From Trichoplax sp. H2 (taxonomy: Eukaryota), in the NCBI GenBank assembly GCA_003344405.1, contig NOWV01000015.1:806001-870000 (forward strand): a stretch of 64,000 nt of DNA. Direction: 5' to 3'. Below the pieces are notes generated by a model. It made no database searches. It saw only the letters and a list, made by a program, of their open reading frames with translations, and had not been told where the DNA came from. This document shows, one piece after another, positions 1 through 64,000 of the stretch. Numbering within the stretch: position 1 is the first letter of the stretch; every line of letters starts with the position of its first letter. Both the position numbers and the translations under genes were made by a program.

Positions 1-300
1 CCTGCTGCCTGTTACTACAGTAATGGACGTACAGTACTGTACTGCTCGCTACGACAGACGTAGTACTGCAGTCTACAGTAGGCTGAAATCCTGTACTTTA
101 TACTACACTGTACCGCAACTTTACCGTGTCATCTCATCTTATTTTCGACCATAGCAAAAATAATGTCGCCTATGGCTTGCCAAGAGTACTGCCTACAGTA
201 GGGCGGTAGAGCTGCCACAGGTGACATCGTCCTTTTTGATGTCTCAGCCTATACTGTAGACTGGACAGTGTAGAGGTCTGTACGGACGTACAGACTTTCC
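1..300. promoter_or_regulatory. GTAC-repeat (CAGTA/TACTG) and CpG-richer island upstream of SUCLG1; probable promoter
   Basis: Clusters such as gtacagtactgtactg (28-43), GC-richer than flanks, 100-400 bp upstream of the SUCLG1 ATG at 390. Confidence 0.55.
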
Positions 301-389
301 TCCACCGACGTGAGTCCTGTCCGGCCCGGCACATTGCGCGTGTGTGGGCAAAGGCACAAGAAGCAAGAGGATACGGTGGCAGCAGCAAC

Positions 390-3300
390 ATGGCTACTCT
401 TCGACTATTGAATAGAGCTGGTAAGCAGTGTTGTGCAAGTAATCTTGCACAGTATGATATTGAAACATGTTCAGAAAATGAAAAAGCGTAATGTTATAAA
501 GAATTGCCTTGATGATACTTTTATCGATACCTCCTACCTTGTTCAATTTATATTGTAGACGGGTAGAACGGAACATACCGTGATGCTGTAGCTAGTATTC
601 CGTATGAGTTACATTGAATTTTTTACTTGACGCTGGTAGAGTAGGAAATTTGATCTTGCTTAACACGTATGGCATCGCGTTTTATCGTTGTTACTGCAAT
701 TGGATGATAAAGAGAATTGTAGAACTCTTTAATATCATTACTCTGACTGCTAGTTCTCTATTTCATATCAAATCTTGAGTCTTCATCTGCCTGCTTACTA
801 CTGTACAGTACTGTGGAAGAGATGTACACTTGTACAGACGGCGTCATGAGTAGACGCAACAATATTCATCAGTAATGTACAACACTGTCGAGTTAATAGT
901 AGATTGGGTTATTGAGCGTAAATTACGCCAGAAGATTAACTCTGTTACGAATATAGTCATACTTCATTTTATTGTAATCATTGCTCACTGTGTATTTTGA
1001 GATCGTAAACCATGACTGCCAACTTCAACATACATAACTGTATAGTAAAGTACTAGCTACTTATGATTGATGTAATTGATATGTAATTATTGTAATTAAT
1101 ACAGTTAATTGCAGTTACAGATGACTGTATCTTAGACAGCAAGCTACATGTACTGTACAGATATTTCAACTTACTTTAGTAATGGCTACATCCAACCTCA
1201 GGAATCTCGGAGTATAGCAAGTACTGTACTGTAGTTGCTTATTATATATATTATTATACAGAAACCATATTCATATTAAAGAATGCATACGATTGCAGGA
1301 TTGCGAGCATAATATGTATCTAAAACTTAATCATGTAATTTCTTCGCGTTTAGTGCTCCGACGCGTAAGCCAGAACATCAGAAGCCTCAGCACAGAAGCA
1401 ACAAGAGGCAATATTATGATTGGAAAGGAGACCCGAGTAATTTGTCAAGGTTTCACTGGTCGACAGGTTAGCGATGTAGTCGCATTCTGCTCAGAATGTA
1501 ATTTGAGTAGGCACTACAACTTCAAGAGAGATCTGGATTAAAAGCCATGCACAATCAAGAAATTACAGTTTTTATGTTCGCGCAATTCACTACCAATTAG
1601 TCTCAATTAATTTAAAATACAATTTGCTCAGTCACTTCTACTTCAAGAGAGATAGAGATTAAAAACTTTCCACAATCAAGGAATTACAATTCACTCCTTC
1701 TGTTCCATTTACTACTGATAATAGGGTACTTTTCATAGTGAACAAGCAATCGCTTATGGCACCAATATGGTTGGTGGAGTTTCTCCTGGTAAAGGTGGTA
1801 AAACCCACTTAGGATTACCTGTTTTTAACTCTGTCCAAGAGGTACGCTATTGACTCCATATATACGTACTTATGATAGTTGTCTATTGCTTATGATAAAC
1901 GTCAAGATTTCATTCTCTATGATGCTATCTTTGTTCTAAAAGTTATCTAATCATTATAATGAATTATTTATACTCTGTAAAAATTGGATTAGGCGGTGGA
2001 CTCAACTGGAGCTGAGGCAACGGTGATTTATGTTCCCCCTCAAGGGGCAGCAGCTGCTATCCATGAGGCTGTAGATGCAGGGATAGGTTTAATTGTTTGC
2101 ATTACTGAAGGAATTCCTCAACAAGACATGGTGAAGGTATAATTATTATCTATAGTGTGATACTATTATCTTAGATTCTGGGATAACTTATTATTCATTT
2201 TGAGACAACTTCCATTTAATAATCTTAGGTAAAGCATAAGATACTTCGACAAGATAAATCTAGATTGATAGGACCAAATTGCCCTGGTATCATTAGAGTG
2301 AGTACATTAATACAAATTTTATGAAATATGCTAAAAATAGTTTATGCCATACCAATATGCTAAGGTCGTTTTACTTGCTAAATCTAACTATTTATTAATC
2401 AACCCATAATTAGCCTGGACATTGCAAAATTGGTATTATGCCTGCTCATATACATTTACCTGGTAGAATTGGTAAGCTAAAACGTTGTATTGACGTAATG
2501 ATATTTGTTGAGACACGAATGAGAAAAACAACTTGTAATGTGTGTATTTATATTTTGTCCTACTTGAGGAATTGTTTCGAGGTCTGGAACTTTAACTTAC
2601 GAAGCTGTTTTCCAGACCACTAATGTCGGCCTTGGACAGACTTTATGTGTTGGTCAGTATCGATATCATAAGTCATGTAGTTATTATTATTATTGATCTT
2701 TCTAATTTAATGTATATAACTTTTATAGGTATTGGTGGAGATCCATTTAATGGTACAGATTTTATTGATTGTCTTGATATATTCTTGAAAGATGACAAGA
2801 CTGAAGGTGCGTTGTTGACTTACTGACAGTGATTTCTACCTATCATCTCGGCTATCTTTCTTCCTGATAATCCAGAGTATTATATAATAGGTTATATCAA
2901 TTATATTATTGTTAGGTATTGTCTTAATTGGTGAAATCGGTGGAGAAGCTGAAGAGAAAGCAGCTGAATTTTTAGCCAAACATAACTCTGTTAGTTACCT
3001 GTTTGTAGCGCTAAAGCATTTGAGATTTCTATTTTTACTGATTATGTACTGTAATTTCCTACTCTATTTTAAAATAAGGGCCCAAATGCTAAGCCAGTTG
3101 TATCATTTATTGCTGGAATTACTGCCCCACCTGGTAGACGTATGGGTAAGCTAACAAAAGAAATTATTTTTTAACCAAACTTTGACCTATCCTAGATATA
3201 GCTAGTACTAGACGTATGACCGTAACTGACATTCGTATCATTTTTCAGGGCATGCTGGAGCAATCATCTCAGGAGGCAAAGGTGGCGCCGAAGAAAAGGT

Positions 3301-3602
3301 TCGATTCTAATTCTCTTTGCCACGAAAATTCAAAATTCGTAATGATATCATGACTAAGCTTACTTCATGTTTATTTTCTTAAAACTGAAGATTGCAACTC
3401 TTGAAGGTGCCGGAGTAGTAGTCACTAAGTCTCCTGCGCGAATTGGTTCAACAATTAAAGAGGTAATTTATATTTAGAAAGTAAAGCTTTTATTAAGAGT
3501 TGATTGTATTAAATCAAGGCTCAATTTTTCGGGGCGTTGCTGATGTTTTGTTTTCGTTTTCAACTCCGTTTATAGGCTATGCAAAAAGCTGGGAAGCTGT
3601 AG
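390..3602 (+). CDS. SUCLG1: Succinate-CoA ligase subunit alpha, mitochondrial (multi-exon)
   Basis: Exon 1 390-420 ([10 protein letters not shown], donor gtaagc, phase 1) joins 1354 ([14 protein letters not shown]; Arg-rich presequence). Later exons give [93 protein letters not shown] (phospho-His motif); stop TAG 3600-3602. Confidence 0.97.
1500..1691. repeat. Degenerate ~70 bp direct duplication (period ~121 bp) in SUCLG1 intron 2
   Basis: cactacaacttcaagagagatctggattaaaagccatgcacaatcaagaaattaca (1512) vs cacttctacttcaagagagatagagattaaaaactttccacaatcaaggaattaca (1633). Confidence 0.85.
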
Positions 3603-4288
3603 CGGTTTTTTATTATAGTCAATAGTCTGTTTAAATTTGCATTAAGCTCAGGATTGCAATAATTTGGAAGCATTAGTTTGTTTATTGAATTATACCCTCA
3701 ACAATGAATTAATCTATCAAGCAATAAAGATTATCGCCTTCATGTAAAATTGAATGAAAATACATCGTTATTGCTGATCTTGAAAGTGATAATAGCAGCT
3801 CGTACGGTGCTCCACTACTACAGTACTATGATGTAGACAATGTAAAATATTTAATGTAACAGATTAATACTGTACCGCGATCGCAATATAATTGTTCGAA
3901 TAGACCGAGTTAGATTTGACGTGCAGTATACGAGATCAACAAATTATATACCATCGTCTGATCATGACAAGATGGATAAGTCACATTTTCTACATAGGAT
4001 AGTAACTTTTCGCAGGCTTACAGAACTAATCATAGATTTTTCCCTCTTCGCTATTCATAGTAACCGCGATCGAAGACTATGACAATCAGCAATCATACTG
4101 ATTTACTGCAGCACTTAGAAGCAAATTTATATCTAACTATTTCAATGATTGCATCAGTACTAACAGTGCATCTTGAATAAATTGTATATTTAACAAAAAT
4201 TGGTAACGATTGGTTCGATTTCTATAATACAGTATACGATTAGCAATTATATTAAGAGAAATTTATAGTACAGTTCCAGAGGATTATT

Positions 4289-7200
4289 TTACTTTACTTT
4301 TTTGTTCTTTTCCAAATATTTTGCCATTGGATCGTCGCTACGTGATTTCATTAACCTATAAGCCTCCATTTCTTCCTCAGTTGGTTCGTGTACACTTATC
4401 TCCATCGGATTATATGGTCTCCTACGTTCGTCCAAAGACAGCATCTTTTCGGCATTTTGTTGGTTCTTGATCTCGGCCTCTATAGCACTAGCTAATTTTT
4501 CTTTTTTCTTTAGAGTATTATCTGCATCGTCGGCCTCACTCGTTTTACGTTTAATCTTTTTAGTCTTCATGTTTTCTTGATGAATCTAATGTACAATTTA
4601 TCCCAATGAATAATATATTTTAACGTTACCTTGTAGTAATACTACTATCTCAGTTTTGAACTATAACTAACGATATGTAATAAAGTACATGGCTCTATAG
4701 CGGACGTACGCGTGATTTTAAAGTATGGAATTATGTAATTCTTATAGTAGCGAGTTATACCTCTACAAGTGACTTTGGTTGTTCAGCTTCTGTAGGAAGT
4801 TCCAACATCTCATTTACAGCCTCTAATCGTGATTGTTGATTAAGTGAGCCCGTGCAATACGACATTTTGATAAAGGAATGGCAGCAAGCATAACCCCATC
4901 TTCCATCTTTCCAGTAAGATCCCCAAACAGTCTAAGATTAAGTTATCACAATTAAATAAAAAACTCTTTAATGTATATTTCAATAGCATGCCATCGTATG
5001 AATCTAATACTTACTTTGTGATTGTTTATTAAGATATCTTCTTCATATTTTGATCTGATGGTTACTTTTTCTTGTCCTTTAATCATATTACCAAATCGCG
5101 AGTATTCAACGTAATTTTCCGTCTGTGATAGAAGCATATCTCTGGGTGGTGCATCCAAGTGTTCTTCACCTCCGTACCTATTAGTAAATGAGTAGTGGTG
5201 ATAGTCCAATAAGCTACTTGCATAAATTATACAGATCAATTGCTAGAATAAATAGTACTCACTTTTCAAGAATGCGTTTCTGTTTATTATCCTGAAAATC
5301 ATCTTTGCGAACATTAAATTCTTTTCTCAATAATTCTAATTTAGTTGGTTCAGCTAGAACGTGTACATCTACCCCTTTGTTGTAAGCTTCCCATGCGAAT
5401 ACTAGAATATAATAAAATATTTAAGCACAATCGCTTATGAATACCAATATTAGAATTATATAAAATGCATCAACCAGAGTCAGCACTGGAGATGTTAATC
5501 TATCTTACATTGAGATTTTGCCATTGCGACGGTATCGCCAGAATGTCGAATAAAATTATCACCAGCGTATGGCAAGCTATGGTTTATTAGAATTTTCAAA
5601 AATGATTTAACAACTTCTATAACGAAATTCAAGCAGAAATAATACTAACACTAACATGGTTTTATTGGGAAGGTTACTTATGTTATGGATATGTTTAATT
5701 GAAGAATTCTTACTCTTCAGGATTATCTCCTGTTTGCTTGTAAGGATTATCTCTCATAGAACGAGTTTTCGGATCATAAAAGGCAGAATTTGGATCTAAA
5801 TTTCGTAAATACTGTAAAAGAGATGGAAGCTGTAGTACATCTGTTTTTGAACTAAAGTCTTTTCACGTCTACGAGTACTTGTATGCTATTTAAGTATCAC
5901 AGAACTTTGTAAATCATTTCATTTACCTTTGCAGTGTCTTCACGTAAACGTAAATTTCTAACTGTCATACGTCTGTTGGAGAAGGAATATTGATAAAATG
6001 ATGAATAGATAAGAAGGAGTTGAGTGAGGTAGTTTCATATTTTATACTAACATTTTAGAGTCAAATTTTGTTCCAGGCATATCAGCCTGTTCCGCGTATT
6101 TGTCCTCATCTTTATCACTGTCAGCATCGCTGTCACTATCACTCTGGAGTTAATATTTTTCAATTAGTTTAAACCTGTTAGATGTAGTTGACAATAATAG
6201 TGTAGCAATTTCACCAAGATCACAAGTAAATTATTTTAATCCTACATTATAACCATAAAGCTTATCCAAATTATGAAAAATATAATATAGCTATGGTCAC
6301 CTCATCATGTACATTCTTTTCTTGGTTATTTTCTTCATCAGCATTTAATTCTTTACTGAGTTTTTCAGCTTTCATTTGACGTTTTGCCTATTATTGTAAA
6401 GAAAATCATGTTATTGTATTAGAATACAAGACTACTTAAGGACAGCTTTAATATCGGTAGATCCGTTTATGATAGTTATTGATCTTTCAAAACTAAACTG
6501 ACTGATGATACCACTTCGATGATTAATTGGATATAATGCATTTATAAAGATCTTTCCATAACATTTCGTCATACCATGTCAATCTTGGCATATTCTTCAA
6601 TAACTTGTTTATAATCATCGGGATTGTAACCATTCCATCGATCACGTTTTCCATCATAGTCAAATTGTAGCTTTGGTTGTACGAATTCATCAGGTTTAAT
6701 ATTTTTCTCATTAAATTTTGCACCAATACGGCGTGGTCGCTGTTCAAGAAAGAGATCAGAGAATATTATTAGGCGATGGAGGCTAGGCAATCATAGGGAA
6801 TGCATTCCAGTTCAATTTATAGCGTATTAGTATATTTCGGATATGACTTGATAACAACAAGTTTAGAGACATGTTCACTGTCTAAGACTACAAGGGCAAT
6901 TTTACCTCAGTACATTCTTTTTTAGTGTGTGTTACAGCTCCACAGTTTTCACAGGCTCCTTTACGAAATTTTTTAGCCGCAACCTATGTTAAAGATATGA
7001 AATCGAAGATTAATTACTAGAGATGTGATAGACTATGACGCTATATCTTCCAATTAAGGAAAACACTTCTATTTGTAACGATAAAAATATTGACTTGGTC
7101 ATTGTATCAAAGTATTTATGATTTACAACAGGCAATTAATGTGCTGTATGTTAGATGATAAGTAGGAGTTTTAAAACCTTTTGTGTGCCACGTCGATACC

Positions 7201-8364
7201 AATCATTCAAGGGAGAGGAATCCTGTTCGATTTCTCCTTGGATTCTCTGATGTTTTAAAGAAGGTCTAATATACAAGATGAACAACTGTTGACGATATCG
7301 TAACAATAATGTATCGTATCATCCAGACGCCTTTAACCTCTACTATCAAGATCTACAGTAGTTTTAATTTGGCACTTGATACCTGTTAATGCCATAATAC
7401 CAAGGAACATCTTTGATATACTTGGGGATATGAGGATTGATATCTCTGTAATAGAAAGAGTCACATCATTCAATCCTATGTAGCAGTGATAATTTTTTCT
7501 ATTCATCTCATTTTCATCATGATTAATAGCCATAACAGTTCAATGAATATGTCTGGATGAGGCCAAAAAGTGAATTATTACTATCAATCTAAGCTGTACA
7601 GATTCTTTCATTAACACTCTTCTTGTACTGTGTGGTTGTAGGATCTGTACAGTACTTGCACGATGCGTCTATTCGCTATCGAATCAAACTTATGATGGAG
7701 ACAGTTGGCCATGTTACAACACTAGTCTGTGGGCTAATATTTATACACAACGATCTTATGCATTGGTGATTCACTGTACACATTAGTGATTACCTTATTA
7801 GATAAGATCACTGACATTAGTACAATGATTTAAGATAGGGTCTTTGTACTCATATAAATCCTTCTGCACTGATGCTAATAACTATTCTGATCAATTAATG
7901 TTACAAAGAAGCCAAAAAGTGAATTATTACTATCAATCTATGCTGTACAGATTATTCTATCGACGGTCTTCCTGTACAGTGTCGTTGTAGAATCTGTACT
8001 TGCACGACACGTCTATTCGCTCTATTAGAGACTGTGGCTATCGAATCAAGTTTACGATGGAGACACAGTTGGGCATATTACAACACTAGTCTGTGGGCTA
8101 ATATTGAGCATATACTATAGACTTGTTTAGTCAACTAACTTTCTACATCCTGGATGGATCTATTCCAATGGATTATTTGGATATGAAATTGAAGGCTGAC
8201 TTGACTAATACTATCATTCATGCTTACCTTCCTTCTTCATCTACCTCAGCTGGAGCTGTACCCGCTTTTCTAGCTTCTTCTAATTCTTTTTGTTTTTTCC
8301 AATTTTCCCTTGTAACACGATTATTATTATTAGCAGTTTCTGCGGCAGCGGCTGTTAAAGACAT
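4289..8364 (-). CDS. SLU7: Pre-mRNA splicing factor SLU7 (multi-exon)
   Basis: MSLTAAA...[43 protein letters not shown]; zinc knuckle [109 protein letters not shown]. Confidence 0.97.
7562..8106. repeat. ~185 bp direct duplication in SLU7 intron 1 (copies ~7562-7741 and ~7911-8106)
   Basis: Both copies start gccaaaaagtgaattattactatcaatcta and end caacactagtctgtgggctaatatt, with substitutions and small indels inside. Confidence 0.9.
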
Positions 8365-8489
8365 TTTCCTGTTTTCTTCCTTTATTTTCTCCTTTTTCTG
8401 GATTAAATTAGCATCAAAGTATGAAAGTTGTGAAAGCAATTCCTCTCCCACAATTCACGTCGAAACGTTTGAAGGACGTGAGTGACTGT

Positions 8490-9032
8490 CCCGTTTAGTA
8501 CACATCTGTAGTTGTACGATAGTATAATGTATCGTACATACTGCTACCTACTGTATGGTACGTAATACTATGGTACTGAAACGAGCAGAATGTTACGGTA
8601 TTGAAAAAGGAACGGTAGAGTACAGTACTGTGTACTGTACTCTCCTTGAGTAGTACTGTACGGTATGGTACCGTACAGTACGGTGCAGTATCCACAATAC
8701 ACAGCTACAGTACATGGTACCGTACTCCTTGACTGTAGCAGTACAGTACTGTACTGGACTAGACTGGACCGTACAGTGTACAGTACTACTTACAGAACAG
8801 TACTGTACACTGTACACTGATCACGACAGTCAGCTGAAGTGCGCATCCGCGTTCCGTTCCAATCCGTAGTTTACTCGCCACCGTACTGTACAGTACTGTA
8901 CACTGTAGCGTACTCCGCGACTGTAGCAGTACGGGACAGTACTGGACTGTACCGTACCGTACAGTGTACAGTGTACAGTACTACTGTACTGTACTGTACA
9001 GTACACAGTACTGTACACTGGTCACGACAGTC
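8490..9032. promoter_or_regulatory. GTAC-repeat island in the SLU7/BORCS7 head-to-head interval, containing a ~120 bp direct duplication
   Basis: Dense cagta/tactg runs; two copies of cgtactcc..gactgtagcagtac...tactgtacactg.tcacgacagtc (~8721-8831, ~8909-9032). Confidence 0.65.
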
Positions 9033-9761
9033 CGAGATTAATCAACTTTTTTTCATAGTTTCATACTCAATGTGGCCCAAATTCTTTCTCCAGTGGCAGT
9101 TTTTTTCCTTCTCTTCACCAATATAGTAACAAGATGGACAGTTCAATTTTAACATACAGTATAGACATGTTTTATTAGTAAGAAAAATAGAGGGAAAATA
9201 GACTAAAGACTCGGGTAAATACTTCTACTAAATACACATACAGTACTGTATGTACTTATTTAGAACGAAAATGAAAGGGAATCGAAATGATCCTTCACTT
9301 TTCTGGTCATTTCAAGTGTATTGTATATCTGCATGGTACACTATCCTGTCGACGATTGACAGTTAAATAACAAAATGCGCTGCTCTCGTGTGACATGCGC
9401 AGTAATACGCATAGGTTACGTACCGGTTCGATCCTGTAGGGCGTGTTTGCAATAAAATCTTTAAAATCTTCCATCTTCAATCCTGAAACATCTATATATC
9501 GTGTTTGATAGTCTTAGATCTACTATAGGACCACGCACACTACATACTAAACAAGTGCATATTACACAATTTACATCATAAGCCTCGATCTTATACGGCC
9601 ATGTTATAAAAAAAGTAAAGGATCTTGACTATTTATCCAGTAAAGTAGTGAGCGACCAGCTGATGGAAGTCTGCAGATACGAAGAGTGATTGATTGCGAC
9701 TTCTTGAAGGCCACAAGTGCAATCAAAACAGAATAGGTAAATTGTTTTAAAAGTATTGATC

Positions 9762-11091
9762 ATGGCATCGAATCTTCCTATTCGAGAAAAGCTTACCAGC
9801 AAGATGCAAAGTGCCATTTTAGAGACTGGAAAGTTAGCTAGACATGTACAGCCAGGATGGAAAACTAACGAAGTTAGTATAAAAATGGATGATTATCCAT
9901 TTATTAAACCTAAAGAATGATGAATGGAGGATACTAACAACTAATAAAATCAATACACTCATGTTAATGTTATACAAGTAAATGCAAAATAACATGTGCT
10001 CGCTTACCAGATTACCTAGTCAACAGGATCTATTGCATACCAGATTGACATTTGACATGCAATGATAGCGACCACAATGTCTACCATTACTATCCATATC
10101 TTACGGAGCCAGTCATTATATTAATTATTATACGCAATTTCTAATAGATGCGTACTGATGTGATAAGCTCGGACCTAAGATGATTTCCACGGCATAGTGT
10201 TATGCTACTGTAATTGCATGATACTGTTAGTAAATGTAGTAATAAAAAATAAGACAACTGATTGTGAATGTGGTACAATATACGTCATCATAACGATGAC
10301 CACTTATCATAACACGTTATAACATAGTGAAATTATAATTTACGATCTCAAGGGCATCACTCAAGCTGTTAAATGTACTTGTATGCAAGAAATACATTTG
10401 AAAAATGCAGTGGATGTGAGTATTCAATAGGCCTTAAGCGATTCAACTTTTAGCAATTGTAATAGCATAACAAATTAGGGGAAGAAGTGATAGAACGTAG
10501 AAATTGATCATACGCGTATTATACTTTCTCAACTACGATGTATAATGTTATACACGATTACTAAAATATTATCTAGAATTCCCAAAAATTAAAAGATCAA
10601 ATTGAAAAGATGAGAATACAGTAAGTATTAACTCACAAATGAAGACTAACTTATATCACTGTACTTGTACAGAATCCATCATTTGCTACAATTTTTGAAT
10701 CTAATCAGTGGTATCATTCCTATTCTAGGTCCAATGACATTGAATGCAAGTACGACTTAGGATCGATAGAATAATAATAAATTATACTTTTTAACTCTTT
10801 CATCAATTGCTGCTATTATTTTAACACAAAGTGCCAATACTGTACTCGTCTATTAGCTATTAGCTTAACGTACATGAAGTGATCTAGTATAGACATCAAC
10901 GAAGCAGTCTTTAAATTGCATCAACATTATTTCAATAGAATTTATTGAAATTTGTATCTTTATAATTTTAAGGTAGTTCTACTAATCTGCTCAATTACAT
11001 TTAATATTTCAGTTTGGAACGCTTAAACGCCATCACAGACTGCCTAGCGACTATCCCTCATATCGCTGATGATACCTCTATCAATAATTAA
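9762..11091 (+). CDS. BORCS7: BLOC-1-related complex subunit 7 (BORCS7/diaskedin-like), 105 aa, 5 exons
   Basis: Phase-consistent GT-AG exons 9762-9872, 10353-10415, 10577-10620, 10729-10749, 11013-11091 give MASNLPIREKLTSKMQSAILETGKLARHVQPGWKTNEGITQAVKCTCMQEIHLKNAVDNSQKLKDQIEKMRIQSNDIECNLERLNAITDCLATIPHIADDTSINN; length and pattern align by eye with human BORCS7 (LTEKV..LTKQVLKGSRSSELLGQAARNMVLQEDAILHSED). Confidence 0.75.
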
Positions 11092-12551
11092 TAGTTAATG
11101 AATTACTGATTAAAAAATATTTAAGACATTAGCAAATACCAATTTACTTCGTACCTTCCTCAGTCATATTCAAACTGGAAAAATTAAGACAACATTTACA
11201 TAAATACGTACGAATACTGTATCAATTGATTGTCATAGATGCCTACAAAGATTCTCGAAAAAAATCGTTGCAGTACAGTATATAAAATAATAAAACTTTA
11301 ACGGATCTTTATTCTCACTATAAAAATAGAACGGCAATGTAAAAAACAAACTGAACATTTTGCGTATTACCTATTAAATTGTATAAATATTAGCGATATA
11401 GATATAGCTAAAAAAGTAATTAATTTCTTATAATCTCTGTTTATCTCTTGATGATGCCTAACAAATTATTAGCCTGTGTCTTGTATCAAATTGTACATTT
11501 TAAAATTCGTAATTCTTAAATGTTATCGCAATCTTATAAATACTATAGTGGCGATTTTTTATATTTACAATTGTCTTACTACACCTGATATCACGCAAGT
11601 CTTATTCACAGCTTATTTTAAAGCGCTTACAATATGTATTGACAGTAAACGTGTCACATGCAAGTAAATATTTCAATCACTTGTGATTTCATATAAAGCG
11701 ACACAGTATTCTGGAGAATATAGCATCTATCTTGAAGTTTCGAGTTACAGGTTTAATATTGTCCACTATAAGTGAAAGAAGTCTAAACCTTCAGTATACA
11801 GTATATACGCGTATAGGTTAAGATAACTAATCTTGAATATGCTGACGTCGAATAATAGATTATGACTATTTTTAAAATTCGCTCTGAAGCACTTTATTAA
11901 TTAATGGATTAATTAATTACATTTAGCAACACTGTTCGCTTATATTGGAATGTTACGTACAGTATACTCATGAAAGGAAAAGCTGCTGTCTCATGAAAGC
12001 ATAATACATCTATAATTCTTATACACTTTATAGATTCCAATCAATAAACAGGGTATCTGAATAAAAAATAATATTTACTAGTAAACAAACAAATTTCAAG
12101 AGAGGTTTTGACATATAAATACGCACTAGAAATTTGTAATAACGTTTACATATATATATCCTCATTTATCTTGTAGTAGTTTAATACTACTATTTAAATT
12201 CGTAAAAATCTGTCTCTAAATCCACAGGTATAAAAATCTACTATAAAATGAAATACATGACATATATAGGATAATTAAATTTTAACCGAAATATCTTTAT
12301 TGATCAAAACATACCGCGTAAAATTCATCAGATCATGATTCTCAGTATTATTATATTAATCTTAATCTAAATATACCATTTAGGTATCTAATTTATTGAG
12401 CAAAAAATTTTTATGCTATATAATTGACAAAAGTATTACCGTATAAATTCACGAACTTTATAGAGTATTCCGTTTGATAGCGCAGAAATATATTATATGG
12501 ATCCAATTAGCATAAACATCTACTAAGGCTAGGTGAAGAGTTTTATCGATT

Positions 12552-15500
12552 TTAAGTCTCCTCGACCTCATTTTCAGAGATAGTAGTAATCAACTTTTGG
12601 TAATATTCCGCTGCTGCTTCGTTACCAACTTGCCTACAATGTCTGGCATATTCTTCGTACATTACGTCAACCATTTTTGCTAAAAGATAAAATTAATTGC
12701 AAGGGCAAATTTTCTTAAACTGAGTTGAAAACATTATAGATAGCCAACTATTGGAAGATTGTAATCTATATAAACAGGTGACTAATTTAAAATTTTTTCA
12801 TATCTAGATACCAAGAGGTTTGTATTCCATGTCTAAAACTTTAAATTCTGTACAGGCTTCTAGGAATAATATCGCCCTGTCGAAAAGGCGTAGACTGGAA
12901 AAGGAAAAACAAAGATTTTATACACTATATCAAAATCCTAAATTAAAAAAAATGATAGGACAATACTCCTTACCTATAAAGTAATTCCAAAACTTTAGTA
13001 AAATCGCATAAAGAAAGTGCTACTAAGATTGCTTGATCCTAAAATAAATGAAAAATAAATTTTTATGATGAAACACTTTCCATTCTATCAAATCAATGTA
13101 GCAATTGAGTTTTTCTTACCTCTTGCGTAGAATTTAGTAAACTATCTATCCATTGTCTATACATATCAAAACATTCATTGGAGCTTAATGTAGCCTACAT
13201 GATGAAAAAATGTACAGATATAGGTTTACGTATGAGATTTTATATTTTTATAGTAATATTATATAGATTCGTAGTATAAACCAAAGACATTCCATATACC
13301 TTGGCTAACCAAGCTGCTTTATCCCATTCACCATAAGTTTGCAAATAACGACATGCATCTACATTTTTTCCAATAAGACATAGTAGCTGTACTCCCTCAT
13401 ATAGCCGACCGTTTGCTATTAAATTCGTGGCAACTAACTTAACAGTACTTTGAGCAGCACCCGATGTACATATTGTAGCTGTAAGACATGCTCTATGATT
13501 TAAAGCATAAAAATTAATAAGTATCGGTCAAGAGTTGCAAACAAACTTAAAATGTGTACAACACCGTAAAGTATAAATTGTAGCTGACCGTAAAGAATCG
13601 GCGTAATAATTTTCATCACTGGGATTAGTTTCAAGCAATAGCTTAATCGCACGATCCACCTTTACAAGTGCGTACAAAAAAAGATAGAGTTAGTTATCAC
13701 TTATCTGTCAGTAATTAACTGCATCGAAATCAACATTCACTTTGATAATTTGAAAGTACATCTGTTCAAAGAATTTATAGATTCATGAATTACAGTATAT
13801 AATATACCTGCCCAAGTAGAATAAGGTTACATTCACATTTGTTTGTTTGCGCATAAGAAGTACGTTTGGCATCATGTAAAAATGCTCTTTCCAATTGATC
13901 TTTCTAAAATAAAAGACGTAAAAAATTTAATTAACTTCGTTAGATTTCACCAAGCCAACTTGATATAACCTCTCTCAATATTTCGTTTAATTACGTATCA
14001 AACAGATTATAAACTTATCTGCTTCATAAACAATTACTGTTATTTTACCCGAAAGATTTTACGATTGCGCAGTAAATCGTAACAGGTATCCAGCGAAGCA
14101 TCTATTTACAGCAAAGTACATTTATAGATTGATTTCTAATATAAAATTTTACAATTTTTCAAAAACTTAGCTTACCTAGACTGCAATTGGATGAATCACT
14201 TAATTTAGCACTAGTGTCGACATCATCATTTACGTGCGCTTTTCGTAGATAATGTAGAGCTAGCGTCCAAAATTCAATTTCGCTTTGATCTCCAAAAAGT
14301 CTAATTATTACACATGATTACAGCAAATAACATTAAGTTGTGATATTAGAAGCTGCATACTTAATTATTTTAAGAATGTACTGCAGCCGTATATTTATTT
14401 CTTGACTAACTTGGCAGTAATTAAGCATCTTTGAGCGGTGCCAAAAGGTGCATTTTCTACATAGTCTGTCAATCCACTGAAAGTAAAAAATGAAAAATAT
14501 ATTTGTTTTAATTTCAGTTAAAGTTTCACATATGTGCAATAATTTTCGGTTAATGAATGTTGTGTATCATTGTAAACCTTACTTTGGTAATAGCGACAGT
14601 TGTTGCATTACTACATCGGCTAAGTCATTATCATTCGTTTCAATAGCCCTAGAAAATATAAATTTCATCGTATCTAAATAAAACTTTAACAGTATGTAAT
14701 TACTGTGTTTCTTAACTCACTCAATTGGAGATTTAAATCCGTAAGTTTTATTCCAAGGCTGATGTTGAAGTAGTTGTTTAATTAAAAAGGAAACTTTCGG
14801 CGCTATGAGGTACGCATTGAATGATGTATCTAATAAAATTTAGCAGATATAAATGAAAACATGATCGAATCGGAATAGACATGAATTACTGTAATCTAAT
14901 TAAATATTTTACAGGGTAAGATTTCATTTGATGGTATCGGAGAAGTGGCCGTATTTAATGTAGCATCTAGAATTCTTAAACATCCGTCTTCATACAGAGC
15001 GACAACTTTGTCTGATGCAGCCCAATCAACATCAATAATCTGCAGTCCACCTTTACTAATCTTTAAACTGTGCAGACATTCTCTCTAAAATTATTACAAA
15101 ATAGCTAGATGTAATTGTTGATAATATACTAACAGATGTAAAATAAGAGTAAAATTCTAATGATTTTTCGTACACGTAATGCATCCCATATATCTACACC
15201 ATCGTTAAATAAGAGAACCACTTTAAGATTGCCCTTTCCGGGAGATATTCGTAGTCGACGAATGCTGCCACGATGTGATTGGACTACCCTATAATATTTC
15301 AATTAAGTTGTTTATAGCCATATGTTTACTATCAATAATTTATAATTTACGTATTATTAGCTAATAGTAGAAAAACCTTGACAATCTTGCTTTAAGATCC
15401 CAAACAATTAAGGAGCCATCAGTATCTCCCATAATTATCAAATCGTTCTTCCATACCATATCGTTAACTGTACTAACTCCTCCCTATTAGATAATGTACA

Positions 15501-18500
15501 TCAGAAATACAGTATAAATACGATATTACTTCATACCAATATGTTGAGGAAGCGGTAGTGTTACATAAACCGATAACGTTACGTACACCACCGGGGATTT
15601 TCGATCCGTCTTTAATTGTATTTCCATTAATCATAAAATGATACAAGACACCCTCTCCACTAATGTAAACGAAATGCTCTACTGTCGATCCTTGCTATAA
15701 TAAAAGTATTTTTAGAAAAGGTAACGAATTAAATGAAGTCGCTAAATTAATCACTATAATTGAAATCTTATTATCGTACTTGATTAGATGTGTTAGTCTC
15801 AATTGTAATAGAACTTTCTGAATCTATTGATGACGAGGTATCGGAACTTTGAGGCTTTTTTTTATTGCTAGATGAGTGCCATACCTTAATATTTACAAAT
15901 AAAATAATTTAGACATAGAAGTTTATATGCAACATTTAATAATGTTCATTTCTGGCTTACTAGTGACGTAGGATAAGGAAAATTTTTGGGCATATCTCTA
16001 ATTAGACTTCCATTTTGTAAGTCCCAAATTTCAAGCGGGCGATCTTTAAAAGAAACGATGAAGTATTGCCTGCAAGTATGATGCTATTAACTAGTGCATT
16101 GTAAACGCATTAATCAATTTTATTATAATTGCACTTTATGTTTCGCAACGAATAATACCTCAAATGAGATACTCTAACTGATTCTAGAGACGATGAGTCA
16201 TTAGCATAGTTTCGAATTTTATTAATATAACCTTAGAATAACGTAAAAAATTCGAAACATTAATATCAAATAATGGTTGTACAATCTTAAAAATGTAGTA
16301 TATTTAAAAGTTATAGCTAACGGAATCGATTTTTAGTGAATAACACATCTACGATACTTACCATTTCTTAAGTCGAGAATAACTATTTCGTTTCTGTAAG
16401 TATTTGAATTCAAGGAAGTGTTACTATGACCATAAAGCAGTAGTCTACACTCACCAATCCACTCAATTCCCCTAGGGTCATACAACATAATTAACGTTAT
16501 GCTACATCAAATTGAAGTTTAAATTGTAACTGTCCCTACATAAAATTAACTTTGCTAAAATAAATATCATACTTTATAGACACGGTTAAAACAGAGAATT
16601 CTTTAGTAAGGAATCCATTAGATAAGTCAAAAATATGTACATAGCCTGAATTGTTACCTGAATGAGGTTAAGATGGATTTTAAAAAATACAATTTTCCCG
16701 TGCTAGCAGGCTACACGTTAGTAACCAAATAGAAAAATACTAGTCTTACCAACAGCTAATAGCGGCTTATAATATGATAGGTTTTTCGTTGTTAGCGGAG
16801 GGCACATTCGAAGACAGGTGGGTTTAACAGAATTTCCGCAATAAAGAGCAGTCATAATCATTTTTACATCGATAACATATTGCTGGATTTTTTCTATATC
16901 GTCAGAGGCATAATGCTGATGGAATAGTAGATCAAAGAGAGTTGTCATATTTTCTCATATAGCCAATTAATTCTAGTATAAAATGATAACTTACACGAAT
17001 GGGAAAATGGGGTGCAATCATGTCCGATAAGCAACACCACAGGGTATCTTTGATGTTGACCATTTCATTAGTTACTCCTAAACGGAAAACAAATCTGTTA
17101 GCAACTTCTAATAAAAACTAATTCCAATTACAATGCAGGATTATACAAGTCTAACCATTAATTTTTGGCAACGCTAGGTTGTACATTGATTTGTCGTTGG
17201 CGAATATCGCACTCTCAACAATGGAAGCGTCAAATAGATTCGATTTAGTGGATGTTTCAGAGGTTATCATTAGCCTCCATTTCAGCAGGCGTCCATCGCT
17301 TAAGAGTAATATGACATCATTTTCAGTGATGGGAGAACAGCCGAATCCAACTACTCGACAGCTTTTAGTAATGCGAATAGAATCCGTCTGATAGTGTGAA
17401 TCGTATATGATATCTTCTGGGCTAGCCCATGAATTTACACTTTCATCTGGGTTTGCGCTAACATTATCGGCAAGACCAGAATTGCTATAATCAGCACTTA
17501 AGCGAGGAGATAATGAAACTGAATCTAAAAAGTGAAATTTCGAATCTTGAGAGTTGCAACTAATCCATGATGAAACTCGACGTATCCTTGTAGATATACT
17601 TCCGTTTTCATGGAGGCAAAATAAGACATTCCTCTGACGGCATGAATATATCTACATAATTAGAGATTTTAGTCACTAACTGGAATAAAATTAAACTAAT
17701 ACAAATGAAATAAATTTCATAAAATATCAGTTCAATGAGTTTGCATACCTGCATAAAAGGGGAAAGATTTCTTTCTAGATTTATTTGTCCAATTACCAGT
17801 TTCATTTCGAGATCAAATACTAATATCAAACGGGCAAATACGATGAAAACATGATGACGGCAAGCAGAAGTAAATTGCATTTGTATACAATCCAATAGTG
17901 ACGGTTCATCTTGCCTAATGAATAATCAAGAGAGGCAATATGTATTTACGAAAAAAAGTTATATCCGAACTTTAATACCAGTTTGAAGAGTACATACTTC
18001 GATGTGGGGTCAGGAAGAGAAGGACGCTTTGTATTATCAGATCTGTTGGAATTTTTGTTTTTGCCAGAAACATTCGATACCTTCATTAAGAATCTTCGAG
18101 ACTTGGTAGTTGTTTCTGAGGCATTAACATTATCCGGTAGAGGATCTTCTATAGTATAAACGGTATCATTTGTTTGAATTCCAAATGCTATTAAAGGATT
18201 AACTTGACCAGGAGAATGTGTTGTGTTAAAGTCAGTAATGTGGATGAAATGATCCGGTGCTAGAACTATTGAATACATGAATAGTCAAAATTAAAAATTG
18301 CATCATGTTTATAGTACATCGTAAGAGTCACGAAGTTTAAATTGAGCATTGTACAGATATTACGTCTTGCCATATCAAAGAGTAAAATTGAATGTAAGTA
18401 ATTAATTCAACTATATCCCAATCAGTTAAGCAAGTTGTTATACAATTTTTGAAAGGTATAAACTATTACCTAATACGTTGGATAGATTAAACGGATCGAA

Positions 18501-20780
18501 AGCAAAGTATTTTAGTGTTTCATGAAATGTTTTTTGCCATAGCGACGTGCCAGTGTTCCCATTCCACAAAATAATAGTTGACGGTAAATGCAAAACAGCT
18601 AACAGATCACGTGAAGCTTGCTGAGAAGGAAACCATTCCAAATGACCAACGGCGGATGTCCCCGGTTTAAAAAAACGTGCAATTACGCTACCGTCATGCA
18701 CATTCCACACAATAACATTTCCAGCTTGATCTGCTGACGCTAAACGCAAGGTATAAGGTGATCCAAGACTATGATGATAATTTTCTAATGACCATTTAAC
18801 CTATGAAATATCCATTATAAAATTAGGTATTACAGGAGATGAAGTAGAATCATAGTTAGTGTATTATAACAAATTGTGTTGCATGTAGAATTAAAACAAT
18901 CAATAGGAATATTGATAGATACTGTGGCTTAATTTAATAATAGTTTATGTTGATATCTAATGATGGCACTATAATGTTAATGATCCTATAAACAGAAATG
19001 GGAAGCGATGGCTAGTGATAAGATTACAAGCTAAGATTTCTTATTTTTGTAGTATCGAATAGAGTATCTATTTCAAGATTTGTAACTTTTCAAAAAAAGT
19101 GTTGATCGCCTCTATCGCTACGACTAACTAAATACAAGTACAAGTTGCATCATACACAGGCCAACAATTTTACCTTGACTACACAAGCCGGATGTCCTAC
19201 AAGTGTTTGAAGAGCCTGCAGGATTAGAGAGAAGAGTACTTAGAATTGCGCAATATAGTATACTTACATCGCAGTTTATGTATTGATATTGTCATCCAAT
19301 CATCAAAGAATTGACTTTTATATGCTACATGATGGAATGCGGTGTAGGTACAGAAAGAAAATATTACTTAAATACTGGGTATAGTAGTGTCTTGAAGGGT
19401 GATGTTAGTAAATATGTAATAATACGCTGAGTATGAATAACCAACATGTCTATTTTCGCATCTATAAAATATCTACGATCCATGTATAATCGGATAGTAA
19501 TAATTTCCTCATTAGTATAAATGTTATCATTCAATTGCTTGACACATATATCTTGTCATTGTACACAAAATTATTGGGTTTATTTCTTCCTTCCAATTCA
19601 TCATGATTTTGAATAGTAAGTCATTTCATTCATAACAAGATGATTCGATATGTATCGTACCATATGTTGGAGATATTCTGCTCGTCAAATTACGCTAAGA
19701 GATTTCTTCATTACCTCTATGATGTAGTTCAATCACTAAAGTATAAATTGATACAAAGTCTATTTTGCGTCTAAATTACGGGTACACTACATCTAGACAT
19801 GTACATATATAAGTCTATATTGCAACTCAAATTGAGACTAGCAGATTGTGAGAGTTTCCTTTCAATTGATCAAGAGTTCAAGACGAACATCTACTTTATG
19901 GTATCAAGGTTAGGCTATAAAAATATAATCAAGCAAGATTAAAGTGATCCGCTGCAACTTACCCTAAATGAGACAATATCGATGACAATTACGTTCTTAT
20001 CACATCCGTAGGCGAAGAGAGACTGCCATCCCCTGTCAATTCATTAAAAATTGATGAGATTGTAGAAAACTAGAAGCAGATTTATTTATTTACGCTAACT
20101 CGTGACTGTCATTTCTTATCCATTATTTAAAGACGTGAATGTCTACTGGGTAGAACATTTTGCATTGGTACGACTTGTCAATTGAGCCCTACTGGAAAAG
20201 ATGATTCTGTCATATCATGATCGACCCTCAAATGAACCCTAATAATTACTGTAAGTCATTGAGTCGCTTGGATCTATTTTTCATACCCTATCCGTGATTA
20301 AAATGATGATGAAACAGTCAGTCATTTATCATTGATGTGTGTCTATTATAACTATAGAAATGGGAGAGAATTTTACTATCAAAGCGTCCGCTCTTACGAT
20401 AGCTGGCGTACAGTATGATATGTTACAGCCCTGATGGCGACTTTGAAAAATAACAACATCTGATATGTCCAAGTTTACTTTGGTATTTTTCATCTTGGAC
20501 AGATGAGCTTTTAATGACTACTGCGGCAACTCTAGACTATTGAACGATATGATTATCCTAGCATGAATAGCTCGATTGACAAGACAATCATGACGAAGAA
20601 TTGAATACTAATAGCATGGACAGTGAAAGAGAGAGAGAGAGTGGATTGCATAAGCATTTACCAATCGCAAGCTCCACGATTGCCTTCATTGATAGCACCG
20701 GGTAGAGTTCTTGGAGGCACTTTGATGACTGTATTCCAAGTTTCATTGGCCACAGGAGTAGCTTTACCTTTATCGGACAT
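12552..20780 (-). CDS. WDR11: WD repeat-containing protein 11 (many exons)
   Basis: MSDKGK..KVPPRTLPGAINEGNRGACDW|GWQSLFAYGC..|ALQTLVGHPACVVK|VKWSLENYHHSLGSPYTLRLASADQAG; LRMCPPLTTKNLSYYKPLLAVG; TVKLVATNLIANGRLYEGVQLLCLI; last exon ends SENEVEET-stop at 12552. Confidence 0.95.
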
Positions 20781-20949
20781 TGCACTGGATTGATACCAAT
20801 CTATGCTATATCAACTAATTTTAATGGAATTTCCTGTAGAAAGATTTCTTGAGCGAAATGAGCTTTCAATTGGCTTCTTCAATGCTTTCAAGGGTTCAAA
20901 ACAAGCTTGGCTTTGGCATCCAAGACGTGCTGTTCTCTTGAGCGCTTTA

Positions 20950-21410
20950 GCGGAGGAATACAGTACAGTGTCGTGTCGTACAGTACGACTTTCTACTTTA
21001 CAGTACAGTATGACGATCTGGTACTGTACAGACGACCGATATCAGTACAGTACTTGATATGGCGGAATACTGTACTGTACAGTAGTCCGCCGTATTGTAC
21101 TGTATTGTAAAATGCAGTACGAACTGTCTTGCTACAGTGTACAGTACTGTAGTTTACTCGTCGACTGTACTGTACAGTACAGTACAGTACTGTAGTTTGA
21201 CTCGTCTTGTACTGTACAGTACAGTACTGTAGACGCAAGACAGTTCGTACTGTACGGTGCAGAACTTGTACTGTACGATACGACACGGCAAACTAGTCCT
21301 TGATATCAAGTACTGTACTGTACAGTACTGTACTGTACTGTGACAATACAGGGATCTACAGTACAGTACAGTACATTGTACTGCACTTAGCCTACTGTAC
21401 ACTGTATCGG
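20950..21410. promoter_or_regulatory. GTAC-repeat island with nested inverted repeats in the WDR11/SPC24 head-to-head interval
   Basis: Dense cagta/tactg runs; perfect 18-bp inverted repeats 21043-21060/21303-21320 and 21115-21132/21235-21252. Confidence 0.65.
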
Positions 21411-21746
21411 AATTTCAAACGAACGGAGGGAGACTTGAAAATTTTGAAAAGTTGCTCCAGTTTGCTGCGTATCCCAAGTACGAATATTGACTGCCAATGA
21501 TTCCACTCGCCTACTCTTGATGCTTTTCGTCTGAAAGCCTGCCACAGAACTATCCTCAGCCAAAGCCACAACAATCTCATCCCAGAGGAGCAACTAAGTA
21601 TTACTGTAAAGCATCGCCTTTCTATCTGGTGTTGATTCAATTTGTACACTACAGTCAGATAGACGTGGAATAGTGAAGCACCAAAGTCGAGCAACGAAAG
21701 GCAAATATTTTTCAACCAATGGTTGATAGCAACAGTAAGCGACAAG

Positions 21747-22300
21747 ATGGAGGAAAAATTAACCCAAGCCATAGAATCAATCAGTCTTAGTGAAGCAGAC
21801 AGCGAAACAAAAGTATTAATAGATATAAGTAATCAAGTCATTAGCCTAAAAATGTAAGAATTTTTCCTCAAGCAATTTGAAACTTGACGGCTAAAGCAGC
21901 TCAAGAGAAACAACAAGCAGAAAATCAAGCGGAGAATGATCACTTTTATTCGAAAGCTATTGAAAATTTACAAAAGAAATATCAGGAATTAGAACAATCA
22001 TCACGGTCGGCTAACTTGAGAAATGATAATGACGCCACCAAGTTAAATCAACTCATTCAGCAAAAGGAATCGACAAGCAAAGATCGTAAAACTGTTGAAA
22101 CTCAAGTCATGGAAAAAACCAAATGTAAGCAATTCTTCGATCTGTACACAAACATCTCTGGAATTGAATGGAATTACCATTGTTCCGCAGATCAAATCAA
22201 AGGTGTTATAATGTACGAAAATGACTGCAAACCCTTCGCTTTAAATGTATCTGAAAATACTGACTTTGAAATGACCAATAAACTATGGCAATTGTTATGA
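21747..22300 (+). CDS. SPC24: Kinetochore protein Spc24-like (NDC80 complex); 5' structure uncertain (weak intron or disrupted copy)
   Basis: Coiled-coil region then Spc24-type C-terminus LYTNISGIEWNYHCSADQIKGV...KPFAL...FEMTNKLWQLL (human LYHQVSKIEWDYECEPGMVKGI...FISDYLWSLV); ATG frame at 21747 stops at ~21855 unless intron 21829-21896/21899 is removed. Confidence 0.7.
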
Positions 22301-23588
22301 AGAAGGATCATTCTACGTATCATGACGCTATTTTGTAATAAAGACTTGAACATCGAAATACTGTACGCACAAACTTATCATGACTGTCTATCATAGACTA
22401 TCATAGTCAGTTCATAGCGTAGATAGCACTGTATAAATGATGATACAGCGAGCGGCTCATTCTTTTCTATCTATGATAATCTTATGACAGACATGTCGAT
22501 ATATGTAGTGTTCTCGTTCCAGTTTTAATTTAGAAGTCAATGTTTATCTTATAAAAATGCAAGTAGAAGTACTGTAGAATTTTTGCCCTCAAGCAGCCAT
22601 TTACCAGAGCGACCAACTTGCTTACGCGTATTTCTAAAGTGGTCAGCTATCTGCCCACTTGATAGCCTTTTACTATGTTTCCAATACTACAGTATATGTC
22701 CTTTTTGTACGTAAATATCGGACAAAATTTTGCATTGATAAAACTTAATGTATTAATAGTACCACGCTACTGTTATTTTTACATTTCAATCCTGCCTCAT
22801 GTTTGCTAATATTCTATACATCGAATAAAAAAACAATTTTATTCCAGATTATCATGAATCCCTTATTCTGTCATAATGCAGTATACCTTATATTTACGGT
22901 ACACATCATGCATCATACAGCATCAATGAATTATACATTTGTTAGAAGATACAGAATAAGGGTGTAAAACTTTACTGTCCAGTATTTATTACTCAATCTC
23001 AGTATTGTAACGTTAACTGGATGACTGAATCTAGCTATTGGTAAACATCGACATAGAAATAAATTGTAGGAAAAAATAGAGTGCAATCATTAAATTATAA
23101 ATGCATCAAACTACGACTAAAATATTGTTCTATTTAACATTTTCAATAAAATAATAAAGTACCGTTAATACATAACTCGTAGCAGTTGAATGTGTACAAA
23201 TAAATCATGATACCGTGTATTGCATAATTAAATCAAATTATCTATTGTATAAGAATTTCAAAAGCGTATTATATTATACGGCAAAATTGAACGTTGTAGA
23301 CATTCCAATGGAAATGTCATGGCGCGATATGTATATCGAAGCAATCAATAATGCCATTAATGCGAACACTAACTACACCAAATTGAACTAAATTTAATCT
23401 GTTAGACAGCAATTCTACATGCGAGCACAACGCGTGTTTTAGTGATAGTGCATTAATTTTACTACTACAAGTAGCAGTTTCTAACATGTTATCTAATCTT
23501 ATTCATTCCCGTAAGAGCAATCTTTGCAGATTACTTATCGGGGATAGCTTTGAATAAAAATTGAATTCCTACAGCATAGATACAATCT

Positions 23589-26500
23589 TTACGGACGACT
23601 TCCAAAAATAGCACTTCCTACTCTTACGCTGGTACTACCCATTTCAATCTACAATTTTCGTAGTAAATATCAAGTTATAGCCAATCAGAAATAATGGGAT
23701 ATTTCCCAATTGTACATATCATGCTTTGCTATTTATGCATAGGTATAAAGTTAGAATTGTCTAGCATATGTAACCACATACCGCGTGTTCAAAGTCTTGC
23801 GACATCCCCATGCTTAGCTCCAAAGCATCAATGGGGATACCCATTTTATCAGATACAGTCTTCCGACACTCGCTTAATAACTATAAGATTATTAAATTGA
23901 AACTATGAATTAGCATGAGGCAACTACTACTGTACCCAAAAATTAATTTGAAATATTAAAGAAGTTTAAGATAGATTGCACCTATACTATTATGTAAACC
24001 AAGACTCGTATATAACGGAAAAAATAACAGCTATGATCATTTTAATTAGATACGCACTCTGAAGTCCGGGTTGCTATCCGCATCATGACGGCCTAATTGT
24101 CCAATAGTCATAAGGCCAACAAAATTTAACTTTTTACATCGTTTCAATACATGATCAACGATTGTTACACAATCATCTGGCGGACATCCACTTTTATCTA
24201 GCAAGAGAGAAAACACTAAAGTAAGAATCATTCATTTTCTAAATTAAGTTCATATTAAACATTCAAATTAACATTAATGCAATTCTAAATAAAAATAAAA
24301 CTGATGGCTTCCACATTAAGCTCTATGACGTACTTTTAGCGCAAGTACAGTATTGTAAAATGTAACCTTTCGAGAATAAATTTTAAGACTCATTTTCTAA
24401 TAATGCTAATATAACTTTCAATCAAAACACTAACCAAAAATAACAACTTCTAAAGTAGCCCAGCATAATATCATTTATAAACATTTTTAGTGCACACACA
24501 TATCTTTTCTATGAGCGTAAGCGAATAATTTATAATAAACGTTTACGTATGTTAAGCCTCAAAAGAATTATGAATACAAGATGTTACTATCGCTACTATA
24601 CGAATTTGAAGCGTAATTTAATTATGCATGCTATCTCACTATCACTAAACCGATAAAAGAATAATAACTAACATTGACAGTTGCAGTAACAAGAGCAAAT
24701 AGTATAATGCCACTGATAGCCAGTGTATGATCAGACGCATACGCGTATACAAGCCTTCGACATGGTCAAGCTGCAAAATCAGTGCTCAGGTTAATAGCTC
24801 AATAATTACAAATCTATAACATAGATAACTTGAAGCAGTTAATTAATGCCATCAATGCAGTATAGCACAGCATACAGTTTAGGTTATTATATACAAGTTG
24901 AACTTTATTATTATACTATCGACGTGATGACTACATATATTGAAATGATCATCAAGATGCTGTACAGTATGCGTGCATAGACTTTCGTTAAAAAACTGAT
25001 TTACATCGTATTGCCATTCTTTAGATGATTCATTGCTAATAATAGCGGTGGCTAAAGTTCGGTTAAATTTCAAATTTTTTTAATTAAAAGTAATGCAAGT
25101 TCGGTAAAATTGCCAGTAACGTACGCACTAAACGTGTTTGTTTTGGCGTCCCTATACTTCTCGTTCATTCTGTACAAAATATCTTTAGGAGTCAATTGCA
25201 ATAGAATATGGTACATTTATTTTTAGCCATTATCAACATAGAATAGCCGCTGTACGAATAGATAGTATCTTAAATAGCCAAATTATTTATGATACAATCT
25301 GATTTTAAGCGCATTGCAAACTAGTGATATAAACTACTTGAACTTGTCTCTGTCGCACGTTTCTTCGCGTACAATCATGTTAAAATTATTAGTAATCTAC
25401 TGTACTAGAAATACTTGACATCAATGTACTACAGCATATAAGCCTGTTATACCACTTAAAACACAAAACTGCTTTGACTTACTTTCTTCTTGGCTAGTAT
25501 TTACTTGCACCATGATGTTAAGTTGTTCCAACTTTCCAGCACTTTCCCAAGCCTTATTTAAACCATCTGCCAATTTCTTTGAATCAACTGTTTCTACCGT
25601 ATCCAGATTCGGAATAGCTATTGGTATCAGACCACAACAAACAACTATTAACAAATCGTAGTCCATTTTTTTAGCAATCGTAAGAATGTAAACGTACCGG
25701 CAAGCTTTTTACATTTGTTACTTTGTAAATGGCCGATAAAATGCCACTTGATTTGTCCTTTGGTTGCTTTCAAAAGCTATATGATTGAATAAAATGGATC
25801 ATCATTAATACTGCAACAATTTTTTCCAACACGGGTGAGAGGTACCATATATGGCCAAATAAGCTTGTTACATGAATCCAAAAGAAGAGACTACTTTATA
25901 AATACAGGAGTTCAAAAGAGATAAATGGATGAATTTCTAAATTCATTATTACTGATAAACTCTGTAGTAGCTGGAGTCATAAGATTGTTCAGCATATCAC
26001 GACTGGTGGTACAAATGCTTATTCTATCGTTCTGAAAACTATGATAAGCTACCATACTGTACATACGTACAATAATAAAAGGTGTAACGATTGTTTTATG
26101 GGAATGATTAATGATGCAGCAACTGTTATCAATTTGAGAGTTAAAGTATTCAATGGATCTGCTATGTTGTCATCGGAAATAGGAAAAGAATATTAAAGTT
26201 TTCTTCGTACAGTAAAGGCTGTATTTATTGAAAATCCAACATAATTTGGGAATCACGACAAGTTGATAATCTATACTGCTGTAAGTTTATCCTAGCTTAC
26301 CTCTTCGTCGTTCGCTTTACGCTCTAACTCTTGAACCTACGAGCAGTATAGTATTAGAGATAAAAAAAATGTTGTACGATTAGGATAACGAATATTCTAA
26401 ATGCAATCCATAGTAAAATAACTTCTATATCAGTATATATAGAGAGATACGTAAAATTGTCTTTTGTTATCGAAGCTACCATTAATCTCCAATTCCTATC

Positions 26501-28638
26501 GCCAAGTTTACAATTTTTAAACGATAAGGAGCAGTCAAGTACAATTATCACAAGGTTTTATGGTGCTGTTTTAAAATGATATTTTCCAAAGGGACAGTAT
26601 AAAACGACATCACGACATCGTTCAATGCATGCAGTACAAGTAATCCGCACTATCAAAATAAAGGCATCAAATTCTTAACTGTATTCCATGGAACCTTACT
26701 ATCAACTTCAAAATCAAATGTTTATTTTACGATTATACCTTACTGTCGTGACTTAAGAGCAACGATATTCTACAGACTCTAGTTAAGGATTGATTAATTA
26801 ATTACTATTTCGACAAGTGGATTTTAGTTATCGTACTAGTAACTTTAGCCTTCTCTAGAATCGACACAATACTACAAATTGATGAGAAATAAAATAATTA
26901 CTGGAAAAAATTTTGAGCCACTAAGGAGGCAGTGTTACTGTTCAAGTTTTCCTTTTAAGCTCTCAATAGCAAAAATTGCAAATGATACATCTTGTATTTC
27001 ATAAACTTACATAGTTTTCACCAAAATGAGTTTGACCACTTTCAAATGCATCAATTATAAGATTAACAGGCTTCGTTTTGCTGACGGCAACTAAACGAGG
27101 CTCTATATTAGGTAATTCCTATTTGAAATAGCAATAGAGCATATTTGTATCGAGTTTCATTGGAGGGATTATTTATATGTCTATTCTTGAAGATAATTAT
27201 CGTGTGATTGATATTGGAGTAACAATATCACATCCAATTCGCTTAATTCCGCTTCAACTGATACGTAGTGCATCTGGTAGATTAGCATGATTCAAGCAAG
27301 AATTATAGGTCATAAAAAATAAATAAATAATTATAATGCTGTAAAAAACAGTTTATGATTGTAATGTATATTGAAAATTTTCAAAGTCGATGGACATTTT
27401 CTCTCCAGCGCTTAGTGTCAAGTTTATTTACAGTATTTCTACATGTTTTACAGCTGCAGACTGATCATTTCTCATATTACTGTACAACATAGTATGATTG
27501 TCATTCACATGAAATTCATTTTTAAAACTACAGTACAGTAATATTACGATGAAGAGCTTCAACAAGTGCTGAGGTCAAATAAGACGGCCTTTCCAAGGGC
27601 AGGAACAAGAGATTTTTGCTTTTTGGATATTGCCATCGTATAGTATCTTAAGCTATCAGGGTCAATCTTATTTAAAAGAATAATATTCATGTTGTAGTGC
27701 AACCGCTGAAAGTATAAATCAAGTAGAACAGAATGAGGCACAGTTACACGATGAGAAGAACAAAGTGTTGAGCTTGTAAAGTGGAATAAAACTACCGTGG
27801 TTTTAATTTCTTTATAAAAGCATAGTTAGTGACTCTTTGATGTAATTATTACTGTATATTTTGGATAGCAATAATCATCCTTGTAAAACCGTGATATAGA
27901 ACGGTTAGATGATGTTTTTCGATCCGTCAGAAACGATGAGATTGGATCTGTCCAATGTATGAAAATTGTGTTGTCCTGGAATGAGTTGTAATTTATTTTA
28001 TTTATATTGATTTAAGCCAGTGATGACAGATTGTTCTGATCTAGGTCAAAGTGTCTTTCCTACTGATGATCGAGCATTTTAACATTTTTATTATTACAAA
28101 GTCGTTGGGTTTTAATACAGACGATCGTCATGTAGGGCCAAAATAAAATGAATTTGCCATCATATTGCATGCTGGTGATGCAATTAGCCAATTTCCCGGT
28201 ATGATTATTATTGGGGTGGACGGCGAGCTACTGCATGTACTACTATACTGTATCTATTGTTGGAGTTGTTCATCATGTTGTTGTAATAGAGCCAACAGTT
28301 TGCTACTATTGATGGTAACTCATTGCAAAGGGATTTCCTATCCAAGCTCAATGTATAACAATTAATGGATTGGATCTACGGATAAGAAGACAATTTTCAT
28401 CATCAAGACTACGACATGAATGAAACGATGGCGTCCATGCCGCTGGGAACTACGCTTTGACTTCTGGGAGTGCTGGTAAAGTGGCAACATATTGCAATCA
28501 AAGTCCATTACTGTTGCAGCAAGTACTTACAGCAGATCGACGCAATTTAGCAGCTTCAATTCGCTGTAGGATATTCTCTCTTGCTCGACCAACCTCCGTT
28601 AAAGCAATCATGATACGACGAGCGCTGGCTATCGACAT
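23589..28638 (-). CDS. PLPBP: Pyridoxal phosphate homeostasis protein (PLPBP/PROSC/YggS family), 8 exons
   Basis: [11 protein letters not shown] (PLP-binding Lys), [79 protein letters not shown]-stop. Confidence 0.97.
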
Positions 28639-28689
28639 GGTAGAGATGGAAACGGCAATGGAAAAGGAGATATAAAAGGAGAAAGTAGA

Positions 28690-29345
28690 CGAGGATTAAT
28701 GGCCAATCAACGCACGTTCTCCAAAGCTATTGTCGCTGCTGGCTGTATGGTAGTGCTCACTGGCTACAGTATCCAATGGTGGAACCAACCAGCCAGGTCA
28801 CGACCAATGACTTATAGTGTACAGTATTACTGTACTGAGAGATATCGTCACCGTATGGGTGGCACTAGGGCCTCTACGTTCAAAAGGCCATTATTTAGAG
28901 AGATAATGACCTGGGCTATGGACAATGATCACGTGGTACAAGAGGAGGAGCTTCTTTTGTTTCCTTTGAAGGGGCATTGTACAGTACTGTACTGTACCTC
29001 TTTTTAGAGGTGAGAGATATCGTCACCCCTATGGGTGACACTACGTTATACCTACACCTAAATGGCCATTATTTGGAGAGATAATGACCTGGGCTATGGA
29101 GAATGGTCACGTGGTGCAAGAGGAGGAGCTTCTTTTGTTTCCTTCGAGGGGCATTTGTACTAGAGGTATTTAGAAGTCCGTCAATACAGTAAGGTCATCG
29201 GTCACACAGGTCAATTTCGACATTGTTTCACGGTTAAAATGAAAACTGTATCAGTACAATAACAAAAGAATGCTACAGTACAGTACAGTATCTATTCACT
29301 CAACCATCCTACTGTACACTGTACAGTTGTGTATAGTACTGGATG
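28690..29345. promoter_or_regulatory. PLPBP upstream region: CCAAT boxes, TCACG/E-box sites and GTAC-repeat patches
   Basis: ccaatc at 28703, ccaatg at 28804, tcacgtgg twice, gtac clusters at 28818-28836, 28978-28997 and 29274-29340. Confidence 0.5.
28836..29160. repeat. Tandem duplication of a ~148 bp unit (28836-28982, 29011-29160) with several stem-loops
   Basis: Both copies: tgagagatatcgtcacc..tatgggtg.cacta...ggccattattt.gagagataatgacctgggctatgga.aatg.tcacgtggt.caagaggaggagcttcttttgtttcctt..aggggcatt. Confidence 0.92.
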
Positions 29346-29583
29346 GGGGACCACTTCTTCTTGCGGTCCAGGACTCCATTTGGCTACCGAAAAGGCTTGA
29401 TTAGGTTCGAATATTGATTTTGAGGTAGCGATTTGGTGATTTGCAGCACTCTGACTCTGCCAGCTAGTATCAAAGGCATCGTCATCTGGCTGAGGACTGC
29501 GGATACAATCACCTAGCCTACAGTGTACATAGGGTAATGGACTACATAAAGTACGGTACTCTATAATAATTAGAATTGTCAGT

Positions 29584-29761
29584 TAAAAGTTGGAGAGAAA
29601 TCCAGAAACTCTGGTCTGGTTCATACGGTCATGGACTACAAAAGAAATACACTACAAGTGTACACTGTACTGTATAGTACTGTAGAGTCGACTAAAAATT
29701 GGAGAGAAATCTAGAAACTTTGGTCTGGTCCATACGGCCATGGACTACGACAGAAATACAC
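29584..29761. repeat. ~70 bp direct duplication
   Basis: ttggagagaaatccagaaactctggtctggttcatacggtcatggactacaaaagaaatacac vs ttggagagaaatctagaaactttggtctggtccatacggccatggactacgacagaaatacac. Confidence 0.9.
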
Positions 29762-29874
29762 AGTTCAAGGGGGAAATAGAAACTGTACGCATCATGTACT
29801 ACGCAATACTGTACAGTACTGTACAATGTACATTATGCTATACCTTGGATCACTAGAACACCGCTGGTTCCGCA

Positions 29875-29949
29875 TTGATGAAACTCGACTTCTGCAATAC
29901 TGCATATTCAGATCTGCAGAACCGGGTATCGCAGAAGTAGTTTCATCAA
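29875..29949. repeat. 75-nt imperfect inverted repeat (long hairpin)
   Basis: ttgatgaaact/agtttcatcaa, acttctgc/gcagaagt and atac/gtat arms. Confidence 0.85.
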
Positions 29950-30989
29950 CGTCATAGAAATATGACAGATCATTTTAATTGAATGATGTTAGAATTTTAT
30001 AGCGTATAATGAGTCTATGGTAGCTAAAGTGAATTCACTCTGAGGCATGCCATATCATGTTTGCTGCAGGTTGTCACTTGTCAGCCAGCATTATAAGCAG
30101 TGGATTACAATTCAGTGAACCATTTCTATTGTAGTGTACAGGATGCTTGCTGCGGTATTATGCACTATTCACCGTGCACAATAGAGTAGACTCTTCAGAT
30201 TTTAATTTGATGTTCACAACTCTATATACAGTACTGTACTGTACAAGTGCTATATGTTCAAGGCGAGTAGACAGCAGCATTCTGATCATTTCCGCGCTGT
30301 GGTAGTTGTAATGATATCTTCTTTAAGTAGCGTAAAGTATTTTAAGGTAGACGATGATAAAAGGTATAAAGGATTTTATTGAGATACAAGCTATAGGCTA
30401 ACAATGATATGGTTGTTATAGATAAGGTATTTGAGATAGCAGGAACGTAGGAACTGACTAACGAGTTAGCTTACAAGGGTATTTATAGGTTTTAGATGAG
30501 ATTGAGATAATGTCTTTATATGTACAGTATAGCATGTCGTCTATATGTCGTCATGATGTCGAACATTATGAATATAATGCAATACAGCACTTAAACGGTA
30601 TACGATAAGTAGTCGTATATTAGGATATTACTATACTAGGCATCTTCTATATAAGATCATAATGTTACAGTAGTGATTTCAAATGCTTGGAGACGTTTCA
30701 GCATCCAATAATTCTGAGCATCAAGTTAACATCCGAAAGGGTCTACAGTGTACACTCTATAGTACAGTACTGTACAAGGATAGGGCGATCAGCATTTTGT
30801 ATGGATTGTTGCAAGTACAACGAAAGCAAAATCAATCCTACCATCTTCTTCCAGCCATAGGTAGCAGATTGGCATAGGGATATTATTAACTAAAAAAGAC
30901 ATGCAAAATATTTTTCATCTTGCAGTTGTGATTTTCCAGTCTACTGTACTCCAGGGTTTGAGATCATGTTGGTGATAATACTCATAATA

Positions 30990-31155
30990 GTAGTACTGTA
31001 CAATGTACTGTACATACTGTACTGTAGTACTGTAGGTGTATACTGTACAGTATAGTACAGTACAGTGTACAGTACAGTACTGGGTATTACAGTACAAAGG
31101 ACGGTATCGCACTGTATTGTACAGTACTGTACTGTACTGTACCCTACTGTATAAC
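30990..31155. promoter_or_regulatory. GTAC-repeat island ~1.1 kb upstream of the 7TM gene ATG
   Basis: Near-pure tactgtacagta/cagta runs. Confidence 0.55.
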
Positions 31156-32230
31156 GAATTATCTATTGTCCTGTCTGCCTGCTCAATCTTGTCCTATTGT
31201 TCAACTAGCTTGAAACAAAGACTTTCTTTTTAATCTATCTTACAGTATTTTGATGTTATTGTTTTCAATAATTTATTTAAAAAAATTTTTAACCGTAATG
31301 TATTGACTATCAAATTCAAAAACGAGAAAGTCATTGATGACGGCATGACACAATCTTAATTTTTTTTTTCTTTTTGTTGTCTGGTCTCATCGTTGCCAAC
31401 GATCTGCTCGAATTGGATTCTTTCACTTGGATAGAATTCTACGGTCGAGAAAGACGAGGTCGATCTTTCAATTTGTCGACTACTTTATTCTACTGGACAC
31501 GTATCTTGTAGCCGGTCAACAGGCTCGTTGCTCGACAACACGACGTGGTCTTACTGTCCGATCCGATTGTTGTCTCTGGATCAAGTTGATGGATTATCTT
31601 GCCCCTTTATTTTGACTTGAAAAGTGGAAATCAAACGGAAGAAATTGACGTTAGGATACAGCCTTGAATTACTTCGATCTTATTCACACCTTTTCAATAT
31701 TGCATTGTACAATCCTTGCACTACTACGGATAACTCGGGCTGATTTCTCAATCGACGAGCATTAGCAAAAGAAAAAAAAAGGACTCTTGTCAATCTCTTG
31801 CTTGATGTTTGGAATGGTTGCTCATGAGCTGCAAGAGTAGTATCGAAGGGATAACATTCTACTTGATGACAATATCGAATTTATCGATTAAAGTACTTTC
31901 TTGGCCTCTTTGGTAGTGTAATGGCCAAAAGAACATAGCGACATCACTGTGTGATCATTATTTCCTTTCACACTTGGATATTACTACGTTTTGCTATTAC
32001 TATCATAAACAATAATAAAAGACAACAAACAGATTCAGCTTTTGCAGGGTACATCGAAGACATTTTGGCTAGCATTATAGCTTGCCCCTTGCATAACAGA
32101 ATTATAGGTCGAAAATTATTGGTGGTTCTCCAAATAAAATTCCTTCCACTATTACAGTCCATCACAATTTGGCCTCTTGCAATTTATCCAAGATATTTGG
32201 GTGATAAAAAAAGAAAGTTTCACAACAATC

Positions 32231-35200
32231 ATGAAGATTAACACACGCCAATGGACCGTTTCCGGCTTAAACAAAAACTTGACTTTCGTCATATGCCAAT
32301 TTTATATAGTCATTTCTATCCTTCCATCAACGATGGCCTTCACTAATAATAAGGAAAATTTGGTATCGTCTGCTAAACTATCATTAAAAAGCCAAGCTAT
32401 CATACCCTTAGACACATTACTATCTAAGAATAGCGCTGGAGACCGATTTCTGGTCGTCGCTAACATATCTTGCTATCAGGTACGTCTTTCAACAATACGC
32501 ATATTACAAAAATTTTTCCAACTAAACTGTTACACCTGGACGCTTAACGGATTGCAACATTATTCTATCCTCATCAATTCTGTCTCAATCTTTCGATCAT
32601 GTAGTGATAGATTGTTCAAGAGTAGAGCATTTTAAACTAATTAGTCCTGATTGAAAAATGTATTTAATTAATGCATTCACCAGTAAATTATAATGATTAC
32701 TCTTTGAGCCTGCAAACAAGAGTACGTTCAATCCAGTTTACGCCATGTCTAAATTGTATGATTCTATTTAATTACTAAACTCAAAGGTCATAAATATAAA
32801 ATGATGCTTTACTGCTCTCTATTTTGCAAGATCATCTCCTCTATGTTAGTACATAGATAGTTATTATGCACAGACTACCAAATCAGTATGAACGATAGCA
32901 TTCATTTTTAATATGGCTTGTTCAATATTAATTAATTAATTATTTAATTACCAATATTGACTTGAAAACAGCTTGCATCCAAAAATGGATTCAGCCGACA
33001 ACAAGTAATATCATTTTCTTCAGTATTGCAATCAACTCTAATATTTTTCAGCTACCATCGTTGCAAATTACAACTTATTATACCGTAGTCTACGTCGGCA
33101 TTTCTTTTTCTTTATTTCCTCCATATCTCTTTTCAATTTCTACCCTGTAAAACGTCAATAGTCACAATCGATGACAAATGCAATGGAAAAAATATATCGT
33201 TAATGTCTCTCTATTAGTATTATTTATTTATTGTTAGTGTATTAAACTCAACCAGTCAAAACTTAGAATTAAATATGTTTTTCTCCTTGAGAATAGCTAT
33301 AGGCCTGAATAATTAATTACCCTACATAATAAATGCTTAGCTTATAACCGCTAATTCCTATAGTGGTATGATTGAATAAAATCTAAGAGGCAAACCCGGT
33401 ACTCTGTATTGCAAAACCTTAGACATTAGTCTATCATAAAAAGTCAACTATTTTCTACTGTATGTAGAAGGAAATGCTTTCAGAGTTTTTGTTCGCATTC
33501 ATTTACAAAACTGCAAGAGTACGGTGCCTCAGACGTATTTTTACCTATCATATTGAAGATTGAAAAAAGTGACATTAACTGAAACACGAGTATGATCATC
33601 GTTACAAGATTGCAAAACTTTTACATAATGCATATATAACCTGTGCTACCTTATAAATTATTTTATCAAACAATCATAAATGATTAATTTTACGATCGCG
33701 TACAATAACTTAATAGTTCGATTAATTATATTATCTTTTAGCTTATCAGACTTTACCAATTTTTACCAATTTCTCTTCATATTTCTCAAATTCTATATTT
33801 AACCAAGCAGATTAGACCTTCCTTTTCCATATTATCCTGCGAATTTTCGAATGACCGCGATGAAAACGTAAGTTCTTTCTACCCTCATATGATAACAGCA
33901 GAATATTAACGCCATTCTTTTTTAATTTATACACTTAAAGTGTAATGTTCCCAAATTAACGAAATAGACATGATCATTTCTATTTTCATAAAGCTGAAGT
34001 AGAATCTAAAACTTGTTCATTTAAAATCCCTTTTCTATGTTCAGAAATTACTGAATAAACCATGCGACACATTTCTTATTAATCAATACTGCCAGCGGAA
34101 AGTTACAGCTGATAAATATAAAAATGATCAGATTACTTTGCTATATGAAATCAACAATGGTAACCTTTCCAAATTATATATCCAAAGTTGTCAAAGTAAA
34201 GATGCCATCAAAAAAAGTAGATGGCTCGATATTAAACGAAACGCAAGCTACTGCAAGGTTAGAATCTTAGGTCATTAATTATGGAATTGCATCCTATACG
34301 TGTATACTGCCTATCCTGTATTAAAAATGGCAATTGATAAATCGGCCATAATAATGTCCAAGTATTGTGATTTAAAATTAATTATCACTCTTTTGTTATG
34401 TTTTATAGGCTGACCTAACCTTCATCAACAAAAATGCCGAATATGCCTTTAACATTTACGTTGTAATGTTGTTATTTTGGTGTATTTTAACTGTTTTTTG
34501 GATATTAAATTGGATTATGTACTGGAAGGTAAATTTTTATACACAATGAACATTCAATATATGTATGACATAAAAGTTGCCTTAGCAATGTGTTAGTAAG
34601 AAAACACGAAATGATAGCCAGCGGATGAAATCTTTTCCATCACTAATAGATTAATTTACTATATTTTACAGTATTCAAACAATCTCCACAAAATTATCAC
34701 AGTTTATCCTATCATCAAGGTCACGGCACTGCTTTTTACTACTATACGACTTCAAATTCTATCAACATCAGGTACTATAATTGATTTATATATCCTTACT
34801 AGCATACCATAGATCACAACGATACCTGAATTAATGCAATTTATACCTAAATATAACGGTATTCGTATTTTCAAAAAATCACCAATATTAAAGTCATGGT
34901 ATTATCAATTTTAATAGGAAAATCCTTCACCATACTAGATACAACAGTAACGGTTTTTGATAGCATAGAAAATCCATTCTTATTTGCTATCGTCATGTTA
35001 ATTTCTGAGGGCTATTGTATTATTAAAGACTCTGTTAGCAGACACAAGATTTTCGAATTAGCAGGTAACAGTGTATTATTAGAACATAAATATAGTATTA
35101 TTTTTGTTTAAGTTGGGTTATACTCTCTTCCTTTTTATTAGTGTATTCTATACTCTTCTCGATATCGACTATGTGCATGCTCTTGATCCACAAATATTTC

Positions 35201-35831
35201 TTGGTAAGAACAATTTACAATTTTTTTTATGTTCCCGGCGAGACATTTTATTTATGTATTACTAAACTAATCATATTATCTTTCATTTGTTGTTATAACA
35301 TCTCTATAGAGCGTGATGGTATTTTGTGCTGTCGTTATGATGTATAAAGCTTTAAAATGGTGTACGTATAATACAATGTTACTTCGACAATTCTCTGAAA
35401 GATTAAAGCGTATGGTTTCGGAAGTAAAATTAGTACATACGACACACGTAACCCCACAAGATCAAATTGCTGCAAAATTAAATATTTTGTTGCGTCTTAG
35501 ACATATATGCGCAATATTCTCTGTTATGTTTGCTGCAGCTATTACATTAACATCTCTACTGTATCAACTCCTGTGGATTCAAGCTCTATTCTTTGAAATT
35601 CCCAAGACTTTTTTGTACACATGTATAGCGTACCTTTGTAGATTACGAAATTTTGCCCCCTATAATGAGATTACGTTAGCCATTCCTTCTATAGATTATA
35701 ATATTATTTATACACCTCGATCATCTGGCGAGGATAAACTTGGCATTTACTTAGCAATACCATTAGAAAATGGAGAAAATCTTGTTGATAATGATGAATT
35801 AAATAGAAATACAAATAACATTTCTGAATAA
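32231..35831 (+). CDS. Divergent GOST-type (GPR107/GPR108/TMEM87-like) seven-transmembrane protein, ~510 aa
   Basis: Phase-consistent exons 32231-32479, 33742-33867, 34045-34257, 34409-34528, 34672-34771, 34918-35064, 35142-35203, 35310-35831; signal-peptide-like segment, Cys-containing luminal region, seven hydrophobic segments; NLHKII..IK, VMLISEGYCIIK and IAYLCRLRNFAPY resemble GPR107-type IH.LM..L..K, LIGTGWAFIK and GYKFRP..NNPY. N-terminal exons less certain. Confidence 0.7.
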
Positions 35832-37878
35832 AAACGTTTTCAAGACTGTAAGCATGAGTATAGCATAGCTTATATCCTTAGAAGCATAATCTATTTATTG
35901 CTATTTAGCTAACATATCCATTAAACGAATATGAAACTAAATTTTACCTTTTTATTACAATTCTTTCATTGATCGACTTTGCTTTATTTTATTATATTCG
36001 TTTATTATTACTATTCACATTTTAATTTTCGTTCGTATTATATATATATATTTATAACTTTCATTTGTATCGAGTAATGAATGACCTTTATAAAGTAAAA
36101 TGAAAACCAGTTCATCATTACTATTATTTTACGTTTTATAACAATTAATATTTCATAAAATAAAAATTCATTATTATTCAACAGCGTAATGTATAATTGT
36201 GGAAGCCTTACGGTTTTTAAGTTCTTTTCTTGATGGTTATGAGCTATTAATTAAGTGTGAAATCTACAAGCTAATTACATAAAAATCCTTATAAATACTG
36301 TGTAAAACGAAACTGCCTTAAGAAGATTTCCTGCATAACTTTTACTTCTAGTATTGTAGCATTTTGGTTCACCTTGTCTATTTGGAAATATGAATTAATT
36401 ATACAAGATTACGAGCTTACTTTGGATCGTAATTATAAGCAATGGATCACAAGCAAACTTGAAATCATACAATAACTTTAATCGGAACCGTACTAGTTAG
36501 TTGTCAAAGAAAGTGAAATTTGATAGTGAAATATTCTGCATTAATGCGATATGCGTAATATATCTGTAAGCAAAGATAACATATGTGTATCCACTAATTT
36601 TCTAAAGGTTAGTGGCTTAGTAATTTAGAAAATAACTTTATCATTTTTAGCTAAAACTAAATTTACCTTAGCTTCGAATGTTTATACTATGAAAGAATTT
36701 AATATTGTAAGCATATTTATTTACCACCAGAAAATTTTTTGCCTAAACAGTAATGCAGTAACAAAATTATGAGCATTTACTACGGACAGCAAAATTGATA
36801 GTACTCGTATGTGCATAGCTAGCTGCTGGGGCACTGTATCAATATTTGAGAGACATTCAGTGCTTCCGGCGATTACAGTACCTTACGTTCTAGCTGACAA
36901 GCTAGCGATTAATCTACTGTGATTTTCACATTCCTTGCTATTACTATGGTTTAGCTATTATTTACCCGGCCTGCACTTTACTACATGCCAATCACTAAAG
37001 GCAAGTCAAGATTGCCTATAGGATAGCTATATCATAAACTGTACAATACAGGCAATATGTTCTCATCATCACTTGAGAATTATAGTGTCCTGCATCAAAT
37101 TAATTATAGGACAAAGAAGATGTAGAAATGTTTCTCGTGCAAAAAATAGTGGAATAGATAGTATCTTCTTGTGCCTTTGCTTATACAGTACTGCAGTTTA
37201 ACGGCCTTGTATGCAGATTTTTCCTTAATTATATATTTATAATAGTAATTAGCTATCAACTACCTCAAGTGCTTTACAGTTTATACGGAGTAGCACAATA
37301 GTACTTCCAATTAGTTTCACAGATGATAATGAGAATTCACAAATAAGTAGAACCGACACGAGTACAATATCAAGGACAACATTTTTTATTCGCAGAACTA
37401 AATTCTTATAAATATGTAATTTAATTATCAAGTTGGATCAAATCTGCAGTGTACTATGTTTACAGACTACAAAGAAACCCTACGCAACAATAATGCATAA
37501 TATTATTGGACATCGTAGTGCTTTTAAGTATGTAAAGTTTAAATTTCTTTAATGTCATTAATGCAGTTTTAATTAACCCGTTAAATTGTAAAGCCTACTG
37601 TAACATTTTAGTTTAATCCATACTTTAAGTAATTTAGTGATTTTCGTCAGACTTAAAAAAATCGCTTAAATACAGACTATGAAACATGAAACCGATGTAC
37701 TGTAAAGTTGTAGTAAGAAATTGATATTATGATATACCAAAAACAAAATATCACACTATTGCGGAGATACAAAACAGGAAATCAATCCATATCACCACAA
37801 GAATAATATGTTAGTTTCAAAGGAAGAATTATCAACCTTTAGAAATATGTTTGATCATGGAAATTGTTAACATGACGC

Positions 37879-40417
37879 TTAATTTTCATCCTTAGTACCA
37901 TGTTTTAAAATTCGGGTGAATGCAATGTAATCAAAATTTCCAGACGAATCGATTGGCGCACCATGAAACATATCGTTTACCTATAATAAAAACCGTCATT
38001 TATCTCATTCCTCGAAATCATTAATTATACGAAATTTAAAAATTGAGGCATATTCTCAATCTTAATAACATCGTTATACCTCATCTTCTGTCATTCTATC
38101 ACCCATGGTCATTAATAACTCGCGAAGACTGAAGAAAGGTTATAAGTTAATAAGTTAAGTTTTTGCATTACTCACATTACTATGTAATCATCGTAGCATA
38201 AGGGCATTAGTTAAGAAATTAAAACAACGAAATTACTCCTAAGTTGATACTTACTGTTCTTCATGAATTCTTCCTTTTCCATCTTCATCAAACAGCGCAA
38301 AGGCATTCCGTATTACGTCCTCCGGATCCGTCCCTAGCATTAGTGTACACCAAAGCAAATGTTTTTAGTTATCGTATCATTGTAACCTTTACCAGTAGTG
38401 AAGCGCCACAGCTATAAATACCATTTAATTTGTCTCCAAACAAAGTCAGAAACATAGTAAAATTGATAGGGCCTGGAGATTCATTGATCATATCTTCCAA
38501 ATACTGGTCAGTTGGATCTTTTCCTATTGTAATGAATTTCAATTTCAAATTAAGCACAGATGAATCTATAACAGTAGCTTAGGCTTGTTAGTTGCTGGTA
38601 CAGTAATACATGATGATTGATATCTGCTATTAATCATACTTCTAAGGAAAGCTGTTACTAAAATGTAGTCCGAATGTAAGGCAAGGATAATATGGTGGAA
38701 TCCCCTCTTATAAATTGCAGTTTTGACTGACTTGCAGAAATAAAATAAACATGATGATAACATATCACATACCTAATGATGCTAACATATCGTGCAAATC
38801 TTCTTTGTCGACAAATCCGTCATGGTTTTGATCGATCATGTTGAAAGCCTAATATAGCAAAGCAAGAGGACTATTAATACAATGGAGATTAAGAAATAGA
38901 AACAAATTAAGGTAATGGTTCACAAATCCTAATTATAATCTACAGAATATATCGTACATTATTCTTGCATATACTGTATGTCAGTAATAATGCAAAAGGT
39001 AGACCTTTAGCTTTTGCAATGCTAGCGCATTAATGAGTCATTTTGCATCATAAAGCCAGAAAGTTTTGACTGAACGCAATACTACTTTAGTACAGAGATC
39101 ATTTATTAGTATGCTTCAATGGAATCCAATGATTTGTGCGAGTCGTCCCTACTAAAAGATACTTAAGGTAGTTTTTTGACTGGAAAGGAATTATCTTGGT
39201 GATTGGTACTTTCAGTCTTATACTATAAATGTTTCTACTTTGATAATAGCAATAGTTAGAATTTATTACAAAATATAGTCGTCTTTTTTTTTAAGGAGAC
39301 CCTGGTCAATGAAGGATATCGATATAACTACAGTATTTATTTTGGCATCCTTCACATAAGCAAACTGCAATGAAGTCATTGGTTAACATTGAACTTTGAG
39401 AAATAAACTTTATTGATATTAGTTCGATTGCTGAAAGAAACTGTAGCCTAATTTTGTCTTTCATATTTGTACATTTCTAGTGGTGTATCATGCAAACTTG
39501 GGTATCATAGAACATTACTGTAGAACTATTTCAAGTCACGTAGCAAACTGAATCCAAAGGCACCAAGACGCGATGAGCACATACAGAGTTTACCTGACTA
39601 AATTAGGTATAGGCGTAAACTGTAGCACTGTCACATATGACTGCGCACGGATGACTTGATACTACTAGTACGTGAGAGTACAAAAGTAAAATGTGATGCC
39701 AAGTTAGCATGATCAGATAAACTATTGGGATAAATAATACCAGGAACTGTAGAATTGCTGCTATTGAATGACTATATCTATTTTTATTCTATATGATCAA
39801 GTATCTTAAGCTATTCCAAGTTGTACGGCACTCCATGTCAAGCAGATAATCGCCATGCAAAACAAACTAATTTTTACGGTCTATTGATTTGTAAGCAGTT
39901 TATTCTATTTGTATATTTGTCGATATATTGAATTTTATTGGTTGTAGATAATACATACCTCCTTAAATTCTTGGATTTGTGTCTGATCGAACATAGCAAA
40001 GACGTTAGAAGTGGCCCTTACGGCTCGCTTCTTCGGTACTTTTCTACCGGCACGACGAGCAGCCTGTAAGAGAAGGCCATTTTAGCATTTTGAATAGAAT
40101 AAGAATAGGATATTCTACATGGAAGTTGCATACTTTAAATCTTTCTCGCATTATTTTCATACAAGCTGAAAGTATTATACAGTACGATACTACATTAACT
40201 GATTGGAGCATAGAGTCGATCGCAGACTGCCATCATCGCCAATGCCAACATAATTAATTAACATGGCGTCGAGGGCGCGGTCCTCGTCAACCAACAACAC
40301 TTCCCTATTGATAATTTGCAACATCTTGTCGCAAGTGATGTTCCGTCCATGCTTTCTATCCTCTAATACTACTCTGTTACAACTTATCACTGCTAAAATG
40401 ATGCTCCAACTTACCAT
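37879..40417 (-). CDS. Myosin II regulatory light chain, non-muscle/smooth type (MYL9/MYL12/sqh-like)
   Basis: ATG-only coding exon (40417-40415, donor gtaagt), then [61 protein letters not shown]|..[58 protein letters not shown]-stop. Confidence 0.97.
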
Positions 40418-41289
40418 TTTCCTAATAACACTGGAATTTTCCAAAGAACAAGGAGTAAAAAAGGCGTCTGCTTCAGTAAATCTGCCAAGCGTAAAAATTG
40501 ATTGCGTCTAGCGTGTCCAAGTTGTATGGTACGGCGCCGTGCCCGTGGAATGATACACTAGTTTGCCCATATATTGTAGAGAAGACTATGAGTGAAAGCA
40601 GGTAGTTCAGTACTGTAGGTGCCAAGAAGAAGTCATGTCGGCGCATGACTTCCGTCCGTAGCCACCACCATCAAACTGAGGGCAGGGACTACTGTGAAGT
40701 CCTGAATCGCACTGGTAGTACCGTGTATGGTCATAGACTTCTAGATACAGCACGCTGTATGAAAACTGGACAGTACTATACCAGGAAAGTTCAGATTTTT
40801 TTTCTCTATCCATTAAGGGGACCGCATTTGACTGAGACTGCGCAATATACTGAGTATTCAGAACAGAGTATTGTATCGTATTGTGCTGATCATTCTTGGA
40901 CGGACAAACATCCCGACCTCTTTTCGTCCAAATATTGTTCTAAACATTTCGTTATGACCCTACTTGAGTATGCGGACGGTCTATACTGAACGGACTGATT
41001 TTTTCTCTAAATTAAGTCATATTACGTTGAATCTTATTATCGATTACTAAAGCTCTGCTTAGGAATACTGTAGTTACATAAGATCGTAAATGTTATTTTA
41101 ATTAGTACCAGTGATTTAGAAAACAGATTGAGAAGGTCCATACTAAGTAGCCATTTTTCGATATTTCTAGCCTGATTGGGTGAGAAGGGTCCGTCTGTCT
41201 GAGGCAGTGATCAGTCCACTAGTAGTGAATTGAACTCGGATCACTAGTCCAGGTTTTCTTCTACAGTAGTGTTCAATACAATATGCATC

Positions 41290-41960
41290 AGGAACAGCTA
41301 CAGTACAGTACTGTACCACTACATACTGTACACTGTACAGTACTGCACCGTACCGACCATCAGGCGGCAGCAGGGATGGGACTGGGAGGAGTGACCGTGT
41401 TGTACTGTTACTGTAGTGTACATGCGCAGTGATTTCTCTACTATGCAGTATGCATTTACAGAAATCTCCAGGTTACAGTATACTGTACAGTGTACACTAG
41501 AGCACAGAAAAACGTGGTAGCAAGGTATGGCTACAAAAAAGTCTTTTTGCTGCCCTTGCTACAAATTGATACTAAAAGTTCGTTTGACTATTTTACCCTG
41601 CAGCCATCCCTGGCTCCTTGCTACCGTACTCGTATTTAGTGTCGTGTTATAATACTGCAGTGGCACCATGTACAAATGTACTGTACATTGTACTGTAGTA
41701 GTAGTAGCTATTATGCCGTGACATTGTGTCACGGCTCACCATACATGAATCATCCAATCAGAATCGGGTTCGCTACCTGCTGCCCTTTTTTATCTGTTTA
41801 CCTCTGCGAGGTTGAACCCAGGACAGGGTTCACGTCTGATGAGCCGTACAGTACTGGAGTGTACGTTGCGCTGTCATTCACTGTATTGTACAGTATTACT
41901 ACTACAGCGTCTATTCATGACATGGTACAACTATGATGATGACGACGACACAGTACACAT
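41290..41960. promoter_or_regulatory. GTAC-repeat patches in the MRLC/PANK head-to-head interval
   Basis: ctacagtacagtactgtacc (41298), tactgtacactgtacagtactg (41324), further clusters at 41470-41500, 41670-41700 and 41845-41905; ccaatcag at 41754. Confidence 0.55.
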
Positions 41961-42150
41961 GCTCACGTTAGCCACTCCTACGGCACATTTCAGTGAAAGT
42001 CATCTGACGTAAAACGGCGAGTCACCCCGAGTAGGTTGTAAGACATTGTTCCAAATCCACTACCGTACTTGACACAGCGTAGAGTACAAAACCAAGCAAA
42101 AAGTTCTATTATCCCTAAACAAGATACACCCAAGATACACCACAGCAAAG

Positions 42151-45100
42151 ATGGCTTCTAGCATGGTACGTCTAATTGATGACTATTTTATTAGGCTACT
42201 TTCATTTTTTCTCACTAATTATGCAAGTTGATGCATTTTAAGCCTTCCTTTTCTATCCTACTTGCCAAGATTACTCCAACTGATGCAAGCACTGCACCGA
42301 TCAACACCGAGCAAAGTCTATCCAATTCCACAGATTTGAATGGCAAGCACATGTCGAAACGATCAAGAAAATTGGACAAGTTAGGTATGATGATCAAGTT
42401 AATAGAAGATGGCAAATAATACTGTTATAGTTTGATAGATTAGTTCACTTTTCCATCTTGAATTTGTAATGGTAACTTGGATGGAAAGAAATCATTAGTG
42501 ACGGAAATTGGTCGAAATTCCATTACAATGTGATTTAGTGAACACTGGGTGTCGTGTCGATCATTTGGACGCTTACTATTTCAAAAAGTTCGATAGGCCA
42601 GTAGATACACAGTACACACTACAGTAGTCAGTGTCTACAGACAGTACTGTACAGTCGAGGATGGGACAATGCGTTTCTACTTACATGGTACAGTAGACAG
42701 TGCTACTATGCCAAAATGCATTCAGCCCAGTGATTGTAGACGATAATGGGATAGTCCACTCAATGGGCCACATGTTATGATAGTCCGTTTTGGCCTCCTC
42801 ATTTTAACCTTAATAATGCTAACTCAGAACTTTAGTGCTGATGCCATTCAACGACCGATTGAAAATTATTTTGCTATACAATAACTACAAATCGACAACA
42901 TTCTCTCCAATTAAATAGTAATCACTATGGCAGACTAAAATGCACCGCACCCATAGTAGAACCTTGTGATCATCGCCATCATAGCCATGCCAGTGGAGTC
43001 GTTTTATTGCCGTCATCCATCGTAGTGAAGTGTGTGTGTGTGTCACACAGCAGTCGGTTGACGCTACTCCTAAACTGAACTGCATCACCTAGAGCGCTAT
43101 GCAAATCTACTATAGCTTAGCCTGGTAGAAACTGATGGCAAGCACGGAACATGGGCTGCAATTCCACAGTACTGTAACTGGATGCGACATCGGTTGATCT
43201 CACCTTGCAAAACATCTTCAGCTCTGCGGTGGCCTACCGTACAGATATTCAGTTCATTCAGTCCAATATCGAGCTAGCATACAGCACCAGTTTGAACAAA
43301 ATTGTAGAATATCATCCCGCTAGCTGTACCTAGCTGATGCATGTCTTGGATCGGAAGTTGTCATTGGTGTACATTGCATCTGCAGATGCAATGTACACTT
43401 GGAGTCAATCTGTGCTGTAGTAAGATACAGGACTACAGTTCTAAATTCCGTCATGATGGGGTGAAAGAGCGTTGGAATCATTTTTGCATTGATTAATAAA
43501 GTAAACTTGTAGTTTTACTAGGTCAAGAAACATTGCCGTCCCAATCTAAATTTCAGTATTTGCCCTACTGTGATATAATAAAATAAATAAATAAACAAAA
43601 ATGCTCTTGAAAAATGGATCGATACTGAATATCCAGCAGTACTGTACAATACTATGATACTGCAACATAAGGAAGTGTGATAGCAATGACTCTTTGGAGG
43701 GGTTCAATCTGTTGATTTTCATACTTGTACATACCGTGGCATATGAATAAGGTATTGATAAATACGATTACTTGCTGTACAGCACAATCTACAGGTCGTA
43801 TAATTAATCAATTAATCTCCTTAATACACCTATTGTCATGCAACGCTACTTGATCACAACGTCGTTAAAAAGGAAGACTGTCCTTGGTGAATCAGGATCA
43901 GACTAAACAAGTCTTGCCCTTCCCAAATACATATCATCATAATCTATTTACGGTTCTATTTGTTTACATTGTGTATTTTAACTGAACGATCATATGTAGC
44001 TTTGATCCAGTGCCTCAAAGACACACTTTTTACGCATATGTCATTACGTACTGTGCTGCATTAAATTACAATCAAATATTGATGATGTTTAGCTATAACA
44101 CCTAAAATGATGATTGCCAATTTAAATTCTCTACTAACATTCAAGAGAAATTAATTTCGTCTATAAATATGATCCTTATACTACTGCGCAAGTACACATA
44201 TTCAAATTTCCACTGATTGGGCAAAAGTCAGCCTAAATTATACAGTACAGTACTATGATTGCAGATAAAATGAATCTACTATTATTTATAATATGTATAT
44301 AGAATTGCAAGTTGTGACAAGTCATGTGATATCAATTTATTTAGCGTTTGCATCATTCCATATAGTATATATTGCACACTACTCAATTATTCAATATTTA
44401 TTCAAAGACACGTCTACGTACATAGACACTGACAAGCGCTTAAGTCTAGGATATATAGAATAATGCTTATTATATGGATTAAGTTAATGTAAAATGTTCA
44501 CAATCATTGTCATATTCGTAACGATGGTTTTAAATAGTGGATAACAACTGAGGCACCATGTAGTTACTCATATTAACCAACAATTTTACCTTCTCCAATA
44601 TGCAGCACCATACTTATTTGGCATGGATATTGGAGGATCTCTCGCTAAGGTTGTATTTTTTGAACCAAATAGTAAAGCGGACGGTGCGGAGAAAAAAAAG
44701 AGGATAGTAACCAAGCACGACTTAACCAGGAATCTCAGCAGCGATTCCGATAACAGTGATGCTGACGATAACTTCGAAATGCTTGCAAACTACGTTTTAT
44801 CCAATCATTACCTAGGTGACAATGGGATTCGTGACCAACGATTAGAAATGCACGATCAGCAATTCCACGGCCAATCTGGAACACTCCATTTTATTCACTT
44901 TCTCACTAGTAGAATGGACGAATGCTTCGAATTTGCCAAAACTTTTCGACTTCCAGATCTATCAGACGTTGTTTGTGCTACTGGAGGTGGTGCATACAAA
45001 TACGAAGGCAACTGTAAAGAGGTATTGGAATTGGATGAAATGAATTGTATTTTAGTTCTTTGTGAATAGTTGACCGCTATGTATTAAAAATCTCTTAATT

Positions 45101-46250
45101 CTTGATGGTTGTTATTCATTGGTGTATGTAAAAATCTCTTTTACTATTAGATACTTGGAATGAAGTTGCGAAAGTATGATGAACTTGAATGCCTAATTAA
45201 AGGAATTCATTACATTTATGCGCATAATCCATTATCAGAATGCTACTTCTGGGAAGGAGTAACGTCAGATGGAAGTAGTCCCAATGCACGTAAAGTACCG
45301 TACGATTTTGGCGATCCTTATCCATACATTGTTGTCAATTTCGGCTCGGGTGTTAGCATATTGGCAGTTCAATCTCCTGATGAATACTATAGAGTTACTG
45401 GTTCAAGGTAACTTTATAACTTTCTTAATTTTAAGATGCATTACTATTTCGTGATTAACCTATATTCCAATTTACTAAAGTATCGGAGGAGGAACCTTCT
45501 TGGGTTTGTGTTGTTTACTTACTGGTTGTGAAACTTTCGAAGAGGCACTACGAATGGCCGAAAATGGTGATAGCACGAAAGTAGATAAACTAGTTCGCGA
45601 TATCTATGGCGGTAGCTATGACAAATTTAACTTGCCAGGAAGTACCGTTGCTGCTAGGTAAACAAACAAGCTGTTTAATACTGCAGTAATGTAAAAGAAT
45701 ACCATTTACAGTATCATGTTACTTTAGTGACACTAAAATTTTGCTATATCAGTTTCGGCCATATGATGCATGAAAATAAACGAAAGCAAATGTCTAAGAG
45801 CGACTTAGCTCGAGCAGCCTTAGTCACAATCACAAACAACATTGGCTCAATTGCTATGATGACAGCACATGCCCAGGTTAATCTCACCTTAATAGCTTTA
45901 TTTAAAATAATCTTTTAACTCTTTATCCCCATAATCGCTTTTACACTTACCATCCAATTTCTCTTATTACTTTTACAGAAAATTCAAAGAATCGTATTTG
46001 TAGGCAATTTCTTGCGTACAAATGATATAGCCATGAAAATGTTGGCCCATGCTCTAAATTATTGGTCACAAGGAACGATGAAAGCTCTATTCTTGGAACA
46101 TGAGGTAAAAAAACTTTACAATGTTATTTTGCTATACATGAAAGAATGTTATAATTTACGTTTTTCTTAAAGGGTTACTTTGGAGCTGTTGGTGCTTTGC
46201 TAAAACTAAGTGATCAAGTCAATACGGAAAAAAATAATAATAAACAGTAG
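42151..46250 (+). CDS. PANK: Type II pantothenate kinase (PANK1-3/fumble-like)
   Basis: Probable exons MASSM| and ..KRSRKLDKL|; core [124 protein letters not shown]; stop 46248-46250. 5' exons less certain. Confidence 0.95.
43367..43398. repeat. Perfect 32-bp palindrome in a PANK intron
   Basis: gtgtacattgcatctgcagatgcaatgtacac equals its own reverse complement. Confidence 0.95.
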
Positions 46251-48500
46251 AAAAATCATCTTGTACTGTAACGATTAATTATCAATTGCTACTCATTTTA
46301 TTGCATTGTCAGTATATCAATTCGTGTTTAAACTTCCGATTGACTCGTTAAGTAATGATATGAATACTGACTGAAAATAGCCTAATTTAGGTGAATTGTC
46401 TACTTCGTTCTATTACAACGTTGTGACTGTTGTAATTTATTCTGGTGTTACAATATACGACTTACTATTTGTAGTACGCTAGTACTGTTCAAGTAACACC
46501 TTTTATACTTGTTAGTGAAAATACATAAAACCAACTATATCGCTTATTAATTAATTCATTAAAGAGTGTAATGCTTATTTTACAACAAACCATTTTAAAT
46601 TTCACGATAAGTACAGATTAATATAGTACTTAATCATCAGTGCTTCGATTAATTAATTATTTAATTATAATCGTCAATAGTGCGGATTGGCGTTTTTGTA
46701 TGGTGTTACGCTATAAAAGTTTCGATTCACATTTTTGCCCATGAGATGTAATACCCATGAGTTAATTACAACAAGCGAAAAAAATTTTACAAATCCAAAC
46801 TGAATTTTAAAGCGACCACTTGTGAACATTGCGCTGCAGAGCGATATCCAACAAATGTTCCACATTACCTTAGCCTACATGATTTAATTTTTGGATGCTT
46901 ATAGATATTGAAATATATGAAATATTCAACTGTAAAGTGAATTTAGCTCTTATTCTTCATTGATTTTATGTAAGTGGTATGGTGAATTATTTTAAATGTG
47001 TACGTATGTATACTACAATAATCTACATGTCAAAAGTTTTTGATTGTCTGTACAATAAAACATTTCTTGTTGAATATTGTGTCTTTTTATCATGATATCT
47101 GATCCGAAATAGTTACATCTACTTTCATTTATCGTTTTGATAACAAAATTAACATTATCATTTCTATAACATCATGAAAGCACGACTGTAAACAGTTCTT
47201 TCAATTTTAGACATTATTGGAACGGACTTATCTACTTTAATTTTGATATCACCTGTTAGATGTAAAAATTGATATGGTAGACTGCTTTCATGATTGATGT
47301 ATGTTGTGCTACTCTTACTCTTAACTAATGCTAACTAATTTAATTCCTTGTGTAACTATGCATAGGTATAATACCGAAACTACTTTATACGTATGTGTAT
47401 TTCACTTGTATGTACACATTACTTTTCCTTGTTGCAAATACTAATACGTGGCTATTGAGGGCTTACATACTGTACTATGCAATTTCCCTTACTAAATAAA
47501 TAAAATAATTTTGCTCGTGTATGTGCGTAAATATGTGTTAATGGTTTTATATCTGCTCTATTAATCTCTCTCTATGCGTATATTTTTGAATTTTGCAATA
47601 TATCTTGTACCTTTAATGACACTATGGCACGTAATTAAATAAACGTGAGATAGGTAGTATATATATTCATATTATTTAATCAATGTGTGTTGGAATATTT
47701 AAGGCTAGTCTCGTAAAATCTGCAACTGCGTGTCTGCAGTACGATTTTACTAAATTGTATCGTCTCTCTAGTGATCAAACAGAGTGATATTTTATCAGTG
47801 AATAGTCAAGAGTTATTTATAAGACGCATGCAATAAATTTACTAAACTTAACGCACATTTGTGCCTAAGAAAGTCAATAAATTGAATATATCGTCTGATT
47901 AAAATTCGAACCATAAACAACTTATCACATCGCAGCATAAATCATTATTTGTTTTTTAATAAGACAGTCCTCTGAAGAATCCATAAGATACGTCTGCATA
48001 TAGTTAATTCTATACTATAGTTTTAGTTTACATACGTTACTCAGACATTCGAATACATAGTTCTCAATCTGTATCTCTATAGAAAGTAAAAAACGTGAAA
48101 AGAATGATAAAACTCTTTTATATATTCATAGAAAGATTGTACTGATTAAAATTCATAAGACAGTTGTGAGTTTTATCTAGAATTTGCTGAATCGATTGAC
48201 CGATATTACGAATACACCTGTAGAACAGAGGTAACTAATTCTACTGCATATATAATTATAATATAATAATCACTGTCCATTGCGGTGGAAATTTATACAC
48301 TCCGAAATAGATAATCTGATCATTAAATTCATCGAAGCAAATATATAACAGAAATATCACAAATCTATAGGTGATGTCGAAAGATTGCAATAAAATTCGG
48401 GGATATGAAAATTGGTAATAAGGTCTAATGGATCATTAGGTATCCCTATTATTAATTATCAATAGAAAATATACAAAGGAAAATATTTAAAAATACTACA

Positions 48501-50378
48501 TCAGAATAATAATTGCTTTTTCAACAACGTTATTTGCTGATCATTAAATTGATATAAACCAGGATAATGTAATCGTTCAATTTCTAATTGTTTCATTAAT
48601 AATTTTATGGCCAATTGGGCGTCTTCTCCTTGCAAATGGAATCGATCAGCTTTTTCACTTTGGTTTAATTTCTTATAATCGGATAAGTAATATGCAGCTA
48701 AATTGAAATGATGGCCTTGCCAGTAACCACTTAAATTTTGATCCTTAGCGCCACATTGAAATCGAAATGAAATTGGCATATAAGCCATCTTACCAGGGAA
48801 ACATCTCTTTCTAACATTTTCCATTAAATCCAAGGGGAAATTTAAATGTAAGTTATCATATTGCAGTATAATTGAGTTGCCATTACGAATGGATGATAGT
48901 ACAGTATTTAAAGCAGATCTCCTAGCATACAATAATCTTTCAAGGCTTATTTCCACAAATTGATACCTTTTAAGACTGCTATCGTATAACTGAGTTTGTA
49001 ATTGTACACTAGCTTTCGATGAACCAACAACCATTAATGTAAATTGGTCGTCATGAGTATGGTTATAATAACGTTCAAGTTGCCTTAAAAAAAATCGAAA
49101 TGCATTAATATTTTCATTGGCAATCATAATAACAATATAAACGTGAACTTTGTTATTCCACTGTAAATCGACAAGATTACATATTTTATCTGTACTACGA
49201 TATTTATATAAATATTCCGAGATGCGATAGAGCGGCTTTCTAAATTTTTCTTTAATGATAATATCGACTAGATAACGACTTCCACGCGCACGATCTGATT
49301 TCTGTTCAACACCATGGACATGAACTAATTCAAATTTCCCTTTATTTTTTTTATTAATATGATTTAGAAGTGATTCAACTATGCGGTAAGCTTCTTCTTT
49401 CTCGAATTCATGAATGGAATTGCTGACATCATTTTTACTGGCGACAGGATTAAATCTTCCATAGATCTGATGCTGAATAGTGGATAAATAATACATAATG
49501 TTCACTACGTTAACACTCCGTTCAGGTGGTACTACATAGCTTGGACGACCATAAGAGCAGAATTTTAATGCTTCATCCAGATAACGTCGATTTAATCGTG
49601 GTAATAAATGGAAACTTTGATTGAATTTAGCAAGTTGTTCTAGCGACTTAATTGCAATCGTTGGTGTTCGAGGAGAAGTTGAATTGACTGTTGGACTATG
49701 ATGGCGTGAAATTTTGATATAATTGGAAGGTAATGAGATAGATCGTCGCGATATAGTATGATATGTATTGGATGGATCAGTTCGAGACATTTTCCAACCG
49801 ACCTTGATAAATCCTCGACCAGTGGCACGTGTATGTAAAGCTTCGATCCAATATTTTCTTCTACTATCTAAACGGATAAAATTGGAAATTTGTTGATGTT
49901 GTTGCTTATTTTGCTTAGATTGGAATAATCGATAGTCGACTTGAGCAATTTTTTTAGCATTATCAGGATTAGTATCGTGACTAAGCCATAGCTCAGCACC
50001 ATCATCAGCAACGATAGCAAATTGATAATAGGATGTCACTTCAGGATGGATATAGCCGAAAATTCTTTGGCCATGACTACCGCCATCAAATTGCGATTGG
50101 AATTGATCAATGGCTTGACAAACGGTTGGATTATGAGGGAAAGTCGATAGTTTTCTTAAATCGCCTATATGATTAAGACAGTTATCGCTACTTTCCCAAC
50201 GATACAAGCATAAATTGCCTCTTGTATTAACTTCTTGAACGTTTCCTTCATGGCATTGACAATAAGGCATTGAAATTAGATCTTGAGCTCGATTAAATTC
50301 TCGCGTGTAGAGTACTATTAAATATAAAATGCCAATCGATAATAGGATAACCAATTTACTCTTACTAATCTTGGTCAT
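48501..50378 (-). CDS. Intronless type II membrane beta-1,4-N-acetylgalactosaminyltransferase 3/4-like protein (PA14 + CHGN/GT7-like domain), 625 aa
   Basis: N-terminal TM anchor; PA14 signature DLRKLSTFPHNP..HGQRIFGYIHP..YQFAIVADDGAELWLS..KYWIEALH; VEQKSDRARGSRYLVD; ENVRKRCFPGKMAYMPI..GYW..QGED..LEIERL. Confidence 0.85.
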   Translation of the reverse strand: MTKISKSKLVILLSIGILYLIVLYTREFNRAQDLISMPYCQCHEGNVQEVNTRGNLCLYRWESSDNCLNHIGDLRKLSTFPHNPTVCQAIDQFQSQFDGGSHGQRIFGYIHPEVTSYYQFAIVADDGAELWLSHDTNPDNAKKIAQVDYRLFQSKQNKQQHQQISNFIRLDSRRKYWIEALHTRATGRGFIKVGWKMSRTDPSNTYHTISRRSISLPSNYIKISRHHSPTVNSTSPRTPTIAIKSLEQLAKFNQSFHLLPRLNRRYLDEALKFCSYGRPSYVVPPERSVNVVNIMYYLSTIQHQIYGRFNPVASKNDVSNSIHEFEKEEAYRIVESLLNHINKKNKGKFELVHVHGVEQKSDRARGSRYLVDIIIKEKFRKPLYRISEYLYKYRSTDKICNLVDLQWNNKVHVYIVIMIANENINAFRFFLRQLERYYNHTHDDQFTLMVVGSSKASVQLQTQLYDSSLKRYQFVEISLERLLYARRSALNTVLSSIRNGNSIILQYDNLHLNFPLDLMENVRKRCFPGKMAYMPISFRFQCGAKDQNLSGYWQGHHFNLAAYYLSDYKKLNQSEKADRFHLQGEDAQLAIKLLMKQLEIERLHYPGLYQFNDQQITLLKKQLLF

Positions 50379-51902
50379 GACGACTGTTTGGCTTGATGCT
50401 TTGATGATCTCGGTAAGAATAAGTTTAAAATTGAATAATTATCCTTTCACATACGTCGTTTATGAAATGGACAAGCTGAAGGATTCAATTTAATTCATGG
50501 TTACTACCACTTTGTCATTCTTGCTAAATCCAAGCGATCATAACGTAAAATCTACTGCAATCTACTCAAAAATTGAAGAAATAAAAAATAGAGCCAATCA
50601 GTCACAGTTATACTGTTGTAATGTAACTTAGTATTGTGATTGTAGACTGTTAGCCATGTTTAGTATAATATATGGTAGATATTTATCCTAAGAGATATTT
50701 GGTAGCCATAACTATAGACTGTAGTGGTATAAACTCTATGCTAGAGTACAAATGACTATATACAGTAAGGTGTTGAGTTATTAATAAGGTTCTAGGTAAA
50801 AATAGAATCGTAAATCATATATTAGGATATGGTTAATTTATTGTACTTTGGTCGGTGTGAATAATGTCTACATAAATACTGTATTCGTATCCATATCAAA
50901 TTAATGATAGTCCGCAGTAGAATAGTGTTACTAAGAATAATTTAACCATGTGTAAAATAAGGTAAAAGGTTGCCATGCGGATTGTAGCTGCCAATGTTAC
51001 GAAAAGTATAAAAGCATGCAACTTTCGATTATTCTGTTCGTTCGTTGTAGAAGTCTTTAGTAGTAGTATTCGGCTAGAGTAGAACTGTGTGTAGTTAATC
51101 TTTGTATACGATTCAATAAAGCCCTAATTTTTCTAAAATTGGGAATTTCGTGATCGGTATATATCACAACTGTACTAGTATGTACACAGAGAAATAATAG
51201 CAGCAATTCTACAGATATTTTTTAACTACATTATTGAAGTCATGTATAGAATAGAAAAGGGAAGAAAAATGCTATAGTTAGAGTAGGATAATTCATTGGA
51301 AAAAGAACAAGGTCATTAATGTTTGATCTGGTTGAACAATAAAAATCAAAACAAAAACTAGTAATTCTGCTGATTCTCTAATACAAGAAATGAAAGAAAG
51401 GAAATAAAAAGAATAAATATCTTTAATTCTACTGAACTTTACCTACAATTACGACATAACATGGCCTAAATCGAGTTGTTCTATTCAATTTTGTATGACT
51501 GAATAATGATTATCTGACTTGAATAGATTTAGCTATCCAAAACAAAATTGAATTATCAAGGGTATTTTTCCATATAAAGTTTTCAATGTCTTTTGCTTTT
51601 CTTCCCTACTATTTTAACGTAAATCAGGATAAATTAATCATCAACGGCGTTTACTGTATTTGACATTCGACCCAACTATCACAAGACTACAAGAAGCATT
51701 TCAAATAGGATTAATTGTAGCTTATTTCCTCTTCATCAGATAGCAATCGGGTAAGAGAAACGGACAAAAATCATTGTTGAACAGAGAGTACAGTAGTAGT
51801 CAATTTTTCTTTCATTCGCTTTCTCTCTCTCTCGTGGTAAAAGGTTTTTAAACGCTATAACATTGAAACAGGGTGTAACTTATACTTTATTTAGTCGATC
51901 CA

Positions 51903-53810
51903 TTAGGCATGAAATAATGCTAACCGATTGATTGGCTGTGCATAAGATGTCATTGAAATTCTTGGAATTTTACGAGAACAATTTTGTAATTCAATTAGTG
52001 AATAACATTTAGCAATACGAAAGAGATGGCTGTAGTTTAGCGTTGGTCTTCGCCAATAACCAGATTGATACTGTAACGAATTTGATGATAGTTTTATCAT
52101 TTTGATACTATCCTAATGTAGATTAAATAACAGCAAAGGTTATTTTCATTGATCTATCTACTAAAATTTTCGGTTAGTCTAAAATGTATTGATGTTAACC
52201 TATACCCAAAGAATGACATTTGGCAATAGATTTAAATATTTTTTTCAATGAAAATAAATTACTTTAGATGGACAACAACTTTTGCTAACGATACTTTATG
52301 TTGACGATATTGGGTGTTAATTTAGTTGGGGTGATTCAATTGGGAAAGGTATGATGATCGATACCATAAAATACAAAAAAAGAAAGATGCCCTGTCGGTC
52401 GATTAGCATTGATATAAGGCCTATCGTATTTGCCAACATGGTTAGAACTCCAAACAAAATTACATCAAAACGGCCAACATCAAAGAAAAAGTGCTGAGCC
52501 TTTAACAACTACCGATTGTTCATGGCCACTTCGTCACGTAGACTGATAGTATAGCGGTTTTCAAGTTCTTTATGGGATTTTAATGACTGTTGAGGCTATC
52601 GATTTCCACGATGAAAATCACAATTAGAATGTTTCAAAATAGAAACGGGAGACATTTATCGATCGAAAAATTCAATGATAAATGATGGTGATAAAGTCGA
52701 TATTAATAAAGTTATAAAATGACTACCGTTATTCTAGCAAGATTTTTTTAGGTAGACAATATGACTAGTTTTGCTGACTGAGATTGTTACAGTCTTTAAA
52801 GTAAAATAATTCTATATCGCTATCCCATTAAGGCTATGGTAGCGGAAACAGAATAGGCTATAAGTATGACATCGATTAACGTATATCAGGGATAGCGTAG
52901 GATAGTTGACTGCCTATCGATGTTGTCAAGTGAATAAGAACTCATTTTATCGTTAGGAAAACTTTGGCCAGAGACTTTAAGAGAAAAGGTTATTTAACGG
53001 TTATCTATCGCTATGATAGAACGCAAAAGGATAGTACTTAAAGTATTTTTCTTACTTACATGTAATATTGAATATTGTATAAAATGTTCAAGCAGAAAAA
53101 TTGAAGAATTCAAGACAAGCGAGATGGGGCAAAACGGACGACCGGTAAACCCTTGGCGTACGACTATCTTTTCCACTGTTAATTTTTCTTTGAAGTCTTT
53201 TTTTCTCCTTTTCTTCCTTTCTTTAATACGCTAGAGTAGCCTAACGCAAGTGATTGAAAAGTATTTAGTCGTTATACTACCATTAATTATATATTAGTGT
53301 TGGCTAACAGTAGGTGAAGAAGACAATCAAAGTTATTACGATAACAAGGGCGTTCAGATTAAAAGAAAAGAATACAGTTATTTTTTTCCTGCTCTTTTTT
53401 AACTCAGTAAAATAACATTAGGGTAATATCCTTATTATAATGTTAATGCATAAAACTAACAAAGGTATTATCCATTTTTCTACTCTTCTAATTGTATTGT
53501 TGTATCCAATTTTATTTGCATAAATAATGCCAAGCAAAGCGATCCAAATGAATAGATGATTATTGACAACTTTTTTACTAGCACAGTGGACAGATGACTC
53601 ACAACTTGGTCAATAAACTGCAGTTGTTCTTATTAATATCAATTGCTGGCATTAAAGCCTATCAAGGTATAATTCATCGCTAACGTCAATAAAAACCATA
53701 TGCCACAGACAATGATGTTCTAGCAGTAATTTATACCACTACAAGTCCATCATGATCTCAGCGTGCTTTCTTGGAGCTCTTTGATGATATCAAGAATATT
53801 TTCTCACCCC
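51903..53810 (-). pseudogene. Possible decayed multi-pass membrane protein gene (tentative)
   Basis: Protein-like hydrophobic stretches with in-frame stops (ILDIIKELQESTLRS*..NIIVCGIWFLLTLAMNYTLIG; LFIWIALLGIIYANKIG; NNR*LLKAQHFFFDVGRFDVILFGVLTMLANTIGLISMLI) and some plausible splice sites. Confidence 0.2.
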
Positions 53811-53869
53811 GTCGACGAAAATAATATTCAAAATGGTTGATTGCTACTGTTAACCCATTTCATCCCAGA

Positions 53870-56130
53870 TGATAGAACCCATTCTACACCTTGGCCTCGC
53901 TAAACTACCTTACGAAATAATGAGTATATTCTTTCTTCAATCACTTCCTTACCAATCCATGATCCATAAACCGTTATCGAGTTCATTTACGGAAATGAAA
54001 TTGCGCTTTCCCTACATTGGAATTTACACGTAGAACTATCAATTCCGTCATTAGACGTGTACGGAAATGATCACTATACAGTATAATTAATGCTTCTTTA
54101 TCGACCATGTCCTTGTCAATCTAGGATCATCATACTAGATCACTAATGCTTCTTTTAATAATTCATTAGACTGTTGGCGAGTTTATTTACAGAAATGAAA
54201 TTACTTCCTTCCTACGTTGTATTTTATGCGTATGTAGAACTGTAAATTTCATCTCTGAATGTGTCAGAAAATCCTACTGTATCATTTATGCTCCTTGTTC
54301 AACCCCTGCCTTACCAATAAATAATCCAAAAGTAGTTATCGAGCCTATTTACGGAAAGAGAATTTCTTTCTTACTACACATTAGAACGATAACTTATACT
54401 ACTAGATGTGTATAGAAATAATCATGATAGAATCCACCATACTCCTTCATCCATCTCTTCTTTGCCAGTAAACAATCCATAAGACTGTTATGAAATTGAC
54501 TTCTTCCTCTATTACAAGGCGTCATACTTTAGTTTATGATTATAAATTCTATCCGTATATGTATAATTTATATGCCCCTTCTTCAATCGCTTATTAGCCA
54601 ATACATAATATAGAAGACCGTTATCAAGTATGGAAATGAAATTGGTTTTCTGCCATGTTGTAGTTTATGTAGATTATAGCGTATGGATAGAAATGGTGAT
54701 CATCAAACTCACGCTCTCTTTTTAATTACATCCTTGTCAATGAGCGTATAGGATCCATAACGCTGCTATCGAGTCCATTGATGAATACGAAATGGCTTCT
54801 TTTAGAACCTAAAGCTTATTCCCACCCCGCTGAGCTAGAGGAACAGATTATATATAACAATCATTTCTATCACAATACGACATACGTATTCGCATGTCTG
54901 GAAATGATGATCATCACGCGCTGTCTTCCATAAATTCTTTACCAATAACTAATCGATAACACTACTATAAAGTGGCTTTATGGCAATCAAGTTGCTTTCT
55001 TCTAATCCGCTAATCCAATCGATTACTTTATAAACCACTTTACCACTTTGTGCACGTGAAAATAATAATTAACATACAACACTCTTTCTTTCAAAGCACT
55101 TTCTTGGCAATAAACTTATCAATGCTATCGAGTTTATTTACAGCTGTGAAATTGCTTCTTTCTCTTCAATTAATCCAATGACATTGTAAGCTACTATAGC
55201 ACGATACTCTTTCTTCCAAGCTACTATCCTAGCAATAAATGGCCAACGACTTGCTATCGTATTCATTGACGGCAATAAAACTGCCTCTTTCTGTCCTGTG
55301 ATCCAATAGATTATAAACTATTCTACCACTTTATGTGAATGAAAAGAATGAACAAGTAACACTTTCTTTCAAGCAACTATCCTGATAAAAAAAAGTTACC
55401 AGCAACATTGCTATCGAGTTTATTGACGACAGTGAAATTGCTTCTTTCTATCCTCTTGATAGATTATAAACTAATCTACCACTCTATGTACGTATGAAAA
55501 GTAAGAACAAACAAACTCTTTCTTTCAAGCTACTATCCTGGCAATAAATTGCCAATAACCCTGCTATCAAGTTCATTAACGACATTAAAAATTGCTTCTT
55601 ACTATTCTGTTGATCCGATAGACTATAAACTACTATATCTTGAATGCTTATGAAAATAATAACCACCCTTTCTCCCAAATCGCTAATCATGGCAATAAAT
55701 TATCAACAACCCTGGAATCAAGTCCGTGTACAGAATTAAAAATGGCCCACTTCATTTTCGTTGATCCAACTGACGACTCTAGATACCATCTAATGAGTGT
55801 GTAGTGTAGGCGAAGAGAAATGACAGAGGAACAGACTAAATACCTTATTCCTTCCTCAATTGATTCAGTCTATTACCTTACAAGTAGCTACTCGCATAAC
55901 ATGAAAATAATCATCACTAAAAACGTATTGAACTTACAACGTATACGGAAATTCAGCAGGCAATTGCTGTTTAATGGATCCAATGAATCCTTTCCACACA
56001 ATTTTAGCTACCACACGCAATCGATCTTCGCACAATGCTTTTCCCCTAACTAAATCTTGACAATAAAATGTCAATAATACGATCATAGAGTTCATAGGCC
56101 GGAATAAAAAATTGGCCTAGGACGACGATA
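53870..56130. repeat. Degenerate tandem array A, roughly 13 units of ~130-190 bp
   Basis: Recurrent core cctt(g/a)(c/t)caataa...t(g/t)(c/t)tatcgagtt(c/t)att(t/g)acgg.aatgaaattgcttcttt near 53950, 54170, 54310, 54460, 54595, 54735, 54940, 55105, 55230, 55380, 55540, 55690, 56060. Confidence 0.85.
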
Positions 56131-56259
56131 ACTTCTGCTTTAGTTGATATAATTGAACGTACTTCTTGTTTTAACACTTAAAATTTATCCACTGTCAAGT
56201 GTAATAATAAGCTGGCCTCAATGTAAAAATATCATTGGACAACATAATATAAATATACT

Positions 56260-59200
56260 CATCCTACATGACAATGACTTAATTGGATTCTACTTTATTT
56301 TTCTTCTATACTCAAGTTCAATATTAGGATTAAGATTCACAATATAACTTATTCTTAATCATGAGTTCTTTCAGTCGTGAATGATAATAAACACCTCATT
56401 GATCAAATTTTAAATAGGTCGAAAAATGATATCATGAATGGTACATTAATTTCCAACAGCTTATGATGTCGTTGGAATGGAATCAATTTCATCGCTACTC
56501 GGGTTCAATATTAGGATTGAAACTCCTAAGATAAATCTTTTGCCAATCAACCAAATTGGTCAACGATAAAATCATGAGGATAAACAATTGATTGACTCAC
56601 TGTTGAACAGTGTAGATTATCCTTCATTCACTTGGATAATTTACAATGTTTCAATAGCATTTTTTTTTTCTACGTTAATAATCAAGTTCAATGTTGGATT
56701 TAAAATTCTTCGCGTACGTTAATTTATAATCGGCATAATCTGCCTGGGATAGCTATAAGAATAGAGCTAACAATTCATGAATTTATTGTACCGATATTTC
56801 TATCCTTCTGCGGTATTAATTCGGATCGTTTACAACAATTTCATTTGGCTCTACTCTCCATTTCTTCAAAGTTAACAAGTTTAATCCCTAGAATGTTATT
56901 ATATACCATTATTTATGAACTGGCTACAGTACCGGTATTTAACGGTATATCATTTTCTCATCTACTCCGATATTTTACAAGGATTTTCTCATAGTTGATT
57001 TTGTCCAGTTTTCTTTAATGCTAAAGTGGAATATTAACATCAAGATTTATAGGCCGTAATTTATTAACTCCCTATTTAATGATCTATCTTCCCTCATCTA
57101 CTCTGATGGTTTACAATGATTTAATAGATTCTACCCTCTCTTTCCTCAATGCTAAAATTGAATATTAGGATCAAGGTTCATAGTATTTATCGTCTTGCTA
57201 TTTAATGGTATATCGTCCTCATTAACCGTGATGGTTTACAATGATTTAATTACTTCTACCCTCTTTTTCTCAATGCTAAAATTCAATATTAGTATTAAAA
57301 TTCGTGCAATTCATCAATTTGCTGCTTTGTGGTATAGTCCTTTTTCATCCACTGCAGTGCTTACAATAATTTAATTGTTTTCAACCTTATTTTCTTCAAT
57401 AGTAAAGTTCAACACTAGGGTTAAGATTGATGGGATAATAATATGTTTCTAATCGACATGATTTAGAAAGGACAAGTGATGGGAACTCGTAAACAATTCG
57501 TGAATTTAATGAACGTTTAACCTTATATTTATCCCCTTCCATTCGAATAGTTTATACAGATTTTAATTGGATTCCATTCTATTTTTTATTACTCAAGTTC
57601 AATATTAGGATTGCGAATCATAGCATAATTTATTTCCAAAGGAAGTAATTTGTCAGGAATTACTCATAAGTAAATAATAAACAGTTCATTAACTTACGTT
57701 TAAACAGCCTTCCTTCTGCTTTATTTGCACGCGTTGTTTACAATTTTAAAATGATTTCCATGAAATCCATTTTATTTTCTTCAATATCTCGATACAATAT
57801 CAGAATTAAATGCTTATAGTATCATTTATTTCTAGAATAGGCCAACTTGCCAAGGGAGAACTTATATGAGCATTTACTCGTTTAAGTTACTGCTTAACGG
57901 TATATCTTAATCCTAGATGCACTTGAAGGGTTTATAATGATTCAGTTGGATTTTACTCCATTTTCTTCAATTTGAATATAAGAGTTAAAACCCTTGGTAT
58001 AATTCATTTTGAATTAATGTGGCCCGATAAGGATAAGTCAAATGACCACCTTTGATGCTTTACGAACTCCGTGTTAATAGCCTATTTTACGCCTAGATTT
58101 ATTTGCAGAAAAATGACAATGACTTAAATGGACACTACTCTCTTGGCATTCATATTCTAGTTCTATATTAGGGTTATGATTTATGACCTAATTAATTTTG
58201 CGTGATACAAACTGACATAACTGAATAAGTCATAAAAACATCATTAGTGATTCATTGATTAATAAGACTATTTATTAGTGGCTTATGACTCACTGATTAC
58301 TAAGATCACCCATTAACAGTTTACTACAGATAGTTTAATATTTTAGCTTAGATCTACATGCAGAATTGACAACAATTTAATTTGATTCTACTCTGTTGAC
58401 TTAAATTCCCAAGGACTAATAAGATTCAAGGCCTGATTGAATTTTAATCGATACAAAATGACAAGTCATAATAAGATCATTACCGATTTACTGAATCTGT
58501 GTTTCATTAATGGCTTACTTTAATTTACACGTACTTGTAGTATACGAGTGTGTAACAATAATTTCATCGGGCTCTACTCATTGACTTTAATGTTGAAGTT
58601 CTTTAGTAGGGTTAAGACTTATGATGTAATTGATTTTTAATCGAAACAAGGATATGTCATCCGAATATGCTTGCTAAATATTTTTATCTCATGGCCTATT
58701 TTAACTGAAGATACGCGTACACTCATATTATTTACAACAGTTTATTAATAAGAGCCTACTCTACTGACTTAATTATTCAAGTTCTACCTTGAATGCACTA
58801 GTATTAGGTTTCATGACATGGCTGATTAGCAATAGATATAAACGAACAATGTATAATAGACTTTTTTAGCCTAGATTTACTAGTAGAATTGACAAGGATT
58901 TTAATGGATTCTACTCTATTGACTTTAATATTCAAGTTCTATATTACGGTTAAAATTTATGCCCTAATTGATTTTAATTAACGTAATCCAATAAAAATAA
59001 ATCAGAAGAACATTATCAACAGCTCATTAATTTAATGCCTAGTTATATGTACTATAGCGTATATAAATATTACCGCGAGTAGTTGACAACGATTTTAATT
59101 GGATTCTACTCTATTTCAATTAATGCTAAGTTAAATATTAGCATTAATGCTCATAGCGTTGTTCATTAGCAATCAATATTGTTCTATCAGATTCATTAGA

Positions 59201-59460
59201 AGCCCACTTATTTTTTAACAGCTTAAGTCAAATATTAGGATTATTACGTAGCTCATTATTAATCAATATCATCTGATAACCATAAATCATAGGTATATTC
59301 GCGTACTAAGCATAACACGATCTAATAGTTTCATACTACGCTAAACAAATTTGCATACATTATGGCATTATGCCTAATTGGGTTCTACTATTATTTTCTT
59401 AATACTACAATTTCAATATTAAGATAAAGACTCATAGTGCAATTAATTTCTAATCGGCAC
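56260..59460. repeat. Degenerate tandem array B, roughly 18 units of ~125-250 bp
   Basis: Recurrent core tttacaatgatttaattggattctactct....ttcaat.ctcaagttcaatattaggattaag near 56270, 56460, 56640, 56830, 56975, 57110, 57237, 57360, 57555, 57740, 57935, 58115, 58370, 58555, 58735, 58890, 59085, 59360. Confidence 0.85.
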
Positions 59461-59562
59461 CTTCCGATAAGTTATAAGAACGTTATAAATAATTCAATGA
59501 CGGACTCTTTCATGATACTGTTTGTACTGAACAGTATATTAATGCTTTCCGAACACCATTCT

Positions 59563-60103
59563 TGATGATCGCATAGCCCGTACTATCAAAGGAGTATAAG
59601 AAACTTGCAAACGTGTATTGAAAATAACTGATCATGACCGCAAACCATAAGGATAATTGCATAGCCGTAATGTACTATCAAAAGAGTATAAGAAACCTGT
59701 AAACATGCATTGAAATAACTGATCATGGTCGTAAACCATGATTGGAGACTACATAGTCGCAGTGTACTTTCAAAGGACCACAAGTTAGCCTGCAAACATG
59801 CATTAAAAATAACATAACTGATCATGGCCGTAAACCATAATTGATGATTGCATAGCCACAGTGTACTTTCAAAGGAGCATAAGAAACCTGCAAACATGTA
59901 TTGAAAAATAACATAACTGATCATGACCGTGTACCGTAATTGATGATTGCATAGCCACAGTATACTTTCAAAGGAACATAAGAAACCTGCATACATGTAT
60001 TGAAAATAATGGATCAAGGCCGCAAATTATAACTGACGATCGCATAGCCACAATACACTATCGAAGGAGCATAAAAAATCTGCAAACATGTATTGAAAAT
60101 AAC
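59563..60103. repeat. Younger tandem array C, 6 units of ~88-100 bp
   Basis: gcatagcc.cagtgtactttcaaaggagcataagaaacctgcaaacatgtattgaaaataactgatcatg at ~59571, 59659, 59751, 59850, 59949, 60042. Confidence 0.93.
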
Positions 60104-60231
60104 TACTTTACAAGTAATCAACTACTAAGGTTTTCTTTCTCGTGATTGACTATCGTATGGTACCAGCTAGCTATTCTCTGATTGATCATTTTCCAGGCAA
60201 TCGGTAGGTTAGCTAAAGCATCAAATTGTAA

Positions 60232-60608
60232 TACATAATGGATGAAAGCAAAGGATTTAACTGTTCAGTAGGTGTCAAAACTGTATTACTGTATTTCCTT
60301 CTCATCATTGATTATAAATTAAGTAAAATATTCAATTGCATCATCAGAATTATACAACGACTGAAATTTAATAGGATCTTTTTAATCATTTCTATCAAAA
60401 ATGATATTGTATTGGCTTTGCTATTTCTTGCTTATCATTTACTGTATAGTTAGTAGAACAGCTAAAATATCAGATTGTTCTTACATAATGGACAGAAAGC
60501 GAAGGATTTAACTACTCATTAAGTAACGAAACCGTCATTTCTTTCTCATGGAGTATAAATTAAGCAGAATGTTCAATTACTGTATCAGAATTATACATTA
60601 GCTGAAAT
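60232..60608. repeat. ~130 bp degenerate direct duplication
   Basis: tacataatgga..gaaagc.aaggatttaact...tataaattaag...tcagaattataca..ctgaaat at ~60232 and ~60482. Confidence 0.8.
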
Positions 60609-62184
60609 AATTCGGTAATAGAACAGACTCACAAACTAAGAACGATTCTCAAGATATCATTGAGTTTACTATTAAGGTTAATAAGTATAATAAATCGTGA
60701 TACTTTCATACTATTTATTTATCATAAGATATATTATAGCCCAAGCACTATAATCGATAACATTTTAGCCTTATCTAAAATTTTATACCTCTAATTCTTT
60801 TTATCTATCTTCGAATAGCATCTAAACTGATTAATACTTTACTCGAAAGAGTGAATTTACAACATATGTTAACGCAGTATATCCAAATTAGAGCAATAAA
60901 CACGACAATTTCTTTTAATCTCAATATTTAATTATAAAATGTAATTTTTATTAATCAAGTTAGTGTTATAAGCGATATTAATGTTATAAAGTATTCAAGT
61001 ATTGCCAATTAATACCGTCAGGAATAAAGTAAAGTTAATAAATATTCAATGGAGTACTATTTACTTAAATTTTAAAAGTGGTATAAAAACTATGTAACTA
61101 CAGCAAATTACATTATTTAATCTAGTTTTACGCGTAGATTTAAGCTATAATTGAACAAGATTTTATAAATAGAATAGAAATCAAAGCTTTAGTCTACTAT
61201 AGATTAACCACATAAATCAAGTAGTATCATATAGTTGGTCAGTTTTAGATTCTAGTAACGTATTTAACCCGGTTGATTTGCAGAACAGTAATAGCTGTTC
61301 TAGTTAAGGCTTTTTCATGATTCATTGCACACAATAGCTATACCAAATATTTGAAATAATCAATCTTTCAGAATTTGTTTCATTTCTACCGATTTTAGTT
61401 AAATTACTATTCTAGTTAGAGCTTAAGATAGGCGGTCATTGGGATAAGTAAAATCATACCATACTGTCGGTATGGACCACAATTACTCTAATCCATATCT
61501 GCTTGAACTTTTACAAGTATTTTAATTCGTCTTCATGAAATCATACAGCCTGTGTTAATCATAACTGCTTTTCATTCTATTTATACAATGCATCAAGAAT
61601 AAATTATATAAATATCCTTTCGTCATTTTGATATTAATATGGGAAGCAAATAAAAATGTTATTACTTTACTACTAAGATGGAAATATGAAAATAATGTTT
61701 TTACTTTTATACCCAATAGAAAAGATAATTGTCCAGAATTTTACTAATACGGAGTGTGCATAACTTACTGTTGGAAGGGATTTTTAATGACTAACAAAAT
61801 TGATAGCAATTGCACCTTAATTAATCACGATGATTAACCACGTAAAATATCAGATCAGCATTGTCCTATATGGACATGAAGTTCTACTTGGACACAAGCT
61901 AATTTAAAATAGTGTAACCTTCCTTATTTGTTCTGTAGAACCTCAACAGCGATTGTATCATAATCACTGTTATTAATTAATGCTATTAACTGCATAGGAT
62001 ATCGAATTGGCAATGACCTAGTCCATTTCGTTGTCATTAAACGTAAGTTAATTTAAGATGGTGTAATCTTTCTTGTTCCAATAGTCCATTGATGGAATCT
62101 GCAACGATTGCATGATCATTGCTATCATTAACCGCCTGAGATATCCAATTAGTGTGGCCTATACCCGGATAGACTGGTATTTAG

Positions 62185-64000
62185 TTATACTTGCACATAA
62201 GTCAGTTTTGGATGGCATAATCTTTCTTGCTCCAGTGGTTCATTAATGAAATCTGCCACGATTGCACCAGAATCTCTATGATCAACAGCACGAGATATCG
62301 AATAAGCATTGCCCTCATTAATTATCTTAAGTAAATCACTCGAGTAATAAGCAATAGCATCAAACTGATTCATTTTCCATATGCCGTTTGGTGCGGCAGA
62401 GTTGTGCCTACATCGTTCCTGGAAAGGAATAGGTAAATAAAATGATTTTCTCCTTATGGATCTTTTTCTAACATTATCCAATAAATCGTCTGGTAATTGT
62501 AATTTGATATCATAATGTAAAACTATTGATTCAAGGTCAACGATACGTGATATAACACCTTCTAATCCAGCTAATAAGGTATAATTGCAATAAGGACTAA
62601 GTTGGATGATCTCATGTCGGATGAATAAGCTTCGTTTTAGAATCTCTTTAATCGCTGGATGGATTATTTTGCAATCAATTATGTACAATTTAAAGAAACT
62701 ATCACGGCTGCTGTTGTAATATTGATTTAGTCGATGGATAAAGTTGGTAAATAACAAATTAAAAGTCGGACCATAATGTCGATGGTCAAGCATTAAGACT
62801 ATATTAACATTAGTTGTTGGATCCCATTGTAGATCACTCAATTGACATAATGTTTGTAAATGCGAAGAGTAAAATAAGTACTCAGAGACTCGCCAAATTC
62901 GTTGATTTACTTTCGATTGGATGACTAAGTCAACCAAGTAACGTTTCCCTCTTTGTTGATCAATTTTTTCTTCTATCCCGACAATTTTGAGCAACTTATA
63001 TTGATGCTCTGCTTCATGTTGATTCAATTTATACATAAACTGATTGGCAATTTGATGAGCTAATCCTGGATCGAGTAATCGATTACAATGAATAATATGG
63101 TCGCCATATTGAGTCATGACAGTAAATTTTCCATAAATGCTGTACGGCACTTTAAGTAGAAATTGCATTAGTTGACGATATCGACCGCGAAATCTTTTGC
63201 TAGCGATGACATAGCTAGGATTGCCATAAGTTGACGCAGGTAATGCACCAGTAAGAAAATGTCGTGGCAAAAATGGCAAGGTATGATATCGACTTGAATA
63301 GTTGGCAGGATCGTTATTGCTTGCAAAATCAATCGATTTCTGCTTAGCTGGTTCTTGTTTCTGTGGTAAATATTTCGAGGAAGATTTATCTATCGTAGAC
63401 GGTAAAAGGTAATTGTTTGGATCTGGCATAGAGATAGAATTTCCCTGGATAGGTAGGTAACTACTCTCAGTTTTATTACGAAATTGATATTTCCAACGGA
63501 GTTGAATTAATCCTTCAGGTGCAATCATGGTATATAAGACTTGAATATAATATTTACCAGGTGCAGTTAGCTTCATTTTTTGAGATTCTATCGATGGATA
63601 ATGATTAATAGAGTGTTTTTCCTGTTGCTTAGCTGATTCTTTCGATTGATCATGGTATAGAATTCTAGCTGCATTGGAAGGATTTTTGTTTGTGCTAATC
63701 CATAATTCTGCTTTGCCATCGGTTGTCAGTGAAAAAGTATAATCACTAGTCACAGGTGGATGAATAAATCCAATAATCTTCTGACCATAGCTAGTTCCCA
63801 CCCCTTGCCATTGAAATTGTTGGATAGAGAAACAAGTGGTAGGATGTAATGGAAAAGAATGTAATTGACGTAAATCGCTGATATTATTAACGCAATTACT
63901 ATTAAATTCATAATTCCATTGGTGAACACACAAATGGCCTATGCTAGCTCCGGTCAAGTTTCTCCGCTTACATTGGATGCCTACGATGTATTTTAGAATG
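62185..64000 (-). CDS. Second intronless B4GALNT3/4-like PA14-domain glycosyltransferase paralog (5' end beyond window)
   Basis: Frame open to the window edge; DLRQLHSFPLHP..YGQKIIGFIHPPVTSDYTFSLTTDGKAELWIS; IEEKIDQQRGKRYLVDL; DNVRKRSI..FYLPI..GIW; colinear with the 48501-50378 protein. Confidence 0.85.
   Translation of the reverse strand, partial: ILKYIVGIQCKRRNLTGASIGHLCVHQWNYEFNSNCVNNISDLRQLHSFPLHPTTCFSIQQFQWQGVGTSYGQKIIGFIHPPVTSDYTFSLTTDGKAELWISTNKNPSNAARILYHDQSKESAKQQEKHSINHYPSIESQKMKLTAPGKYYIQVLYTMIAPEGLIQLRWKYQFRNKTESSYLPIQGNSISMPDPNNYLLPSTIDKSSSKYLPQKQEPAKQKSIDFASNNDPANYSSRYHTLPFLPRHFLTGALPASTYGNPSYVIASKRFRGRYRQLMQFLLKVPYSIYGKFTVMTQYGDHIIHCNRLLDPGLAHQIANQFMYKLNQHEAEHQYKLLKIVGIEEKIDQQRGKRYLVDLVIQSKVNQRIWRVSEYLFYSSHLQTLCQLSDLQWDPTTNVNIVLMLDHRHYGPTFNLLFTNFIHRLNQYYNSSRDSFFKLYIIDCKIIHPAIKEILKRSLFIRHEIIQLSPYCNYTLLAGLEGVISRIVDLESIVLHYDIKLQLPDDLLDNVRKRSIRRKSFYLPIPFQERCRHNSAAPNGIWKMNQFDAIAYYSSDLLKIINEGNAYSISRAVDHRDSGAIVADFINEPLEQERLCHPKLTYVQV

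Follow-up and report, generated by a model that had tools for sequence, protein, structure and literature searches.

A GTAC-core pentamer repeat in promoter intervals of broadly used genes of Trichoplax sp. H2 and its likeness to promoter signals already described in placozoans

The closest described system is the placozoan promoter motif reported by Kim et al. (Nature, 2025; PMC12221973). According to the portions of that paper used here, about one third of placozoan genes share this motif, and the promoters that carry it are accessible, marked by H3K4me3 and anchor promoter–promoter loops, the so-called ‘promoter hubs’. The motif-bearing genes, whose promoters are named GP1, are housekeeping and highly expressed, and the motif is present at orthologous promoters across four placozoan species. 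A second class of active promoters is devoid of strong loops, and the motif is found in 60% of the loop anchors of C. collaboinventa. Furthermore, Mutator elements annotated with EDTA are concentrated in GP1 promoters and contain the motif in their TIRs, a Mutator origin being given as one of two possibilities.

A second study (NAR, 2026; PMC12817080), in which the Chimaera neural network was applied to T. adhaerens Micro-C, describes ‘repeating motifs ACGG and ACAGT’ associated with insulation in this species. In the part of that text used here, the motif of Kim et al. is equated with the ACGG repeat and ACAGT is given separately. This was the only literature found that ties ACAGT to T. adhaerens.

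Placozoans have small genomes and mostly promoter-proximal regulation, yet they form thousands of chromatin loops. In Drosophila, the boundary elements of housekeeping promoters contain sites for BEAF-32, M1BP and DREF. These are short motifs clustered at housekeeping and often divergent promoters, which also act as domain boundaries; they differ from the repeat described below in sequence, in having known binders and in offering few copies per promoter instead of dozens of units. Ctenophore loop anchors bound by CTEP1 and CTEP2 provide a further parallel, with a lineage-specific, transposon-linked motif and a small genome whose loops number in the thousands, although their motif is GC-rich and methylation-sensitive, the loops connect enhancers and promoters, and the zinc-finger binders have been identified (PMC12221973, in the portions used here).

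The window analysed here is a stretch of 64,000 nucleotides of Trichoplax sp. H2 (contig NOWV01000015.1, positions 806,001 to 870,000). Its ten commonest 5-mers are the ten rotations of ACAGT/ACTGT, which are gathered in islands. The likeness to the GP1 element is broad: both are placozoan and lineage-specific, lie at the promoters of housekeeping-type genes, consist of a repeat-like motif linked to inverted repeats and recur over many promoters (PMC12221973, compared by description, since the letters of that motif appear only in a figure). However, the GP1 motif would be the ACGG repeat according to PMC12817080, and ACGG is the minority variant in the window; moreover, Kim et al. attribute their motif to Mutator TIRs, whereas the window displays no independent sign of a transposon. 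The ACAGT motif of PMC12817080 shares the same five letters, the species group and a location at gene starts, where it is tied to chromatin boundaries. It differs in being treated, in the text used here, in one sentence and a figure as a motif separate from ACGG, with no islands, GTAC core, 5-bp pitch, palindromic build or gene classes. Taking the two papers together, as far as the portions used here go, the promoter GTAC-repeat signal is real and appears to be already in print. A previous reading of this DNA from its letters (the sequence-only reading) had known of no such description, a statement overtaken by both papers, and had assigned the islands to every housekeeping promoter, which is too broad in view of the second promoter class and the 60% of C. 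collaboinventa anchors. What the window adds is the presence of ACGG-type units in the same arrays, the random-looking spacers and the finding that TIR and TSD criteria are trivially satisfied by this repeat.

The genes flanking the islands, and one contrast gene, are as follows (positions in the window).

ATG at 390, plus strand: SUCLG1, from Pfam domains; the GTAAGC donor of exon 1 is near 420 and exon 2 spans about 1350–1470 (by eye)
ATG at 8364, minus strand: SLU7, from Pfam
ATG at 9762, plus strand: BORCS7, from a Trichoplax sp. H2 protein of 100% identity that carries PF16088
ATG at 20780, minus strand: WDR11, from Pfam
ATG at 21747, plus strand: SPC24, from Pfam, with a score just below the Pfam cut-off
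ATG at 28638, minus strand: PLPBP, one exon matched to solved YggS/PLPHP structures
First putative exon right of the island at 30942..31155, plus strand: 7TM gene, with a weak lead to GPR137 (Atlas) as the sole hint of identity
First-exon ATG at about 40413, minus strand: MRLC, exon matched to residues 2–38 of MYL9/MYL12B in solved structures
ATG at 42151 in an inferred new exon 1, plus strand: PANK, from Pfam, with exons 100% identical to T. adhaerens PANK
48504..50438, minus strand: contrast gene, PA14 plus CHGN glycosyltransferase in a single exon, from Pfam, without an upstream island

Exons in the window match named Trichoplax proteins with 100% identity. In Pfam searches with single exons, BORCS7, the 7TM gene and the new PANK exons were not recognised; the Atlas search returned no match for BORCS7, and another PLPBP exon had no match among solved structures. 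The MRLC and PANK junctions (ATG|GTAAGT and ATG...ATG|GTACGT) were read by eye, and PANK intron 2 was inferred from splice phase. No Rfam family or tRNA was detected when the window was scanned for them.

The islands and weaker clusters are listed next, with copies of CAGTA/TACTG given for the six intervals named by the sequence-only reading.

16..300: upstream of SUCLG1, truncated by the window start; 9 GTAC, 9 copies in 1–300 (30/kb); above the shuffle threshold at 16–200
692..1233: weaker cluster in SUCLG1 intron 1; 110 covered bases, 10 GTAC, above the shuffle threshold
8485..9031: between SLU7 and BORCS7; 45 GTAC, 54% pentamer-covered; 30 copies in 8490–9030 (55/kb)
20959..21410: between WDR11 and SPC24; 38 GTAC, 58% covered; 36 copies in 20950–21410 (78/kb)
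28815..29341: right of PLPBP; three GTAC clusters around a 178-bp x1.8 tandem duplication (28836–29160); 13 copies in 28800–29340 (24/kb)
29520..30780: mini-clusters scattered over the long PLPBP/7TM intergenic region; 22 GTAC in 29361–30930 (about 14/kb), 29659–29832 above the shuffle threshold, 109-bp tandem duplication at 29553–29761
30942..31155: just upstream of the first putative 7TM exon (plus strand); 78% pentamer-covered across 30990–31155, with 17 copies there (102/kb)
41262..41960: between MRLC and PANK; dense to 41496, then sparse; 18 copies in 41290–41960 (27/kb)
42599..42701: small cluster in the inferred PANK intron 2; 53 covered bases, above the shuffle threshold

All six intervals are enriched, as had been claimed: together they hold 123 of the 365 CAGTA/TACTG copies in 2680 bp (4.2% of the window), against 3.9/kb outside them. 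Two of them are patchy: at 28800–29340 three short repeat clusters are divided by the unrelated 178-bp duplication, and at 41290–41960 only 41290–41500 is dense (52/kb vs 15/kb beyond). The three weaker clusters (692–1233, 29520–30780 and 42599–42701) were absent from that reading. Rotations of the pentamer cover 4496 bases, compared with 2551 ± 115 (maximum 2964) in 200 dinucleotide shuffles, none of which comes near the observed level, and in the densest 200-bp segment the covered bases number 131, whereas no shuffle exceeds 49. With up to one mismatch, TACTGTACAGTA occurs 46 times, with 0.28 occurrences expected.

The islands lie in the promoter intervals. Five ATG-to-ATG intervals (SUCLG1, SLU7/BORCS7, WDR11/SPC24, PLPBP/7TM and MRLC/PANK), which make up 11% of the window, contain 921 of its 1308 long-run bases. 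The sequence-only reading is borne out here in three respects: islands are present upstream of SUCLG1 and in the four head-to-head intervals (5/5 promoter intervals), the convergent 3´ intervals contain scattered copies only (0/5 have islands), and the 50–64 kb region is poor as well, with 2.4 copies/kb. Long-run bases reach 41–248 per kb in 5´ intervals vs 6–12 in 3´ intervals. Two glycosyltransferase genes, which are probably cell-type-specific, have no islands; upstream of the contrast gene, 50382–51400 has 0 long-run bases. A circular-shift test of position gave P = 0.014–0.025, a modest value because there are only five clusters. Within the window, islands are thus indeed associated with the promoter intervals of genes in broad use. 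The gene functions found here (trafficking, splicing, kinetochore and metabolism) fit the housekeeping classes named for GP1 and, judging by position relative to nine ATGs and assuming housekeeping status, the islands would be placed at housekeeping-gene promoters as GP1 elements are.

This location also suits a reading of the arrays as core-promoter sequence. The arthropod initiator is TCAGT, and the CAGT core of each ACAGT unit resembles it, so that symmetric cores could direct many starts on both strands, that is, dispersed bidirectional initiation. The units are strand-symmetric and, in each of four divergent gene pairs, the islands precede both ATGs by 90–850 bp. Nevertheless, clusters are also found in introns (692–1233 and 42599–42701) and over a 2.6-kb intergenic region, and the published signal concerns insulation and looping rather than initiation (PMC12221973 and PMC12817080, in the portions used here), which leaves this reading quite unlikely.

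The repeat is built from GTAC, a palindromic core that recurs at a pitch of 5 bp, with A or T as the spacer. The arrays are degenerate and mix ACAGT and ACTGT in both orientations, with occasional C or G spacers that produce ACGG-type units. At the 5-bp pitch, the spacer letters are T (37), A (33), C (5) and G (1), and the four decamer types are found 14, 20, 13 and 14 times. Constraint looks to fall on the GTAC core rather than on the whole unit.

These properties bear on whether the arrays are a passive pentanucleotide microsatellite, expanded by replication slippage in open chromatin. Tandem Repeats Finder (TRF) reports period-5 arrays, and local tandem duplications are present (42-bp x2.2 in the WDR11/SPC24 island). 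However, slippage predicts long single-unit runs, and the longest run of exact units in the arrays is six; the head-to-tail runs expected of an (ACAGT)n microsatellite were not found, TRF matches being 64–92%. Orientation is mixed, with neighbouring spacers the same in 12 cases and different in 14, and 7-bp variants recur within the arrays. Moreover, 18 kb of other non-coding, AT-rich DNA of the window contains almost none of the repeat. A microsatellite origin is therefore highly improbable.

Two islands display a larger architecture. The WDR11/SPC24 island is a nested imperfect palindrome at 20978–21386 (409 bp, centre at 21182) around the 42-bp tandem core; its arms are 67% identical, and two blocks, one of 18 nt and one of 17 nt, are mirrored exactly and include non-repeat sequence. 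The SLU7/BORCS7 island contains a 284-bp imperfect palindrome (8748–9031) and a direct repeat (8701–8831 and 8890–9032). Arm identity in the two palindromes is 67–69%, both have blocks that are mirrored exactly, and the palindrome scores of the other islands are at shuffle level. Since the mirrored blocks of these two islands contain non-repeat sequence, a real inverted duplication has occurred.

Long palindromes of this kind, together with the published concentration of Mutator annotations in GP1 promoters and the motif in their TIRs (PMC12221973, in the portions used here), could indicate that the islands are what is left of Mutator-like transposons or MITEs, with long TIRs made of the repeat and a preference for active promoters, reflecting insertion history and not function. 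A scan for TIRs (12 nt, up to two mismatches) with exact 8–11-bp TSDs detected 25 candidates in the islands and none in five control regions. In the candidates listed (22 of the 25; 12 of 15 for the WDR11/SPC24 island), however, both the ‘TIR’ and the ‘TSD’ consist of repeat sequence, and the TIR and TSD criteria are therefore uninformative here. No 9–11-bp TSD of unique flanking sequence was found, every TSD among the candidates listed being repeat sequence, and the flanks of the WDR11/SPC24 palindrome do not match by eye. The islands have minimal non-repeat sequence in common (31 shared 10-mers, with the longest stretches around 12–13 nt), island-to-island alignments of 70–78% are limited to the repeat, and within the 64-kb window no family consensus beyond low-complexity sequence was found between islands. 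No transposase domain, that of a MULE included, was found in the ORFs of the window, and in one survey Trichoplax yielded no FHY3-type factor derived from MULEs. In addition, the motif recurs at orthologous promoters of four species (PMC12221973, in the portions used here). A transposon origin is thus unlikely. A caution follows for annotation: structure-based transposon callers will take promoter repeats that are self-complementary for TIR elements, and this touches the published idea of transposons shaping placozoan genome folding.

Nucleosomes could also be excluded through DNA structure with no specific protein, either by hairpin or cruciform extrusion or by unusual flexibility from TA, CA and TG steps that recur at 5-bp intervals. 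The sequence-only reading had proposed such mechanisms beside factor binding, and all of them are hypothetical. As single-stranded DNA, the islands at WDR11/SPC24, SLU7/BORCS7 and the 7TM gene fold with z scores of −10.4, −5.7 and −6.0 against dinucleotide shuffles, and 0/100, 0/200 and 0/200 shuffles, respectively, folded as well. Such scores are nonetheless expected from any self-complementary repeat, the palindrome arms are far from perfect, and a fixed global mod-5 phase across an island was looked for and not seen, so that structure by itself is a very unlikely explanation.

The explanation that we favour, and that is probably correct, sees in the islands a DNA hallmark of one class of placozoan promoters, which serve housekeeping genes and are often bidirectional. 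The arrays occupy the promoter intervals of nine genes in broad use, assumed to be housekeeping, avoid 3´ intervals and the two probably cell-type-specific glycosyltransferase genes, and grow via local tandem and inverted duplication. If they are the same element as the published one, they may form accessible cores flanked by H3K4me3 that insulate neighbouring domains and may anchor the promoter–promoter loops of ‘promoter hubs’ (PMC12221973 and PMC12817080, in the portions used here). Each island would then present symmetric GTAC sites by the dozen to a putative factor, probably a dimer or oligomer, whose multivalent binding would keep the region nucleosome-free and whose contacts with other copies would bring islands together in space. 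If a simple DNA word that can be counted marks the housekeeping promoters that loop, the identity of the hub-building protein can be tested directly.

The relationship between the two published motifs can also be addressed in the window, where ACGG-type and ACAGT-type units co-occur in the same arrays. GTACGG/CCGTAC hexamers show a 12.6-fold enrichment within the GTAC islands, where they are the minority (15 vs 187 GTAC), and most ACGG-type units of the window lie in the SLU7/BORCS7 island (9 copies of GTACGG/CCGTAC). True (ACGG)n tetranucleotide arrays were not found in the window; ACGGACGG has one exact copy and, with up to one mismatch, 18 matches vs 8 expected, none of which forms an array. 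It is conceivable, although we hold this only tentatively, that the Trichoplax ‘ACGG’ and ‘ACAGT’ motifs are one periodic code, with a GTAC core every 5 bp and a free spacer. The ‘Mutator’ link would then be an annotation artefact, and the islands, instead of being transposon debris, a promoter-intrinsic, locally duplicating architectural element that evolved in placozoans, read by a putative placozoan-specific multivalent GTAC-binding protein that sets open chromatin and promoter clustering.

Finally, the islands recall vertebrate CpG islands as compositional islands at broadly active promoters, but they are defined by a specific repeated word instead of a dinucleotide bias and have no CpG or GC excess. 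With a CpG observed/expected ratio of 0.28–1.00 (0.89 for the window) and a GC content of 0.32–0.48, identity with CpG islands is rejected, and the comparison drawn by the sequence-only reading is an analogy only. Cytosine methylation is reported to be missing in placozoans; if the two motifs were one code, the GTAC islands would therefore serve functionally in place of CpG islands.

The window is AT-rich (G+C about 34%; 28–43% per 2-kb window). Among over-represented 5-mers, the top ten places are taken precisely by the rotations of ACAGT and of its complement ACTGT, ten words in all, at 2.1–3.0 times the mononucleotide expectation. There are 416 GTAC sites in the window where about 200 would be expected, and successive copies are most commonly 5 bp apart (76 times), the next commonest spacing being 7 bp (16 times). 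The ten pentamers cover 4496 bases, compared with 2551 ± 115 (maximum 2964) in 200 dinucleotide-preserving shuffles; the best 200-bp window has 131 covered bases, where the shuffle maximum was 49. The sequence-only reading had noticed dense CAGTA/TACTG islands in six intervals (2680 bp), and the observation is confirmed: 123 of the 365 copies lie there (45.9/kb, against 3.9/kb elsewhere), while the palindrome that it had proposed, TACTGTACAGTA, occurs 46 times with at most one mismatch versus 0.28 expected. The six are jointly enriched, but two are patchy: in 28800–29340 a 178-bp tandem duplication, unrelated to the repeat, splits it into three short clusters, and in 41290–41960 density is confined to the first 210 bp. 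Three weaker clusters (692–1233, 29520–30780 and 42599–42701) had been overlooked.

GTAC reaches 32/kb within islands and 3.9/kb outside, with pair-distance peaks at 5, 10, 15 and 20 bp and also at 7, 12, 17 and 22 bp. At the 5-bp pitch the spacers are T 37, A 33, C 5 and G 1 times, so the repeat unit consists of the palindromic core GTAC and a single spacer base, mostly A or T. A passive slippage product of one pentamer is a rival explanation for the islands, but exact arrays are short (at most six cores), adjacent spacers agree in 12 cases and differ in 14, and the four possible decamers have 14, 20, 13 and 14 occurrences, which is unlike such a product. Because of these three features, the conserved property is suggested to be the core and its pitch. 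A constant mod-5 phase through an island was not seen. C or G spacers yield GTACGG/CCGTAC, 12.6-fold enriched in the same islands, chiefly that at 8.5–9.0 kb; ACGG-type and ACAGT-type units occur together in these arrays, being variants of a single GTAC-core repeat that differ in the spacer. The window has no true (ACGG)n arrays, and neither CpG nor GC excess was found in the islands.

Genes were called by Pfam on stop-to-stop ORFs, supplemented as indicated:

ATG 390, plus strand: SUCLG1 (Pfam)
ATG 8364, minus strand: SLU7 (Pfam)
ATG 9762, plus strand: BORCS7 (window sequence 100% identical to a Trichoplax sp. H2 protein of 105 residues that carries PF16088)
ATG 20780, minus strand: WDR11 (Pfam)
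ATG 21747, plus strand: SPC24 (Pfam, just under cut-off)
ATG 28638, minus strand: PLPBP (exon matching YggS/PLPHP residues 29–59)
7TM gene: GPR137 is a weak lead only
near 40413: MRLC, first exon ATG/GTAAGT (read by eye, using splice signals and frame; exon matching MYL9/MYL12B residues 2–38, EF-hand exons downstream)
ATG 42151, plus strand: PANK, two unannotated upstream exons (Pfam; start read in the same way as for MRLC)
48504–50438 and 62188–63999, minus strand: two paralogous single-exon PA14+CHGN glycosyltransferase genes (Pfam)

The five ATG-to-ATG promoter intervals (upstream of SUCLG1, SLU7/BORCS7, WDR11/SPC24, PLPBP/7TM and MRLC/PANK) total 7190 bp, 11% of the window, and hold 921 of the 1308 bases in runs of at least 9. 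The islands had been placed in promoter intervals and not in convergent 3′ intervals, and this holds: the former carry 41–248 run bases per kb, the five convergent intervals 6–12, and the 1 kb upstream of the glycosyltransferase gene at 48504–50438 0. No GTAC island lies near either PA14+CHGN gene. A circular-shift test gives P = 0.014–0.025 for promoter association, its power being restricted by the small number of clusters (five).

The PANK exons are 100% identical to T. adhaerens TRIADDRAFT_61521 (92% for the whole ORF, due to non-coding flanks); together with the BORCS7 identity, this assigns the window to Trichoplax. The T. adhaerens model (386 aa, starting MDIGG) looks 5′-truncated, as coding sequence extends upstream of that Met (window 44596); splice signals and phase point to one exon from ATG 42151 with a GTACGT donor and another at about 42271–42386, ending in phase 1. 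In the probable first exon of the 7TM gene (31330–31360), an ATG is followed, across a run of ten T, by a signal-peptide-like ORF in a different frame, reflecting either an assembly homopolymer error or a true start elsewhere. Within an SLU7 intron, a sequence of about 200 bp is directly repeated (7559–7741/7908–8105, 78% identical).

The idea that the repeat was undescribed fails, since both this repeat and an association of it with chromatin boundaries at gene starts have been published, as far as the available text of the sources goes. A literature search found no link between ACAGT and T. adhaerens outside PMC12817080; that paper (NAR 2026) connects repeating ACGG and ACAGT, listed as two motifs, with insulation in T. 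adhaerens and equates the ACGG repeat with the loop-anchor motif of Kim et al. According to the accessible text of Kim et al. (2025, Nature, PMC12221973), GP1 comprises about one third of genes, forming promoter–promoter loop hubs in T. adhaerens and Cladtertia collaboinventa; these are housekeeping genes with high expression, marked by ATAC and H3K4me3 peaks. De novo discovery gave a motif that is enriched at loop anchors and found again at the promoters of GP1 orthologues across four placozoans. GP1 promoters are also where EDTA-annotated Mutator elements concentrate, their inverted repeats carrying the motif. The authors offer two readings of this: either a binding site was domesticated, or insertion was targeted to promoters. 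The repeat in the window is probably this element, whose motif letters appear as a figure only.

Local structure bears on the possibility that the islands are transposon remnants. Island 20959–21410 is a nested imperfect palindrome (20978–21386, centre 21182, arms 67% identical) around a 42-bp unit repeated 2.2 times; two of its stretches, 18 and 17 nt long, are mirrored exactly and take in non-repeat sequence, and the inverted duplication is therefore real. Island 8485–9031 combines a 284-bp palindrome (69%) with a 144-bp direct repeat. That two islands are genuine inverted duplications speaks for a transposon origin, and a window of 64 kb is too short to reject a family seen genome-wide. However, a scan for 12-nt inverted ends with exact 8–11-bp flanking duplications gave 25 matches in islands and 0 in five control regions, and among the matches listed both features were always the repeat itself. 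Target duplications of unique sequence, a family consensus common to islands and a transposase ORF are all absent from the window, different islands share almost no non-repeat sequence, and one survey did not find a MULE-derived FHY3-type factor in Trichoplax. There is reason, then, to doubt the transposon link.

Single-strand folding far exceeds shuffles (z = −10.4 for 20959–21410, −5.7 for 8485–9031 and −6.0 for 30942–31155), and the islands might act by DNA structure alone, or be initiator arrays; the transposon, initiator, structure-only and slippage explanations are not mutually exclusive. We favour islands as a multivalent platform for a putative symmetric GTAC-binding factor, which would hold promoters open and cluster them. 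Composition, pitch, symmetry, position, local duplication and hairpin potential are direct observations on the islands; accessibility, insulation and looping would carry over from the published accounts, as available, if the element is the same. The promoter-code interpretation is partly supported, the window adding caution on transposon annotation and a modest refinement, the union of ACGG-type and ACAGT-type units in the same arrays.

Within the PLPBP/7TM interval, 28836–29160 holds 1.8 tandem copies of a 178-bp unit (86% matches), each with several small hairpins, a CACGTG E-box and, at its end, a GTAC run; it could be transposon-caller bait or a duplicated regulatory module. A 109-bp tandem duplication (29553–29761, 82–90% identical), with neither coding nor RNA-family signal, lies amid GTAC mini-clusters of the same long intergenic region. 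A PLPBP intron (27578–27652, minus strand) encodes a 25-aa ORF that weakly matches the SWIM zinc finger (E = 0.023, below cut-off). Such fingers are present in MuDR transposases; the match is most likely chance.

The gene-poor stretch 54980–60105 contains tandem arrays (153 bp × 3, 125 bp × 2.3 and 99/192 bp × 5.8) and, at 59589–60026 on the minus strand, a 146-aa ORF of repeated FES(T/I)LWLCNHQL units for which no family match was found. For the two paralogous proteins, which combine PA14 with a chondroitin-GalNAc-transferase-like part, the nearest named relatives are vertebrate B4GALNT3 (26–27% identity). A 128-bp fragment at 62025–62152 repeats the 3′ end of the second of these genes (74%) and is left over from duplication.
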